Part shown: positions 1-64,000 of the stretch, in pieces
Layout of the letters: the number at the start of each line of letters is the position of its first letter
Position numbering within the stretch: the stretch's first letter is position 1
Virus record (IMG/VR): IMGVR_UViG_3300050821_010673
Coordinates: 3,325 to 67,324 of that record
Direction: 5' to 3' (one strand)
DNA: 64,000 nucleotides
From: a virus
Program-made: the position numbers and the translations under genes
The notes under the pieces: model-generated
Database searches by the model: none
What the model was told of the DNA's origin: nothing
The model's input: the letters and a program-made list of their open reading frames with translations, nothing else

Positions 1-154
1 GCAGGACGCAGTAGATATGGATCGATCCGTTCGCACAAAGCGTCGCGATGCAGTGGTGCATCTCGACCTGTTTCGATCCGAACATCGCCGTGCTGAGAGG
101 GCAAAGCGCCTTGACCTGCGGTAGAAGTATCCTCTCTCGACCCATCGACCCCTA

Positions 155-183
155 TATATAGATAGCAGGCCTTTCTGAGTCAA
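155..183 (-). promoter_or_regulatory. possible divergent sigma70-type promoter
   Basis: Minus strand TTGACT, 17 nt spacer, TATATA. Confidence 0.4.
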
Positions 184-206
184 CAGAATCTTTTCACGAA
201 TTTTGC

Positions 207-234
207 TTGACAGGGGCCCTGTGGGAGCTATACT
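207..234 (+). promoter_or_regulatory. sigma70-type promoter for the replication operon
   Basis: TTGACA (207-212), 16 nt spacer, TATACT (229-234). Confidence 0.7.
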
Positions 235-240
235 TCTGAC

Positions 241-383
241 GTGGGCACCCGATACGGCGTAGAGTCTCTGAACCTTCGCGGCCGGGGTAAAAGTCTGTCC
301 GTGGTTGTCTCCGGCACGGGTGCCCACACATCCAGCGCCGGTAGCGCGGATGGATCCAGGGCCGCGAGGGTTCAGCGGCTCTA
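241..383 (+). ncRNA. structured 5' leader / candidate cis-regulatory RNA
   Basis: 241-251 pairs perfectly with 317-327; 260-283 pairs with 360-383 (G-U wobbles, one mismatch); begins at the predicted transcription start. Confidence 0.4.
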
Positions 384-445
384 GGCTGGCACGTTCGCTC
401 GGGGCGGAGGAACCCCGGACGGACGGGAAGAAGAAGGAGGATCGA

Positions 446-2230
446 GTGGTCACCAAGAGCGTCGCGCCCCCGACGAATCGGGAAAATTTGCACCCCTGGA
501 CCTTCACCGCCGAACAGCTGCTCGCGCACTTCACGCCCGGCAAGACCCCTCGCCCCCAGCAGACGCACTTCCTGGAGCGGGCCGCCGCCGCCTTCGCCGC
601 CGGGAAGCGGGTCGTCGTCGGTGAGCTGCCGACCGGCGCCGGGAAGACCGACGCCTGCAAGACCGTCGCGAACGCGCTCCGGTCGATCGGCAAGTCGACC
701 TTCATGCTGACTTCTCAGAGGATTCTCCAAGATCAGTACGCCGACGATTATCCGGCGCCGGACATAGAGACCTTGAAGGGCCGGGCGAACTACGCCTGCA
801 CGCACCCCAGCGCCGAGGAGGGCCAGGACGCCGCCGACGGGGTCTGCCGCCGCCGGGCGAAGGGGATCCTGGGCGAGTGCCTGACCGACGACGCCCGGCC
901 GATCGCCGAGGCCGCTCAGCTGACGCCGATGCAGGCCGCAGTCAGCCTGGAGCTCCCGTCCGGCTGCCACCTGTGTCCGTACTGGGCTCAGCTGCAGCGC
1001 TGCCACGACGCCGCGATCTCGCTCTTCAACTTCTCCAGCTTCCTGTTCCAGCAGCGGATCTCGCGCTTCCCGAAGCGCGCCCTCATGATCGTCGACGAGG
1101 CGCACAACTGCGAGTCCCAGCTGATGAGCTTCGTCACGCTGGAGCTCTCGGAGTGGGCGCTCTCGCTCGTGGGAGTCCGGATCGACCGGGAGATCCGGAC
1201 GAAGGCGGAGTTCCTGGACTGGCTGGCGGAGACGGACCTCGTCGCGCTGATCCTTCGGCGCCTGAAGGCCGCCGAGAACGACGCCGAGGACTCGATGGAC
1301 TCCGACGACGTGGACCTGTCGGCGGCCGAGGTCGATGCGCTGAAGGAACTGGACGGCAAGCTCGCGAACTTCATGGCCTTCCTGGAGAAGACCGAGTGGG
1401 TCCTGGAGGTCGTCCGGTACAACGACAAGCGGACCGGCGACGAGCGCCGGAAGATCGTCGCCCGGCCCCTCTACGCCAAGGACTTCGCGCAGGACCTCCT
1501 GTTCCGGCACGCCGAGCGCCTCGTCTTCATGTCGGCGACGATCCTGGACGTCCAGGTCTTGGCGAAGAACCTCGGTCTCTCGATGGACGAGATCGAGCTG
1601 GTCCGGACCCCCTGCGACTTTCCGATCGAGAACCGGCCGATCTACAAGGACTACTGCGGGAACTTCGGCTTCAAGTACTTCACGGCCGAGCAGAACCCGA
1701 AGGACCCGACCAAGCCGAAGTTCGTCCGGAAAGTCACCGAGATCCTGGAGCGTCACCGCGGCCAGCGTGGCATCGTCCACTGCCACTCGTTCTCGCTCTC
1801 GAAGATCCTGTTCGACGAGGTCGACACGGATCGTTTCCTGTTCCAGGATCACTTCGACTCGAAGGAGGCCATGCTGGCCGAGCACGCCCGCCGGACCGAC
1901 TCCGTGATCGTCGCTCCCGCGATGCACGAGGGTCTCGATCTGAAGGGCGACCTGTCTCGTTTTCAGGTGATCGCGAAGATGCCCTGGCCGAACATGCAGG
2001 ACCGGATCATCAAGCGGCGCATGGACATGGACTCCCAGTGGTATGCGTGGCTGTGCGCCCTCAAGATCGTCCAGAGCTATGGCCGGTCGGTCCGCTCGCG
2101 CGAGGACTGGGCCGTCACGTACATCCTGGATGCGGGCTTCGAGTCCTTCCTCTGGAAGAACGCGAAGATGCTGCCAGACTGGTTCCACGAGGCGCTCCGG
2201 AAGGGCGTCCCGAAGGAGGTGCGCCGGTGA
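446..2230 (+). CDS. DinG/XPD (Rad3)-family SF2 helicase
   Basis: GELPTGAGKT Walker A, DEAH, Fe-S-type Cys (YAC..C..CPY), MSAT, QSYGRSVR; GTG start after AAGGAGG. Confidence 0.9.
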   Translation: MVTKSVAPPTNRENLHPWTFTAEQLLAHFTPGKTPRPQQTHFLERAAAAFAAGKRVVVGELPTGAGKTDACKTVANALRSIGKSTFMLTSQRILQDQYADDYPAPDIETLKGRANYACTHPSAEEGQDAADGVCRRRAKGILGECLTDDARPIAEAAQLTPMQAAVSLELPSGCHLCPYWAQLQRCHDAAISLFNFSSFLFQQRISRFPKRALMIVDEAHNCESQLMSFVTLELSEWALSLVGVRIDREIRTKAEFLDWLAETDLVALILRRLKAAENDAEDSMDSDDVDLSAAEVDALKELDGKLANFMAFLEKTEWVLEVVRYNDKRTGDERRKIVARPLYAKDFAQDLLFRHAERLVFMSATILDVQVLAKNLGLSMDEIELVRTPCDFPIENRPIYKDYCGNFGFKYFTAEQNPKDPTKPKFVRKVTEILERHRGQRGIVHCHSFSLSKILFDEVDTDRFLFQDHFDSKEAMLAEHARRTDSVIVAPAMHEGLDLKGDLSRFQVIAKMPWPNMQDRIIKRRMDMDSQWYAWLCALKIVQSYGRSVRSREDWAVTYILDAGFESFLWKNAKMLPDWFHEALRKGVPKEVRR

Positions 2231-2457
2231 ACGAGCTCGTCGTCACGATCGTCCTGTGCGGCTGGTGCCACAGCGCCCGGCCGATCCGGGTCGACGGCGC
2301 CGAGGGCGTCCCGCCGGGCCTGCACAATGCGAAGCTGCAGATCTCCCACAGCATGTGCACGACCTGTGAGGTCAAGTGGAGAAATGATGAAAGGAAAGGA
2401 GGTGTGACCCATTCCGACACACCAGTAAGGGACAATGCGACCGAGGAGACCGGGTAG
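2227..2457 (+). CDS. small Zn-finger protein
   Basis: GTGA overlap with helicase stop; CGWC...HSMCTTC. Confidence 0.55.
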   Translation: MNELVVTIVLCGWCHSARPIRVDGAEGVPPGLHNAKLQISHSMCTTCEVKWRNDERKGGVTHSDTPVRDNATEETG

Positions 2458-2493
2458 TTTTCGAGGCAAGGGGAAAGAAGAAGGAGGAACGTC

Positions 2494-3831
2494 GTGGCAT
2501 CGCAAGACCCGTTCGAGGATCCCGTCGTCCACAAGCAGTACCTGAAAGTCGCGCTCTCCGGTGAGGGGGGCTCCGGGAAGACCCGGGCGCTCCTGTCCTT
2601 CCCGAAGCCCTGCGTGATCGACACCGAGAAGGGCACACTGCCGTACCGGGGCAAGTACGACTTCAAGGTGAAGGTCCTGAACCGCTGGCGCCAGCTAGAC
2701 GGCGTGCTCAAGTGGCTCCGGGCGAACCCCGGCGTCTACGAGACGCTCGCCATCGACTCGGCGACGATCTTCTACCTGGACCTGATCCAGGACATCGTCG
2801 ACTACATTCGCAACAAGCGCGGCAACGAGATCATGTCCCCCGGAGACTGGGGCATCGAGAAGCGCCGCTGGGCGGCCTTCCTTAATCAGCTGGTCGAGCT
2901 GCCGATGCATGTCGTCCTGTCGTTCCGCGAGAAGGCGGAGTACGAGGAGACGCTGAACAAGATGGGCGAGGAGGTCCGCAAGAAGAGCGGGAACTTCCTG
3001 GCGGAGGCCGACAAGCAGACTGAGTACATCTTCGACCTGGGCTACCGCTGCCACACCGAGCTGAACAAGAAGGACAAGACGACGAAGTTCCTGATGACCT
3101 GCACGAAGACCCGCTTCGACTGGTCACCGAAGTACGGGACCTGGGACGTGACCCAGAAGCGCGTCTACCAGGAGTTCTTCGCACCGCACGCCGAGAAGAT
3201 GCTGGACGCCCCGGACGCCCCGATCGTCGAACCCAGCGAGCCGATCCTGATCGTCCCGGACCCGACACCCGTCGAGCGGACCGCCGCCGCGATCGAGACC
3301 GTCGCCAGCGCGGATCCAGAGACCATCAAGGCCGCCGCCGAGAGCCTGTCGTCGTCGAAGGAAGATCCGAACGATCCGGCCATGGACGGCCTGCCGGATC
3401 GCCTGCCACCGCCGTCGACCCCAGAGGAATCCATCGCCGAGCTGAACGCTTTCTTCGGAGTCGCGAAGCCGGATCCGGAGGATCCTCCAGCGACGCTCGA
3501 GGACATCAAGGTCCTCATGACGAAGGGGAACGAGATGCGCTGGCCGGACGACGACCACAAGTGCCGGAAGCAGAACTGCTCGGCGAACGGGCACATCCAC
3601 CCGCACTTCAAGGCCGCCGATGGGAAGTCCCTGCTCCGGGCCGCCTACGGCGTCGAGTCCTCGAAGGAGCTTCGTAAGCCTCAGATCGAATTCCTGCACG
3701 ATCTGTTCGGCAAGGTACTCGCAGGAAAGGCCTACCTGACCAGGGACTCCGGCAACACGGTCTACGTCGCGAACCCCGCCGGGGAAACCGATGAGGAGGT
3801 GAAGAAGAAGGTCCTGGAATACGCGAAGTGA
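2494..3831 (+). CDS. AAA ATPase, Sak4/AAA_24-like recombination protein
   Basis: GEGGSGKT Walker A, IDTE, LAIDS Walker B; adjacent to SSB-like gene. Confidence 0.75.
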   Translation: MASQDPFEDPVVHKQYLKVALSGEGGSGKTRALLSFPKPCVIDTEKGTLPYRGKYDFKVKVLNRWRQLDGVLKWLRANPGVYETLAIDSATIFYLDLIQDIVDYIRNKRGNEIMSPGDWGIEKRRWAAFLNQLVELPMHVVLSFREKAEYEETLNKMGEEVRKKSGNFLAEADKQTEYIFDLGYRCHTELNKKDKTTKFLMTCTKTRFDWSPKYGTWDVTQKRVYQEFFAPHAEKMLDAPDAPIVEPSEPILIVPDPTPVERTAAAIETVASADPETIKAAAESLSSSKEDPNDPAMDGLPDRLPPPSTPEESIAELNAFFGVAKPDPEDPPATLEDIKVLMTKGNEMRWPDDDHKCRKQNCSANGHIHPHFKAADGKSLLRAAYGVESSKELRKPQIEFLHDLFGKVLAGKAYLTRDSGNTVYVANPAGETDEEVKKKVLEYAK

Positions 3832-3891
3832 GTTCCCTGGCTCTGGTGAGAGATCGATAGACGAGTTTTTATTGGAACGAAGGAGAAGAAG

Positions 3892-4518
3892 ATGACACAC
3901 GATCCGAGCAATCCGTTTGGAGACTTCGAGGACGACTTCCAGAAGACCGAGAAGGCCGCCGCGGCGGCGACGCCCGGCCGCGTCCCCGAGGAGACCTACA
4001 AGTTCGTCCTGACCGCGGTCGACCTGAAGGACGACGGCGTCCTGGTCGACAAGGAGGCCTTCGTCGCGAACTCCGGCTCGAAGGGCTTCAAGCTCTTCTG
4101 CGAGATCGTTGAGCCCGAGTCGGTCCCGAACCCGACGACCGGAGAGCCTCACATCACGAAGGGGGCAGTCCTGGAACATGTTTTCTGGATTACAGAAAAG
4201 AATCTTCCGTACGCCAAGCGGGACCTCGCGACGATCCTCGAGAGGGACGACTTCAAGCTCTCGGAGCTGATGTCGATCAACTGGGCCGGACGGACCTTCG
4301 AGGGCGTCGTCAAGGACGAGAAGCGGGACGGCTTCGTCCGAAGCCGGATCGCCTTCATCAACCCCTGGATCCCAGCGAAAGACAAGAAGGATCCGGCGAA
4401 GGGCGACGCGAAGCCCGCCGTGAAGCCCGAGCCGAAGAAGACAGAGCCCGTGAAGGGCGACGCGAAGCCGCCCGCCAAGACCGGGGCCAAGACGACCGGT
4501 CAGGCCAGCAGCTGGTAG
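3892..4518 (+). CDS. putative ssDNA-binding protein (DUF669-like)
   Basis: VPEETYKF N-terminal motif, beta-rich body, low-complexity tail ending in W; follows Sak4-like gene. Confidence 0.55.
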   Translation: MTHDPSNPFGDFEDDFQKTEKAAAAATPGRVPEETYKFVLTAVDLKDDGVLVDKEAFVANSGSKGFKLFCEIVEPESVPNPTTGEPHITKGAVLEHVFWITEKNLPYAKRDLATILERDDFKLSELMSINWAGRTFEGVVKDEKRDGFVRSRIAFINPWIPAKDKKDPAKGDAKPAVKPEPKKTEPVKGDAKPPAKTGAKTTGQASSW

Positions 4519-4528
4519 CGTTCCTCCA

Positions 4529-4565
4529 AAGAGGGACGGCGTGACCACACCGTCCCTCTTCTTCC
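4529..4565 (+). terminator. hairpin terminator
   Basis: AAGAGGGACGG/CCGTCCCTCTT 11-bp stem with pyrimidine-rich tail. Confidence 0.55.
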
Positions 4566-4656
4566 TCTGCTGTCCTGGGGCTCCGTAAGGCCCCCAGGGC
4601 AGCGATGGGAAGAACCCGTCGGGTGGGTTTCGAGGCGCGCGAGAGAAGAGGGGTCC

Positions 4657-7062
4657 ATGGCGGACGCACCGTCGGAGAAGATTACTCCGACGCAGTTCAT
4701 ACGCGAGCTCTGGTCGATCGCACCGGCCGACTGGATCGTCGAGTTCAACCTGCTGCAGTACCGGCCAACGCAGGAGAACCCGAACGACCTTCGGATGCGG
4801 GCGATCTTCTACACGGTGAAGCAGGTCCTCGATGACTGGGGCCCCGTCGAGGAGAATCTCCGGCTCCATAACCGGAATCAGGTCGAGAATATCCATCACG
4901 GGGTCAACCCTCGTTTCCGGAAACCCAAGAAGCACGGGACGAACGCCGACGTCTCCCACTACGTCGCCGCCTGGGTCGACGTCGACTTCCACGGCCACGA
5001 GGAGGCCGTCCGGAAGCAGTTCTTCGACATCGTCATGGACTTCCAGAAGCGGGCGCTCGACCCGTCCATCATCGTCGAGTCCGGCCGAGGCCTGCACGCC
5101 TACTGGCTCTTCGACAAGCCGTATCCGAAGGAGCTCGCCCGGCCCATCTGCGCCGGTATCCAGGACTACTTCAAGATCTCCGACCCGGTCCACGATCCCC
5201 GACGGATCCTCCGGATGCCGGGCTTCCTGAACCTGAAGAACCCGAAGGACCCGAAGATCTGCAGCGTATTCGATGCGACCTGGACGCGCTATCCGATTGA
5301 ACGATTCAAGGATTTCTCGATCACGGACTTCAAGAAGTCCGGAGAAGATCTTGAGATTGAAGAAGAAGAGAGGTCTGTTTCAAGTCTTACATCACTGAAA
5401 TCACGGGATCCAAAACTTCAAGAGGCGCTCTCAAAAGGCGTCGATGAAAGCGGAGGTCCGCACGGAGGAAGACATCTTTCTGCAACTGCTGTCGTCGGTT
5501 ATTTCTGTCGTTTTTCAAAGACCAAGAAAGTCGCTTCTGTCAATTCAGAAAACTGGAATAAGAAACTTTGCCGACCGCCGCTTCCAGACGAAGAAATCGA
5601 GCGGATGGTTGAGGACTTCTGGGCTAAAGAAGAAGTCCGTCGATCTGAAGTTAGAGAAGAGCGAAAGATCCTCAAGGAAAAGGAACGGGAGCTTAAAGGT
5701 CCAGATGACGGGCCGCCATGGTGGCGTGACGACGAATTCCTTCCCGAGGAGTTAGCTCGGTATATCTGCTCTCAGCACAAGATCATGGCGACGCCAATCG
5801 GCGATGATTACAAGGGCGTCACGCTCTATGTCTACAAAGACGGCGCTTATCGCTCAAGACTTGGATCATCGATCGAGACAGAGGTCAGGGACGCACTTGC
5901 TCGAGACGCAAAACCAGACCGAATCAATCAGGTTCTAGACCTAATTCATCGGTCCCAGAAGATTGACTATGAGGAGATCAATCCACGAGCCTGCGAACTC
6001 ATCAATGTCCAAAATGGAATGCTTGATTGGAAGACTGGGGAACTGTCACCACACGATCCGAAGTATCTTTCGACGATCCAAATCTCCGCGGAGTACCAGC
6101 CGGACGCAAAGTGCGAAGCGCTCGACAAGTTCTTTACCGACGTTTTTCCTCCAGACTGTGTTGCTTTAGCGGAAGAGTTCGTCGGTTATCTGTTGATCCC
6201 AGACACCAGACTTCAAAAGGCTTTTATCGCGGTTGGCGCTGGAGGTAACGGAAAGGGGACTTTCTTAAAAATTCTAACCTCGCTCCTTGGGAAAGAGAAC
6301 GTCTCGACCATGGACATTCACACCCTCGAGGACGACAAGTTCGCGACTGCTGCACTCGTTGGAAAGCTGGCGAATGTCCACCATGATCTAAGTCGTAAGC
6401 AGCTCGAATCGACTAGTCGTTTCAAAACGCTTGTCTCTGGCGACCCGATCTCTGGAGAGAAGAAGTTTAAGGACGGCTTCACCTTCCGACCGTTTGCCCG
6501 GCTCGTCTTCTCGGCCAACGAGTTTCCTCGTTCTGAGGATAAAACGAACGCCTACTTCCGACGATTGATCTTCGTCGAGTTCCCGAACAGCTTCTCTGGA
6601 GCCGCAAGTGAAATTCTCGACTACGATCGGGTTTTAGCAAAGACCCCAGGCTTCATGTCAGCGCTTCTAAATCGAGGGGTTTCTGGACTTCGCCGAGTCA
6701 TCAACTCTGGCCGATTCTCGGTATCAGAAACGAGCACACGAACAATCGAGCAGTATAAGCGTGAGTGCAACTCCGCTTATGACTTTGTCCAGGAGTACTG
6801 TCATCTTGAGGAGTGGGGTTGGATCCCGCGCCAGAACATGTACCAGAAGTATCACGGTTGGTGCCAGGACAACGGACTCAAGCCAATGAGTTCAAAGAAT
6901 TTCGTAAACGGGATTAGAGACACGAAAGGAATTAAAGAGGTCAAGCGAGAAGGGGTTCGGGGTTGGCTTGGAATCTCCTGGACGAATGGAAATGGACCTA
7001 AAACTAGCGCCGAAGAGGTCCAGGCATTTGGCGATCAGAAGGCGGTTGGTAATGACTTTTAG
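4657..7062 (+). CDS. primase-helicase (RepB-like primase, PriCT, D5/P4-type SF3 helicase)
   Basis: WVDVD, ESGRGLHAYW, DPRRILRMPG; PPLPDEE; INVQNGMLD; GAGGNGKGT Walker A; FSAN; RRLIFVEF. Confidence 0.9.
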   Translation: MADAPSEKITPTQFIRELWSIAPADWIVEFNLLQYRPTQENPNDLRMRAIFYTVKQVLDDWGPVEENLRLHNRNQVENIHHGVNPRFRKPKKHGTNADVSHYVAAWVDVDFHGHEEAVRKQFFDIVMDFQKRALDPSIIVESGRGLHAYWLFDKPYPKELARPICAGIQDYFKISDPVHDPRRILRMPGFLNLKNPKDPKICSVFDATWTRYPIERFKDFSITDFKKSGEDLEIEEEERSVSSLTSLKSRDPKLQEALSKGVDESGGPHGGRHLSATAVVGYFCRFSKTKKVASVNSENWNKKLCRPPLPDEEIERMVEDFWAKEEVRRSEVREERKILKEKERELKGPDDGPPWWRDDEFLPEELARYICSQHKIMATPIGDDYKGVTLYVYKDGAYRSRLGSSIETEVRDALARDAKPDRINQVLDLIHRSQKIDYEEINPRACELINVQNGMLDWKTGELSPHDPKYLSTIQISAEYQPDAKCEALDKFFTDVFPPDCVALAEEFVGYLLIPDTRLQKAFIAVGAGGNGKGTFLKILTSLLGKENVSTMDIHTLEDDKFATAALVGKLANVHHDLSRKQLESTSRFKTLVSGDPISGEKKFKDGFTFRPFARLVFSANEFPRSEDKTNAYFRRLIFVEFPNSFSGAASEILDYDRVLAKTPGFMSALLNRGVSGLRRVINSGRFSVSETSTRTIEQYKRECNSAYDFVQEYCHLEEWGWIPRQNMYQKYHGWCQDNGLKPMSSKNFVNGIRDTKGIKEVKREGVRGWLGISWTNGNGPKTSAEEVQAFGDQKAVGNDF

Positions 7063-7074
7063 GGTTGTTTCCAG

Positions 7075-7329
7075 ACGGGGCACTTGGCGAGACAGCAACG
7101 TGCCCCGGATAGGCGTTTACATCATACTGAAAGATGGTTACTTACATATGGTAGATTCCACGGGGCACGACGGGGCACGAGATCTTATTTATTACGCCAC
7201 AGCTAGGATTGCTAACAAAACTTTTTGGTTTACCCATATAAGTGGGACATATGGGGAAAATAGAGGAAAAAGAGAGAATAGTAGGCTGTGGCATAACATA
7301 GAGGCTTCTTGTGCCCCGTCGTGCCCCGT
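7075..7329. repeat. putative replication origin with CGGGGCAC iterons
   Basis: ACGGGGCACGACGGGGCAC (7160-7178) and its exact reverse complement (7311-7329) flank an AT-rich stretch; further copies at 7075-7083 and 7099-7107. Confidence 0.65.
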
Positions 7330-7342
7330 TTGAGGTGATTCG

Positions 7343-7792
7343 ATGACTATCTTGATCGATGTTCCGAAGGATGTTCCTGTGCTTTTAGGTATCCCGTCAA
7401 CGGATGATCCAAACTGCAAGACCTGGAAAGTGTGGTGTCCAAATTGTAGAGAGTGGCACACTCACGGCGCTATCGAAGGGTATAGAGCTGCCCACTGTCG
7501 AGGTTCAATTTCAAAAGCTTATTACATCATGGCGATGGATAAGACACTCGCCCATAGAGTTAAGTCAAAAGCAAAATCGTATGGTCGCCGTCCAATGGGG
7601 AATGCTCTTAGGTTTTCTGTTTTTAAAAGAGATAACTTCACATGTCAGTACTGCGGGAATAAACCGTCTCAATCAGAGCTTATGGCGGACCATAAGATTT
7701 CAGTAAAGAACGGTGGGCAGACAACTCTTGAGAATCTCACAACGGCGTGCAGCGACTGTAATGCGGGAAAGGGGTCTAGCAATGTCGAGTAG
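7343..7792 (+). CDS. HNH endonuclease with N-terminal Zn-finger
   Basis: RDNFTCQYCG, DHKIS..GG, NLTTACSDCNAGK. Confidence 0.85.
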   Translation: MTILIDVPKDVPVLLGIPSTDDPNCKTWKVWCPNCREWHTHGAIEGYRAAHCRGSISKAYYIMAMDKTLAHRVKSKAKSYGRRPMGNALRFSVFKRDNFTCQYCGNKPSQSELMADHKISVKNGGQTTLENLTTACSDCNAGKGSSNVE

Positions 7793-8240
7793 CATCCAAG
7801 ACGTCATCGCCGCCAAGCAGAAAGCTATGATTCCTCAGCGACTCTCGACCGGCGCCGCAGTCCTCGGCCGCCTCTGGCGGGATGGCGTTCGCTGCCGGTC
7901 GGAGTGGTCCGGCGTCTGCCCGTGTGCCGAGCCGAACGACTTCTGCGCCTCGAAGGCGAAGTGGCTCGGCCTGCTCCGGGAGTACCACGGGGGGCTGCCG
8001 TACGGACTGTCCGGCGCCGAGGGCTACCTAGTCCTGGAGGCGATGACGACGGGGATGTTCGAGGCGACCGGCCTGACGCTCCTGGTCGCCCGGCCCGGCG
8101 ACCGCGTGCCGCTCCGGATCGGCCCGAAGGGGACGGACTTCCAGACCCTGATCGACCTCGCGGCGATCGACGACGACGCGGTCCAGGCCGTCGCGCTCGA
8201 CGCCGTCGTGAAACTCCAGGAGGTATTCCGTGCCGGATAG
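7782..8240 (+). CDS. hypothetical protein
   Basis: ATG overlapping HNH end; codon usage like the rest of the genome. Confidence 0.55.
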   Translation: MSSSIQDVIAAKQKAMIPQRLSTGAAVLGRLWRDGVRCRSEWSGVCPCAEPNDFCASKAKWLGLLREYHGGLPYGLSGAEGYLVLEAMTTGMFEATGLTLLVARPGDRVPLRIGPKGTDFQTLIDLAAIDDDAVQAVALDAVVKLQEVFRAG

Positions 8241-8466
8241 TAATCCCTTCGAGGACGTCGAGCGCGCGGTCTCGGAGATCATCGCGAAGCAGCTCGAGAT
8301 GGTCCGCGAGCTCGACTCGATGGAGGTCGACGTGACCTCCTGGGAGGCCGACTTCCTGAGCGACGTGATCGACCGTCTCGAGAAGAAGAAGATCCCCCTG
8401 ACGCAGGGACAGATCGACATCATCCATAAGATGTGCGACCGGTACGACCTGGAGTTCGACTTATAG
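8230..8466 (+). CDS. hypothetical phage protein
   Basis: TSWEADFL..LTQGQ motif typical of small phage ORFs. Confidence 0.6.
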   Translation: MPDSNPFEDVERAVSEIIAKQLEMVRELDSMEVDVTSWEADFLSDVIDRLEKKKIPLTQGQIDIIHKMCDRYDLEFDL

Positions 8467-8474
8467 GAGGCTCT

Positions 8475-8693
8475 ATGGCGAAGCAGCCGGATCTCTTCGG
8501 GCATCCTGAGCGGACGCCACGAGGCTGGACCGAGCTGGACCGGGTCCGCACCCGGTACTCCCGGCTCGTCCGTAAAGTCGCCGAAGGCGAGGCGACCGAG
8601 CGAGAACTGGAGGAGGCGCGTCGCCTCCAGGATCTGATCGTCGAACGCGAGAAGGAGGCGAGCAGGAAATGGGCGAAGTCCTTCGGAACCTAG
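8475..8693 (+). CDS. hypothetical protein
   Basis: AGGAGG RBS then ATG. Confidence 0.55.
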   Translation: MAKQPDLFGHPERTPRGWTELDRVRTRYSRLVRKVAEGEATERELEEARRLQDLIVEREKEASRKWAKSFGT

Positions 8694-8943
8694 CGCGCTC
8701 GGCGGCGCTCCTGGAGCTGGTCCGCGGTAGATCAGAGCCATGCTTTCTTTGCAAGTGGATCAGCCAGGATCTCGACACGAACGAGCAGATAACCGGATGG
8801 CCGCTCGACTGGAACAAGACGCCGGTCTTCCCGATCGAGGGGAAACTCGTCCACATCCTGCTAGAACTGGACGCGCCGCTGCCCGCCGACCCGGAGTCCG
8901 TCGAGGACCTCGCGTCCGTCGTCGCGCACGAACTGGAGGTCCG

Positions 8944-9273
8944 ATGCCAGAGGAACTGAAGAAGGTCTGCGGGGAGTGCCAGCAGCCCGCGATCTCGATG
9001 TGTCCGTACTGCCGGATGTTCGTCCATCATGACTTCGGCTACAACGGTCTCGCCTGCAGCCAGAAGCACGAGGCTCGCTGCAGCGGCGCCCGCTGGTCCA
9101 GGGAGCCAGAAAAGAAGCCGCTGAAAGGCGTGATAGACGAGAGGGTCACCCCCGTCGTGATGACCTACGGGGCGATCGAGATCAGGGTCGGTGAGATTCA
9201 GGCTGAGACTCGAACGAACGGCAACGGCAAGCACGCCAAGCCCGTCCAGCGTAGAAAGAATGGACGCCGATGA
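8944..9273 (+). CDS. Cys-rich hypothetical protein
   Basis: GGAGG RBS; CGEC..CPYC; stop overlaps next ATG. Confidence 0.55.
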   Translation: MPEELKKVCGECQQPAISMCPYCRMFVHHDFGYNGLACSQKHEARCSGARWSREPEKKPLKGVIDERVTPVVMTYGAIEIRVGEIQAETRTNGNGKHAKPVQRRKNGRR

Positions 9274-11006
9274 TCCTCCTGACGCACCGTCTCCGGTCCG
9301 GCGGGTCTCCGCCGGTCGTCGTCCGTGGCAAGCCGGACGCCCGGCGGAACCTGTCGATCCTGACCGACATCGTCCGGTCCGGCGCCTTCCAGATCGCCCG
9401 TCGGATCGCCGAGACGTACGAGTCGCACCTGAACGTCGACCGGTTCCTGTACGTCTCGCCGGGAGCGATCGTTCACCCGCCGTTTCGGGAGCTCGAGACA
9501 GACGACTGGGATGTCGCCGCGGTCGTCTCGTCGATCGCGACCCGGCCGCTCGTCCCGATCGTCTTCTCCGGGATCGGCCGGATCGGGCTCGACGCCATAG
9601 CGTTCCGTCGGACGATCACGACGGACCGGATCGTCACCCGCTGGGTCGACCGGATCGAGTCCGGCACGACGCCGGACCCGGCTGTTGCGCTCGTCTGCGC
9701 GATCCGGGAGTGCGGCGGGGTCCTCCTGCACCTACCGGAGACCTACGACGGGACGCGCGGACGTCCATCCAGCAGGCTGTACGCCCCGGTCGTCGAGGTG
9801 CTTCGCCAGAGCGACGAACAACCAGCACTGGTCGTCGAACGGCCGGTCGAGAAGCCAGCGGAGGATCACGGACACGTTGGACGCCGTCCCGAGTGTCTCT
9901 GGGTTGGGCATCTGTTCCAGTACACGGGCTACGGAAAGGCGAACCGGGAGATCCTCTTCCGGGTCGCCAATACGGTGACGGTCCGGATCCACGACGAGCA
10001 CAAGGAACCCGTCTACGTCTCGAAGGACCTCGAGCTCCGGCTGGCGGCCCACAAGAACATCCTGGTCGGGCCCCGGGCGCCGCTCCTGCGACTTATGGGT
10101 CCCGACTACATCTCCGAGAAGGAACGCCATAGGATTGTCTGGACGATGCAGGAGTCCTCTCGTCGTGTACACGCCGACATGGTGAAGCGGGCGAACGAGA
10201 ACTTCGACGAGCTCTGGACGCCGTCCCAGTGGAACCTCGAGGTCTTCCGGGACTCCGGCGTCCGGATCCCGATGCAGGTCATGCGGCTCGGGGTCGACCC
10301 GCTGACGTACTTCCGGAGGCCGCCCGAGCCGCTGCCGGAGTGCCGCCTGATCTCGACCTCGAGGCGTGGTCTCCGCGGCGTCCCCGACGGCTTCACGTTC
10401 CTGACGATTGGGCTTCCAGGGTTCCGGAAAGGCTGGGACGTCCTGGCGGACGCCATGGAGCTGGCTTTCGGTGGCAGCCGGAAGGTCGCCCTCGTCATCG
10501 GCCTGACGCACGCCCCGGGCGCCTGGAAGGAGAAAGTCTACAAGCAGTTCGCCCGGTACAAGGTCCCGATCTGGACGCTAGAAGGCTCCTTCGACGAGCA
10601 TCAGCTGGCGAAGATCTACTCGTCGGTCGGGGCCTACGTCTCCGCGTCCCTCGGAGAGGGTTTCAACCTTCCGGCCATCGAGGCGGGATCCTGCGGGACG
10701 CCGGTCGTCGTCCCGTCGAACACCTGCCATCCGGAGCTCTTCCGGGAGTGCCTGATGTTTCCAACGGACGGAGAGAAAGTCTACCCGGAGGGCGACTGGA
10801 TCTCGGACTGGTACAAGGGGATGCTCTTCTCGAGGTTCGGGAAGAAGTCGATCCGGATCCTGTCGGGGATACTCGAGACTGTTCGTGAGGGAGGATCGAC
10901 CGTCACGGCGGCCCAGAGAGCGCTCACGAGGAGGATCCGGACGACTCTGACCTGGGATGAGGCCGCGGCGGCGGCGACGACGAGACTCCTGGAGGTCCAG
11001 CCATGA
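9270..11006 (+). CDS. glycosyltransferase family 4 (GT-B) with N-terminal extension
   Basis: TGYG, TPSQWN, RKGWD, SLGEGFNLPAIEAGSCGTPVV. Confidence 0.85.
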   Translation: MILLTHRLRSGGSPPVVVRGKPDARRNLSILTDIVRSGAFQIARRIAETYESHLNVDRFLYVSPGAIVHPPFRELETDDWDVAAVVSSIATRPLVPIVFSGIGRIGLDAIAFRRTITTDRIVTRWVDRIESGTTPDPAVALVCAIRECGGVLLHLPETYDGTRGRPSSRLYAPVVEVLRQSDEQPALVVERPVEKPAEDHGHVGRRPECLWVGHLFQYTGYGKANREILFRVANTVTVRIHDEHKEPVYVSKDLELRLAAHKNILVGPRAPLLRLMGPDYISEKERHRIVWTMQESSRRVHADMVKRANENFDELWTPSQWNLEVFRDSGVRIPMQVMRLGVDPLTYFRRPPEPLPECRLISTSRRGLRGVPDGFTFLTIGLPGFRKGWDVLADAMELAFGGSRKVALVIGLTHAPGAWKEKVYKQFARYKVPIWTLEGSFDEHQLAKIYSSVGAYVSASLGEGFNLPAIEAGSCGTPVVVPSNTCHPELFRECLMFPTDGEKVYPEGDWISDWYKGMLFSRFGKKSIRILSGILETVREGGSTVTAAQRALTRRIRTTLTWDEAAAAATTRLLEVQP

Positions 11007-11827
11007 TCGAGATCGAGGCGACCGGCGGACTTGGGGACATCTTCCGGGTCCTGCACGAGACGACGGCCTACGAGGACATTGAGCGACTCGGACCCGGCGA
11101 GACCGCTCGGGTTGTCCTGATCTCGCACAATCCGTTCTGCGACGAGATCTTCCGCTGGCACCCGAAGCACAGTCAGATCGAGGTCATCTCGTCTCGGTAT
11201 TTTTTCCACGAGTACAAGGACGCCGCCCGTAGACGGGACGCCGGGGTTCCAGAACGGGCCCCGGAGCCGCGCCCCCGGCGTGAACGCGCGCCGATCCGCT
11301 TCTACCCGTCCAGCGAAGACATGAAGGCGATCGAGGCTCGACTGCCGAACATCGACTTCCTGGCCGTCGCGCCGACTGCCTCCGGCATGGAGATCGAGAA
11401 CAGGAGCATCCCGCAGGGGATCCTGGAGCGGATCGCGTCGATTGCGAAGATCCGTGGCGTGCCGGTCGTCTTCCTCGGGCGGACCTACCCCGGTCCCCAC
11501 GCGCCTAAGGTCGACCCTCAGCGTCCCGTGAACTGGACCACGGTCGACCTGACGGACCGCCTGAGCGTCCCGGGGACAGCCGAGGTTCTTAAACGTGCCC
11601 GGGCGACCGTCTGCGCGCACTCGGCGCTCCTCCTGCTGTCCTGGTACGAGCGGAAGCCGAACTTCGTCACGTACCCTCCGAAGTACAAGACCCACGACTT
11701 CGACAACGACATCTCCCCGTTCGGATTCGGGAAGAACTACCCGGAGACCGTCCGGATGCTCTTCAGCGAGTTCACGCCGTCCCGGTTCGACGACTTCCTG
11801 ACGAAGAACTTCCCGAGGTCCATATGA
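11003..11827 (+). CDS. GT9-like glycosyltransferase
   Basis: GGLGD N-terminal motif, VDLTDRLS, HSAL. Confidence 0.6.
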   Translation: MIEIEATGGLGDIFRVLHETTAYEDIERLGPGETARVVLISHNPFCDEIFRWHPKHSQIEVISSRYFFHEYKDAARRRDAGVPERAPEPRPRRERAPIRFYPSSEDMKAIEARLPNIDFLAVAPTASGMEIENRSIPQGILERIASIAKIRGVPVVFLGRTYPGPHAPKVDPQRPVNWTTVDLTDRLSVPGTAEVLKRARATVCAHSALLLLSWYERKPNFVTYPPKYKTHDFDNDISPFGFGKNYPETVRMLFSEFTPSRFDDFLTKNFPRSI

Positions 11828-12465
11828 AGGCGTTCGTGGCGATCCCGACTCTGTCCCGGGCGGACCTGCTCGTCCGGAACCGGCCCTTCCTGGAGTCTGT
11901 CAAGTCGCCGGACCTCGCCATCGTCATCGACAACGGCAACCAGAAGATCGACATCGACGTCCCGGTCTACCGGCCGAACGGCTGCATGAGCGTCTCGGGG
12001 TCCTGGAACTACGCCCTCCGGAGGGCCTTCGTCGAGGGCCGCTTCGATCTGCTGGTCCTCCTGAACGACGACATCATCTGGGACTCCGGACGCCTGAAGG
12101 CCGCGAAGCATCTGGTCGCCGAACGCGGGGACGTCGATCTCTTCCTCTCCTTCCTGCAGTTCTCCGTCCAGGTCCACCGGCCGTCGAATCTCCGGTCGAT
12201 CGGCTACTACGACAACGACTTTCCGGCCTACTGCAACGACGACGACTACGCGATCCGGCTCGTCAAGTCCGACCGGACGTACGAGCGTTTCCAGGAGCTG
12301 GATCCGCTGCCCGGCAGCATCTCCGAGGGCACCCCAAAGGCCATCCCCTGGAAGGAGGCCAACCGAAAGCTCTTCGAGAAGTGGGGCGCGGAGGCTTTCG
12401 GGATCAACATCCCATACGCCCCGTACTACCGGACGAATCGTGGAGTGAGGAAATTTTCCGTTTGA
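11824..12465 (+). CDS. GT2-like glycosyltransferase
   Basis: IPTL, IDNG, SWN, LLNDD, GYYD..F.AY..D.DY. Confidence 0.8.
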   Translation: MKAFVAIPTLSRADLLVRNRPFLESVKSPDLAIVIDNGNQKIDIDVPVYRPNGCMSVSGSWNYALRRAFVEGRFDLLVLLNDDIIWDSGRLKAAKHLVAERGDVDLFLSFLQFSVQVHRPSNLRSIGYYDNDFPAYCNDDDYAIRLVKSDRTYERFQELDPLPGSISEGTPKAIPWKEANRKLFEKWGAEAFGINIPYAPYYRTNRGVRKFSV

Positions 12466-12489
12466 CATTCAGATGTACAATGCTATCAT
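12462..12489 (+). promoter_or_regulatory. sigma70 promoter, probably for a leaderless mRNA
   Basis: TTGACA-16-TATCAT with TG extension; ATG 6 nt downstream. Confidence 0.55.
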
Positions 12490-12495
12490 CATAGT

Positions 12496-12624
12496 ATGAA
12501 GACAGTTCAGCTGCCAATATGGAAGTGCCGGAGGCCGAAATGCGGCCATCAGTGGATTGGAAGGAAGCCCGGGCGTCCGGTCGAGTGCCCGAAGTGCAAG
12601 CGTCGTGACTGGGACAAAAAGTAG
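12496..12624 (+). CDS. 42-aa Zn-ribbon protein (absent from ORF track)
   Basis: MKTVQLPIWKCRRPKCGHQWIGRKPGRPVECPKCKRRDWDKK. Confidence 0.7.
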   Translation: MKTVQLPIWKCRRPKCGHQWIGRKPGRPVECPKCKRRDWDKK

Positions 12625-12634
12625 GAGGTTTCCG

Positions 12635-13429
12635 ATGAGAACCCTGATCGCCGTGCTCTTTCTCGCGCTGCCTGTGCTCGCTGATGAGGTCGTCTGCAAG
12701 GACGGCCGGAAGATCGAATTCCACTCGGTCGAGGACACCGGGGAGACCTACACGATCGTCACCCCGGAGGGCGGCCGGATCGTCGTCAAGCGCGCCGAGG
12801 TCGAGGGTTTCGCGAAGACCGAGCCTGCGGTCGTCCTGACCGGCGCCGCGGTGTCCTTCGACAAGAAGTCGAAGCTCGACGTCGTCGACCTCCTGAAGAA
12901 GGTCTCCCTGGACCGGGACGCCCTCGACGGCTCCTGGAAGTTCGTCGGCGGAACTCTAGTCGGCTCGGCGGGCCCGGAGGGGGCTGCGCGTCTGCAGATC
13001 GTCGCGCCGACCGGCGCCGACGAGTACAACCTGTCCCTGACGATCGAGCGGACCGAGGGCGACGACAATGTCGGGATCGGCTTCCTGACGCCCGCCGGTC
13101 AGGCGATGGTCCATCTCGACACGGACCGGGGCGCCTATACGGGCCTCCTGTCCCCGGAGGGGACCGGCCACCGGAAGGTCGCCTCGGCGCCCGGCAAGCA
13201 GCTGACGCCCGGGAAGGTCCGGACGGTCGTCCTCCTGGTCCGCCGGTCCGGTCTCGTCGTCCAGGTCGACGGCCGGGACATCCTGACGGCGAAGGTCGAC
13301 TGGTCCCGCGTCGCGATCCTGCCGCAGTGCGCGCCGAACCAGAAGGACGCCTTCACGCTCTTCGCCCTGAAGTCCGGGATCCGGATCTCCCGGGCGACGG
13401 TCTCGACGGTCTCGGCGGGTGGGAAATGA
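12635..13429 (+). CDS. secreted beta-rich protein
   Basis: Signal peptide MRTLIAVLFLALPVLA-DEVVCKDG; AGGAGG RBS. Confidence 0.7.
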   Translation: MRTLIAVLFLALPVLADEVVCKDGRKIEFHSVEDTGETYTIVTPEGGRIVVKRAEVEGFAKTEPAVVLTGAAVSFDKKSKLDVVDLLKKVSLDRDALDGSWKFVGGTLVGSAGPEGAARLQIVAPTGADEYNLSLTIERTEGDDNVGIGFLTPAGQAMVHLDTDRGAYTGLLSPEGTGHRKVASAPGKQLTPGKVRTVVLLVRRSGLVVQVDGRDILTAKVDWSRVAILPQCAPNQKDAFTLFALKSGIRISRATVSTVSAGGK

Positions 13430-14109
13430 CCAGGGGCAACGTCATCGTCACGGCGATCTTCGGGGACGCCTACTGGCGCCTAGCCGACGTCTCGCTCCCG
13501 ACGATCCGGGCCTACGCGAATCGACTGAAAGTCGACCTCGTCGTTCTGGAGAAGCGCCGCTTCCCGGACCGGCACCCGTACTGGGAGAAGTTCGCCTCGG
13601 CGGACCTTCTGACCGTCTACGAGCGCGTCTGCTGGATCGACGTCGACGCGATCGTGAACCCGTCGGCGCCGTCGATCTTCGAGGCCGCCCCGGCGGACGC
13701 CTTCTCGGCCTTCGACGAGGGAAAGGTTTTCGTCGACCGCCAGGAGCAGCTCCTGAAGGACGCGGAATTCTACGGGGCCGACGAGAGTAAGATCTCCTCC
13801 TGGGCGCACCGGTACTTCAACATCGGCGTCATGGTCTTCGGCAGGTCCCACGCGGACCTCTTCCGGCAGCCTTCGGTCGCGAAAAAGAGCTCGATCATGC
13901 CCGAGCAGACGTACCTGAACCTCGGGCTGGTGATGAAGAGGACTCGCTGTCACGACCTGACCTCGATCTGGAACGGCCTCCACTCGATCCACGACGAGCA
14001 CGACCGGAAACACCTGAACGTCGTCCACTACGCGGGCTGGCCTCGGACGACCCTCTGGGTCGAGACGATGACGGAACAGATGAAGGCGGACCTGGAGAAC
14101 TGGTCATGA
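13426..14109 (+). CDS. GT8-like glycosyltransferase
   Basis: WEKF, WIDVD (DxD), YFNIGVM, EQTYLN, VHYAG. Confidence 0.8.
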   Translation: MTRGNVIVTAIFGDAYWRLADVSLPTIRAYANRLKVDLVVLEKRRFPDRHPYWEKFASADLLTVYERVCWIDVDAIVNPSAPSIFEAAPADAFSAFDEGKVFVDRQEQLLKDAEFYGADESKISSWAHRYFNIGVMVFGRSHADLFRQPSVAKKSSIMPEQTYLNLGLVMKRTRCHDLTSIWNGLHSIHDEHDRKHLNVVHYAGWPRTTLWVETMTEQMKADLENWS

Positions 14110-14831
14110 CGCTCCGGAACCTCCTCTTCCACTGCTACCCGGTCCGTGAGACGCTCTGGCCCTGGCACGTCGAGCGCCTGCTCGCGTACCGGCCAATCTG
14201 GAACGGGCGCCGGATCGTCGTCCTGGCCCTCGACGAGAAGACCGCGCCGGAGGACGAGCTGCGGGCCGCCTTCGCGCCGATGGACGCGGAGATCCTGGTC
14301 CGACGGAACATCCCGGCGCTCGCCGAGACGGCTCACTTCGTCGAGGCGCTCGGTCGTCTGGCGTCCCTCAGATCCGACGAGACGACCTTCTACGCGCACG
14401 CGAAGGGCGTCACGAAGACCGAGAAGTTCCGCGAGCCGGTCCGGCGCTGGACGGACCTGCTGTACCGGGCGACCCTGTCGTTCCCGGACCTGATCGACCG
14501 TCGGCTGGAGCTGTACGGGACCGTCGGTTGTCTTCGCTGGACGCACCTGAAAGTCAAGCCGCTCCGGACGGGCTGGTGCTGGGCCGGGACCTTCTTCTGG
14601 GTCCGGCACGACCTGCTGTTCGCCCGGGACTGGCGCCGGATCGCCCAGGAGGTCTACGGCGTCGAGGACTACCCGAGCTGGCAGTTCTCGCGCGACGAGA
14701 GCTCCTGCCTGACCCGCGAGGAGATCACCCCGGAGGAGCTCTACGGCGGGATCGTTGACAAGCGGTTTATCGACGAGACGATGATTCCACTGGAACTCGA
14801 GAACCGGAATCTCCGGGCTGGTGTGAGATGA
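14106..14831 (+). CDS. putative glycosyltransferase-like protein
   Basis: FYAHAKG, GTFFW motifs; lies within the GT cluster. Confidence 0.55.
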   Translation: MTLRNLLFHCYPVRETLWPWHVERLLAYRPIWNGRRIVVLALDEKTAPEDELRAAFAPMDAEILVRRNIPALAETAHFVEALGRLASLRSDETTFYAHAKGVTKTEKFREPVRRWTDLLYRATLSFPDLIDRRLELYGTVGCLRWTHLKVKPLRTGWCWAGTFFWVRHDLLFARDWRRIAQEVYGVEDYPSWQFSRDESSCLTREEITPEELYGGIVDKRFIDETMIPLELENRNLRAGVR

Positions 14832-16012
14832 GCGAGGACGAGGCGGTCACCAGGATGGAGGCTGTTAAGGGCTGGCTCTCGGGGCCGGAGGCCCGAGCGC
14901 TCTACCGATCCGCCGTCGTCGCTTTGGCCCGGTACACGCCCGGAACGATCGTCGAGATCGGAAGTTACCACGGACGCTCGACGGTCGTCCTGGCGTCGGC
15001 GGCCAAGGACGTCGGTCACGGCGCTCGCGTCTTCGCAATCGATCCTCACGATGGAGTCCTGACCGGACTTCAGGTCGACCCTAGCTGGGAATCGTTCCTG
15101 GAGAACATCGATCAGTCCGGGCTCTCCGAGTTCGTCGTTCCGCTGCGAAAGCCTTCATTCGAGGTGGAACTGTCGTCGTCGGACCGGATCGCCCTGCTTC
15201 TGATCGATGGCCTGCACGACGCCGCCTCGGTCGCGGCGGATTACTCGCACTTCGGCTCGCAGGTTCCAGTCGGAGGCCTCGTCGCTTTCCACGACTACTG
15301 GAATCCGGACTACCCGGGCGTCCGGCACGTCGTCGATGCTCGGATCGCCGACGGGTCGCTCCGTCTTTTCGCCGCGCCGCCGAAGCCCTCCCAGGCCAAC
15401 AGCCTGATCGTCACGCAGAAGATGCCACGGCTCTCGATCATCGTGCCGACCTGCGGACGTCCTTGTCTCCAGACGGCGCTCGAGAGCCTCGTCGCGGCCG
15501 GGGCTCTCCCGACCGACGAGGTGATCGTCGTCGGCGACGGCCCGCAGCCTGCGGCCCGTGCGATCGTCGAGGCGTTCCCGTCGAAGAGCCTCTGGATCCG
15601 CTACCTCGAGCACGGACCGACTCACGTCAATGGCATCGCCCAGCGGAACTACGCGATGCCAATGGCATCCGGGACGCACCTGATGTTCCTCGACGACGAC
15701 GACCGGTCCGCCGAGGGAGGGGTTCGTGCTATCCGTCAGGAGATCGTCGAGAGTCCGGACCGGCCGCTGATCTTCAAGGAGGAGTCCCGGACGCCACGAC
15801 ACCCATGGGGAGTCGTCTGGAAGGACAAGGAGATCCGCTCCGGCAATGTTGGCACGCAGGGCATCGTCGTCCCGAACGTCCCGGAGCGCCTCGGCCGCTG
15901 GGGCAATTCCTACGAGGGAGACTACGACTTCGTCCGGACGACGGTCGACTTGTACCCGAACCGAGACAAAGACGTCGTCTGGGTCGACAAAATCGTCGCG
16001 TACCTGCACTGA
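14828..16012 (+). CDS. class I SAM methyltransferase (Methyltransf_24-like) fused to GT2
   Basis: VEIGSYHGRS, IDGLH, FHDY; then SIIVPT, VGDG, RN, FLDDDD. Confidence 0.85.
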   Translation: MSEDEAVTRMEAVKGWLSGPEARALYRSAVVALARYTPGTIVEIGSYHGRSTVVLASAAKDVGHGARVFAIDPHDGVLTGLQVDPSWESFLENIDQSGLSEFVVPLRKPSFEVELSSSDRIALLLIDGLHDAASVAADYSHFGSQVPVGGLVAFHDYWNPDYPGVRHVVDARIADGSLRLFAAPPKPSQANSLIVTQKMPRLSIIVPTCGRPCLQTALESLVAAGALPTDEVIVVGDGPQPAARAIVEAFPSKSLWIRYLEHGPTHVNGIAQRNYAMPMASGTHLMFLDDDDRSAEGGVRAIRQEIVESPDRPLIFKEESRTPRHPWGVVWKDKEIRSGNVGTQGIVVPNVPERLGRWGNSYEGDYDFVRTTVDLYPNRDKDVVWVDKIVAYLH

Positions 16013-16020
16013 GTGAACGA

Positions 16021-16395
16021 ATGATGAACTACGTCTGGATCCCTGCACTCGCGATTGTCGTCGTCATCACGGTGATGGTCATCTTGAACTTGGTCCGGGC
16101 AAATCCGTGTGCCTTCGGCCTCCACAAGAAGCGCTACGTCGCGATCGTCGATCTCGAGCACTGTGTCCATAGAACGAGCTGGGGGATCTACTGCAGAAAA
16201 CAGTCATCGGAGTGCCCCTACGCACACCGGTACCATGCCCAGGCCGCCCGGTGGGTGTGTAGCGGGAACGAGTGTGCCACCACGGGGTCGGAATGCGTCG
16301 ACAAGCCGGGGCTCTGGCTAATCGAACACGGCGCCCTGGTCCCCGACGAGAAGCGTCTGATCGCGTGGCAGGACAAACTGAATTTACATTACTGA
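16021..16395 (+). CDS. membrane protein, Cys/His-rich
   Basis: N-terminal TM helix. Confidence 0.55.
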   Translation: MMNYVWIPALAIVVVITVMVILNLVRANPCAFGLHKKRYVAIVDLEHCVHRTSWGIYCRKQSSECPYAHRYHAQAARWVCSGNECATTGSECVDKPGLWLIEHGALVPDEKRLIAWQDKLNLHY

Positions 16396-16417
16396 TCGGA
16401 AAGAAGAGAGGGCAACT

Positions 16418-17074
16418 ATGGATCCGCTCGCGCTGACCCCGGAGTCCGTCGCCGATGAACTAGCCGAGAGTCGTGCCACGCTCAGGCGCTTCGAGGAACG
16501 CATCATTGAACTCGCCAAGGACAGTGCCAGTCTCAAGGCCCTCGTCTCCGAGAAGAACACCCAGATCGTCCGTCTCGAGGCCGAGAATGTCCGCCTGAAG
16601 ATGACGCGGACCGACGCCGAGCTCGGGAAGCAGGTCGACGGCCTCCGAATCGAGGTCGGCAAGAAGGACCGCGAGCTGGTCGACCTTCGTCGGGCCGTCG
16701 AGAAGTACCAGGGGAACGAGAAGATACTCCTGGGTCGCGCGCTGCTGGCCGAGCAGAAGACCCTGGCGTTCCAGAACACGCTCATCACGGCCCAGGTCGC
16801 CCGGGACGCCGCCCAGGCCCGCGAGCAGGAGGCGAAGGACTCCGCCGACGAGCGCGTCGAGGAGCAGAACCAGCTGCGCCTGGAGGCCGTCCGCGGCATG
16901 GTCTCCGCCGTCGACCGGTCCGGGAAGCTCGACCAGAAGGTCCTGGACCTTCTGAAGGTCGTCCAGGCCGCTGCGAAGGTCGTCCCGCTCCTGCCGCCCG
17001 GACTCGTCAAGTCCAGCAAGGACGTCCAGGTCTTTGTCTCGAGCCTGAAGAAACTCGATCCGAAGGCGACGTGA
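16418..17074 (+). CDS. coiled-coil protein
   Basis: Heptad-rich charged sequence. Confidence 0.65.
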   Translation: MDPLALTPESVADELAESRATLRRFEERIIELAKDSASLKALVSEKNTQIVRLEAENVRLKMTRTDAELGKQVDGLRIEVGKKDRELVDLRRAVEKYQGNEKILLGRALLAEQKTLAFQNTLITAQVARDAAQAREQEAKDSADERVEEQNQLRLEAVRGMVSAVDRSGKLDQKVLDLLKVVQAAAKVVPLLPPGLVKSSKDVQVFVSSLKKLDPKAT

Positions 17075-17334
17075 AGAAGTTCGAGTTCCTCCGGCGCTGG
17101 GCGAAGAAGGCGACCGCCGGTGGCTCCGTCGAGGCCTTCGAGCGCGACACCGAGACACTGATGCGGACGACGATCCGAATGACAGTCTCGGCAATTACGA
17201 ACGGAATGTTGGAGGCTGCTAAGGATCTCAGTGGGAACGAGCGGAAGATGATCGACGGAATTGCCCGTCGGATCCCGGAGTCCGTCGAGAACGCACTCAA
17301 GCAGCTGTACGAGTAGAAGAAGAAGGAGAGGTTA

Positions 17335-18111
17335 ATGCATAGGGTAAGTCCGAAGGTTTGGCTTATCGGCGAGACGAAACTCGACTACGAGACAATCGAG
17401 ACGTATCTGGCGTCAGTCGGTGCAGAAGGATGGGATTCCGACGGCTGGAGCGACTCAGACGTTCTGTCCGAGCTCATGGGTCGGCTTTGCTATCGTTCCT
17501 GGAAGCCCGGCCTGAACGCCAATGTCACGAAGGTCCGCGAGGGGAATTCTCCGTACCTGAAAAACATCATCGCTTCCGGACACGGCTCAGTTCTCGAGCA
17601 CGGATCGTCGAACTGGCTCATCCAGGACGTCTCGCGCGTCTTTACGCACGAGCTCGTCCGTCATCGCGCCGGGACAGCCTTCAGTCAGGAGTCGATGCGC
17701 TACGTCCGGCTGGACGATCTCGGCCTCTGGATGCCTCCGGAGGCCGAGGAGATTCCAGGTCTCGTCGAGATGTGCGAGGCGAAGGTTCGGTCCGACGAGG
17801 CGTTCCTGAAGCAGCTGTCCGTGACGCTGGACCTTGACGGACCCGGCCGGAGCTTCGAATACAAGAAGAAGTGGACGTCCTTCATGCGACGCTTCGCTCC
17901 GGACGGAATGGCGACTGCGATCGGCTTCACGATCAATCACCGTGCGCTCCGGCATGTCCTGGAACTTCGGACCTCGAAGGGTGCCGAGGTCGAGATCAGA
18001 GAGGTATTCGACAATATCGCATTCATCGCAACATGTCAGTGGCCCGCACTATTTCAGGACTTTAGTCGCAACGACGATGGGGAGTGGATTTCCGGAGCGA
18101 AGAAGATATGA
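17335..18111 (+). CDS. thyX: FAD-dependent thymidylate synthase
   Basis: GHGSVLEH, SRVFTHELVRHR...SQESMRY, EIR. Confidence 0.95.
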   Translation: MHRVSPKVWLIGETKLDYETIETYLASVGAEGWDSDGWSDSDVLSELMGRLCYRSWKPGLNANVTKVREGNSPYLKNIIASGHGSVLEHGSSNWLIQDVSRVFTHELVRHRAGTAFSQESMRYVRLDDLGLWMPPEAEEIPGLVEMCEAKVRSDEAFLKQLSVTLDLDGPGRSFEYKKKWTSFMRRFAPDGMATAIGFTINHRALRHVLELRTSKGAEVEIREVFDNIAFIATCQWPALFQDFSRNDDGEWISGAKKI

Positions 18112-18344
18112 GCACCGAGAAGATCAACCATCCCGCCCATTACGGAGGTGACACGACGTACGAAGCGATCAAGGTGATCGAGGCTTGGGAGCTCGGATTC
18201 TGCCTCGGAAATACCGTGAAGTACATATCGCGCGCTGGGAAGAAGGATCCGGCGGCGACCATCGACGATCTGAAGAAGGCTCGCTGGTATCTCGACCGTC
18301 AGATCCAAAACCTTGAGAAGGGAAATACAAATGCCAAAACCTGA
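18108..18344 (+). CDS. DUF3310-like phage protein
   Basis: INHPAHY, FCLGNTVKYISRAGKK, DLKKARWYL. Confidence 0.85.
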   Translation: MSTEKINHPAHYGGDTTYEAIKVIEAWELGFCLGNTVKYISRAGKKDPAATIDDLKKARWYLDRQIQNLEKGNTNAKT

Positions 18345-18609
18345 CAAGATGGTCGCGGAGATCGGAGCGTTCACGATCTTTCGTAAGTCCGACTCGCAGG
18401 AGTACGAGATCGTCGGTCCGGCAGTTCAGAACTCTCCTCTTGCCTATACGATGGTTCGGACGACACCGGATCGTCTAGCCAAGATCCTTAGCATTGTCCG
18501 TCTTGACGCTCGGAACTCGAAGTGACCGTGTACACCGTGACTTGGCACAGAAGAATAGAAGAGTGCCGTAGAAACTCGAATTGCAGAACTTAGCGTCGAG
18601 GGAAGACAA

Positions 18610-19098
18610 ATGAGTCTCGAAGAGCATGTCAAGGCCGTCCAGCGGTATATGGTGGCAGAAGAGAAAGTGCGACAGCTAGAACTTCAGATTAGTGAAGTCT
18701 GGGAGCTACTGGACTCCATGCCCAGCGGTCCCGGTGAGGGGGCGGTGTCTTGTGAGTCTGAAGTTCGGGACCAGATTGCATGGTCAGACAAGTATCGAGC
18801 CCTGAAACTTAAGCACGGTATTACCGAACATCCAAGGTGTCATTGGGACGGAGGAACGGTCCCATGTGACTACCAGAAGCCATGCCCGGATCATAGCTGC
18901 GCCTGCTGTAGGGCGGTGGCGAAGCGCGGAGACAAATGCCTGAAGTGCGGTGGTTTCGCGGAAAAGCCAAAGAATGAGATGGGGCAGTACGAGGGCCTTA
19001 CAAGCAAACTCGCCCCAGAGCATCCGTTCACGGCGACCGAGTTGAAGGCGCTTCAGGACTCGCCGCACAAGGTCGCCGAAAAGCGGAAGGAGGACTGA
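18610..19098 (+). CDS. Cys-rich hypothetical protein
   Basis: ORF downstream of a family A site. Confidence 0.5.
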   Translation: MSLEEHVKAVQRYMVAEEKVRQLELQISEVWELLDSMPSGPGEGAVSCESEVRDQIAWSDKYRALKLKHGITEHPRCHWDGGTVPCDYQKPCPDHSCACCRAVAKRGDKCLKCGGFAEKPKNEMGQYEGLTSKLAPEHPFTATELKALQDSPHKVAEKRKED

Positions 19099-20125
19099 CA
19101 AATGCAATGGTGCCATAAGTGCAACGAGCCGCACGACTATGTTTACTACCACGTCGCGCTGATCCCTTGGGGCTTGGACGAAGACTAGACGGAAGAACGC
19201 TATGGCGAAGACGGAAACCGAAAAGGAAGCTGAACGACTTCGTCAGCTTCAGGACCGGAAGCAGCGGGATCGGGTCTGCCACGAATCAGGCTGCGACCAC
19301 CACGGCCACCAGAAGAGGGCCGGATGGTGGTACTGCATTCGGCATCTTGGCGGGATTTCCTGAGTACCGAGGAACGTATGGCGAGACTAAAACTCCGGTG
19401 CTATGTCTGCGGGAAGCTGCTCTCGAAGCTGGGAGACTTCGCGCTCGTCTCTCCGAGTCCAAGCGCGGTTGATCGGGCCTTTGTGGTGCATGGCGGGGAT
19501 TGCTTGAAGCGGGTTCGAGAGGACCATCCCCACGTTGAAGTTCGACTGCACGGATGAGCTATAGAGGGATTGACATATGGAACCTGTGAGCCCGATTTGC
19601 ACCTGCGGCCATCCGATGCACCAGCATTGCGGCGATGGGTGCTACGTCATCGTGAACAGGGAGAGCGGCCTAAAGGAAGTGTTCTGCGCCTGCAAAGTGT
19701 CGGGCGGCCAGTACGATCCGGATCGTGATTCATGACATTGGACGTTCTCCCTTGCCGCCGTAAGCACCGATACCCGAGGACTTGGATGTACTCCATTGGA
19801 AGGTCGTTCCGTACTCGCTTCTGCAAACGCTGCCTTGAACAGGATTGGCAGGAACTTCGCGGCGGTCGTTATCTGAATCCCATTACCCAAGAAGGACGTA
19901 AGCCGTGACCTATAGGACAAAGCAGAAGTGGCGGCTCTGGTGCCTCCATCTCCCGGCCTTCATCGTGTGCTGTATTCCGGTTGGCCTGTGGTGGGCATGG
20001 GCGGCGTTCCTTGAACACTGGGACGAGGCTCTCCTATGGGCCGATGGCGTCGACGACTGGAACGCCAAGCATCCGGAGGATCAGTACCGTGGTTCGTAAT
20101 TCCAGCGATAGGAAGGCATAGAATC

Positions 20126-21049
20126 ATGGTAGAGTGCCAGCTCCGCCTCCACCCGACGGCCGGGCGGCACTACGTCCACGTCTTTCCGAGCGATCAGTTC
20201 CTCTGGGAGATCCGGGACTGCTACCTGTCGGCCGCGCGTCGGATCCCGTGGATGTCTGTCGACAACCTGCCGTACTGGAATGTCCACAGGCCGGAGTGGG
20301 ACGAGCCGGAGCGGATCGTGATCTTCTGGGGCTGCATCCCGGAGTACATCCCGAGCCACCGGAAGGCCGCCGCGGTCCTTCGGTACACGGAGTCGGTCGG
20401 CATCCCGGAGGGGCTGAATTCCGTCCAGAACTCGATCGTCGAGAGATTCTCTTACTGTCCGGACCGGTTTGACCTGCTGCTCGGTGGAACATCGACGGTC
20501 GCAAACTTCTGGGCTGGGAAGTACCGGGAGACGGCCTTCGCGCCGATCGGCTACGAACCTGCGATCCTGGGGCGTCCGCATTGGCCGACCAAGACCACCG
20601 ACATCGCCTTTCGTGGGAACGCCATAGGACGGAGGAACTGGATCCTTGGAAAGCTGAGAAAGTCGTTCCCGAAGCTTCTCTGGATCCACTCATTCGGTCT
20701 TGCGCGGAAAGTCGAGCTCGACCGATCCAAGATCGATCTGTATGTGGGTCATTCCGACGAGCCGAGCTTCCCCGGGATGCGCCTCTGGCAGGGGATTGCC
20801 TCGTCGGCGGCGCTGGTCACGGAGCCTCGGGACGCATTTCCAGCAGTAGCTGGGCGCCACTACCTGGAGATCCCGTCGGCCGATCCGGACATGTTCGGCT
20901 ACTTTGTCGAGAGCATCCGGGACATCCTTAAGGACGAGAAGACTCTTGAGCGGATCGCCAAGACCGCTCATATCGAGCTTTCGGCATATACGATCGACCG
21001 GTGCATGGAAGAGTTCGTTGTCCCGGCTACGAGGGGGTTGCACGGATGA
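20126..21049 (+). CDS. glycosyltransferase (CgeB/Glyco_trans_1_2-like)
   Basis: DIAFRG, SKIDL, MRLWQG..S.AALVTE, GRHY; start uncertain. Confidence 0.65.
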   Translation: MVECQLRLHPTAGRHYVHVFPSDQFLWEIRDCYLSAARRIPWMSVDNLPYWNVHRPEWDEPERIVIFWGCIPEYIPSHRKAAAVLRYTESVGIPEGLNSVQNSIVERFSYCPDRFDLLLGGTSTVANFWAGKYRETAFAPIGYEPAILGRPHWPTKTTDIAFRGNAIGRRNWILGKLRKSFPKLLWIHSFGLARKVELDRSKIDLYVGHSDEPSFPGMRLWQGIASSAALVTEPRDAFPAVAGRHYLEIPSADPDMFGYFVESIRDILKDEKTLERIAKTAHIELSAYTIDRCMEEFVVPATRGLHG

Positions 21050-21888
21050 TGCCAATGATCGTGAACCTGACGCCGACCGGGATGGTCCCGACGAAGGCGA
21101 TGACGCCGTACGTGCCGATCTCGGTAGGCGAGATCGTCGAGGAGGTCCTCTGGTGCCACGGCAGCTTTGGTATCACGTCGGTCCATCTACACGCCCGTGA
21201 CGAGAATGGCCAGCCGACGTACAAGAAGGAAGTCTACGGCGCCATCATCGAGGGGATCCGCCGGAAAGCTCCGGAGCTTGTCATCTGCGTCTCGCTCTCC
21301 GGCCGAAACGTCCAGGACCTCACGAAGCGTGCGGATCCTCTTAAGCTAGAAGGCGCGCTCCGGCCGGACATGGGATCGCTGACGCTCTCGTCGCTGAACT
21401 TCTCGTCCCAGGCGTCTGTCAACGATCCGTCGGTCATCCAAGCACTGGCGAATCTGATGGAGAGTTACGGGGTCGTCCCGGAGCTCGAGATCTTCGACCT
21501 CGGGATGGTCAACTACGCGAGGTACCTCCTCGCGAAGGGGCACATCCGTGCTCCACTCTACGCGAACATCTTCCTCGGGAACATCGCCGGTGCGCAGTTC
21601 GATCTCCTGCACGCTGGACTGCTCGTCCGGGATCTCCCTAGGGAGACCATCTGGTCCTTCGGCGGAATCGGCGACGCGCAGTTCCAGGCGAACATGCTGG
21701 CGGCGGTCTCCGGCGGTGGAGTTCGAGTAGGCCTAGAAGACTCAATCTACCTGGACCACGAGCGCCAGACTCTGGCGACGAACATGCGGATGGTCGAGCG
21801 TGCCCACCACCTCGCGAAGATGGTCGGTCGCCGGGTCATGACCCCGAACGAGTTCCGGACCAAAATGCACATGGGAGGACAGCGATGA
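21046..21888 (+). CDS. beta-keto acid cleavage enzyme (BKACE/Kce family)
   Basis: PTG, VHLHARD, PELEIFD, GGGVRVGLED. Confidence 0.9.
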   Translation: MMPMIVNLTPTGMVPTKAMTPYVPISVGEIVEEVLWCHGSFGITSVHLHARDENGQPTYKKEVYGAIIEGIRRKAPELVICVSLSGRNVQDLTKRADPLKLEGALRPDMGSLTLSSLNFSSQASVNDPSVIQALANLMESYGVVPELEIFDLGMVNYARYLLAKGHIRAPLYANIFLGNIAGAQFDLLHAGLLVRDLPRETIWSFGGIGDAQFQANMLAAVSGGGVRVGLEDSIYLDHERQTLATNMRMVERAHHLAKMVGRRVMTPNEFRTKMHMGGQR

Positions 21889-22568
21889 GCAGACCGTTCG
21901 TCATGTTCGGGTACTCGCACCTGTTCGGGGACATCGTCGACTGCATCGAGTCGGTCGGTGGACAGCTCGAGCTGGTCGTCCTGAACGTTCCGGAAGATCC
22001 GCGTCCTGGGCGCGCCACTCTCGCCGAGCGGGTCGGCCGACTGAACTCCGACGTCGCGATCATTCGGAACTTCAGCAACTTCGCGAATAGCAATCTCCGT
22101 GAAAAATTCGGGAATCGCTGCGTCCTGGGGTTCTCCCGGAAGCAGGCGGTCCCTCTACTTGAGACTCTCGAGCACAGTCTGGCGATCCTCGGGAATCCGA
22201 TCGTTCACGCGACGGCGATCCAGCAGAAGGGCTCCAGGGTCGACTCCTGGTCGATCGTCAACGTCGGGGCGATCCTGGGGTCCTGGTCGTACGTCGGCCG
22301 ACACGTCATCGTGAACCGCGGCGCCTCGATTGGGCACGACGCGGTGATCCGGGACCACTGCGTCATCTCGCCGGGGGCCGTCCTGTGCAGCCACGTCCGG
22401 CTCGACGACGACGTTCTGGTCGGGGCGAACGCGACGATCCTGCCGGACGTCCAGGTCGGCGCCGGAGCGACGATCGCCGCTGGCGCTGTCGTCCGGGAGG
22501 ACGTCCCGGCGAACACGATGGTCGCCGGAGTCCCGGCCGTCGTCAAGAAGGGGCCGATAGAATTCTAG
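21885..22568 (+). CDS. PglD/NeuD-family hexapeptide-repeat acetyltransferase
   Basis: IGHD, hexapeptide repeats, AGAVVREDVP..VAGVPA. Confidence 0.9.
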   Translation: MSRPFVMFGYSHLFGDIVDCIESVGGQLELVVLNVPEDPRPGRATLAERVGRLNSDVAIIRNFSNFANSNLREKFGNRCVLGFSRKQAVPLLETLEHSLAILGNPIVHATAIQQKGSRVDSWSIVNVGAILGSWSYVGRHVIVNRGASIGHDAVIRDHCVISPGAVLCSHVRLDDDVLVGANATILPDVQVGAGATIAAGAVVREDVPANTMVAGVPAVVKKGPIEF

Positions 22569-23120
22569 GGTAGGGAGGGCCCTGGCGGAACACCCGCTTC
22601 GGACCCTCCCCAGGTTGGGGCGTAGTCTGACTGGATTATACAAGGAGATCGAAGATGCTAGTGGACCTCGTCCGGAAGATCGATGCGTTCGTCGCGAAGT
22701 ACGGCGGCCAGAACCAGGAGAAGTTCAAAGCCGACCTCATGGAGGTCGTCGAGGAGGCCGTCGGCCACGGCGAAGGGAAGGACCAGGGGAAGATCGTCGG
22801 AATCGCTTCGAAGCTCATCAAGGGCTTCTTCGGCAAGAAGGAAGACTGACCGTGAGGAAGACGAACGAGAAGACGAAAAGGACCATCTATAACTGCGACC
22901 GCTGCGGAAAGAAGTTCGCCGAGAGCTACCCTGGAGAGGCGACGGATCCGGCGGACACCAGCGTCAGACGTGGATCCCGCCTCTCGATGCCGGTCGTCGT
23001 CCGGAACAAGATTCACTTCGAGCTGGCCGACCTCTGCGGTCCGTGTACACTGTCACTTTCGAAGTGGTACACCCCGAAGAAGTCGGTGGCACAGTAAATA
23101 TCTTCTGTGCCACATTCTAT

Positions 23121-23150
23121 TTGACATAGTAATGTGCCATGTCATATTAA
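23121..23150 (+). promoter_or_regulatory. possible promoter next to a family A site
   Basis: TTGACA at 23121, AT-rich -10 region, TGACAT/ATGTCA inverted repeat. Confidence 0.4.
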
Positions 23151-23396
23151 ACTCGATATGCTTACAAAGAAAAACGGTTGGTGCAGGATCTCCTGCGGGG
23201 TCAATCTCCGTTCAAACGAGCGGACGATTGAAATTGAGGTTGGCGGTGACATCGGGTCAAGGCCGTTCATAATCGTAAAGATGACTCCGAAGGACTTCTC
23301 GGAAGCCCTTGTAAGTCACGTTGACCGACAGTGTCAGGTCGAAGATTTACGCGATTGAACTAAGTTTGGCGCGGAGAGCTCCTGGAGAAGAAGGAG

Positions 23397-23750
23397 GTGA
23401 GCATGTTCAAGAAGAGCATCGAGGCGATTATCGCCCAGGGTGTCAAGGATCTCGAGGCCGTCGTCAAGCAGACTCGTCAGGCGGCCGATGACGCGAAGAT
23501 CCGGGTCTCACAGTGTCAGTCCGAGATCCAGACGCTGGTCAATCTCGCGAATCAGGTCCCGGAGAAGGTATTCGATCGGTACTCGAACGTGCTCGTTGGA
23601 ACAATCGATCAGCAGGCAAGCTCTTCAATGGGCCTTTACGCACGCCTTCGTCTCAATACAGGAGAAACAGACCTACGTGGCTTCATGGGGCCAGAAGACG
23701 TGAAGTCAGGAAAGTACCGCGTCATTGTCCTCCTGGAACCGATCTCATGA
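23397..23750 (+). CDS. hypothetical protein
   Basis: AAGGAGG RBS; stop overlaps next ATG. Confidence 0.6.
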   Translation: MSMFKKSIEAIIAQGVKDLEAVVKQTRQAADDAKIRVSQCQSEIQTLVNLANQVPEKVFDRYSNVLVGTIDQQASSSMGLYARLRLNTGETDLRGFMGPEDVKSGKYRVIVLLEPIS

Positions 23751-24151
23751 GATTCAAGCTCGGTGACTTCATCGTCGAGACCGACGGCACCTACGCCATG
23801 GTAGAGTGCTCCGGAAAGAACCACACCTGGAATCCGTCCGATACGTTCCTCTGTCCATGGTGTGAGGAGGCCGCTGGGCGAGTCGCCGAGCACGTCCCGC
23901 AGAGGATGGATCATTGCCTGCCGTGCAGGAAGAATTTCGAGAGAGGTGAACGTCACTACTTCAAGCAGGGCGTTCCGGGATCCTCGATGTGCCTGGAGTG
24001 CGTAAAGAGGCATGGTCTCGATAAGTACAAGCACTGGCTCGTTACGGAGTGTCGCTTGTTCCACTACTGGACGGACGCCGAGGTCTCCCGTGGAAAACCG
24101 ATTGGCGAGTTCTCGCCGCCGGATTGCAAGAAGCTCTGTTGCAATTTATGA
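23747..24151 (+). CDS. Zn-finger-rich hypothetical protein
   Basis: CPWC, CLPC, CLEC. Confidence 0.55.
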   Translation: MRFKLGDFIVETDGTYAMVECSGKNHTWNPSDTFLCPWCEEAAGRVAEHVPQRMDHCLPCRKNFERGERHYFKQGVPGSSMCLECVKRHGLDKYKHWLVTECRLFHYWTDAEVSRGKPIGEFSPPDCKKLCCNL

Positions 24152-24796
24152 AGATGAACGAAAATCAGAAGACGGCTGTCGGATGCTCTATGAGCCTGAT
24201 CGGCTGCTTTACCATCATTATTCTATTCGCGGCGGTCGCTGGGATCTCCGTGAAGCTGTTTCATATGATCGCTCACTAAGGAGGCTTTATGTTCTGGTGG
24301 CTCTGGCGATTCCTGTGGTGGCCACGTTGGACGTATGAGATCGCTGTCGGCACCTCGCACGCAAGCGCCGAGGAGGCGAAACAAAACGCGCTGATCCAGG
24401 CCGGAAAGATCGGCGGCGAGATCGTCGGGATCGCGGCCGACGCCATGTGCTGCGGTGGCGAGCAGGGCGGTGCGGGCGCCGAGTGGGACGTCTACCTGCT
24501 CATCCGGAAGTAGCATGGTCGGCGGCTACATCCAGTGGACTGGTCTCAGCTTCCATGAGGTTAGGATCGACGAAGAGTCGCTTCATGGGAAGGAGATCAC
24601 CCAGGACATGCTCTACCACATGTTCGCCTCCGGGCTGTTCGACTACGTGAGAGTTAAGTTCAAGTGGAGCGACGACGTCACGGCGTACGGCCGGGACAGG
24701 ATGATGAAGTTCGTCCAGGAGCTGGACCGGCTGGAGATCCGGCGACTGCGGGCGGAGCTGGCCGAGCTGAAGGAACGGAAGAAGGACTGAAGAGAA

Positions 24797-25003
24797 ATGG
24801 ACAAACCGGAAGACGGCGGCGCGGCATTCCCGTACGACAATCCCGACGACGGCGAGCGCGGAATGTCGCTCCGGGACTACTTCGCCGGTCAGGTGATTGG
24901 TCTGTACCTCACTCAAGATTCTCCGAAAATCGCGGCACGTCTAGCCTACAAGCTCGCGGATGACATGATCGAGGCACGTAACCTGTCGAAGGAGCAGCCA
25001 TGA
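24797..25003 (+). CDS. phage hypothetical protein (LRDYFAG family)
   Basis: GGAAFP..GMSLRDYFAG..AYKLADDMIEAR. Confidence 0.75.
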   Translation: MDKPEDGGAAFPYDNPDDGERGMSLRDYFAGQVIGLYLTQDSPKIAARLAYKLADDMIEARNLSKEQP

Positions 25004-25278
25004 ACCGGATCACGCTGAATGGAAAGAAGTCGTCGAAGCTAGAGCCGGTTGAACTCGTTCCTCCTGGATTCTCACTGAAGATCTCCGCCGATTCGTCGAA
25101 CTCCGGGAGAGTCTACATCTGGTCAAGCAAGAGAACCTGATACGAGAAAGAGAAGTACGTCGTCCTCGAGCCGGGAGCCTGGATCACCCTGGCCGTTGGA
25201 TCGTCCGGAACGGTCTTCGCGCGCGGTAGTAAAGACGGACAGGTGATCTCGTTCACGACGGTTGAGGGGATTAGGTAG
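25000..25278 (+). pseudogene. paralog of virion protein 58456-58869 with in-frame TGA
   Basis: VPPGF..A...NSGRVY..*..LEPGAWITLA aligns with VPNGF..A...NNGTIY..LEPGAFVELA; TGA at 25138-25140. Confidence 0.6.
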
Positions 25279-25306
25279 ATACTTTAGAGCTGAACGGAGA
25301 AGAGGA

Positions 25307-25750
25307 ATGAAGGTCTACATCGCTGCCAGCTGGAAGCACCAGCACGCTGTCGAGATGCTGACGTCCATGCTTCGGGACCGAGGTCACGAGGTCCTGTCGT
25401 TCGTCGAGAACAATCATGGCGAGCAGAAAGGTCATGAGGCGACGAAGGACGGGAAGTCGATGCCGTTCGACGACTGGGTCTGGTCGCAGCGTGGGAAGGA
25501 CTCGTTCGACTACGACACGAACAGCGCCATGAACTCTGACTGTGTTCTGTATATCGGTCCGTCTGGGAAGGATGCCTCGGCTGAGCTCGGAATGGCTTTT
25601 GCGCGCGGTGTAAAAATCATCGGCCTATACGCCAAGGGCGAAGACTTTGGCTTGATGCGCCGGATGGTAGAGTGGGTTCATAGCTACCAGCAGATGCTTG
25701 GTCTGGTCGAGCTCCACGACACTGTAATATCAGCTAGGCGGCACAATTGA
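25307..25750 (+). CDS. nucleoside 2-deoxyribosyltransferase-like protein
   Basis: MKVYIAAS, D...M.SD, SGKDASAELGMA. Confidence 0.7.
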   Translation: MKVYIAASWKHQHAVEMLTSMLRDRGHEVLSFVENNHGEQKGHEATKDGKSMPFDDWVWSQRGKDSFDYDTNSAMNSDCVLYIGPSGKDASAELGMAFARGVKIIGLYAKGEDFGLMRRMVEWVHSYQQMLGLVELHDTVISARRHN

Positions 25751-25776
25751 CCTATTGAGTGCCAAGGGAGGACACG

Positions 25777-26010
25777 ATGATTCCGCCGGAAGCATGGAAC
25801 AAACTACAGGCCGCCCTGGAGAAGGAAGCTCCATTTGCAATCCCGTTCGGGCTCACTCTTAGGGACCACTTCGCTGGGATTGCCCTCCAGGGGATGCTCG
25901 CGTCAGGAAGCTATAGTCCAAAGCAAGACCTTAGCGAGATTGCCTACGATCAGGCCGACAAGATGCTCGCGCGTAGGAAGGCTACACTGACGGCACAGAA
26001 GCCGAATTGA
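25777..26010 (+). CDS. phage hypothetical protein (LRDHFAG family)
   Basis: GLTLRDHFAGIALQGMLA..AYDQADKMLARR; bounded by two family A sites. Confidence 0.75.
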   Translation: MIPPEAWNKLQAALEKEAPFAIPFGLTLRDHFAGIALQGMLASGSYSPKQDLSEIAYDQADKMLARRKATLTAQKPN

Positions 26011-26027
26011 GTGCCAAAGGAGAAGCC

Positions 26028-26246
26028 ATGGATGATGCCGGGCTGAAGGAGATCCAGGATAAGCTCAAGGAGTTTATCGGCCAAAAAGGGGTCTACGTCC
26101 TGATGGTATTTGACGGCCAGGATACCCGATGCTGGGCCGATGGTGACAGTCGACTGAAGATGCGCGGTCTCTTGGAATGCGGATACGATCTTCTCCGGGA
26201 CGGGCTGACACCGCCAGCTAAACCATTACCTACGGATCAAAACTAG
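26028..26246 (+). CDS. hypothetical cassette-like ORF
   Basis: AAGGAG RBS; bounded by two family A sites. Confidence 0.6.
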   Translation: MDDAGLKEIQDKLKEFIGQKGVYVLMVFDGQDTRCWADGDSRLKMRGLLECGYDLLRDGLTPPAKPLPTDQN

Positions 26247-27014
26247 TAGGCACAGAAGGCAGATTGAGTGCCACTGGAAGAAGGAGGTATCTATGGGAAT
26301 GGGAATGCCGATCAGCAATCTCCATCGAGTTATTCGTACTCTGGAGAAGACGTGGCAGGCGTGGTGGGAGGAAACGAATCCGAAGCGGAAAAGGAAGCTA
26401 GAGGATAACTTCGAGTACCTCTTAGCGGAAGCGCACACATTTCTTGGATATGTCGACGAGGAGTGGCGCGAAGCTTTCCAAAAGCCGTCGAAAACGCCCG
26501 AATATGACCAGAAGCTCCAGCACGATCTTGTGAACAACTTCGTGCCAGAGTACGACAGGAAGAAGAAGGCTCTGTAGGAGGATCTATGATTGCGACCTGT
26601 ACTGTCTGCGGCGCCCTATACGAAGCTGGCAGCGAGGAGCAGGCTTACGAACCCGTTCGCTACTGTGGCGGAACTAAATGCGTGAAGGCTGGAGAACGGA
26701 AGACTGAGTCACTCCGTGAATACCTGGACCGGAAAAACATAAAGACGGCTGACTGAGGTAAAGAATGCCAAATCAAACGTTCCACTTAGACGAGGAGATG
26801 TCTCTGATGCTTGAGATGTGCGTCAAGCTGAAGATCATCCATCAGATCGTGATCTTCAAGGACGACTCCGACCGGGCGTACGAGAAGTCCATCCAGATCT
26901 CGGATCCGTCGAGAGATCCTAATTGGATCAGAATTAATTCCATAGCGACGCTCGTCGATGTCGTGTCCGAGCGGAAGTTGGGCACCTTGGCACAGAAGAG
27001 GTAAAGAGTGCACG

Positions 27015-27284
27015 ATGGATCAAATACAGCGCGATAGCAAGAACCTGATCGACGACCTCATGGTTCAGCTCGCGAGTAAGGGGTACTTCGCGGTTGGGGT
27101 CATCGTGTACAACGAGAACGCCACCTCAGACCATGAGGCAGTCAAGGTCGGCTGCGCCATAGATTTCTACTCGCACCCAAAGATGAGACCGATCGTCATT
27201 CGGATGCTTCGGAACGTGGCGACCATCCTTGAGGCTGGCGCTGGGAAAGCAAAGGTCGATGTGATCGAGATTCCGGAACCGTAG
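27015..27284 (+). CDS. hypothetical cassette-like ORF
   Basis: Bounded by family A sites 26989 and 27288. Confidence 0.55.
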   Translation: MDQIQRDSKNLIDDLMVQLASKGYFAVGVIVYNENATSDHEAVKVGCAIDFYSHPKMRPIVIRMLRNVATILEAGAGKAKVDVIEIPEP

Positions 27285-27318
27285 GTTGGCACAGAAAAGG
27301 TGAAGAGTGCCCAAAGAG

Positions 27319-27801
27319 ATGAAGGTTCCCTGCCTGATGATCATCTCCGGAGGTCAGACCGGCGTCGACCGCGCGGCCCTGGACTTCGCGATCGACAGCG
27401 GCCTGCCGTACGGAGGATGGATTCCGAAAGGACGACGGACAGAGGACGGCAGGCTTCCCGACAAATATGTGGGAATGAAGGAATGCCCTGTCACTAGCTA
27501 TCCGGCAAGGACCAGGGCGAACGTCTCCGAAGCGCACGCGACCGTCGTCTTCACGTCGGGGCCGATCAACGATGAGCCCGGCTGCCTTTTGACGGTGAAG
27601 CTATGCAAGGAGCTCCAGAAGCCGTTCTACGTCATCAACCTCGAAGGGAGTGACGTTCGGGCGGCGGCCGACTTCCTGTGGGTGTGGCTCCTCGAGCACC
27701 GGCCCAGCGTCCTCAACGTGGCCGGTACACGGGGGAGCATGAAGCCGGACGTCGAGAAGGTGAAGGCCATCCTGAAGGCCGCGTTGACACAGAAAGGCTG
27801 A
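27319..27801 (+). CDS. SLOG-superfamily 'putative molybdenum carrier' protein
   Basis: IISGGQTGVDRAALD, GGWIPKGRRTEDG, Y.ART.ANV, LNVAG. Confidence 0.85.
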   Translation: MKVPCLMIISGGQTGVDRAALDFAIDSGLPYGGWIPKGRRTEDGRLPDKYVGMKECPVTSYPARTRANVSEAHATVVFTSGPINDEPGCLLTVKLCKELQKPFYVINLEGSDVRAAADFLWVWLLEHRPSVLNVAGTRGSMKPDVEKVKAILKAALTQKG

Positions 27802-28309
27802 AGAGTGCTCCTAAGGACACCACTGTGGGCGCGTCCGATCTGCCCGTACTACCTGCGTCTCGGGTTGTGTGGCGTCGATCTCGTGACGACGTGGCATCAC
27901 GTTCCAGTCTTCGGAATCTACCTGACTAGAAATGATATTGGGTTCTTGATTATGGGAGCGAAACTCTTCAATCTCTGGAGCGGCTGGAAACTTGGATTAT
28001 TGTGGCGGGCTATAAAGGTCGGAGTACGGTATCCGATCTGAAGAGGATTGAGCAGTGGGAACCAAAAAAGCCTATCTGACATTCGGCTACTACGTGATCG
28101 ACAGCAGCCGTCGAAGAGAGGCCGCCCATCTCCGTCGCTGGCGGACAGCGAACAAACACGGCCTGCTGATTTGCGTCGACTGTGGATACTCTTGGCTGAA
28201 AGTAAATGGCGCGAAGATCAGCCTGGACGGCGAGGTCGAGTGTCGCGACAAGGGCGACTGTTTCCGACGTCGGATGATGCGGATGAGGGTCAAGGGAAAG
28301 AACTAGGGC

Positions 28310-28645
28310 GTGTACACGATGACTTCTAGGCCCTGGAAGTTCTCGCCGCACGCCATGGCACGGCTCGCCAAGCGGATCGGCCTACTGATGGATATGGCAG
28401 CCGAGGCCGAGATCTCGAAGGCCTTGAACTCGAGTCAGGCGAAGCTCATCAAACTTCATTACGGACGGCTCATATACGAGATCCAGGTCTTTGGGGTCAG
28501 GTTGATCGCGGTCTGCAGTCCGGAGGATCACGTCGTCGTCACTTTCCTCGACATGAAACGATGGAGCCGTAAAAGGAACTGCCGTCGGAAGCGTCACAAG
28601 AACTTCAGTCCGAAGGAAGCGACAGTGGAAGGAGAAGAGGAGTGA
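28310..28645 (+). CDS. hypothetical protein (DUF4258-like motif)
   Basis: FSPHAMARLAKR ... VVVTF. Confidence 0.5.
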   Translation: MYTMTSRPWKFSPHAMARLAKRIGLLMDMAAEAEISKALNSSQAKLIKLHYGRLIYEIQVFGVRLIAVCSPEDHVVVTFLDMKRWSRKRNCRRKRHKNFSPKEATVEGEEE

Positions 28646-28912
28646 GTAAGAGACCGCCGATGGAGTGTCCGAAGTGCGGGAAGACCGTCCTCCTGATCAC
28701 TCGGAACTGGGGAACGAAGCGTCGATGGACGACCGTCGAGATCCACCACCACGAGGACGCACGTCGTTACGAAGTTGGGGCGCCTCCGAGAATCTGCGTG
28801 GTCCGGATGTCGTTCGTCCAAAGCCAGAAGCTCATAGACAAGCTGGCGTGAACATCTAGACCTACCCAAAGAAATCTGGCACACTAGGAGATCGAACAGG
28901 GGAGGCGGATCC

Positions 28913-30046
28913 GTGAGAGAGAACCCCGGCGACGTCATTGACGCGACCTTCGCTAACCGGGACATCGGCATCAGCAAGCTCGAGTCCGTCGAGCTCGAGA
29001 TGCACCCGTTTCCGAAACGTGGCGAAGTCATCATCCAGGCCCGGCAAAAAGGCAAGATGGTCGAGGTCGACGCCTTCGACCAGTGGGACGGCGACCCCTT
29101 CATCCTGTTCTCAGAGCCGATCGAGGTGCCGGTCGGCGGGAAGATCTGCCTGACGAATGGCGCGCCGTTCTTCACGGCGAACCGGAAGATGGCGTCGATC
29201 TCGTTCGGGATCCCGGCCGGTCCGGTCGAGCACGTAAGCGGTGCCTGTCCGTCCTCGGCGCTTCCGGACACCTACCGGAAGCACTACGCGCTCGGCGACG
29301 TCGACCCGCGTCCGATGGACTACGACGAGCAGATCTGCCGGAAGTGCTACGCGAACAAGGGCAACTTCATGTACGAGCTGCAGCAGATGTACCAGACGGC
29401 TCGTTTCCGGTGGATCAAGGAGTCCCTGAGGGACGACCCGTCCGGCGTCCAGCTCGCCGAGGACCTCGGCGCCGCCGTCGAGACCGCCTCCCGGAACACG
29501 AAGAAGCGTGGCAGGGAGGGCGAGAGTCCGGACTTCGTCCGGATCCACGACTCCGGCGACCTCTTCGACATGCGCTACTGGCGGGCCTGGAAGACCGTCG
29601 TCGAGTCCCTGCCGCACCTGAAGTTCTGGTGTCCGACTCGCATGTGGATGCTGCCGGTCTACACGGCAGAGTTCCAGAAAGGCGTCCCGGAGAATCTGGC
29701 GCTCCGGCCGTCGGCCTACCACTTCAACGAGCGGGCGCCCATGATCCCAGGCCTCGCCGCGGGATCGACGGCGAACTACTGGGAGACGAAGAAGGGCGGC
29801 CTGCAGGTCGATCCGCTCAAGTCCGGGATCGCCGACTGGTCCTGCCCTGCGTACGTCGACGGCTGGAAGTCCTGCTCCGGCGCGCTCGAGCGCGTCGGGA
29901 AGATCTGGACCGGCCAGAACCGAGAGGCCCTGGACCGGCTCCTCGAGACGATGACCCCCGCCGAGCGGAAGGCGACGGACAACTGCAAGGACTGCCGGGT
30001 CTGCTGGCTACGGAATGACATGAGGGTGAGCTACACGGCTCACTGA
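28913..30046 (+). CDS. phage Gp88-like Cys-cluster protein
   Basis: SFGIPAG, ACP, ICRKCYANKG, FVRIHDSGD, FWCPTR, CPAY, CKDCRVCW. Confidence 0.7.
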   Translation: MRENPGDVIDATFANRDIGISKLESVELEMHPFPKRGEVIIQARQKGKMVEVDAFDQWDGDPFILFSEPIEVPVGGKICLTNGAPFFTANRKMASISFGIPAGPVEHVSGACPSSALPDTYRKHYALGDVDPRPMDYDEQICRKCYANKGNFMYELQQMYQTARFRWIKESLRDDPSGVQLAEDLGAAVETASRNTKKRGREGESPDFVRIHDSGDLFDMRYWRAWKTVVESLPHLKFWCPTRMWMLPVYTAEFQKGVPENLALRPSAYHFNERAPMIPGLAAGSTANYWETKKGGLQVDPLKSGIADWSCPAYVDGWKSCSGALERVGKIWTGQNREALDRLLETMTPAERKATDNCKDCRVCWLRNDMRVSYTAH

Positions 30047-30049
30047 ACG

Positions 30050-30541
30050 ATGAACCTGATCGCCGAATTCGAGCGGTTCCAGGCGACCCACCCGCAGGCG
30101 AACCCCGTCCGCGAGTCCGAGACGACCGCCTTCATCCAGCACCTCTCCGAGGTGGGCACGCTCGGGGACTTCACGGACGTCGACTGGCTGAGGCTCGCCG
30201 AGAAGCTCGGCCTGACCGACGACCAGTACGCCGCGATGTTCGAGGGAACGGCGTCCTGGATCATCCAGGAGCCGATCCCCGTCCAGGACCAGGAATACGC
30301 CGACTGGCCGGACGAACTGCCTCACGGAACGTCGAGTTCCGCACCGGTAACCAGGGGTAATCCGCCGAAATCCGCCGTCCGAGGATCCCGTGAGTTCGGG
30401 ATCCTCCTGCGGGAGCTGATGGACGAGTGGGAGCTGTCCCGGAGGACCGTCGACCGGATCGACGAGATCCGGAAGGTCGGGCGCGACTTCGAGATCCGCA
30501 TGGCGGGCTCGCGCACCTGGGAGCAGCTGGTCGAGGAATGA
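30050..30541 (+). CDS. hypothetical protein with NP motifs
   Basis: QANP, RGNP. Confidence 0.6.
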   Translation: MNLIAEFERFQATHPQANPVRESETTAFIQHLSEVGTLGDFTDVDWLRLAEKLGLTDDQYAAMFEGTASWIIQEPIPVQDQEYADWPDELPHGTSSSAPVTRGNPPKSAVRGSREFGILLRELMDEWELSRRTVDRIDEIRKVGRDFEIRMAGSRTWEQLVEE

Positions 30542-30720
30542 GCCTCATCGTCGACGAGTACCCGCACACGCACCCCTGGTGGTCCTGTCTGGGCTGCTGG
30601 AAGCTCATCGCGCTCGCCGCGATCCTGGTCGCCCTGATGGGGTTGATGCTTCGGGAAATGCTCATGGCACATTAATTCCCTAGTGTGCCACCATCAGGAA
30701 TGCTATAGTTAGGAAACCAT

Positions 30721-31269
30721 ATGCATCAATCCGTCATCGACTTTCTACGGCAGGAAATCAAAGGAAGCGAGATCCTGTCCAAGACCGTCCTCGAGGTCGG
30801 CAGCTACAACGTCAACGGGACGCCTCGGGAGGTCATCGGATCGCTTGGCGCGAGCTGCTATGTCGGCGTCGACTCGCAGCCAGGACCCTGCGTTGATCGG
30901 GTTGTCTCGGCGAACGAACTGATCAAGACTTTCGGCGAAGAGTCGTTCGACGTCGTCATCTCGACAGAGATGCTCGAGCACGTCCGGGACTGGCGGATGG
31001 TCGTCACGCAGATGAAGGGTGTCACGAAGGTCGGCGGTCTGCTGGTCATCACGACTCGCTCTCCTGGATTTCCGTATCATGCGTACCCGGAGGATCACTG
31101 GCGCTTCACGATCAGTGATTTCCAGTCGATCTTCCAGGACATGGCGATCATGACTCTCAAGCCGGACGCCCCTGGCTTTCCGGGCGTCCTCCTGAAGGCG
31201 CGTCGCAAGGCCTGTGCGCTTCTGACGATCGAAGAGCTCTCTACAGTGACCCCTGCTGGCCCACACTAG
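30721..31269 (+). CDS. class I SAM-dependent methyltransferase
   Basis: VLEVGSYNVNG, FDVVISTEMLEH, YHAYPEDHWRF. Confidence 0.85.
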   Translation: MHQSVIDFLRQEIKGSEILSKTVLEVGSYNVNGTPREVIGSLGASCYVGVDSQPGPCVDRVVSANELIKTFGEESFDVVISTEMLEHVRDWRMVVTQMKGVTKVGGLLVITTRSPGFPYHAYPEDHWRFTISDFQSIFQDMAIMTLKPDAPGFPGVLLKARRKACALLTIEELSTVTPAGPH

Positions 31270-31276
31270 GAGGCCC

Positions 31277-32059
31277 ATGGCGAAGAAGAAGGAATACCGG
31301 ATCCAGGCGACCTGCTACGTCTGCTCGAAGGACTTCCTGGCGCGCTACAACATGGTCGCTCGCGCGAAGGTCTGCACGCCGCCGTCCCACGTCTGCAAGC
31401 GCAAGACGCTCAAGGTCCCGGGGCGCCGGGACAAGCTGATCTCCTGCGTCGACGGCTGCTGCAAGTCGAAGTACTACCGCGGCGCGACGCTCTCCGCGAC
31501 GAACGCATCGATCGACTCCAGGAAGTTCCTCGACAACAGAGAATTCCACAAGGTCACGACGGCGTCCCGGAAGCTCGAGGATCCGGCCGGGATCACGATC
31601 CGGTTCATCCTCGAGACCGGCTGCCGGTGCAGCGAGGCCCTGCTCGTCCGAAAGCAGTACATCGAATGGAAGGACGGACCGCTCTCGGTGATCCGGATGC
31701 CGACTCTGAAGAAGGCTGGTCACCCGCTCCTGCCGGTCCACCTCGACAACAACGGGGACTTCTCGAAGGAGCTCCGGGCCTGGGTCAAGAAGCTGAAGCC
31801 GGACGAACTCCTATTCCCGATTGCGAAGCGGACGCTCCAGCGGAACTTCGAGAGGATCCTAGACCGGATCAAGCCGGACAGGTCCAGCCTGATCCATATC
31901 CTCCGGCACACGCGCGCCAGCCGCCTGATCGCCGCCGGGTTCGACCTGAACTACGTCCGGACGCAGCTCCGATGGTCGTCGATCGAGCTGGCGAAGATCT
32001 ACGTCCACACCGAGGAGGATACGGTCGCCAGCACGTTCGACAAGATGAGGGAGAGGTAA
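31277..32059 (+). CDS. tyrosine recombinase with Cys-rich N-terminus
   Basis: TGCRCSE (R), TLKK (K), HILRH (HxxR), LRW in place of LGH, IYVH (Y). Confidence 0.85.
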   Translation: MAKKKEYRIQATCYVCSKDFLARYNMVARAKVCTPPSHVCKRKTLKVPGRRDKLISCVDGCCKSKYYRGATLSATNASIDSRKFLDNREFHKVTTASRKLEDPAGITIRFILETGCRCSEALLVRKQYIEWKDGPLSVIRMPTLKKAGHPLLPVHLDNNGDFSKELRAWVKKLKPDELLFPIAKRTLQRNFERILDRIKPDRSSLIHILRHTRASRLIAAGFDLNYVRTQLRWSSIELAKIYVHTEEDTVASTFDKMRER

Positions 32060-32666
32060 CGATGACGTTCACGACCTCGATGCTCTTCACGATCATCGGC
32101 ATCCTGGTCGTCTCGGTTGCCATCGTTCTCTACTACGACTTCAACTGCGATCCGATCGGCTGCGTCTCCGTCGCGGTCTATGGGCTGGTCATCTTGTTCG
32201 GTGGATTCTGCGGCCTCCTGAAGACCAGAAGGCGCCTTCGGAATCGAGCTGGCACTTAATTAAAGAAGAGTGACAATCCCAAAGGCTTAGGGTAGTATAC
32301 GGCGGAAGAAGAAGGGGTATAGATGGAGACCATGACCAGGAAACCGAAGATCTCCGAGGAGTTCTGCTACTCCTGCGAAAAGCTCCTCTTGACAGAGGAC
32401 GAGAAGCTCGGGCCGGTCTGCGGCGACTGCTTCAAGAAGACGAAGCGCAAGGATGCGCTCATGAAGGCCGCGATCCACAAGAAGCTCGTCGCGGTCGTGC
32501 CGATGGTCTGTCCGCATGACGGACGCGGGCACTACTGTCGAACCCGCTTCAATGTGCTTGTCCTCGACAAGAAGCTCGATCCCATCGAGATCACGGGACC
32601 GTACTCGATGCGAGAGGCTGAGAAGAGGGCTGACAGGCTCCGCCGCCGGATCAACAAGGAGAAGTC

Positions 32667-33164
32667 ATGAGCGAATTCGGACGCGGAAGCTTCGGCGAGC
32701 GGATGATCATGGTCTGTCAGGTCTGTAATAACAACCACCATGAGTCCGGCAAGGAGGTGTTCGTTCCAGACCCCAGGACCGGCGTCGTCAAGCGTATGAA
32801 GTGTCCGCTCTGCTGCTGCCTGGACTGTGTCCAGACGTCTGACGATCCGATCCGTCGGCAGATCCGGCCGCTCATGATGGGCCAGACGCTCAGCTCGAAG
32901 TACAACCTGAACGTCGACGAATTTAAGCCCGGTCAACAGCCGACCAAGAGGAACATCTCCATCAACGCGCCCGGTCCGCTCAACATGAAGGACGCCATGG
33001 CCCAGATCCAGGGGATGCTAGGGCTCCAGGCGGCGGAGCCGAGGCGTCACGGCATCGGGCAGGCCGTCGGCTGCGGTTGCTGGAAGAACGCGGTCTCGAA
33101 GTGCATCGGCTGCGAGGCGCCGCTCTGTATGAAGTGCCTGAAGTCCCACGACTGTGATCAATAG
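32667..33164 (+). CDS. Zn-finger protein
   Basis: CQVC, CPLC, C..C.APLC..C...H. Confidence 0.6.
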   Translation: MSEFGRGSFGERMIMVCQVCNNNHHESGKEVFVPDPRTGVVKRMKCPLCCCLDCVQTSDDPIRRQIRPLMMGQTLSSKYNLNVDEFKPGQQPTKRNISINAPGPLNMKDAMAQIQGMLGLQAAEPRRHGIGQAVGCGCWKNAVSKCIGCEAPLCMKCLKSHDCDQ

Positions 33165-33626
33165 AATTAGGAGAGCCTATACTGTCTGATGACATCGCTC
33201 ATGGAGTCGGTAGATACCTGACACGGTCCAACGCAGGGCCTACGGTGGTCGTCCAGATCTCAAAGGTCGACAACGGCTACACGCTGAATCTCCAGGAGCA
33301 GCTGCCGCGTGAACCTGTCGTGCCGGACTTCCAGAATCCGTTCGAGGGGATGGATCCGGACGAGATCGTCGACAAGATGATCAACGGCATGGGCGCCGTG
33401 ATCCGGACGATCAACGACAAGGGCGCCGGGGAGTCCTGGAAGGACGACGAAGACCGGCAGGCGGTGCGCGAGGCCTTCAAGGTCATGTTCCCAGGTCTAG
33501 CCCGGAGCATTCGGCCGCCGCGGATGCCGAAGGTCCCGAGGTACGAGGACCGGGTCTTCGAGTCGAAGGAGACGCTGCTGAAGTACCTGACGGAGAATCT
33601 CTAGGCGTCGTGTGACTGACAGTAGG

Positions 33627-33660
33627 GATGGGGCGCCGAGCGTTGTCTCGGCGCCCCGTC
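33627..33660. terminator. GC-rich hairpin
   Basis: GATGGGGCGCCGAG/CTCGGCGCCCCGTC. Confidence 0.5.
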
Positions 33661-35089
33661 GAGAGAGGGATGGAAAGGAATATTTAATGTACTTCGAAGG
33701 AAAATCAACTGCAAGGAGGATCTGGCGATGAGCAGCGGCATTCAGGTTCTGATGGCCCCGCTCCCGGGGCAGCGGATCGTCAACGCGAAGGATCCGGAGG
33801 ACGGCTACGAGGACGGCTCGGTCCTGGCCTACCGGAAGGATGGTGACGAGGTTCTGTTCGCCTCCTGGGACGTCGAGGAGCCCAAAGGCATGGTCTGGAT
33901 CCCCGTGGTGGAGTTCACGCCGGATCCCGAGGCAATCCAGCCGCCGGACCTCGCCGACGTCGAGCAGCCCGTCGAGGAGTCGACCGACGGCACCGGCACG
34001 TCCGAGAAGCCCCAGAGCAGCCCGTTCGGCCGCGGAGGCCTCCGGCGCCGTCCGGGGGTGGAGTAGGCCATGGGAAAAAAGAGCAAGCCGGACGAGCCCG
34101 AGCAGTATGAGATCTGGATCCTGACCGAGGTGAAGGGCTGGTTCCAGGTCCAGGAGGACGGAAATCCGATCTTCACCAACAAGAACCGGGCCCTCCTGCT
34201 GGCCTTCCAGAAGTCTGGAGGGACCGGCGTCGTCGAGACTGTCGTCTTCGCCCGCCGCGCGATCGCCACGTTCAACGGCGAGGCCGTCGGCGCGAAGCAT
34301 CGTTTGAAGGTCATGGAGAAGAAGGAGGTTCCAGATGCCCCGGTTCACAGCGGTGGTGAAAAAGAAGTCGACGTTCCGGACACCGGTCCTGCAGACCAAC
34401 CTGAAGCCGGTCCTGGTGGGGCCTGACGGAAAGGAGCTTCCGAAGGACGCCGACGGCGCCTACATCGGCACCGGCGTGCCGAAGTTCGAGCTCACGAAGA
34501 CCGACTCGGTCGACGATCCCCTGACGGACGAGACCGGCAACCCGGTCACGGCCGGAAGCCCCGAGGCGCTCCTCCGGAAGGTCAAGGAGCACTTCGCCGC
34601 CGACGAGTTCGAGAACGTCGAGATCCTGGAGGTCGCGATCCAGGAGACCCTGACCATGCGGAAAGTGACCGGCGAGGAGCTGAAGAAGCTGTGACGATCG
34701 AGGGGGACATCCCGGTCGCCTGCGTCGAGTCCGGAGCGGTCTACCTGCTCCGGAAGGTGGCCGGGGAGGACCCAAAGCACCTCGCCACCGCCATCCAGGG
34801 CCTGGAGCGGGACGGGGTCAACATGCGCTTCGTCGGGGTCCCCTGCTCGGACTGCCGGTTCACGGTATCGACCGACCGGGACATGGCGAAGAGCTCGACC
34901 TGCGAGTACCGGCCCCTCTGCGGGCCTCTGTACGTTCCACGAAAGCCCGGAGCCCTGCCTTCCCAGGATAGGGGCTCCCATACCCCTCCCTGAACGCTGG
35001 AGGGGCCCGGACACCTTACCCGGGCCCCTCCGGGGGCATGGAACCCCGGGTCTGGAGGCCGGAAAGGTACTTCCGTGAGGTTGTAGACG

Positions 35090-35536
35090 ATGGAAATCAA
35101 GCTTGGAAAGAGCGGGCTCGTCGCACTAGTTGACGAGGAGGACTTCGAGCGTGTCTCGAAGTACCGCTGGTATCCGGATATCAGGAAGAACGGACAGCGG
35201 TACGCAAAAGGAAAGATTGATGGTCGCTGGACAAGAATGCATCGGTTTATTTTCAACCTTCCTCCAGGTGTAGGTGAAGTCGACCACGAAGATGGAGACG
35301 GTTTTAACAACCGAAGAGGAAACCTGATTCAAAGCACTAGGGCTGAGAATGCCAGGAACGGCAGGAAGCACAGAGACGGTAAGTCTCGCCATCGTGGAGT
35401 TCAGCCCTTCAGAGATCACTGGACGGCAGTCCTTTGGTTAGGACACTTCGAGACCGAGGAAGCTGCCGCTGCGGCCTACGTCAAAGCATACCAAGGGTAC
35501 TTTGGGCATCCTCCCAGGCACCCATCTAAGCCGTAA
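35090..35536 (+). CDS. HNH-AP2 type homing endonuclease
   Basis: ALVDEED, MHRFI, VDHEDGDGFNNRRGNL, LGHFETEEAAA.AY. Confidence 0.85.
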   Translation: MEIKLGKSGLVALVDEEDFERVSKYRWYPDIRKNGQRYAKGKIDGRWTRMHRFIFNLPPGVGEVDHEDGDGFNNRRGNLIQSTRAENARNGRKHRDGKSRHRGVQPFRDHWTAVLWLGHFETEEAAAAAYVKAYQGYFGHPPRHPSKP

Positions 35537-35593
35537 ATCCCTCCTAGGGATGGCATAAAAGGATCATTTCATGCCAAATCGCATATTTTTCGT

Positions 35594-35622
35594 TTGACTA
35601 CTGTACAGTAGTCGTATAGAAT
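35594..35622 (+). promoter_or_regulatory. sigma70 promoter with embedded 18-bp palindromic operator
   Basis: TTGACT-17-TAGAAT; perfect palindrome GACTACTGTACAGTAGTC at 35596-35613. Confidence 0.7.
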
Positions 35623-35628
35623 CATGTC

Positions 35629-36234
35629 ATGAGGAAAGGAGGTCCCCAGGTGAAGAAGGACACGGTCAACCGGGAGACGTGGCTGCGGGCGGCGTACGCC
35701 CTCCTGCGGCGTAAGCTCCTGAAGGAGGCGCCGGAGCGCGTCGCGATCTCCTGGTCGTTCCCGGCCAAGGGCGGGACGTCGGCGAACCGGCGTCGGATCG
35801 GCGAGTGCCACTACAAGGGCGGCTCGGCCGACGGCAAGATCGAGGGGGACCGGGTCCTCCTGATCTCCCCGACGCTCCGGACGCCGTACGAGCTGGTCGA
35901 GGTCCTGCTCCACGAAATGGTCCACGCGACCCTGCCGATGGGCTGCGGACACCGGGCGCAGTTCTCCCGGCTCGCGGCCAGGGTCGGCCTCGTGAAGCCC
36001 TGGACGGCCACGAAGGCCTCTCCGGAGCTCGCCAAGCGGATCCAGGGGGAGTTCCTGAAGGCCCTGCCGGTCTGGCCCGGCGGCTTCCTGACGATCCAGA
36101 CGACCCAGAAGAACCGCCAGCTGAAGGCGGTCTGCCAGTGCGACGAGCCCAGGATCATCCGTGGCTCGGCGAAGCTCTTCGAGCAGGGCCCGATCGTCTG
36201 CGGCCTGTGCGACGAGCCGTTCAACCTGGACTAG
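35629..36234 (+). CDS. SprT-like zinc metallopeptidase domain protein
   Basis: LLHEMVH, GH...F, C-terminal CQC..CGLC. Confidence 0.8.
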   Translation: MRKGGPQVKKDTVNRETWLRAAYALLRRKLLKEAPERVAISWSFPAKGGTSANRRRIGECHYKGGSADGKIEGDRVLLISPTLRTPYELVEVLLHEMVHATLPMGCGHRAQFSRLAARVGLVKPWTATKASPELAKRIQGEFLKALPVWPGGFLTIQTTQKNRQLKAVCQCDEPRIIRGSAKLFEQGPIVCGLCDEPFNLD

Positions 36235-36270
36235 CGCGTGTACACGACGACTTTCAAGAAGGAGGATATC

Positions 36271-36711
36271 ATGATGTCCACGATGGAACCGAAGGCCGCG
36301 CGCCCGGCCTGCAAGCTCTTCAACGGGCGCTACACGGTCGAGTCGAAGGCGACCGGCGAGTACCGGACCTTCTGGGTCCGGACGCACGCCGCGGACGCCG
36401 AGTTCGCGCCCGGAAAGCGCGTCCTGTCTCTCCTGACCGGCTCCCAGAACGACGATCCGGACCACTACACCGGCTTCGCCTTCGTCGACGACTCCGGGAT
36501 CCACGTCTGGCACTCGAAGGCCGACAAGAGCCCGCTCTGGCGCCAGTACGCCGACATGCTATGGACGCTGGCCCTGGACGGTGCCTTCTCGACCTGGGCC
36601 GCTAAGGGCTACCGGATCCACCAGGAGGGCAGCTGCATGAGGTGCAACCGGCCCCTGACGACGCCCCGGTCGATCCAGATGGGCATCGGACCAATCTGCG
36701 AGAACCTGTAG
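36271..36711 (+). CDS. DUF6011-like phage protein
   Basis: CMRCNRPLTTPRSIQMGIGPIC. Confidence 0.75.
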   Translation: MMSTMEPKAARPACKLFNGRYTVESKATGEYRTFWVRTHAADAEFAPGKRVLSLLTGSQNDDPDHYTGFAFVDDSGIHVWHSKADKSPLWRQYADMLWTLALDGAFSTWAAKGYRIHQEGSCMRCNRPLTTPRSIQMGIGPICENL

Positions 36712-36722
36712 AAGGAGGACTC

Positions 36723-36944
36723 ATGTTCTGTGCCACTTGCATCAGCTACCCGGACCACGTCAGCTTCGCGGTCTAGGTGATCGCCGACGACTCCGGCAAG
36801 TTCTGCGGCAATAGCCTGCGCTTCGGCTCGCCGGACGAGGCTAAGACGTACGCCAAGGATCTGTACTCCCGCTGGACCGCGGTCCGGGAGTACCGTGTCG
36901 TTCCGTCGACGGATCCCGTGAATCAGAAGGTCATGGTCCGCTGA
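36723..36944 (+). pseudogene. small phage ORF with in-frame TAG
   Basis: AAGGAGG-ATG, then ..SFAV*VIADDSGKFCGNSLRF..; TAG at 36774-36776. Confidence 0.5.
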
Positions 36945-37769
36945 AGAGGAGGTGTTCATTGAATTCAGAGAAGCTACCTGAGACCGATCTCCACGCGGTC
37001 ACGAGAGTCGGCATCTTTGACGTCCAGGTCTGCTCACTCGCTAGCGAGGAGGATGCGCTGGCCTGGGTCCGCAGCGCTTTCCCGTCCGGGACGAAGGCTA
37101 ACTGGATGAAGTCCGACGACGACCGTCACAAGCCGATCGCCTGCGCCAACTGGGGCGGTCGGACGCACTACGTATTTGTTTCCTAGAGGAAGGAGGAGCG
37201 CGATGCGATCGAAGGACGTCAATCCCGAGAAGTTCCCGCACCTGTACGCAGCCCTGCGGCGCGCCGAGGTGCGGTACATCGACAACGGCTGGGCCAGGGT
37301 CGCCGAGCTGCGCCGATCGGGCCAGGACGACTCGGCCGGTCGGCTCGCCCGGAAGCTCCTGGGCGTCCAGGGTCCGCCGATGTCCGAGGAGACCAAGGAG
37401 AAGCTGCGCCGGTACAACGAGGATCACAAGGAGGAGATCCGGGAGCGCAAGCAGCAGGAGCGCGAGGTCCGGCAGCGGACGCTGGCGATCCTGACGACGG
37501 GAAGGAGGATCCGCCGGTGATCGAGACGAAGTACAAGTGGACGGTCTACCTTGCTGGAGATCTCCTGGACATCATGACGGACAAGGAGGTGGAGTATCTC
37601 GTCTGCACCTGGAAAATTCATCGTATCGATACGGAGCGCGGTGTCATCGAGTTTTGAGGAAGGAGGAACCCATGCATCACTTTCACGGTAACGCGGGACT
37701 GTTTCTGCTCGGCGTCCTTGTTCTGGTCGTCGCGGTCCTGCTCTCGATGAGAAGGGAGGAGATGTAGGC

Positions 37770-38093
37770 ATGGTCACTCAGGTAAGGATCGCGGCCGAGC
37801 TCGGGCTGGACGTCTCGACCGTCAACAAGATCATCAATAGAGTCGAAGGCCCGGTCTTCCTGGATAAGACCATCAAGGCGGTCTTCCAGAAGGCCCGGGA
37901 GCTCGGCTATCAGCCCAGCAGCGCCTCGAAGGGTATTATGAGGCGGACTCTGGAGGAGCTATTTCCGAGAGAGGACGACAACGTCACCCTGGCGATCATT
38001 CGTGGGGTCGACCACCACGAGGTCGTCCGCATCAAGAAGATGGTCTACAAGGACTATTCTCCTAAGGAGGGGAGGCCCCTTCCGAAGGCGTAA
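37770..38093 (+). CDS. LacI-type HTH DNA-binding protein
   Basis: TQVRIAAELGLDVSTVNKIIN...ARELGYQP. Confidence 0.8.
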   Translation: MVTQVRIAAELGLDVSTVNKIINRVEGPVFLDKTIKAVFQKARELGYQPSSASKGIMRRTLEELFPREDDNVTLAIIRGVDHHEVVRIKKMVYKDYSPKEGRPLPKA

Positions 38094-38105
38094 CCCCTCT
38101 CTATC

Positions 38106-38137
38106 TGGGCCGGAGCACTTGTGCTCCGGCCCATCTT
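38106..38137 (+). terminator. hairpin terminator
   Basis: TGGGCCGGAGCAC/GTGCTCCGGCCCA. Confidence 0.55.
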
Positions 38138-38387
38138 GCGGGCGCTCCTGTGTGGAGCGTCCACAAGATGGTAACTTGTCGCGTCTGCCGTCAGCGTCCG
38201 GACTTCGTCGCGATCCGCCAGACCAGGATCCGCGCCCGGATCTACGGGATCGTCCCGTACGGGCTATGCTTCTGTGGAATGGAAGTCCTGCCTGAGCGGA
38301 ACGACCGGAACTACCGGAAACGCTGGAAACGGACCTTATGGAGGCTCGTATTCCGTGCCGGTAACCAGGGGTAATCTTGAGGTTTTC

Positions 38388-38882
38388 ATGCCCGAAAAGA
38401 CCCGGTTAGGCCTGTTCCTAGACAAGATCTGGATCGGTCCGCTGACCGGCTGCTGGTACTGGACCGGCGCGATCCGTCGCTGGTCGAAGGAGCCGTGGGA
38501 CGGCGGCTACGGGGCGTTCTGGGACGGAGAGCGGGTCGTCCGGGCGCACGTCTGGTTCTACCGGCAGCTGATCGGTGAGATTCCGCCAGGGAACGTACTG
38601 CTCCACGAGTGCGACAACAGGAGATGTGTCAACGTCGTCAAGCACATCCGCCCCGGGACGCAGCTCCAAAACGTCCGGGACATGATCGCCAAGGGAAGAT
38701 CGATTCAGCAGCGTCGAAAGGCTACAATTCTACAGGGAGGATCCATTGCCGAATCCACGACTCCGGAAGGGTCATCCAAATCCGTACGGTCCGACGGGCT
38801 TGTCCAGGTCGGTCCTCCTGCAGCTCGAGAATGGGCCAGTCACGATCAACCAGATCCTGGAGACGCTCGGCCCTCGGTCTGA
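38388..38882 (+). CDS. HNH endonuclease
   Basis: CWYWTG, GYG, RAH, LHECDNRRCVN..H...GT...N..DM..KGR. Confidence 0.85.
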   Translation: MPEKTRLGLFLDKIWIGPLTGCWYWTGAIRRWSKEPWDGGYGAFWDGERVVRAHVWFYRQLIGEIPPGNVLLHECDNRRCVNVVKHIRPGTQLQNVRDMIAKGRSIQQRRKATILQGGSIAESTTPEGSSKSVRSDGLVQVGPPAAREWASHDQPDPGDARPSV

Positions 38883-39099
38883 CGGCGTCAATCGAGGGAC
38901 GGTCTATACGATCCTGGCCCGGGCCGCCCAGAACGGTCTCGTCGCCTGCAACAAGACCGATGCCAACGCGAAGAGGCCGTACTTCTTCGAGCTGACGGAC
39001 GGCGGTCGGCGCCGGGTGAAGTGGATCCGCGGGCGCGCCCGGAAGAAGGTCCACGAGGAACGCCGGGCTGTTGCGAACCCGAAGGCCGAGGAGGAGTGA
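38746..39099 (+). CDS. winged-helix (PadR/MarR-like) DNA-binding protein
   Basis: GTVYTILAR...GLV...FELTDGG. Confidence 0.65.
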   Translation: MPNPRLRKGHPNPYGPTGLSRSVLLQLENGPVTINQILETLGPRSDGVNRGTVYTILARAAQNGLVACNKTDANAKRPYFFELTDGGRRRVKWIRGRARKKVHEERRAVANPKAEEE

Positions 39100-40247
39100 T
39101 GGGTAAGCTCGACGTCTCCATGAAGAAGTGGGAGAAGAATCCCGCCATGCTCCGGATCATCCGGATGCTCGAGGACGCCTTCAACTCGATCGGCGAGAAG
39201 ATCCGCACGGACCTCCTGAAGGCCTACCGTGCGCACGCGAAGGAGTCGTACGACGAGTTCGTGAAGGCCATGAAAACCAGCGTCGGAGAGATTACTCCAA
39301 GAGGTGAGCGCTTCCCGAAATTCAAGAACTGGCACGACTATGTTGCGATCGACACGAAGAGGGCCCAGCAGGCCGGTATCTACACCAGCTACGTCTCCAC
39401 CTGGATGCAGGTGAAACAGCTGTATGCCTTCGTCTCCGTGGACTACAGTAAGGCCGAGGAGCAGGCGAACTACTCGTACGAGCGCGCCCGGGACTCCTTC
39501 GTCTACAAGAACATCGGCAAGCTGGCGAACGTCCTCGGTGCCCGTCAGGACCTGAAGAACGCCGTCATCAGGTTCGACTGGAGAGGAAACTACTTCAAGG
39601 GGAACATCCAGGTCTACCTGGAAGGCGCCTACTTCCGAGGCGACGTCGACATCAAGTACGTGATCCGCCGGATCCCGAACGTCACGCCGTACTTCCAGTA
39701 CCCTCTCGTATTCGTCGAGGCGGACGTCAACGGCACGCACTACCCTCGTCCGTCCGAGGAAGAGCTCCGGATCCTCCTCGGCGCCACGAAGAGCGCCGCC
39801 GAGGAGAAGCGGGAGCTCGCCGCTGCGGCCGGGATCTGCCCGATGAGCGGACAGTCCGTCCCGGATTCGCTCCTGAAGGGACTGTACAACAGGATGGCTG
39901 TCTACGTCCGGTGTCCCGGCTGCGGAGCCGTCGCCAGTGTCGTCAAGGACACCTGGAAGTTCCGGAGCCACAAGACGCCGGGCGCCGAACGGGCCGGAGC
40001 TGCAGCGAAGCTCGAGACGGCGGGCTACTGCCCGAAGAGCCGCGAGAAGGTGTCTCCGGCGACGATCGCTACGATCGGTCCAGTTTCAGGATACAGCGAT
40101 CCGAAGGTCGTCTGCGAGGGCTGCGGGCAGATGACCCGGCTCGACGCCAAGAGGGAATGGATCTTTGAAGGCGTCAAGGAAGGTGAGCACGCGACGAAAG
40201 CTCGCGTGACGTCGGCCGTGTATTACAAGCATAAGCTGGCACACTAG
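39099..40247 (+). CDS. hypothetical protein with two C-terminal Zn-finger repeats
   Basis: GICPMS..CPGCG..HK and GYCPKS..CEGCG..HK; stop lies inside a family A site. Confidence 0.65.
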   Translation: MGKLDVSMKKWEKNPAMLRIIRMLEDAFNSIGEKIRTDLLKAYRAHAKESYDEFVKAMKTSVGEITPRGERFPKFKNWHDYVAIDTKRAQQAGIYTSYVSTWMQVKQLYAFVSVDYSKAEEQANYSYERARDSFVYKNIGKLANVLGARQDLKNAVIRFDWRGNYFKGNIQVYLEGAYFRGDVDIKYVIRRIPNVTPYFQYPLVFVEADVNGTHYPRPSEEELRILLGATKSAAEEKRELAAAAGICPMSGQSVPDSLLKGLYNRMAVYVRCPGCGAVASVVKDTWKFRSHKTPGAERAGAAAKLETAGYCPKSREKVSPATIATIGPVSGYSDPKVVCEGCGQMTRLDAKREWIFEGVKEGEHATKARVTSAVYYKHKLAH

Positions 40248-40313
40248 CTAAATAGAGTGCCGTAGGCGTATAATCGTACAACGGGAAGATTATAGAGCGA
40301 CATCGGAGGTAAT

Positions 40314-40772
40314 ATGGATCCATTGTTAGTCGGTGGAGGGGCGCTACTGGCGTACCTCTTTCTCTCCAAGAAGAGTGATCCTGTAGCCAGCCTCACCGAT
40401 CAAGCGATGGCAATTGCTCAGCAAAACATCGACAGTGGAGTTCCAGTCTCTCAGGCGATCAATCATGCGGCAGCCTCTGTTGTAGCTGTATCCCAGAATC
40501 AACCCCCACCCCCATCCCCACTGCAATACTCATCTATTTCCACTCCAACGGCCCCAAGTGGCCCGATCATCAGCCTCAACGACCCGCGCATCAGCGCGGC
40601 GATAGCGAATAAAGACGCTATGTTTGGGGCGGAGATCAGCGCGGTCGGAATGCCAATCGACGTCCGGAACGCGCTCGTCTCTCAAGGCTGGACGTGGACC
40701 GGCTCTGTCTTTAATCCAGGCGGCCTGTACCCCCCTGGTACGGACCCATCGAAGATAATTATCGCTGCCTAG
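40314..40772 (+). CDS. membrane-anchored virion-like protein
   Basis: N-terminal TM (LLVGGGALLAYLFL-SKK); SGVPVSQAI module shared with structural genes. Confidence 0.6.
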   Translation: MDPLLVGGGALLAYLFLSKKSDPVASLTDQAMAIAQQNIDSGVPVSQAINHAAASVVAVSQNQPPPPSPLQYSSISTPTAPSGPIISLNDPRISAAIANKDAMFGAEISAVGMPIDVRNALVSQGWTWTGSVFNPGGLYPPGTDPSKIIIAA

Positions 40773-42812
40773 GTAATCGAAGATAAATTGGTGATCACGA
40801 TGAATCTACTGACAAGTAGTGGGCGGATCCCAAAGAAGAAGTGGTTTGTCATGCGGCGCTCCGACTGGAGGGTTATCTCTCGCCATCAGTTTAAAAGCGC
40901 GGCCTTAGATAAGGCTCTCCTGGTAGCGTCGAAAACCGGACAGAAGTATGCACTTTGCGTGATCGCAATGCATGGTGGAGAGCCGGTCCTGGTTGAGACC
41001 GATTTTATTGGTCCAGAAAACTTTTCTCGTAGGTAATCTTAGTGGAAGAAGATTATAAATGCCTTGTAGAGCTTGCGGAAAGAGTTCAGAGGTCGGCCGT
41101 TGCCGGTATCAGTGGGAGGGGATCGGCCGATTCGCTGCATACCTATTCTTGGAGTGGGGACCTCCCGCGTGGCCGTGGCGTTGGTGGATGAACTGACCAT
41201 GGAAATCACTGTGGATGCCCAGATCTATGCGGATTCGTTCCGTCATCTGATGAGACTCAGAGATAAGACGGCGAAGGGAGCGTGGAAGGTCCGTGGCATT
41301 CGCGATCCACATGGAGAGAGGTTTCGTAGGGCGGCAGAGAAAATATACGGTGACATGGTCGGTGAGGATCCGTGGAGATTCTTCGAGGAGATGACGGAAA
41401 GCCTTGCCTACAAGTTCTCGAATGCCTCTGGACTTGATTACGAACACGCCGCTCGCGCCCTGGTAAACTACAGCAGCGATCCTCGCCCTGGTCTTACCCC
41501 GCTTCTACGGGCAATCGAAAGAGAGGCAGAATGAACGTCGCAGACCTAAAACCAGGGATGTACAAGGTCACTAAGGATGTCGTCAATCCGAAGTCAGACC
41601 GCCGGAGGTCCAGCAGGAACTTCTCAATGTTGCCTAAGTGGGAGAAGGGTCTCAGGGTTTGCGTTCAAATTGAGGAGTCAGAAAACAGGCTCCATCCGAA
41701 CCGCGCAACCATCTTTCGCGCTAGCGGCTATTCATTCTACGGAGTGACCGGCCGCGAAAATGGTGAACTTAACCACTCCGGCTTCGATGCCCTAGTCGCT
41801 GCGCTTCAACCTGTCGAGTGGACCGATGAGGAGTGGGTCCATGTTCACGTCAGCAACGGAGACCATGTCCTCGTGAGACTTTTGGAGTCCGGAAAAATCA
41901 CCAGGGAGGACATCAAGAGGACGCTCCATAGGTAATCTTCTCGGCATACGATTATAAAATGAAAAACTGCTGTGCCTGTGGACGGAAGATCCAGGATACA
42001 CCAATCGACACCTGGGGTCAGTGGTGCGTTCCATGTCAAACGCGGATCAAGCTGGAGACGCCATGGTATTCTCCGGGAATGAGACAGGCCGAGCAGATGA
42101 AGGCCGAGGCTGACTGGAAATTAAAGCATGGTCCTAAACCTATAATCGGAGTTGCTAAGTGCCCGTTCTGCGGAGGAGACGCAAAGCTCGCGACCGCAGA
42201 GCTTGGTCCATATCTGATCGAGTGTCGATGTGGCGCCACTGGAGCCCGGTCTAATACTCCAGAGGGAGCTGCGCTGATGTGGAATGGTAGAGTCGGCTCA
42301 CCTACGTAATCTTCTTGGTGGAAGATAAATGACCGACTTCGTTCACTCTCGGGACTGTAAGAACTTGCTGTGCCGCCTGATCTGGTGGCTCTGCGGTCGT
42401 AGTTAGAGGAGGCTTTATGGATGGCGTGACTCCGGTAACCGTGGTATTCACCCCGGAAGGCGTGACGGTCATCTCAATCAAGGGCAGCACGACCTATAAT
42501 AGGTTGATCCCATGGAAGGAGATGTACAAGCTCGGCCTCCGCGGCGAGAAGTTCACGGGCCCGGCCTTTACGAAGCAACTCGCGAAGAAGGTCGACGAGC
42601 TGGTCGCCTCCAACGTCAAGAACATGGACTCCAACAAGGAGTTTCTGAAGAGGATGCGTCGGACGAAGGTTCTGCTGCCGCCTCGCCCGGCGGCGGCTCC
42701 ATAAGGGAAGTTACGCCGCTGGCCGGGCTGAGCTCCGGGTCGGTGCGTTTGTGTGGGGGATCGGGTTCCGAGCCCGTCCCCCTGTAATCTTATTGGTGGA
42801 AAATAAATAAGC

Positions 42813-43427
42813 ATGACGAAGCCAACTGCCAACCGTCTTTATCCTTGGCAAAGAGAGGGCTACCTTAAACCTAAGGCCCAGCCTCTTTTCGACACGATCA
42901 TCCTCCCGGCAAAGCAACCGCTTGGTAGGTATTATGCGTTTCGGAATCAAATGAAATTCGACGACGGGGTCTACAAGACGCCTGCGGATACGAACATGAG
43001 CCTCTGCGGACAGCTTGGAACTCCTCTCGAGTACGACTTCCGCTGGATGGAACTGCACTTCGAGCGGTACGAGAGGTCTGCAGCGAAGTTTGCGATGAGG
43101 TTCATTCGAGTTAGTTTTATATTTGGACACCAGACCGTGTGGCAAAGGATGTGCGGAGCTGCATGGCGCCCACTGATCGACTGTCCGAAGAATCCGATCA
43201 CCAACGAATCAGCCCAGGTCCAAGCGAAAGCTGTCGCTGATGAATTCCAGAAGAGAGGCGAGTTCTGGCCTCACTACTGGACTCCGGTTGGAGATGTGTA
43301 CTCCCCCAGAAGGATCGACTCGGTCGAAGCGTTCCAGGTAGAGGTCGACTTCTCTGAGCCTGTTCTTCTGAATGACCCAATCCATCTGAAGGTCGTAATG
43401 CAGGACGTGATGTACAGTCCCCACTAG
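42813..43427 (+). CDS. divergent paralog of putative capsid protein 60687-61331
   Basis: QPLFDT..KTPADTNMSLCGQLGTPLEYD versus QPLYDS..KTFLYSNQTQAGSLGTPLSFD. Confidence 0.7.
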   Translation: MTKPTANRLYPWQREGYLKPKAQPLFDTIILPAKQPLGRYYAFRNQMKFDDGVYKTPADTNMSLCGQLGTPLEYDFRWMELHFERYERSAAKFAMRFIRVSFIFGHQTVWQRMCGAAWRPLIDCPKNPITNESAQVQAKAVADEFQKRGEFWPHYWTPVGDVYSPRRIDSVEAFQVEVDFSEPVLLNDPIHLKVVMQDVMYSPH

Positions 43428-43491
43428 ATAATCTTCTCTGCGTACGATTATAGTGGCACATAATCCACATTAGATGCATCTGGGAGGAGAC

Positions 43492-44091
43492 ATGCGCGTC
43501 GCTCTGGTCGTCCTGATGGCGCTCGCCTGCGCCGTTCCGTCCTGCCAGCGCCGGTCTCCGGTCCATGCTCCTCCACCAATCACGGGGACGTCGACCGTGA
43601 TCGGCGGTCCTCTCTTCGTCGGAGGGGCAACCGTCGACGACATGTACCCGAACGGGGATCTGATCTACGCGAAAAGGAGCCTGCCGGACCAGCTCCTCGT
43701 GACCATAAACAATCCGTACAGCGGGCCGATGCCGTCCGGAAGCGGCTTTGTCTGCGTGGCGGACACGAAGAACACGGGAGGCCTCTGTGTTCAGAACTCG
43801 AACTGGCCTCCTGGCGTCGATGGGACATGGCCGAACGAATGCACTCTGATCGGCTTCGGGATGCCGGTCGCGATCCTGACGCAGGGCGACAGGGACATCT
43901 ACGTCCGGCCGAACGAGATCGAGATCGCCCACTTCCAGTACACCGGTGGGGTCCGGAAGATGTCCTTCAACGGGAACACGACGGTTCCCAGACCGGTAGT
44001 GACCGGGTCCCGATCGACCGGGGCGGCCCTGGCGTCCCTGCTCTCGGCGCTTGACCAGCTCGGGCTGATCACGGACAATAGCACGCCGTAG
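43492..44091 (+). CDS. lipoprotein-signal protein with fibre/spike-type C-terminus
   Basis: N-terminal hydrophobic stretch with Cys; VTGSRSTGAALASLLSALDQLGLITD. Confidence 0.6.
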   Translation: MRVALVVLMALACAVPSCQRRSPVHAPPPITGTSTVIGGPLFVGGATVDDMYPNGDLIYAKRSLPDQLLVTINNPYSGPMPSGSGFVCVADTKNTGGLCVQNSNWPPGVDGTWPNECTLIGFGMPVAILTQGDRDIYVRPNEIEIAHFQYTGGVRKMSFNGNTTVPRPVVTGSRSTGAALASLLSALDQLGLITDNSTP

Positions 44092-44583
44092 AGCAGGAGG
44101 GAATCAATGGTCGACCGATGGTAAACATTCTGAGTCACCATCCGACGGCGCTCGGGCTGTCGATCGCGACCCTCCTCGCGACCGTCACAGTCGCCGTCGT
44201 CCGCCTCCGTAATTCGACCGGAAGCGAGCCCAAGTCAGGCTGCAAGAAGTGCGTCGTCTGCGGCGTCGAGATCTACGGGCTCTGTTCCCACTACAGTAAC
44301 ATCCACGACTGGTGCCGCTGCATTTGGCGATAGGCCGTATAATCCGTAGAATATAGACGCGACCGGGTGGGGGATTAGCGTCTGAAGGTCTACGAGATCA
44401 AAGGATCGAACTGCCCGCTCCGGATCCAGGTCTCCGACGATGAGGTCGTCGCTTGCCTGCAGTTCCGGGACGAGCGTGGGGATCCGTTCTACTGGAAGCT
44501 CGTGTCGCCCGACACGGCGAAGAGGCTGATCTCCGAGTTCCAGATGGGTGTCGCCTTCACGCTGCCGGACACGGTCCGGGACA

Positions 44584-44985
44584 CTATCCTCTGAGCTCCT
44601 GGAGCGTCCGCCGGTTGTACCGGAGACCGCGGAAGCCTAGGACCTCGATCGCGATCCGGTCGGCCTCGTCCTGGACGACCCTAGGCGTCCCCTTCGACCT
44701 TGGGTGGGACTTCGTGTGCTCGGGGTACCTCAGGCGCTTCCCGACGACGTGCCCGAGCTCGTGCGCAGACATCCCGAGGACCTCCTCGTCCGTTAGTTCC
44801 GTCTCGGAGGCCTTCGCGAAACAGACCGTGTACACGCGATGATTCGTGTGGGCGAACTGGCGCCACTTCTCGGCGTGGTGTCGGTCGGCGACCGAGCAGA
44901 AGGCGAACTTCACCTTGGCGAGCCACGGGAACTTCATCGCAGCGTGCGCCCGGACGAGAGTGAAGAGGATCTCGACCCGTCCCAC
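44584..44985 (-). CDS. small HExxH zinc metalloprotease-like protein
   Basis: AHELGH ... DEAD. Confidence 0.6.
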   Translation of the reverse strand: MGRVEILFTLVRAHAAMKFPWLAKVKFAFCSVADRHHAEKWRQFAHTNHRVYTVCFAKASETELTDEEVLGMSAHELGHVVGKRLRYPEHTKSHPRSKGTPRVVQDEADRIAIEVLGFRGLRYNRRTLQELRG

Positions 44986-44986
44986 G

Positions 44987-45496
44987 TCAGTCCTCCACGA
45001 CCGGCCGTCGTCCGGTCGGAAGCGGGTTGGTGTCCTTCTTGACGCGGTCGGCGATCGTCTTCAGGTGCCCCTCGATCTTCTCGAGGAATCCGTCCTGTGT
45101 CTGGTTCTTGATCACCTCGACGATTGGCCGGGCCTCCTCGAGGAAAGCCTTGATCGAGTCGGTCGTCTGCTGGTTCGTGCAGAGGCCGGTGTAGGCCATC
45201 CGGACCGTCGCCGAGACCCTTCGAATGCTGGTCAGGGTCGCCGGGATGACGAAGGCGAGACCGAAGGTCATGAGCACGATCGCCGTGATCGGATAGGCGA
45301 CCAGTCCGACGGTCTTCAGGTCCGTGACGCCGAGGACCAGGAGTCCGGCGACGACGCACGCCAGAAGCGGCACCAGGGTCGACGCGAAGATGCAGATCTT
45401 CCAGACCCGACGGATCTCCAGATCGAGTTCCTCCGGCGAGAGGATCTCCGGAAAGACGACGGGCGGGAGCTTTTGTGGTCTGTTCAGGTCGTCCAT
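44987..45496 (-). CDS. two-TM membrane protein
   Basis: Two hydrophobic helices. Confidence 0.65.
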   Translation of the reverse strand: MDDLNRPQKLPPVVFPEILSPEELDLEIRRVWKICIFASTLVPLLACVVAGLLVLGVTDLKTVGLVAYPITAIVLMTFGLAFVIPATLTSIRRVSATVRMAYTGLCTNQQTTDSIKAFLEEARPIVEVIKNQTQDGFLEKIEGHLKTIADRVKKDTNPLPTGRRPVVED

Positions 45497-46032
45497 GGTT
45501 AGGCCCGCGTGCTCCGCTGGTCGTGGTAGACGTGGTACTGATCCTCGAAGCCCGGCTCCATGAGCGGCGTGGACCGGCCGGGCGGCTGGTACGGATTCTC
45601 CCGGGTCTTGAACGGCAAGGACAGCTGGACGCCTGGAACGCTCGGATCGGTGAAGATGATCCGGAGCCAGCTGCCGTCGACCTCCTGGACACGGACCACC
45701 TGGACGACCGTGCCGGTCTCCTTGTGCTGCCAGAATCGGGCGATCCGGATCGACTTATTGTGCGCTCCGACTCCCGGACGATTCTTGATGATGATGTACG
45801 GCGCGTCTCCCATGTCAGTTCTCCTTCTTCTTCGTGGCCTCGAGCTTCGGGAACTGCAGGTAACCCGAGGCCCCCGGGAACCCGAACATCCCACCCATCC
45901 CGACAACCGGGAGCATCCTCATGATGACCTCCAGGCAGATCACGCAGTAATCCAGTCCCATGTACGTCACAGTCCCATTCCCGGCGCAGCGGTAACATGG
46001 CTTCTTTCTCTGCAGGAACTTGAAGAGGTTGA

Positions 46033-46452
46033 TCACCGACGCCTCAGGCTCTTGCTGGCCGCGTACGCCGGATCGGTCTTGGCGGCGTGCCACGCCGTGA
46101 CCTTGGACTTCGCCGACATCAGCAGGCCACCGACCGGAATCAGCCAGGACCACTTCCCCACGATGTCCCGGACCGCCGCGACGGTCGGATTGTCCCCGGC
46201 CGTGTCGATCGTGGAGATCAGCTGAGGCGTCCCTGCAGTGATTGCCGAAGGTGTCGCGATCGGAGGAGCGGTCGCACCGAGTCCCTTGCTGCAGCAGCAG
46301 CAGTTCGTGCAGTCCCCGCAGCCACCCGCACAGACGGAGGCGCGTCCGACCGCCCGACGGACCAGCACCGCGGCGCGGGACCGGTCGACGCCCTGCGCGA
46401 CGAGACTCGCCTGGACGGCAGCGGCGGCGTTGCTCTGTTCTGCGGTCAGCAT
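46033..46452 (-). CDS. putative virion membrane protein
   Basis: GVDRSRA module, Cys run, GLGA, hydrophobic C-terminus. Confidence 0.6.
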   Translation of the reverse strand: MLTAEQSNAAAAVQASLVAQGVDRSRAAVLVRRAVGRASVCAGGCGDCTNCCCCSKGLGATAPPIATPSAITAGTPQLISTIDTAGDNPTVAAVRDIVGKWSWLIPVGGLLMSAKSKVTAWHAAKTDPAYAASKSLRRR

Positions 46453-46454
46453 GT

Positions 46455-46922
46455 CTATTCTCCGGCTTCCTCTACATTTTCCTCGGAGTCCGAGGTCTCC
46501 TCCTCGTCCTCCTCATCCTCGTCGTCTCCTTCTTCTTCCTCCTCCTCATCCTCGTCGGCCTTCGTCGCTGAATCCTCGTCTTCCCCGTCCTTCTCCCACT
46601 CCTCCATGAAATCTCCCCACGAGCCGATCGAGAACTCCTCGTTCTCGGTGTCGTAGAGGATCGTCGTATCGTACGTGTCTCCGAGGTTCACATAGACGAG
46701 GACCGTGTCGCGCCAGTAGTTGTCGATGTGGGTGCCGTCGCCCTGGATCGCCTCGACGCCGTGTCCGCCGAGCGCCTCGTTCGCAAACTCCAGCGCCTTG
46801 TCGATGGCGTCGTCGTCCTCGGATCCAAGAGCTTCTTTAAGCTTATCGGACAGTTCCTCCGCCTTCCCGTAATCGAGATTCGGGAACGCTCTCGTGAGGT
46901 TCTTATCGCTTGGAGACGACAT
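46455..46922 (-). CDS. acidic phage hypothetical protein
   Basis: HGVEAI, YVNLGDTYDTT, SWGD, poly-acidic tail. Confidence 0.7.
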   Translation of the reverse strand: MSSPSDKNLTRAFPNLDYGKAEELSDKLKEALGSEDDDAIDKALEFANEALGGHGVEAIQGDGTHIDNYWRDTVLVYVNLGDTYDTTILYDTENEEFSIGSWGDFMEEWEKDGEDEDSATKADEDEEEEEEGDDEDEEDEEETSDSEENVEEAGE

Positions 46923-46932
46923 ATCTGTATCC

Positions 46933-47190
46933 TCAGCCGAACAGAGTCTTGAGCCAACCGATCGCCGAGAGCGTCGATCCGACCGCCGCGAGCGCCGCAC
47001 CGGACCAGCCGAGCGCGGACTCCGGCTGCGCCCGGGGCGTGACGAACCTCGACGGATTCGCACGGGCCGCCCGGACGACCGCCGAGACGCCGATCGCGAT
47101 GGCTTTGTCCTGGGGAACGCCGTCCACGCTGTAGAGGTGGTAGGCGTACTCCGTTGCCACGTCGATCGCCGTGTCGAGTCTCGCCATCAT
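46933..47190 (-). CDS. small virion membrane protein
   Basis: GVPQDKA module, RANP, C-terminal TM. Confidence 0.6.
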   Translation of the reverse strand: MMARLDTAIDVATEYAYHLYSVDGVPQDKAIAIGVSAVVRAARANPSRFVTPRAQPESALGWSGAALAAVGSTLSAIGWLKTLFG

Positions 47191-48515
47191 TTCACCAGCT
47201 TCAGTTCCGTCTTCGGCGTCTTCGGAACGAGGTTACAGACGACGTCGGCCCACTGAGAAGCCCTCGTCTTGCCCATGCATCGGTTCTCGCAGACCCAGTG
47301 GAGCGCGGCTCGTCCGAGCACATCTCTCTCGGCGCGCGTCAGGTCGACCATGCGCCGGAGGGCGTCCGGCCAGCCGTCGTCCGGGACCAGCTCGATCGGG
47401 AATCCTGCCTGGACCATCGACGGGTACTCCGCGACCGGGGAACACAGAAGCGGGTAGCCCGCCGCGGCGTACTCGAGACCCTTCAAGCCGGACTTGCCGG
47501 TGTTGAACTCGTTGTCCTCGAGCGGGACGATCCCGAAGTCTGCGGCGATGTCAGCGAGCTCGTCGTGGTAGCTATCGAAGTCGACCGGCTTCTTGAGGTC
47601 GACCCACTCGTAGCAGTCCGCCAGGACCTCCGGCAGACGCTCGCCGAAGAGCGTGAAGCGGACCTTCCCTGCGCGTTCCCGCAGGAGCTCCCGGATCGCC
47701 GGGGCGACGATCGCGAGGTCCATCTTGTGGGTCGCCGATCCGGCCCAGAGGATTCGGACGAAGGCCGGGTTCGGCGGCTGCCGCTTCGGGAGGACGTTCG
47801 CCGTCAGCATGTTCGGCAGGACGCGGACGGGCTTTCCGGGATACCTCTCGGCGAAGTGCCGGGCGAGCGGCTCCGTCGTGACAGTCACGAGATCCGCAAC
47901 ACGGATCATGGCGTCGATCTCGGCCTGCTTCTCGGGAGTTCCGTAGACAGTCTTCGCTTGATTCCCGTCCGGGATCGCGTCGAGACGATCGTCGATGTCG
48001 TAGACGATCTTCACGCCCTGGTTCTGCGCCTGACGGGCGATCTCGGTCAGGATGTCCGCCGTGATCAGCTGGATCCAGAGGACGTTGTACCGGAGCGCCT
48101 TCGAGACATCCGGACGGGCCGTCCAGTGCGAGATCACCCGGCCGCCCTCATTGAGCAGGTCCGCGGGGATCATCGCACGGTAGTAGCCGGAAGCCGTCTC
48201 GCCCGCCGGAACGAAGAGCACGTTTGGGATGTTGTCCTTCTGGAAGAGATGCTCGAGGAAGGCGTCCTCGGCCGCGTGCCGGAGGTCCAGGACGTCCTGG
48301 ATGGTCCGGAGCATCCGACCACCCCAGCGGATTGCCAGGACCTTGTAGACCTTGTCGGCCTCCTGGTAGATGTCCGGATGGAAGACCGGCGCCCGATCCT
48401 CGAACTTGATCCTCACGCCGTCGTCGCTCGGGCAGGGGATCCCGCCAGCCCAGAGTCGTACGGCGACCTCCGGGACCGTCCGGATCATGTCGATCAGCTG
48501 CGGCTTCGACGGCAT
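47187..48515 (-). CDS. GT-B glycosyltransferase inside the structural operon
   Basis: SGYYR..P, YDIDD, WAGSATH..D, PL....FN..KS.LK.LEY. Confidence 0.85.
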   Translation of the reverse strand: MPSKPQLIDMIRTVPEVAVRLWAGGIPCPSDDGVRIKFEDRAPVFHPDIYQEADKVYKVLAIRWGGRMLRTIQDVLDLRHAAEDAFLEHLFQKDNIPNVLFVPAGETASGYYRAMIPADLLNEGGRVISHWTARPDVSKALRYNVLWIQLITADILTEIARQAQNQGVKIVYDIDDRLDAIPDGNQAKTVYGTPEKQAEIDAMIRVADLVTVTTEPLARHFAERYPGKPVRVLPNMLTANVLPKRQPPNPAFVRILWAGSATHKMDLAIVAPAIRELLRERAGKVRFTLFGERLPEVLADCYEWVDLKKPVDFDSYHDELADIAADFGIVPLEDNEFNTGKSGLKGLEYAAAGYPLLCSPVAEYPSMVQAGFPIELVPDDGWPDALRRMVDLTRAERDVLGRAALHWVCENRCMGKTRASQWADVVCNLVPKTPKTELKLVK

Positions 48516-48590
48516 ACCTCTCTCCTTCTTCTTCTCCCCGCTAGGCACTCTACAGGACTCCCTTATTCTACGTCCCGAAGAGCGCGTTGT

Positions 48591-49472
48591 CTACTTGAGC
48601 ATGTGCTTGAGCGCCAGGAGACCGGCACCGGCGCCTCCGGCCCAGACGTACCATGGAACGTCCGACAGTTTCGGCAGAGGTGGAAGGGCGCTCGGCCCCT
48701 GGGCCTGTGAGGAAACGACGATCTGCTTCTGGAGAGCGGTCTGAGCCTTTCCGGCGTCGATCAGAGCATTCGTATTGGCGATGTCGTTTCGGACAGCGAT
48801 CAGGACCGCGGCGGTCGGATCGGTGTTGTCCCACTGGTACGGCGCCGCTCCTCCCTCGACGCCGACGGCGTACTGGGTCCAGTCGTTGTAGAGCGCGTCC
48901 AGCTGGTTCCGGATGTCCTGCCGGTCAGCGTCGGAGGACGCGGTGCCGTACGCATCGAGCAGAGCCCGGTGCTGGCTCTGCGTGTCCTGGGCCTTCGAGA
49001 GAACGGCGGCGTCGACCGTCGCTCCGTCGCCGAGGCCGCTCAGGCGGTGGTATCGGGCCGAGGCCCGGTAGACCAGGATCCGGGCACGCTCGGACGGGAC
49101 TCCCTTGGCGAGGAGCTCCTGGAAGACCGAGTCCATGACGGCGGTCTTGTCGATGACCTGATCCGCGCCGAGCCCAGACCTTGACTGCCGGACCATTTTG
49201 GCCGCGGCGTGGACGGTGGACCGGGCCTTCTCCGGAGGTATGCCGTTCACGATCAGCTTGTTGATGACCGGCTCGGTCGCGAACGACGTGTGATCGTGGA
49301 CGGAGTAGGCGTGCATTCCATCCGGGATCATCGTCGCGGTCCGCCATCCCTCGTGGTGATAGCCGTCGTCGATCCCGTGCATCCCGTCCGGAATCATCGT
49401 CGCCGTGTTGACGTAGACGATCGGGTCCTGACGGACGACGCGGACTCCGGGGCGCCTGCTGATCGTTCTCAT
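48591..49472 (-). CDS. putative virion protein with internal repeats and C-terminal TM
   Basis: TATMIPDGMH twice, two G[IV]P.E[KR]AR modules each followed by GLG. Confidence 0.7.
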   Translation of the reverse strand: MRTISRRPGVRVVRQDPIVYVNTATMIPDGMHGIDDGYHHEGWRTATMIPDGMHAYSVHDHTSFATEPVINKLIVNGIPPEKARSTVHAAAKMVRQSRSGLGADQVIDKTAVMDSVFQELLAKGVPSERARILVYRASARYHRLSGLGDGATVDAAVLSKAQDTQSQHRALLDAYGTASSDADRQDIRNQLDALYNDWTQYAVGVEGGAAPYQWDNTDPTAAVLIAVRNDIANTNALIDAGKAQTALQKQIVVSSQAQGPSALPPLPKLSDVPWYVWAGGAGAGLLALKHMLK

Positions 49473-49476
49473 GGTC

Positions 49477-50085
49477 TCATCCTTTCGAGGCGTAGTACGC
49501 GCCAATGATGGTCGCCAGGGCCGCAGTGCCGATCGCGATGGTGGGGAGTCCACCGATCGAGGAGATCGCATCCGGAAGCGAGAGCGGCGTGACCGGAGCC
49601 GCCAGGGCTCCGGACGGCGTCGCCAGGAGGCCGTTCGCCGTGGCATTCTGGATCAGGGCGGACTTCGCCGCCAGCGACTGGGAGTTCTGGGTGATCTGCG
49701 CCTCCTGGAGCTGGATCTGCGCGAGGTTCTTCTGGGCGTCCGTGTTGATCTTCGCGCTCCAGATGGCGCCGACCGCGCCTGCGATGGCACCGACCAGCCC
49801 GGAGGCTCCGCCGATATCCGACGAGGTGGCGTCGGAGAGTCCGGAAGCCTGGGACGTCTTGATCGCGTCGATGTCGACGGCCTGCCGCGCGAAGGCCCGG
49901 ACGGCCGGGAAGAGCGCCGGACCGGGCACGCCAGTCAGGCCCCGGACGACGTCCCTGTAGACGATCGACGTGAACTGGTCCCTCGTCAGACCGCCCTTCT
50001 GGATCGCCGCCGCGACCGACGGCTGGTCGATGTCCGACGCGAAGGCGGCCGAGAGGGCCCGGGCGTAGGCGGTCTTCGGGTCCAT
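49477..50085 (-). CDS. putative virion membrane protein
   Basis: SGLSD, Gly/Ala hydrophobic segment, Gln-rich coil, C-terminal TM. Confidence 0.7.
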   Translation of the reverse strand: MDPKTAYARALSAAFASDIDQPSVAAAIQKGGLTRDQFTSIVYRDVVRGLTGVPGPALFPAVRAFARQAVDIDAIKTSQASGLSDATSSDIGGASGLVGAIAGAVGAIWSAKINTDAQKNLAQIQLQEAQITQNSQSLAAKSALIQNATANGLLATPSGALAAPVTPLSLPDAISSIGGLPTIAIGTAALATIIGAYYASKG

Positions 50086-50087
50086 GA

Positions 50088-51383
50088 CTACTTCTTCCCC
50101 TGCGCCATTGCGAGCGCGGCGACACCTCCAGCGCCGAGCAGGAGGAGCATACCGCTGGACGGACCAGGAGACGGAACGGTCGCTCCGGTCGCCGCCTGCG
50201 CGGAGGCGGACTGAACGGCCTGACTGGCCGCCTGGGCGGTCTGCTGGATGACGGCGAGCGCGGCCGGTGTCGGTTGGAGCTGCCCGGCGGCGGCCTGCTG
50301 GATCAGGGCGGTCTTCTGGTCGAGCGTCAGGCCAGCCCAGACGGTCGGCGTGTACCCGGCCGCCAGGAAGGCCGTCTGGTTCTGCTGGTAGACGGCATCG
50401 GCCTGCTGGTTGACCTGGGTCGTCTGGTAGTCGACCTGGGCCTGCAGGACGGCAGCGTTGTGCTGTCCCTGGGCTTTCGCGGCGGCAGCAGCGGCCTTCT
50501 TCTGCTCGAGAGCAATCGTCGTGTCGAGGATTGCAGCAACGGCCTCGGAGGCCCCTAACGTGAACGGCGACAAGACCGTCCCGACGATCGAGATCACGAG
50601 CGGGCCGATCTTGCCCATCTTCGTGAAGATGTTCTCCTTCGACTTGATGTGCTGAGTCAGGTAGGCCTTCTGCTGGCCGGTCTGCGGGTGCGTGTAGATA
50701 ATCCAGTACCACTGGTTCCCGGCGACGCCGACCTGCTTCTGGATCCCGTCCAGCGTGTCGTCGGAGGCGAAGACCGCCGTGCCGCCGTCCTCAGGAGCGA
50801 GGAATCCGTCCGGCAGGACCGTGTAGCCGGACCAGTCGACCGGGTCGTAGTAGACCCACTTCGAATCCGGGCTTTTCTCCGTCGCTGCATCGAGAGCAAT
50901 CGCGTAGTCCAAGGTCACTTTGTCGTTGATCGTCTCGGTTGGGATTCTCTTGACTGTCCCGTCGATCCCGGGAGGTAACGGAGCGTAGATCGGTGACTCA
51001 GTCGCTTTGGCAGTGACTCGTTTTGTGTATTCCTGAATCCCGTCGTGCGTCACATTCCAGCCGATAACGGTCCCCGAAAGTCCACCGGCCGCGGTCGACA
51101 TCCAGACCATCTCGATTCCGTCGAGGTACCTCTTCAGGCCGTTGAAGGGCTTCGACATGTCGATGTTTGTCCAGGCGCTGGGAGACCTTGGGTCGTTGCA
51201 GACTCCCGTCGTTGGGCCGCCGGGGAGACGTGGCGGCACCTCGGAGGTCTGCGCCGTGCCGTCCGCGAGGTACCGGATTGGACACGGATAGAACTGAACC
51301 GAGATCGGTCCGCCGCCCGGCAGACCGGCGGTCGGATCGACGCTGACTCCGAATCCGAGACCGGGACGTCGGACGAACCTCAC
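50088..51383 (-). CDS. putative virion membrane protein
   Basis: N-terminal GLG, Gln/Ala coil, MLLLLGAGGVAALAM-AQGKK anchor. Confidence 0.7.
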   Translation of the reverse strand: MRFVRRPGLGFGVSVDPTAGLPGGGPISVQFYPCPIRYLADGTAQTSEVPPRLPGGPTTGVCNDPRSPSAWTNIDMSKPFNGLKRYLDGIEMVWMSTAAGGLSGTVIGWNVTHDGIQEYTKRVTAKATESPIYAPLPPGIDGTVKRIPTETINDKVTLDYAIALDAATEKSPDSKWVYYDPVDWSGYTVLPDGFLAPEDGGTAVFASDDTLDGIQKQVGVAGNQWYWIIYTHPQTGQQKAYLTQHIKSKENIFTKMGKIGPLVISIVGTVLSPFTLGASEAVAAILDTTIALEQKKAAAAAAKAQGQHNAAVLQAQVDYQTTQVNQQADAVYQQNQTAFLAAGYTPTVWAGLTLDQKTALIQQAAAGQLQPTPAALAVIQQTAQAASQAVQSASAQAATGATVPSPGPSSGMLLLLGAGGVAALAMAQGKK

Positions 51384-52456
51384 CGTCGCTTACCGCCCAT
51401 CGACATCGCCGCAACGGCGGCGGCACCACCGGCCCCGAGCAGCCAGAGCATTCCGCTGCCACCGCTGCTGGGAGGCGGAACGGGAGTAGGTCCGGACGGC
51501 CCACCGGCCGCGGCGACGTTCGAGGCGGCCTGGGTCAGGAGCGCGAGGACCTGACCGCGCGGCATCACCGTCACCTGGGCCCGCAGCGAGTCCGGGATCG
51601 AGATAAATCCGGAGGTCGTCCGGACGCGGAGCCCGGTCCCGACTCCGTCGGCCGAGATCTCGAAGCGGTCTCCGGGCTGCGTGCCGGACTGGACGAGCGA
51701 CGAGATCTGCGTGATGTCGACCGGGTAGTTCGTGATCGTCTGACCCTCGACGGTCAGCGTGTAGCCGGACGCCGACGGCAGTCCGGCCATCTCGTCGGTC
51801 CCGGTCGTGAACGGCGTGGTGGAAGCAGGAGCGACGGGCGCCGGAGCGGCCGGGACAGGCGCCGGAGCGGCGGTCGATTGGTCTTGAGTTGGAGCCGACG
51901 CGGACGGGTCCGGCGGCGGCTGCTCCTGGACGTAGTTGACCGGTCCCTGCGTCTGCATCTGGTAGGACGGATCCGAACTCGGAACCGGAGCGGGCATCGG
52001 GACAGGCGTCGGCGCCGGAGCGAAGGAGGATGAGCCAGGGTCCGGAGCGGGGGCGGGAGTAGGGGCTGGAGTCGGCTTATTCAGGATCGGCGCCCCGGAG
52101 TGGTCCCGGCGTTTCTTCTTCGTGAGCGCGTGCAGACCGGGATCGATCTTCTTGTGGATCCGAACGATCGAATGCAGGATCCGGCTGTGCAGTTTCGCCA
52201 GCCTCTTGAAGAAGCTCTTGCCGAGTCCATCGCCGAGGCCCGTCGCGGTGCCCGAGGCCTGCCGAATGTTCTCCGTGATCGCATCGGCCAGGGCGCGTTC
52301 CGGGTCCGGCTGCCGAAGGATCCAGTGGACCGCTTCATGGGAGTCCGGATGCTGGAGCTCTTCGGCGATGATCGAACGGGACTTCGGCGAGAGGCGCCGG
52401 AAGTTCTGATCCTCGGGCGTCCCCAGGCCATACCCCGGCGCCGCGTAGACTCGCAT
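51380..52456 (-). CDS. putative virion membrane protein, Pro-rich
   Basis: GLGDGLGKSFFKRL, Pro/Ala linker, MLWLLGAGGAAAVAAM-GGKRR anchor. Confidence 0.7.
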   Translation of the reverse strand: MRVYAAPGYGLGTPEDQNFRRLSPKSRSIIAEELQHPDSHEAVHWILRQPDPERALADAITENIRQASGTATGLGDGLGKSFFKRLAKLHSRILHSIVRIHKKIDPGLHALTKKKRRDHSGAPILNKPTPAPTPAPAPDPGSSSFAPAPTPVPMPAPVPSSDPSYQMQTQGPVNYVQEQPPPDPSASAPTQDQSTAAPAPVPAAPAPVAPASTTPFTTGTDEMAGLPSASGYTLTVEGQTITNYPVDITQISSLVQSGTQPGDRFEISADGVGTGLRVRTTSGFISIPDSLRAQVTVMPRGQVLALLTQAASNVAAAGGPSGPTPVPPPSSGGSGMLWLLGAGGAAAVAAMSMGGKRR

Positions 52457-52470
52457 CGGATCCTCCGTCC

Positions 52471-52869
52471 TTAGATTGGAATCGCTTTCAGGACGACCGG
52501 GACAAGACCGATGGCGATCCTCCCGATGTCCTCGATAATGACCATGAAGGTCGACGGAGCCGCGTCGACGATGTCCTTCACGATCGCGTCGGCCTCCTCC
52601 TTGATTCCCTGACGCCAGAGGTCGACCTGGAGCTTCAGGTCGGCCTTCGCGTCGGGATCCGACGTGATCGCATAGAGGACGAGGGACTTCGCCGCCTCGA
52701 TGCTCGCATCCTCGAGGAAGGCGAGCGCATTCGGGTGCGCGGTGAAGAATCCGGTGGCCGCCGCACCGAGGGCGGCCTTCGCGTCGGCCAGGATCGAGGC
52801 ACCTATGGCCGACCAGTCGAGTCCGGACGGCGCCGGAGCGGGGACGGGTGCGGGAGTCGTTGGACCCAT
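52471..52869 (-). CDS. hypothetical amphipathic protein
   Basis: AAGGAG RBS; helical. Confidence 0.6.
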   Translation of the reverse strand: MGPTTPAPVPAPAPSGLDWSAIGASILADAKAALGAAATGFFTAHPNALAFLEDASIEAAKSLVLYAITSDPDAKADLKLQVDLWRQGIKEEADAIVKDIVDAAPSTFMVIIEDIGRIAIGLVPVVLKAIPI

Positions 52870-52895
52870 GGAATTTCTCCTTCGTTCTTCAGGGA

Positions 52896-53504
52896 CTACC
52901 GATGGACCGACGTGAACAGGGTCAGGTGCCCGCTGACCTCTCCGTTCCAGGCCCGGATCGTCCCGGCGGACAGCTTCGGGTCGCTGGCGACGTAGGCCTG
53001 GAACTGCGCCATCATAGCCTGCTCCTCCGCGGGGTCCACGGAGCGAGGGTCGGCCTTGATCTTCGCGGCGTGGGCGTCGATGGCGGCCTGACCGATGACG
53101 GGGGTCTTCCCGGCCGCCACGTCGGCTGCGACGTACTTCGCCATATCCTTCAGGATCAGCGCCTCGCCCGTCTGGAAGTCCGCCAGCGTCTTTGCGTCGA
53201 TCGCGGAGCATCCGATCGCCAGGGCCAAGGCTCCGACGAGAAGGATCTGGGCCGACGTCTTGATGATGGTTCGGGAGACCGTGTGGCCCGTCGCTCCCAG
53301 GAGCATCGCGGCCACGCCCAGGATCTGCGTGATCTTGTCGTTCGGGTTCGGGTGGATGAGCGAGTTGATCGTCATCGCGGCGCCCACGACGACCGTGAAC
53401 GTGTTGAGCCAGAACTCCGTGGTCTTCCAGGCGACCTTCACGGGAGTTGGAACCGGGCCGTTTCCGGGATTGCCCGTCTGACCGCCCACTGCTTCGTCCA
53501 CCAT
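52896..53504 (-). CDS. holin-like N-terminus fused to lipoprotein-like domain
   Basis: WKTTEFW plus two TMs, then ALAIGC lipobox-like motif. Confidence 0.5.
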   Translation of the reverse strand: MVDEAVGGQTGNPGNGPVPTPVKVAWKTTEFWLNTFTVVVGAAMTINSLIHPNPNDKITQILGVAAMLLGATGHTVSRTIIKTSAQILLVGALALAIGCSAIDAKTLADFQTGEALILKDMAKYVAADVAAGKTPVIGQAAIDAHAAKIKADPRSVDPAEEQAMMAQFQAYVASDPKLSAGTIRAWNGEVSGHLTLFTSVHR

Positions 53505-53574
53505 ACTGTTCTCCTCTATCAATTTTCCCGCCCGCCCCGGGCTTTCCGCCAGTACTCACCGATCGCCGGATCAG

Positions 53575-53600
53575 AACCGCCCGGCTAGGGACGGGCGGTT
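53575..53600 (-). terminator. hairpin
   Basis: AACCGCCC/GGGCGGTT. Confidence 0.4.
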
Positions 53601-53832
53601 GTCCAATTATACTAGTCCGGCTCGCCGGACTGAAGCCGTTTCCTCGTCTCGACCTTCTTCTCGAGCCGGTCGATCAGGAGGTCCAGGTTCCGCAGCGCCT
53701 CGGCCTTCTGGGCGTCCGGGATAGACGGATCTTCGGCGAGCTCGACCAGCTTCTGGGCCTCCTCGCCGAGCTCCCGACGGGAAATCGCCGATTTGATACA
53801 GAGCATTCTCGCCGTCCTCTTTGTCAGGATGC

Positions 53833-54108
53833 TCATACGACTTTACCTCCTCGGTCCCGGTCCCGGTGCCGTTCCATCTGACTCCGGGCGACCCGGAGCA
53901 TCGCCAGGATCTCCTCGGCCTCGTTGTGCTTTGCGGCGTTGCAGGCCTTCAAGTCCTCGTACAACTTCGACAGCCACTTCGTGGCGAATCCGGAGACCGC
54001 CATGAGCGCCGTCCCAAGGGCGACGATGATCGTCCAGGAGACCGGGCTGATGGCTCCGGACGGAGGATCGACCCTGGACATCGCGAGCACCGACAACAGA
54101 AGGTTCAC
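53833..54108 (-). CDS. small TM protein (holin-like)
   Basis: One TM followed by a coiled coil. Confidence 0.5.
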   Translation of the reverse strand: MNLLLSVLAMSRVDPPSGAISPVSWTIIVALGTALMAVSGFATKWLSKLYEDLKACNAAKHNEAEEILAMLRVARSQMERHRDRDRGGKVV

Positions 54109-54146
54109 CCAGCCTCCTCACCCCGGTCTCCATTAGTCTACACCGA

Positions 54147-54875
54147 TCACATCATGAAAGCAGCATTCCTGGTCGTTACGGGTGGAGGCGGCAACGGCGG
54201 CGGACTGCCGACCGTGTGGATGGCCGGAGACGTCCCCGCCAGGACCCCGGCCCAGCCGTTGCCCGAGGTGTCGTCGTAGACGACGATCCAGCCGTCCCCA
54301 CCGTTTCCGGAACTGGTGCCAGGGCCACCAGTCCCCCCGCCGCCCCCACCGCCGCCTCCGGACTGTCCGTTCACGCCGTTCGCGTTGATCGCCCCGCCAT
54401 CCCCGCCGGACGGGCCGTTGCCGTCGCCGTCGGTTCCTCCCGTCGGAACCGCTCCCGCCTGACCGGCCGCCTCCCGGCCGCCGCCGCCGCCGCCGCCTCC
54501 GCCCGGAGCGAGCGCGAAGGTCGTCGTCGCTCCGGTCCCTCCGTCGAACGTCGTGTCCCCGACGGAGTTCGACGCGAGACCCGGAGCGCCGCCGGTCGGC
54601 TCGAAGGGGGCCGCGTGGCCTCCTTCGGCGCGAACGGTGGCGCCATTGATGAAAAAGGACTCGTCCCCGTCCCCGTTGACCCCGAGGCCCTGGCGGATCA
54701 GGTACGGATTCCCGATGATCGTCACGATCCCGGCCTTGCGGGCGTAGGCTCCGGCGCCGCCTCCGCCTCCAGCCGCCGGGAAATTCTGTCCGATTCGGCC
54801 CTGTCCGCCCGAGGCGCGGCACTCGACGAGGACCTTCGCCACCGTCGCGGTCCAGGACGTATCGGAGTGGGCCAT
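54147..54875 (-). CDS. glycine-rich virion (fibre/spike-type) protein
   Basis: GGGGGAGAYA, poly-Gly, GNGGDGWIVV. Confidence 0.7.
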   Translation of the reverse strand: MAHSDTSWTATVAKVLVECRASGGQGRIGQNFPAAGGGGGAGAYARKAGIVTIIGNPYLIRQGLGVNGDGDESFFINGATVRAEGGHAAPFEPTGGAPGLASNSVGDTTFDGGTGATTTFALAPGGGGGGGGGREAAGQAGAVPTGGTDGDGNGPSGGDGGAINANGVNGQSGGGGGGGGGTGGPGTSSGNGGDGWIVVYDDTSGNGWAGVLAGTSPAIHTVGSPPPLPPPPVTTRNAAFMM

Positions 54876-54885
54876 TTCTTACAGT

Positions 54886-55281
54886 CTAAAAGAAGACCTG
54901 GACGGTCAGATCCGCCCCAGCCGTCCCGCTGCCGACGTTCGTGATGACCGCCGCCAGCGCCTGGGTGTCCAGGATCTGGGTGAGCGACAACGAGACGGTT
55001 CCCTCGAGATTTCCGTCGGGAATCGTCACGGTTCCGAGCGTGGAGACGACGGCACCGGTCGACCTCGTGATCAGCTGGATGTCGACGGTGATGTTGGCGC
55101 CGACCGGGGCGACCTTGACCTGAGCGGTGGCCTGACTCACGTAGGTGTTGCGTCCCGGCACCCACAAGATCTTGTCGTTGTCGGTCGTCGTCAGGTTGCC
55201 GGGGACCGTGAAGACGGCGGTCGGAGAGGAGTCGAGGAACTGCGACGACCGGCCCGTATTGAACCTCTGAACCGTCGGCAT
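54886..55281 (-). CDS. beta-rich structural protein
   Basis: APVGANITVDI, VGSGTAGADLTV. Confidence 0.65.
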   Translation of the reverse strand: MPTVQRFNTGRSSQFLDSSPTAVFTVPGNLTTTDNDKILWVPGRNTYVSQATAQVKVAPVGANITVDIQLITRSTGAVVSTLGTVTIPDGNLEGTVSLSLTQILDTQALAAVITNVGSGTAGADLTVQVFF

Positions 55282-56000
55282 TACGGCACCACCTTGTAGA
55301 GAGCCCAGTTCAGCGTACAGGAGGGAGTTCCGGCGTTCGACCGAGCCTGAAGGACGGTGTTTCCGCCGCTGAAGACCAGATCGTAGTAGACGGCGCCCAT
55401 TGGGGGCGCCGCGAGCGTGCTCCCCTGGGAGAGCGCCAGGGGCGCCCCTCCGGGCGCATCGAACGTGACGAAGGGGACGTAGACGAACGGTGAGCCACCC
55501 GGCAGCGGGACCGAAGCGAGGTTGACCGTCGCTCCGGAGACGATTGGTGTCTGTCCGCTCGCGACGAGAGTCCAGGCTCCCGGCGGGCCGCCTCCGGCCC
55601 CCGGACCGGTGCCGACCCCGATGTCGACGTAGTGGAGCTCGTAGGTCGAATGGCTCCCCGCGAAGCTGTCGCGCACCTCGACCTTGTACTCGATGAAGGG
55701 CGGACGGGACTGGGAGCCGGGAGTCCAGAAGTATGTCTGCGGGTCGAGGACGTAGTCCCAGCCCGCCGGGATCACATGCTCGACCGCATTGACCACACCG
55801 TACTTGTCGGTGACGGTCTCCCGGACGACCATGTCGTTCACGCCGCCCGTGTTGACGATCGTCCCGATCCCGATCAGACCGGTCGACTGGACGGCGTCCA
55901 GAACCACGGCGTTGACGGCTGTGGTCGTGCCGATCTTGTCGACGACGTCTCCGACCGGGGCGATCTCCCGGGGGCCGCTGGGACCTCCACCTGACGCCAT
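55281..56000 (-). CDS. two-domain beta-rich structural protein
   Basis: Beta-rich domains joined by a Gly/Pro linker. Confidence 0.65.
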   Translation of the reverse strand: MASGGGPSGPREIAPVGDVVDKIGTTTAVNAVVLDAVQSTGLIGIGTIVNTGGVNDMVVRETVTDKYGVVNAVEHVIPAGWDYVLDPQTYFWTPGSQSRPPFIEYKVEVRDSFAGSHSTYELHYVDIGVGTGPGAGGGPPGAWTLVASGQTPIVSGATVNLASVPLPGGSPFVYVPFVTFDAPGGAPLALSQGSTLAAPPMGAVYYDLVFSGGNTVLQARSNAGTPSCTLNWALYKVVP

Positions 56001-56003
56001 AGT

Positions 56004-56303
56004 CTACATCTCCAGCTGCAGTCCGGCCTCGGATGCCACGACCTTCGCCTGCTCGAGGGCCTTCGCGTGGATCTTGTCGTCCAGCTCCTTCAGGACCAGC
56101 AGGAGCGCGGCCTTTCCCTCCGGACTGAAGTCGGTGTCCTCGAACTTCATGTCCGACTCCTTCATCTGGAGCGGGAGACGATGTTTCGCGCCCAGGTGCA
56201 GTCTCGGCTGGGACGAGACCGTGACGACAATCGCGGGCTCACCGCCGTCGTGGACGCCCCTCGCGATCGTGATCGGACCCTTCGGGATCTTGAGTGTCGC
56301 CAT
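56004..56303 (-). CDS. hypothetical protein
   Basis: GGAGG RBS, ATG. Confidence 0.55.
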   Translation of the reverse strand: MATLKIPKGPITIARGVHDGGEPAIVVTVSSQPRLHLGAKHRLPLQMKESDMKFEDTDFSPEGKAALLLVLKELDDKIHAKALEQAKVVASEAGLQLEM

Positions 56304-56313
56304 CGTCCCTCCG

Positions 56314-57552
56314 TCAGGCCGCCTGCAGCGGCAGTATGTATTTCTTCCCGACCACACGGTCGATCACGTAGAGCTTCCGTGGGTCCTCGGTGTCGTCGTC
56401 GGGCTTCGCCTCGCGGATCGTCCACTTCGCGCTCGCGTCGCTGTTCTCGAGCTCGAGGTCGCCGGAGGTGATCGTAACGCCCCGAATCAGGCTCCAGCGG
56501 CGTGCGTTCGTACCGACCGAGCCGGTCGCGTCGGCCGTCGGGACGAACTCGCCGGTCGACAGGAACTGCGCACGCTCGACGGCGTCCGTCACGAAGCGGA
56601 TAGGGTCCGTCGAGACCGTCCCGACGTAGAGCGGGACGAAGTTCCCCTGGACGAAGGCCTCTGAGGCGGCGACGTTCCCGAAGCCGGACGTCGGCGTGAA
56701 GTCGGACGACGTCTGGCCGACCCGACACTGGCCGGGCGCCCCGGCGGCGACGAAGTACGCGAGCGCCGCCGCCAGCGTTCCGTTCGTCGCGTTCTGGATC
56801 TGGATGAGCGACTGGCTGTTCACGTCCCGTCGGAAGATCGCCGTCTCGACGCCGGATCCGGCCACCGCACCGATCAAGAATGAGCCGTCCGCGGCGAAGC
56901 GGCCCCACTCGACGTTGGCGACGTTGAACCGGACGGGCTTCGCCGTCTGAGTCCCCAGGACGACACTCGTCCCGAATCCCAGGAAGGCCGTCTCGTCGGA
57001 CAGGACGCCGTCCGTCCCGGACGGCCAGCCGCTGCCGAGGATGTTCTCCCCGCCGGTGTGACCCAGGTCGTTGATGCAGACGATCGACGCCCCGGCGGCC
57101 CCGGCGTTCGGGTTCTGGAGCGTGATCGTCAGCTGGTCGTCGAGGTCCTTGTTGAAGTGCGCGATGTCGGCGTTCGGGTAGAACGGCGTCGTCGCACCGA
57201 CCAGGAGACGCGGTCCGGTCCAGTGGATGTTCGGGCCGTTGTCGACGATCCGGCCATACTCCTGGTTGTTCGCGAAGAGCCGGACCGCGAAGTCGTCGAG
57301 GCTCCCCAGGATCTTGTCGGCGCCGATGACGTCGCCCGTCTTGTGCCACGCCGAGGCGTCGGTGCCGGTCGCCATGATCGTGATCGCCCCGCCGGGCCCT
57401 CCGTCGATCAGGGAGATCCCGGTCCCGGCCGTCAGGCTTCGGGCGTTCGGAAGGAAGGCAGTCGGAGCGATGAGGATGTACGTCGCATCGGCCGGAGCTC
57501 CGCTACCCCCGCCGCCGGGACCACCGCCAGGACCTGACCCACCAGAGGCCAT
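56314..57552 (-). CDS. putative spike/receptor-binding fibre
   Basis: GAPADATY..LPNARSLTAGTGI; repeated F.....E..RF...G...G fibre units; GDLEL..WTIRE C-terminus. Confidence 0.7.
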   Translation of the reverse strand: MASGGSGPGGGPGGGGSGAPADATYILIAPTAFLPNARSLTAGTGISLIDGGPGGAITIMATGTDASAWHKTGDVIGADKILGSLDDFAVRLFANNQEYGRIVDNGPNIHWTGPRLLVGATTPFYPNADIAHFNKDLDDQLTITLQNPNAGAAGASIVCINDLGHTGGENILGSGWPSGTDGVLSDETAFLGFGTSVVLGTQTAKPVRFNVANVEWGRFAADGSFLIGAVAGSGVETAIFRRDVNSQSLIQIQNATNGTLAAALAYFVAAGAPGQCRVGQTSSDFTPTSGFGNVAASEAFVQGNFVPLYVGTVSTDPIRFVTDAVERAQFLSTGEFVPTADATGSVGTNARRWSLIRGVTITSGDLELENSDASAKWTIREAKPDDDTEDPRKLYVIDRVVGKKYILPLQAA

Positions 57553-57561
57553 TCGTTCACA

Positions 57562-58455
57562 TCAAACCCAAACGAGAGCTTCGATGATCGTCACGAAAGG
57601 ATGAGTCGGATTTCCGGCCTTGACGATCGTCGTGAAGACCGGGCTGGGCGCGCCGGTCACGACGAAGACCATATCGAGCGTGTGGTAGCCCTCGGCGAGA
57701 GTCGGATCGTACGGAGGCGTCGTCACCGGCCAGACTCCGCTGCCGTTGAAATTGTTGTTCGTCTGGACCGGAGAGGTCGTCGTCGAGTCGACGCCGATCC
57801 CGAGCGACATGTCTCCGACGCCGACCCCCTGTGGCTCGACGATGGCCGAACAGCGGATCCTGGCCGCGCTGATCCCGTCCGAGATGAAGGAGATCCGGCT
57901 GGGGCCGCTGGCCGCCGCCGCCCAGACAGCCGCTGCAGGCTGGCTGAACGAGCCGAAGTCGACGCCGTCGTTGTATCCGGGGGTCGCGAAGATCGACTGC
58001 TGCCGCTGATTGTACTGGTTGACGATAAGGGCGTTCAGCTGGGAGCTCTCGAACTGCGGCGTCCCGTTCAGGCGGACCCAGCCGACGAAGCGCCAGTTGA
58101 GAGCGTTCCCGGCGTTTCCGAGATACTTGACGCCGTTCACAAGCGTCGGCGGCGTCGCCGAGAGTCGGATCGTCCCAGGCGCGAAGGTTGCCTTCTTATT
58201 CGAGAGGTAGACGTAGTAGAGCGTGCTGGCGACCCCGGCCGCGCCGGAGTCCGCTCCGGCCGCCGTGATCAGGTGATCGGTCACGAGCGTCGTAAGACCA
58301 AGGGTCGGGATCGTGACCGTCTGACCAGAGACGACAACCTTGTTTCCGTTGCACTGACCAAGGGTCAGGGTATTCGAGACCCCCGCCAGATCCGTCTTGA
58401 GACGGGCCTGGAAGATCGTCGCAGGAGACTGGTTTCCGATTCCTCCGTCAGCCAT
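57562..58455 (-). CDS. putative spike/structural protein
   Basis: ASTLYYVY, RFVGWVR, NQYN motifs seen in phage fibre proteins. Confidence 0.65.
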   Translation of the reverse strand: MADGGIGNQSPATIFQARLKTDLAGVSNTLTLGQCNGNKVVVSGQTVTIPTLGLTTLVTDHLITAAGADSGAAGVASTLYYVYLSNKKATFAPGTIRLSATPPTLVNGVKYLGNAGNALNWRFVGWVRLNGTPQFESSQLNALIVNQYNQRQQSIFATPGYNDGVDFGSFSQPAAAVWAAAASGPSRISFISDGISAARIRCSAIVEPQGVGVGDMSLGIGVDSTTTSPVQTNNNFNGSGVWPVTTPPYDPTLAEGYHTLDMVFVVTGAPSPVFTTIVKAGNPTHPFVTIIEALVWV

Positions 58456-58869
58456 TTACGCGATCTCCACGATCCAGGAGACGCCGTCGTTCGCATCGTC
58501 CGCGTCGATCCAGATCGCCGAGACCCCCGTCAGGGCGAGCTCGACGAAGGCCCCCGGCTCGAGAGGGGTCGCCTTTGCGTGGTTCTGGGCGTCGGCGGCG
58601 GACGGTCCGACGTAGATCGTACCATTGTTTGTGATCAGAGCCCGAACAAAGATCTGGAATCCGTTCGGGACGGCCTGGGCCTGGAGCTGTGCGGCGGTCC
58701 CCGGGACGGCGACGGTCTGCTGGTTGGCCGCAAAAGTCGGCTGGTTCGGCGGAGCTCCGCCGCCCCCGCCTCCGCCGGTCACCGGCAGCGGATTCAGGGG
58801 GCCGATCGGAATGCCGTCCTCGTCGTGCAGGACCGACGGCCAGAGGTTTGGATTAAGTGGCGCGGGCAT
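58456..58869 (-). CDS. small beta-sandwich structural protein (penton-like?)
   Basis: NPLPV, VPNGF, NNGTIYVG, LEPGA. Confidence 0.6.
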   Translation of the reverse strand: MPAPLNPNLWPSVLHDEDGIPIGPLNPLPVTGGGGGGGAPPNQPTFAANQQTVAVPGTAAQLQAQAVPNGFQIFVRALITNNGTIYVGPSAADAQNHAKATPLEPGAFVELALTGVSAIWIDADDANDGVSWIVEIA

Positions 58870-58882
58870 CGTCTCTCCTTCT

Positions 58883-59608
58883 CTAGGCCTCGAAGTCCCC
58901 GGTCTCAAACTCCGAAGCTCCGCCCTTGGCGCTGGCCCAGTAGTAGTAGAATCCGAAGACGCCGCGGACCGTGATATCGACGCCGGAGCGGTTCTCGATC
59001 AGACCCTGGAACTGACAGCGCCCCCGCAGGCCGAACTGGAGGCCTGCCTCGTAGAAGTTCAGGGGAGTCCCGACGCCCGGCCAGACCGTCGTCCGTCCGG
59101 CCTGGATCGCATGGGAGGTCCCGTAGGACGACGGGTTCTGGTCGTCCCAGACCGGGATGATGTTGCTCGACGGACGGGCGTCGTTCTTCTTGCCGAGCTG
59201 GAACCAGAACTCGAGCTGGGAGTTCAGGAGCGGCGCGATCGGCGCGACGTCGAGACCCAGGAACGACGAGACGGCGCGCTGACGGTCGGCAATCTCGCGG
59301 TCGAAGACGAGCCCGATCGAGCCAGCCGGAATCACGAGCGACGATCGGACCTTGATCAGCGGCTTCGAGAACCAGGGCGGCTGATTGAAGGCCGGGAACT
59401 TAACGAAGCAGACCCGAGGCTTCGCGCAGGGATCCGGCTGAGGCGGACAGGACGGGTCGAAGACGACGTCCTGCGGACGAGGCTCGCCCTGACCGGCGTC
59501 GCGCCAGCCCTCGTTGTGGTACTCCTCGTGGTCCGGACCGCCCATGCCGCCTCCTCTGGGAGGTCTCGGCGGCCCTGGCGGGCGTCCGGGCGGTTTTCTA
59601 GCTGACAT
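58883..59608 (-). CDS. putative jelly-roll structural protein
   Basis: Beta-rich; position in the capsid cluster; ends VRGVFGFYYY. Confidence 0.5.
   Translation of the reverse strand: MSARKPPGRPPGPPRPPRGGGMGGPDHEEYHNEGWRDAGQGEPRPQDVVFDPSCPPQPDPCAKPRVCFVKFPAFNQPPWFSKPLIKVRSSLVIPAGSIGLVFDREIADRQRAVSSFLGLDVAPIAPLLNSQLEFWFQLGKKNDARPSSNIIPVWDDQNPSSYGTSHAIQAGRTTVWPGVGTPLNFYEAGLQFGLRGRCQFQGLIENRSGVDITVRGVFGFYYYWASAKGGASEFETGDFEA

Positions 59609-64000: not shown

Follow-up and report, generated by a model that had tools for sequence, protein, structure and literature searches.

The window, the whole stretch of DNA analysed here, comprises 64,000 nucleotides (positions 3,325 to 67,324) of a 67,324-bp genome from uncultured soil viruses (IMG/VR record IMGVR_UViG_3300050821_010673), and site coordinates are given throughout as window positions. 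Fourteen sites of the form GGCAY-N14-RTGCC, here termed family A, punctuate its accessory arm; all were found at the coordinates listed by an earlier reading made from the letters alone (the sequence-only reading), and all fourteen lie at gene junctions, as that reading had stated. A second family, B, follows the pattern TAATC-N12-GATTA, and a tyrosine recombinase gene (31277-32059) is located, as previously observed, between two family A sites (30666 and 32251). The features are as follows.

2494..3831, + strand: Sak4-like single-strand annealing protein, candidate for a short-homology route
18544..18567, + strand: family A site with exact arms, at the start of a six-ORF block present in 0 of 7 relatives
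20115..20138, + strand: family A site with GGCAT arm; orthologous site in G002
23088..23111, + strand: family A site with near-palindromic 9-bp arms; upstream stop inside; TTGACA-16-CATATT promoter-like sequence at 23121
25740..25763, + strand: family A site, address A, centre GACCTA; opens the conserved array
25992..26015, + strand: family A site, address B, centre GCCGAA; conserved array
26249..26272, + strand: family A site, address C, centre GGCAGA; conserved array
26989..27012, + strand: family A site, address D, centre GAGGTA; stop TAA of the upstream gene, Shine-Dalgarno sequence and RTG at position 20
27288..27311, + strand: family A site, address E, centre AAGGTG; right-arm GTG at 27307 starts the cpYpsA ORF (27307-27801)
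27786..27809, + strand: family A site, address F, centre AGGCTG, degenerate arms; contains the stop of the cpYpsA gene
30666..30689, + strand: family A site preceding a methyltransferase-recombinase pair
31277..32059, + strand: 260-aa tyrosine recombinase, candidate enzyme for family A sites; Cys/His-rich N-terminal ~75 aa, Xer-like catalytic domain
32251..32274, + strand: family A site following the recombinase block; right arm overlapped by a promoter-like sequence (32270)
35552..35575, + strand: weak family A site, GGCAT/ATGCC, preceding a promoter-like sequence (35594) and a SprT-like gene block
40238..40261, + strand: family A site with orthologous sites in G002 and G009; 9 nt ahead of a family B site
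40271..40292, + strand: family B site, address 1
41034..41055, + strand: family B site, address 2
41933..41954, + strand: family B site, address 3
42307..42328, + strand: family B site, address 4
43429..43450, + strand: family B site, address 5
43455..43478, + strand: weak family A site, 4 nt past a family B site; end of a lower-GC island

Site inventory and architecture

The strict pattern GGCAC-N14-GTGCC is decisive evidence that family A sites are real, as it occurs eight times across the whole 67,324-bp genome, every time within 18544-40261 of the window, against about 0.2 matches expected by arithmetic from base composition and no exact match to a reversed control pattern in the whole genome. 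Allowing one mismatch gives 14 matches genome-wide, 11 of them among the sites already listed and three others (15424, 36509 and 42351) that look like chance. The tolerance of up to two arm mismatches used in the sequence-only reading does exceed expectation, with 55 matches in the window against 37.8 +/- 6.4 in shuffled sequence and none of 100 shuffles reaching 55, but by itself it admits many chance matches. The pentamers GGCAC and GTGCC occur at an even 2.4 per kb in every zone of the genome, and thus only their paired 14-nt arrangement is special. A weight-matrix scan of the full genome returned exactly the fourteen listed sites and left the replication and structural modules, which had been described as free of full sites, without any; the weakest scores (14.8-18.3) belong to 27786, 35552 and 43455, and relatives have sites at the same places.

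Each family A site is a 24-bp element of 9-bp inverted arms around a 6-bp centre (9-6-9), in which the arm reads kGCAY followed by four semi-conserved bases, only the five outer bases per arm being strongly conserved, and all sites are co-oriented. Mirrored positions 5 and 20 combine as C-G (111), C-A (37), T-G (12) and T-A (1), variation at positions 1 and 24 is independent, and compensatory change is found at no mirrored position; this lack of covariation indicates that the site acts as DNA and not as an RNA hairpin. Upon folding, two near-palindromic sites were stable relative to shuffles (z -3.3 and -5.8), and for most sites folding did not exceed that of shuffles (z between -0.5 and -1.7, and +1.5 for one site). 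Family B sites carry 8-bp inverted arms around a 6-bp centre (8-6-8), with address logic, conserved order and variable content as in family A.

The sites are also embedded in expression signals. Eight stop codons reported to lie inside sites match ORF ends at 23097, 25750, 26010, 27004, 27801, 30675, 32259 and 40247, and besides terminating the preceding gene the sites provide a ribosome-binding site and, in many cases, the codon that starts the following gene, so that any gene arriving in a slot can be translated. At 20115 the likely ATG of the next gene lies inside the spacer, a refinement of the earlier description. The RTG at position 20 of D, E and F sites opens an ORF of at least 35 codons in 61 of 87 cases, and the centres of these sites double as Shine-Dalgarno and stop sequences, which provides a translational explanation for their conservation; many sites lie 10-50 nt away from the start codon. 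Promoters had been proposed downstream of some sites, and promoter-like sequences are indeed present at 23121 and 35594, with a TATAAT at 40269. A search of 17500-37400 gave seven promoter-like and 13 terminator-like matches, none wholly inside a site; a site and the promoter-like sequence after it overlap in one case and elsewhere lie up to 18 nt apart, and a promoter is missing from most sites of the array.

Addressed centres and gene turnover

The sequence-only reading took the variable spacer as an argument against simple Cre/lox-type exchange; what it saw as an objection becomes the main feature of the sites, as the centre is not random but position-specific and kept across genomes. The 6-bp centre acts as an address: no two positions share one, related genomes carry the same series of them, and it is the best-conserved part of the element. 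The order A-B-C-D-E-F recurs in at least ten related viral contigs and in 37 non-duplicate metagenome contigs; G011 and the eight genomes compared all keep it. Sites of the same address are identical at a fraction of 0.92 over 1713 pairs, and in C-slot sites the centre GGCAGA and the right arm are invariant in 13 of 13 with the left arm in six variants. Departures from the simple array also occur, namely D-x-D and E-x-E duplications, D/E hybrid sites, and decayed D-like half sites that have lost the left arm. A search for D and E sites in 185,579 species genomes gave no match.

The genes between these fixed sites change. By tblastx, the 80 segments between sites sort into 61 similarity groups, and the 30 that run from D to E sort into 21; the gene following E is cpYpsA here and Cpn10 in G009. 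Site-dense zones contain genes present in 0-2 of 7 relatives, and site-poor blocks are mostly present in 4-7 of 7 (range 2-7). Among the 1713 same-address pairs, 1677 (98%) have neither 60-nt flank in common, with flank identity of 0.29-0.31 against a null of 0.29. Indel breakpoints in relatives, on which the sequence-only reading had staked its cassette idea, fall at the sites and favour it. In two relatives that are 95% identical (G006 and G008), homology stops at the last base of site A, stops again 2 nt past site C and restarts 18 nt before D, and the contents of the C-D, D-E and E-F slots are replaced; in one-sided pairs of the same address, similarity begins or ends at the site edge. Gene cassette exchange at family A sites is thus well supported by comparison of related sequences. 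The core of the proposed capture and shuffling array, namely that gain, loss and replacement of genes take place precisely at the sites, is strongly supported; it is not, however, integron-like capture, because the sites hold a fixed order while the genes change and the cassettes carry no site of their own. Circular-cassette junctions, for which the sequence-only reading had proposed a search, were not seen: contigs of one soil run of low depth contained no circular or deletion joints at sites.

The candidate recombinase and the competing explanations

The recombinase is the sole PF00589 match in the genome (57.5 bits against a cut-off of 27.1; 58.6 bits in a six-frame search), and no serine recombinase was found there. 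It is present in eight of eight genomes compared, at 60-71% identity in the seven others, with eight invariant Cys/His residues and with R117, K145/K146, H207, R210, W233 and Y242 invariant in seven sequences, the roles of this R-K-H-R-W-Y set being assumed from position and known motifs. The Cys-rich N-terminus, for which the structure model is of low confidence, is probably zinc-binding. Among solved structures the nearest folds are XerH, XerA, Cre and IntI, XerH and XerA being closest; the best Xer equivalog profile, NF040815 (XerA), scored 51.9 bits (cut-off 220) and covered residues 78-251 only, and the protein is, as modelled, Xer-like but outside the XerC/XerD/XerA/XerH equivalogs. An integron integrase was considered and rejected (TIGR02249, 28.5 bits, cut-off 265; NF011946, 22.7 bits, cut-off 435; both partial). 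No member of the recombinase family was found in 185,579 species genomes, and homologue-bearing contigs are all 73 kb or shorter, so that a role as prophage integrase is without support.

Phage G010 shares only the recombinase gene with the window and has a near-perfect site 1.5 kb from that gene, scoring 28.7 against a null maximum of 10.8 +/- 3.4 (0 of 300 simulations), this one genome being the whole of the recombinase-site link beyond the present phage group. Fourteen further contigs with a palindromic match lacked the recombinase family, and their matches look like chance. Involvement of the recombinase in exchange is plausible from these associations, and it may be the enzyme that catalyses exchange at the sites. 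However, the genome holds two site families and one tyrosine recombinase, with no second recombinase for family B, and thus either one enzyme serves two arm types or exchange needs no dedicated recombinase.

The model that we tentatively prefer is one of fixed, addressed junction elements exchanged by a recombinase with the 6-bp centre as overlap. It proposes that a recombinase dimer would bind the two arms of each site, the centre serving as the strand-exchange overlap; unlike centres would be barred from recombining within one genome, sparing it from deletion, and equal addresses in co-infecting relatives or excised circles could recombine. The outcome would be order-preserving cassette exchange with occasional same-address duplications. 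It is also possible, and put forward with somewhat more reserve, that the system is a natural virus-encoded recombinase-mediated cassette exchange, consisting of one Xer-like enzyme with a zinc-binding N-terminus and at least a dozen heterospecific sites. Related phages might then trade accessory genes one slot at a time, with no rearrangement or loss of the rest of the genome, and every site would serve as a stop, ribosome-binding and start adaptor for the incoming gene.

The main rival, a realistic if lesser possibility, is short-homology recombination at protein-bound junction elements, for which the published precedent is the shuffling described for the promoter-early stem-loops (PeSLs) of T4-type phages (PMC2839356, PMC4122927). 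The sites would then be primarily regulatory or translational junctions bound by some dimeric phage protein and, as the sole conserved stretches (24-30 bp) of a region that evolves fast, would serve as homology patches for a Sak4-type annealase or host recombination, with frequent exchange homogenising them across the population. The breakpoints, the unrelated cassettes and the site-only identity fit this as well, two unrelated arm families beside one recombinase need no extra assumptions, and a Sak4-like annealing protein is encoded here and in each of G001, G002, G007 and G009, which are the other complete genomes tested, with a partial match in G009. However, short homology leaves unexplained the inverted arms at fixed 14-nt spacing in all addresses, a 6-bp centre better kept than neighbouring arm positions, and the recombinase-plus-site pair of G010. 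In addition, 24 bases is about the lower limit for annealase-driven exchange, which counts against it.

An improbable alternative is a regulon only, in which the sites are operators or roadblocks for a phage regulator and the mosaic borders arise from random illegitimate recombination, with selection keeping operators and gene borders; regulation may still be the primary role of the sites. Repressor sites spread in number through a phage genome are known from cluster A mycobacteriophages (PMC9283540), whose stoperators likewise comprise tens of short protein-binding sites at intergenic junctions in one orientation. Stoperators, however, are asymmetric 13-bp sites of one consensus for a monomeric immunity repressor of temperate phages that blocks elongation there; they are without position-specific centres and are not known to act as exchange points. 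The inverted arms with independently varying half-sites suit a protein dimer on DNA, the sites lie at junctions in a single transcription direction with promoter-like sequences after some of them, and the genome encodes PadR-like and HTH proteins; these were detected, however, in only 2 of 7 (PadR, both fragments) and 4 of 7 (HTH) compared genomes, and neither is present in G010. The variable distance to promoter-like sequences and the many promoter-less array sites also argue against operators, whose function needs no position-specific centres kept across genomes, and random breaks would hardly give breakpoints at site edges or unrelated flanks in 98% of same-address pairs. Least probable, and already disfavoured, is an RNA-level hairpin holding the ribosome-binding site or start codon as a translational coupling, processing or stability signal. 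The stop, Shine-Dalgarno and start inside D, E and F sites and the two well-folding sites would suit it, but the mirrored positions do not compensate, most sites fold no better than shuffles and many start codons lie too far off, at the distances given above.

Relation to known systems and significance

The exchange model preferred above shares elements with several described systems. PeSLs undergo modular shuffling and form mini-circles (PMC2839356, PMC4122927), and according to these accounts they too are short conserved elements between non-essential genes of hyperplastic regions that serve also as expression signals, and at which close relatives differ by insertions, deletions and replacements; the breakpoints found here at the elements (G006/G008 and the one-sided pairs) extend the likeness. 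However, a PeSL is described as a sigma-70 promoter with a terminator stem-loop, and family A sites contain neither and form weak hairpins. PeSLs are alike in sequence and undergo homology-based recombination, which yields mini-circles when it takes place inside a single genome (PMC2839356, PMC4122927), in contrast to the 24-bp inverted-arm site seen here, with its unique centre per position, conserved order and core Xer-like recombinase gene. The dif modules of Acinetobacter plasmids, as reported, are accessory modules shuffled between replicons through pdif sites (PMC6449649, PMC13141974, PMC12907356), and inverted arms around an Xer-type 6-bp centre (9-6-9 in family A, 8-6-8 in family B) are common to both; those sites are described as acted on by host XerC/XerD, as opposed to the single virus-encoded candidate here.

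The 24-bp sites in the window all point the same way, each has its own address and a fixed place in the order, and they are built into translation signals, whereas pdif sites are 28 bp (11-6-11) and flank their modules in inverse orientation. Assignment to the pdif class by host-dif likeness, XerC/XerD use or alternating orientation was rejected, the sites being co-oriented and the D and E sites having no match in the 185,579 species genomes. Integrons likewise hold arrays of mostly promoter-less single-gene cassettes between tyrosine-recombinase-type sites, and insertion of a circular cassette could account for the D-x-D duplications. An attC site, however, is 57-141 bp, moves with its cassette and is recombined as a folded single strand, and array order is not conserved; the 24-bp sites here are position-specific, with conserved order and changing cassettes, and form a scaffold. 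The same logic as proposed here underlies engineered cassette exchange with heterospecific lox or FRT sites, in which like arms with unlike centres block cross-recombination and matching pairs swap what lies between, but those are laboratory constructs built on Cre or Flp with 13-8-13 sites. We know of no natural viral counterpart, and a literature search for natural viral cassette exchange by heterospecific sites found none.

Whether phage mosaicism reflects conserved linkers that guide recombination, or random breaks followed by selection, is a long-standing question, and to our knowledge clear examples of linkers are few, PeSLs being the best known. The linkers described here are unusually explicit, in that each is a 24-bp element with the form of a protein-binding site and an address of its own; their sequence identity is 92%, and across dozens of environmental genomes nothing else is shared where the flanks are unrelated. 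If the conserved recombinase acts on the sites, no earlier case of address-coded cassette exchange occurring naturally in a virus would precede this one, and the system would provide a compact orthogonal set of recombination sites with one small enzyme, useful as a genetic tool. Even if exchange is driven by homology, the sites provide a directly testable model of how accessory genes, which probably serve host takeover and anti-defence, move through phage populations in soil.

Junction sites and their genome

All 14 of the 24-bp family A sites (GGCAC-N14-GTGCC type) that a sequence-only reading had placed between 18544 and 43478 were confirmed in position. Relaxed matching, with at most two arm mismatches, yields mild enrichment only (55 matches against 37.8 ± 6.4 in shuffles), while exact GGCAC-N14-GTGCC occurs eight times in the genome and its reversed control not once. 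The weight-matrix scan proposed with that reading recovered exactly the 14 sites, all within 18.5-43.5 kb, a zone in which GGCAC pentamers per se are not enriched. Each site is most aptly seen as a 6-bp centre between two 9-bp arms (kGCAY plus W-S-W-A), with polymorphism at arm positions 1, 5, 7-9, 16, 17, 20 and 24. The site-dense zones of this genome are of lower G+C. The middle is position-specific at each site, and the six sites of the array at 25.7-27.8 kb, here called addresses, are named by their centres:

25740, address A, centre GACCTA
25992, address B, centre GCCGAA
26249, address C, centre GGCAGA
26989, address D, centre GAGGTA
27288, address E, centre AAGGTG
27786, address F, centre AGGCTG

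The sites are integrated into translation signals. Of 180 sites, 94 contain the end of the upstream ORF and a further 46 have it 0-6 nt ahead of them, the commonest upstream stop lying at site position 14, and the eight in-site stop codons reported earlier for this genome agree with ORF ends. ORFs enter the sites in the frame G-GCA-CAG-AAG, so that unrelated proteins share an Ala-Gln-Lys-x ending. The centre of D, E and F sites is a Shine-Dalgarno sequence, and their right-arm RTG starts an ORF no shorter than 35 codons in 61 cases out of 87; for A, B and C sites, a separate ribosome-binding site lies downstream. Decayed D-like half sites inside arrays retain the Shine-Dalgarno sequence and ATG, the left arm being missing.

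The source viral contig is a single one of 67,324 bp with a completeness rating of 93%, bases 3325-67324 of which form the window. Genes lie on the + strand from ~300 to 44,300 and on the − strand from 44,600 to the end, the + strand arm carrying a helicase, a Sak4-like annealing protein, a primase, glycosyl- and methyltransferases and ThyX, then many small genes. Both halves of this arm were compared by megablast with 50,697 phage records, and no cultured relative emerged at the DNA level; the primase has distant relatives only (<35% identity). At 9270-18111, glycosyltransferase-like and methyltransferase-like genes are clustered with ThyX (17335-18111), which suggests modified DNA bases. An origin-like region lies 3' of the primase gene (7075-7330), where ACGGGGCAC iterons, as an inverted pair (N16) and tandem pairs, flank an AT-rich core on both sides; they have the GGCAC pentamer in common with family A arms, at a different spacing. 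In the presumed structural arm (44584-64000, − strand), nine of ten large proteins have no PHROG family, the tenth being a glycosyltransferase; since no match to a terminase, portal or capsid family emerged, the virion is possibly not of the tailed type.

Address order and the content between sites

Pattern and profile scans gave ten related viral records (G001-G003, G006-G009, G011, the 13-kb fragment G012 and the distant G010), of which G010, G011 and the 13-kb fragment came from profile scans of viral contigs, and 43 metagenome loci, six of them duplicates. The A-to-F order recurs in every genome or contig of sufficient length, with occasional D-D, E-E or D-E-D variants and some slots absent, and sites outside the array, such as 40238 and 20115, also have same-centre orthologues. 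The conservation of D and E is partly an effect of how sites were chosen, because these two were fetched by exact pattern; no such filter applied to A, B, C and F. In a centre-independent check, 15 of 20 sequences with enough upstream DNA had a matrix site at most 1.5 kb before the first D, and 13 of these 15 carried GGCAGA and an invariant right arm with six variants of the left arm; classification without use of the centre thus yields the same picture of address conservation. Each locus with a single match in the initial pattern scan (L007, L008, L011, L013, L014, L016-L019) has just one site, and its fetched flanks contain no recombinase; L010 and L020 lack a site at the threshold used, and the D/E pattern is absent from the genome contigs searched for host or prophage copies. 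Two hybrid D/E sites were seen, in G007 near 14750 (reverse-complement coordinates) and at L053:1608; in one type, whose spacer is 13 nt, the left part is of E type and the right part of D type; the other is the reciprocal, and the joint of both lies inside the AGGT common to the D and E centres.

Between these constant addresses the content turns over. By tblastx, the 80 inter-site segments sort into 61 groups and the 30 running from D to E into 21; the slot after E holds a cpYpsA protein in this genome and a Cpn10 chaperonin in the relative G009, and DUF6884 or zinc-ribbon proteins occupy further slots. Among pairs of same-address sites from different sequences, 1677 of 1713 are dissimilar in both 60-nt flanks (0.29-0.31; random 0.29), the 24-bp sites themselves being 92% identical; the remainder are similar in the upstream flank only (6), the downstream flank only (14) or both (16). 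That gene replacement should break at the sites, as the sequence-only reading anticipated, is borne out by relatives: in one-sided pairs similarity begins or ends at the site edge, and between G006 and G008, which are ~95% identical, homology runs as far as the final base of site A, after which G006 carries 132 additional bases, is lost again 2 nt past site C and is regained 18 nt ahead of D, the C-D, D-E and E-F contents being wholly unlike. The 132-nt insertion (G006, locus L035, 6734-6865) lies directly after site A and reads as an in-frame CxxC...CxxC zinc-ribbon extension on the downstream protein, its new start being a GTG within the right arm of site A. Genes in site-dense zones are present in 0-2 of seven relatives, against mostly 4-7 (range 2-7) for those in long site-free blocks. 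When contigs of one soil DNA run (~4x depth) were compared with 22000-41000, the sole joint (29076 to 30483, with 21 letters on one side) lay away from the sites, none of which had one. Three cassettes of this genome are consistent with an accessory, host-interaction role for the array:

27307-27801, cpYpsA cassette
35090-35536, HNH endonuclease cassette
41959-42309, cassette encoding a Lar restriction-alleviation domain (PF14354, E 7e-9)

Taken together, these data give good support to cassette exchange at address-coded junction sites.

A candidate recombinase, a second site family and homology

31277-32059, + strand, 260-aa tyrosine recombinase, candidate enzyme for family A sites

Besides this protein the genome encodes no tyrosine recombinase, and it encodes no serine recombinase; the protein is present in all seven other compared genomes at 60-71% identity. 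The catalytic R, K, H-x-x-R, W and Y are present; the sequence of the catalytic domain is similar to XerA and XerC, at scores far under family cut-offs, and the predicted fold is nearest XerH, XerA, Cre and IntI (pLDDT >80 in the catalytic core, low at the N-terminus). The first 62 residues hold eight invariant Cys/His, and the low-confidence fold model of the N-terminal domain gave no classification. There is no sign of a prophage-integrase role, because the homologues (85 clusters) are all metagenomic, on contigs of at most ~73 kb, with no family member in 185,579 species genomes; the sole profile match there covers the catalytic domain, at 29% identity, in an Acidobacteria-type MAG. The distant G010 (77.7 kb) has the recombinase as its only gene in common with the window (tblastx E <= 0.001), and 1.5 kb downstream of that gene lies one near-perfect palindromic site, whose matrix score of 28.7 compares with a simulated genome-wide maximum of 10.8 ± 3.4 and was reached in none of 300 simulations. 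A wider palindromic-arm scan gave 19 loci and 16 new contigs, from 14 of which (all but L121 and L135) the family was absent by profile search; G023 has four generic tyrosine recombinases, and the G022 match lacks the outer arm bases. Beyond this phage group, G010 is the one genome that links recombinase and site. The outermost arm base varies by lineage, being G in all sites of this genome, G001, G003 and G007, with which G002, G009 and G010 contrast (T in 7 of 14 G002 and 9 of 17 G009 sites), and may point to co-variation with the recombinase N-terminus.

Simple tyrosine-recombinase sites usually consist of arms and a 6-bp centre (dif, 11-6-11), and recombinases of this type need identical centres in both partners. 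By this anatomy family A may be a recombinase site, at which exchange would need matching centres. The full recombinase model of cassette exchange is held tentatively, at a little under an even chance, partly in view of a second family of sites:

40271, 41034, 41933, 42307 and 43429, family B sites (TAATC-N12-GATTA) within 40271-43450
near 40774 and 42785, decayed family B copies

Five matches compare with 0.34 expected; the pattern can be recast as 8-6-8, and the half-site variants TAATCTTC and TAATCGTA are found on either side. G002 keeps the order of the five addresses, and G001, G008 and G009 keep it in part, with differing inter-site spacing, and family B sites often lie 4-9 nt from a family A site. 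Family B fills a lower-GC island (40271-43450) with family A sites at both borders. It follows the same address logic as family A, without a second recombinase in the genome.

Short-homology exchange at protein-bound junctions is a plausible though somewhat less probable explanation. Exchange driven by homology at conserved patches covers families A and B equally well, the genome encodes a Sak4-like annealase, and two papers offer a precedent in the PeSLs of T4-type phages, where conserved patches serve homology-driven exchange (PMC2839356, PMC4122927). The behaviour of family B, the translational reason for conservation of the D, E and F centres, and the single genome that extends the link beyond this group all weigh against the recombinase model.

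Weaker readings and the meaning of the array

A pure operator regulon is unlikely: promoter-like sequences do follow some sites, at varying distance, and a fixed-offset promoter or operator was rejected because distances from site to start codon and to promoter-like sequences vary. The left arm tGGCAC is like the -24 element of the sigma-54 -24/-12 promoter consensus, but there is no GC at the -12 distance, and this candidate was also rejected. That the site acts as an RNA hairpin is very improbable, and it is read as a DNA-level element, because no mirrored position pair shows compensatory change (positions 5/20: C-G 111, C-A 37, T-G 12, T-A 1; positions 1/24 and inner arm positions as expected under independence) and for most sites folding is no stronger than that of shuffled sequence. 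Half-site variants arise independently on either side, as a protein dimer on DNA would predict.

The address-site system works in like manner to PeSLs or dif modules; it fails the defining features, among those testable, of integrons, pdif modules and PeSLs alike, and in the portions of literature searched no viral example of address-coded, order-preserving punctuation came up. Of the two leading candidate routes to cassette exchange, the recombinase is given a somewhat higher probability than short homology; under the recombinase model, unique centres would explain the stability of a genome with 14 sites, the preserved order of the addresses and the upkeep of their centres across the population.

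Follow-up and report, generated by a model that had tools for sequence, protein, structure and literature searches.

The gene that we call ORF A (positions 42813-43427 of the window, + strand, 204 aa) codes for an A-type single jelly-roll protein which, by homology and an AlphaFold2 model, is an accessory paralogue of the putative major capsid protein encoded by ORF B (60687-61340, - strand), itself a B-type single jelly-roll protein of 217 aa when read from a GTG start. The window is the whole stretch of DNA analysed, 64,000 of the 67,324 bases of one virus contig. Comparisons among related genomes indicate that A is exchangeable cargo, and that it is neither a recent duplicate of B nor an essential shell protein, because the island that holds it is unmatched in two close relatives, one of these (G002) carries no A-type gene at all, and the A-type genes found elsewhere are not orthologous to it. 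The reading that we prefer, with a probability of roughly 0.35, is that A would serve as an optional, exchangeable subunit or binder of a shell made of B-type protein.

Extra capsid genes are known, but as fixed parts of a structural programme; here such a gene appears to be dispensable and exchanged between distantly related viruses, and it moves about in the motif-bounded units that host-takeover genes also use. If A is built into particles, it would provide a simple means of varying a jelly-roll shell, and if it is not, it would be a first example of a capsid-derived conflict gene in viruses of prokaryotes. Either way, A belongs to a large unnamed protein family (132 cluster representatives at 50% identity), and its carrier belongs to a virus group whose entire structural block, bar one glycosyltransferase, is without a match in Pfam or PHROGs.

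Homology and predicted folds of ORF A and ORF B

The initial annotation had described A as a divergent paralog collinear with B, and this similarity is borne out by BLASTP, by reciprocal best matches and by profile-profile alignment. ORF B was found as annotated except for its end: position 61331 marks the first ATG, but a GTG start extends the ORF to 61340. BLASTP aligns A with B at 32% identity over 56 aa, from QPL[FY]D to LGTPL.[YF]D (pair E 3e-6), and the two proteins are reciprocal best matches among all 545 ORFs of the genome (E 0.001). The alignment by hhalign of the A family (3 sequences) with the B family (35 sequences) is significant, with a probability of 97.8% and an E value of 7.9e-13 over 151 aligned columns, and it recovers the shared blocks that had been listed previously, including FG..T and STE.F.V. 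When the family HMM was run against the 545 ORFs, A (3e-58) and B (1.7e-66) were detected and no other ORF scored below E 7. Among 133 family proteins, comprising 131 cluster representatives, P0003 and A's own record P0001, BLASTP matched A to 131 and B to 74, with many intermediates between them. The reciprocal matches, the profile alignment, the many intermediates and the specificity of the HMM indicate that the similarity of A and B is homology, not chance, and that A is a true but distant homologue of B within an unnamed family of viral jelly-roll proteins of roughly 200-300 aa.

Database relatives number two for A, at 51-55% identity, and 74 for B, many of them on contigs of 60-72 kb, and a protein identical to A is recorded on 2 contigs. 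An exhaustive profile search with the A family returned the 132 cluster representatives mentioned above at E<=1e-3. Across 79 aligned A-type relatives, A keeps the consensus at 10 invariant or nearly invariant columns (M1, which is the start Met, D27, F43, K55, N61, L68, G69, P71, G105 and F174), and it also keeps all four of the blocks that are conserved between the A and B branches. Neither A nor B was matched in Pfam, PHROGs, NCBIfam or PADLOC, or by tblastn in the GenBank phage collection. A scan of IMG/VR with A1 profile patterns gave no match, and fused or longer forms of A were absent from 160 candidates, which is weak evidence. The neighbouring structural proteins (318, 241, 372, 458, 297 and 412 aa) all gave hhalign probabilities of 0.7% or less against the family. 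An 82-aa frame at window positions 26508-26756 matches the C-terminal part of the A-type HMM very weakly (E 0.24-0.67), and is either a remnant or a product of chance.

The AlphaFold2 model of A (79-row alignment, pLDDT 92.1) and the model of B (35-row alignment, pLDDT 77.8) are both eight-stranded jelly rolls with their secondary-structure elements in identical order, so that the two proteins are predicted to share a fold, in agreement with the proposed paralogy. For the B model, the top solved match in Foldseek is the SPV1 capsid (E 1.3e-3), and the top match in a library of viral models is SPV1 VP4 (E 7e-4). An aligner independent of Foldseek scored SPV1 6oj0_T at Z 8.1 for B (137 aa, rmsd 3.5) and 8.0 for A (131 aa, rmsd 3.4), and HHIV-2 at Z 7.6 for B (118 aa, rmsd 3.9) and 7.3 for A (121 aa, rmsd 7.9); the A model reached Z 8.3 against SPMV (125 aa, rmsd 3.5). 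Capsid chains of sphaerolipoviruses, satellite viruses, PBCV-1 and PRD1 follow after SPV1, and jelly rolls that are not capsid proteins come within 1-2 Z units of the capsid matches. Z scores of about 8 and Foldseek E values of 1e-3 are middling, and for these models they establish the jelly-roll fold, not capsid function. No solved chain was found at E<0.2 with the A and B profiles. Prediction of a complex between A and B scored 0.00 in 2 of 2 runs, which were made without controls and are uninformative either way.

The non-capsid matches bear on a reading that we regard as unlikely, namely that A keeps the fold but serves a role outside the capsid, for example as a binder of glycans or host proteins. 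Against the A model, the jelly rolls of monooxygenases, GOLD domains and carbohydrate-binding modules reach Z 6.5-7.2, near the capsid chains; the genome is rich in glycosyltransferases; and A has an extra helix (134-147) and a FWPHYW stretch at a place where B has a poorly modelled loop. On the other hand, the two branches conserve the same four blocks, which points to a constraint common to A- and B-type proteins, and A has neither a signal peptide, as judged by eye, nor a match to a ligand-binding family.

The virus, its structural block and ORF B

Genes in the first ~44,300 bases of the window are read on the + strand, and those from base 44,500 to the end on the - strand. The + strand part encodes a DEAD_2-type helicase, an AAA_24 ATPase, a D5-like primase-helicase, several glycosyltransferases and methyltransferases, ThyX, SprT- and HNH-like proteins and, at 31277-32059, a tyrosine recombinase. 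The single match of the - strand part to Pfam or PHROGs is the glycosyltransferase. The structural block, which consists of window positions 44500-64000 on the - strand together with genome bases 1207-4029, encodes ~15 proteins, one of them of 940 aa. A terminase, a portal, an HK97-type capsid protein and a packaging ATPase were all missing from the scanned ORFs, and a Walker A search returned the two replication ATPases, one doubtful frame and nothing else. Overall GC is ~0.65, with lower-GC islands at 5-8, 17-20, 23-29 and 40-44 kb. The gene for the D5-like primase-helicase (window 4657-7062) lies largely inside the first of these, where GC is 0.51-0.53, and the lower-GC islands thus hold more than small accessory genes. 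The record is probably incomplete at its ends, since the ORF at window 62621-64000 runs off the contig end (its counterparts in relatives have 608-1259 aa) and since ~3.5 kb separate the sequences in G002 that match the two ends of this contig.

An IMG/VR search with the B profile found eight related loci. Five related records were searched whole, four of them complete with terminal repeats and one 94% complete, and G001 and G002 were compared over their full sequences. The record G006, with locus L018, contributes just one host hint and one row of the family tree. L018 was binned with a Thermoanaerobaculia bacterium and P0013 with a Thermoplasmata archaeon; because these bins contradict each other, no host is named. 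Given the unmatched structural block, a jelly-roll protein whose best match is SPV1 and the arginine-rich protein next to it, these may be soil viruses of an undescribed group with genomes of 67-72 kb. Our literature search found no description of soil viruses like these, but it was limited, and the group may be published.

ORF B is likely the major capsid protein, a role suggested by its jelly-roll fold, its conservation, its codon usage and its fixed neighbourhood. All relatives conserve it, and its 89.6% DNA identity to G002 puts it among the best conserved stretches; in the best tblastn segments its orthologues are 95% identical in G001 and 94% in G002. GC by codon position is 0.58/0.44/0.90 in B and 0.56/0.40/0.63 in A, and the structural genes next to B have GC3 values of 0.84-0.94. 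Close relatives share the order arginine-rich protein, B-type gene, 318-aa protein. The gene for the arginine-rich protein (61492-62610, - strand, 372 aa) lies upstream of B, is kept in relatives and has no family match. The gene for the 318-aa protein (59598-60554, - strand) follows B-type genes in all relatives seen, the distant L019, L020 and L022 among them; its product has no match in Pfam or PHROGs and no profile similarity to the A/B family. The B-type gene is present as one copy per genome, beside the 318-aa gene in the structural block. In L020 the 318-aa protein has tandem paralogues, at 7836-8849 and 8842-9867.

Divergent copies of shell proteins have been kept in other virus genomes. 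In T4, gp24 stands beside gp23 as a divergent shell-protein copy in the same genome, where it is conserved and part of the late operon, and chloroviruses and other giant viruses carry extra capsid-protein copies that are scattered and variable in number. The presence of A beside B is similar in this respect, but the fold differs from that of the T4 proteins, and the copy lies in an accessory island, appears to pass between lineages and is missing from a close relative. SPV1 (Portogloboviridae), in the excerpted text of PMC8459092, builds its shell from two single jelly-roll proteins, VP4 forming hexamers and VP10 pentamers, and has a nucleoprotein core. Two single jelly-roll proteins are likewise predicted in the virus described here, and for each model the top solved match, or one close to the top, is an SPV1 capsid chain. 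The arginine-rich protein that adjoins B can be compared with the nucleoprotein core of SPV1, a suggestion of our own. Unlike SPV1, these viruses have genomes of 67-72 kb rather than 20 kb, neither A nor B has sequence similarity to any solved chain, and VP10 is an obligatory pentamer protein whereas A-type proteins seem dispensable and mobile.

Taken at face value, the precedents would make A an essential second shell protein at the pentamer vertices, as VP10 is to VP4 in SPV1 or gp24 to gp23 in T4. We consider this very improbable. Although a major capsid protein with a divergent paralogue is a classical pattern (for SPV1, as excerpted from PMC8459092), and although A and B are both predicted to be single jelly rolls, neither the position nor the sequence of A is conserved among relatives, no A-type gene was found in G004 with the A1 profile, and the complete relative G002, whose B protein is 94% identical, has none. 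The last of these facts in particular makes a vertex role unlikely.

The hypervariable island and its boundary motif

ORF A lies in a hypervariable lower-GC island (40250-44100, + strand) of 8 co-oriented small genes, whose flanks are conserved in relatives and whose content is not. The lower GC noted for A at the outset holds at third codon positions (0.63, against 0.90 in B) and equally in 1-kb windows, which give 0.55-0.58 around A and 0.65-0.67 around B; the other genes in the lower-GC part of the island have GC3 values of 0.54-0.66. Also as described, A is on the strand opposite to B, 17 kb away, and is bounded by sites at 42785 and 43429. The first of these copies of a short motif, termed the B site, reads TAATCTTATTGGTGGAAAATAA (42785-42806, + strand) and ends 6 nt before the ATG of A; the second (43429-43450, + strand) starts 2 nt after its TAG stop. 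Other copies, at 40271, 41034, 41933 and 42307 (together spanning 40271-42328, + strand), are located at junctions between small genes.

The motif is a 22-nt palindrome of the form TAATCTT..AAGATTA. The pattern TAATCTT-N(6-12)-RATWA has 7 occurrences at 6 loci, all within 40271-43450, against 0.01 expected in shuffles. A loose search that allowed 2 mismatches found 5 against 7.3 expected, no better than chance, and it is the exact pattern that is decisive. Three upstream copies provide the stop codon of the gene before them, as the TAA of GTAATC, and the following gene has its ATG directly against the motif at 41034 and 42307 and 4 nt beyond it at 41933. Hairpins predicted at the motif are weak (-2.6 to -6.8 kcal/mol, z -1.9 to +0.6) and are not followed by a T run. 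Promoter-like (sigma-70) sites numbered 3 against 1.8 expected, with a 9-of-12 match at just one of the 6 motif sites. The weak hairpins and the lack of sigma-70-like promoters suggest that the motif is conserved as sequence. Its position, across a stop codon and with its end at or close to the start of the following gene, is more suggestive of a signal for translation or for a gene junction.

Comparison with relatives places the breaks in similarity at this motif. By blastn, window positions 40237-44240 have no counterpart in G001 or G002, while both flanks match. By tblastn, none of the eight island proteins (40314 to 44091) was found in either genome, and the 40314 gene is the only one with a homologue in G003. 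The equivalent islands of G001 and G002 nevertheless contain 3 and 4 copies of the same motif, and in G005 an A-type gene that is not orthologous to A has near-identical motif copies on both sides. Window positions 42453-42807 are matched at ~99% by contigs from two other soil studies, but inside the motif copy upstream of A, or immediately beyond it, these contigs cease to resemble the window or one another; the comparison involves contigs only. The gene at 42453-42807, immediately before A, encodes 95 aa without a family match, and recurs in other soil contigs in a different context.

The gene content of the island is mixed. A Lar-type gene (41959-42309, + strand) carries a restriction-alleviation domain, matching Pfam PF14354 at 36.2 bits (cut-off 28.6) and NCBIfam TIGR03655 at 27.1 bits, which is below the cut-off of 39.6. 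The neighbours at 40314 and 43474/43492 had been thought to look virion-like, but no match to either was found in Pfam, PHROGs, NCBIfam or PADLOC; by eye, the 40314 product has a hydrophobic N-terminus and the 43474 product one that resembles a signal peptide. The initial annotation went on to propose that the array stores alternative virion components. One part of that proposal stands, in that A belongs to the capsid-like family and forms an exchangeable unit bounded by the motif, but by HMM search it is the sole member of that family among the 8 genes from 40314 to 44091, another is of Lar type, and the rest are without matches. As judged from these searches, the island is a general accessory region rather than a store of virion parts.

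By analogy, the nearest described thing to the array is the PeSL cassette, though the promoter and terminator features that define it are not found here. PeSLs are reportedly treated by Comeau et al. 2014 as mobile regulatory cassettes of T4-type phages. In the excerpted text of Arbiol et al. 2010 (PMC2839356), they are repeated motifs in the hyperplastic regions of T4-type phages, and combine a strong sigma-70-like promoter with a terminator stem-loop. The likeness is that a short repeated intergenic motif is concentrated in a hyperplastic region full of non-essential small genes, and that insertions, deletions and replacements between close relatives fall at the motif; the difference is that the motif described here has no strong sigma-70-like promoter and no terminator stem-loop.

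Co-oriented small genes parted by a repeated inverted-repeat site, in a genome with a tyrosine recombinase, are also reminiscent of an integron. However, the recombinase scores 28.5 bits where the cut-off for TIGR02249 is 265, and its gene is ~8 kb from the motif array. The sites are 22 nt long and do not show attC-type features; attC sites are several times longer. The integron was excluded on the integrase score and the short sites.

A second intergenic palindrome, GGCAC-N(10-18)-GTGCC, is found at window positions 18544, 23088, 25740, 25992, 26249, 27288, 30666 and 40238. It often reads GGCACAGAAG...GAGTGCC and is located directly before a Shine-Dalgarno-like stretch and a start codon. Copies are concentrated in the other lower-GC islands; G002 has 3, and in L009 one follows directly after a B-site copy.

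Descent and possible roles of ORF A

Three of the five related records contain a second copy of the family, which in G001 is located at 8142-8792 (stop-to-stop six-frame HMM search), and the other two, G002 and G004, show the B orthologue only. The same six-frame search of G002 found B and no A-type gene. A tree of 145 rows splits the family into two main parts, the B-type and A-type branches. B is united with its orthologues in a single tight clade (support 100). The group to which A belongs also includes P0002, P0003 and L019_2541 (SH-aLRT 99), and the second copies of G005 and of G001/G003 form two other subclades in the same main part as A. A is not orthologous to B: it is on the other main branch, it does not adjoin the 318-aa gene, and G002 lacks it. 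An AU test on a 46-row subset, under the simpler LG+G4 model, rejected a tree in which the four second copies were constrained to one group (p-AU 3.6e-6, a value weakened by the group having been chosen after the tree was seen).

The B-type gene of L019 itself is 26% identical to A and far from the clade of B in the tree. Nevertheless, a gene of this distantly related virus is nearer to A than is the second copy in G001, though the B protein of G001 is 95% identical. This pattern indicates that A was spread by horizontal exchange, and does not fit a duplication of B within this lineage followed by vertical descent. Between duplication and capture from another virus, both of which had been raised for A, the tree favours capture and does not support a recent duplication of B. 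An A-branch gene accompanies a B-branch gene in 6 of the 6 contexts that could be inspected (those of A, L009, L010 and L011, and two in L019), so the A branch may be an old lineage dedicated to second copies.

A is shorter at the N-terminus than its closest relatives, P0002 and P0003, and does not have the N-terminal stretch found in most relatives of both branches. A YVVGxP stretch belongs to this part in both branches, and many proteins of the A branch have a membrane helix or a conserved helical domain there; when 10 longer relatives were searched, Pfam returned no domain for their N-terminal extensions. The relative of A in L019, which is 46% identical and resides in a different genome, is also short and low in GC3 (0.64), suggesting that the short form of A persists. 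L019 carries two A-type genes in tandem, 3 nt apart, at 1600-2538 (312 aa, N-terminal extension present) and 2541-3119 (192 aa, no such extension, GC3 0.64); they share a strand with that contig's B-type gene and lie 8 kb upstream of it.

A gene brought in by recombination at the motif could be a passenger or a decaying relic without a function in this virus. The foreign composition of A would be expected of a passenger, as would its short N-terminus relative to P0002 and P0003 and the absence of an A-type ortholog from close relatives, but we hold this to be quite improbable, given that its frame is intact, that the conserved residues are all kept, that its model is confident, that its short, low-GC3 relative persists in L019, and that the identical protein is recorded on 2 contigs.

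We prefer to think of A as an optional component of the B-type shell, probably acquired from a different virus of the assemblage through recombination at the motif. Because A keeps the 10 near-invariant residues and the four blocks shared with the B branch, as well as the predicted fold, it would be expected to make the same contacts as a capsid subunit. It would then be an exchangeable subunit or binder of the shell, for example at special capsomer positions, and would alter the particle yet not be needed for building it. Several features of A weigh against this. With no N-terminal arm, domain or membrane helix, it may fail in normal assembly; its GC3 is far from that of the structural genes; and it neither is syntenic nor tracks the phylogeny of B, as a structural partner should. 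Its position on the replication and accessory strand, beside the Lar-like gene, suits a conflict gene better than a structural one.

The same pattern points to another reading, possible though doubtful, in which A would be a conflict protein derived from a capsid protein and not produced as part of the structural programme, the interference or decoy that the initial annotation had offered as an example. A might engage the capsomers of co-infecting related viruses and spoil their assembly, or it might occupy a host defence sensor that recognises capsid proteins. Presence, absence and replacement of A-type genes among close relatives, their horizontal exchange, the location of A in a hypervariable island with a Lar-like anti-restriction gene and its placement on the strand opposite the structural block are all consistent with such a role, and the missing N-terminal arm would fit a subunit that binds but cannot propagate a lattice. 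Against it, we know of no capsid-derived conflict protein in viruses of prokaryotes; the A branch is old and diverse, and many of its members have long N-terminal domains or membrane helices, which suggests a long-held function of either kind; and the two A-type genes of L019 lie on the strand of its structural genes, 8 kb upstream. The absence of a PADLOC match for A is uninformative here, as that library consists of defence proteins. Precedent favours the optional shell subunit and the genomic pattern favours the conflict protein, and our weighting of the two reflects this.

Fv1 and enJS56A1, the capsid-derived restriction factors of animals, are host genes that stem from retroviral Gag. Should A act against the assembly or uncoating of related viruses, they would be its functional analogues, captured and altered capsid genes used against kin; unlike these host genes, A is virus-borne. 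A broader conjecture, to which we give little credence, would unite several of these elements: undescribed portoglobovirus-like soil viruses, with genomes of 67-72 kb and no recognisable packaging ATPase, terminase or portal, in which motif-bounded cassettes carry an old A-type branch, derived from capsid genes, from lineage to lineage, and this branch serves as a weapon or shield in conflict, a capsid mimic that blocks the assembly of kin or blinds capsid-sensing immunity.

Among 5 runs there was no RNA data set, and read cover of A was found in run X1 only, which is probably the source sample. Two genes downstream of the A-type cassette in L009 (G005), a gene at 443-1027 (- strand) appears by eye to encode an HNH plus AP2-like endonuclease. 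In L011 (G001), the A-type gene has a Cpn10/GroES gene (1109-1483, - strand; Pfam E 6e-24) immediately downstream; phage T4 needs a GroES-like protein of its own for the folding of its capsid protein.
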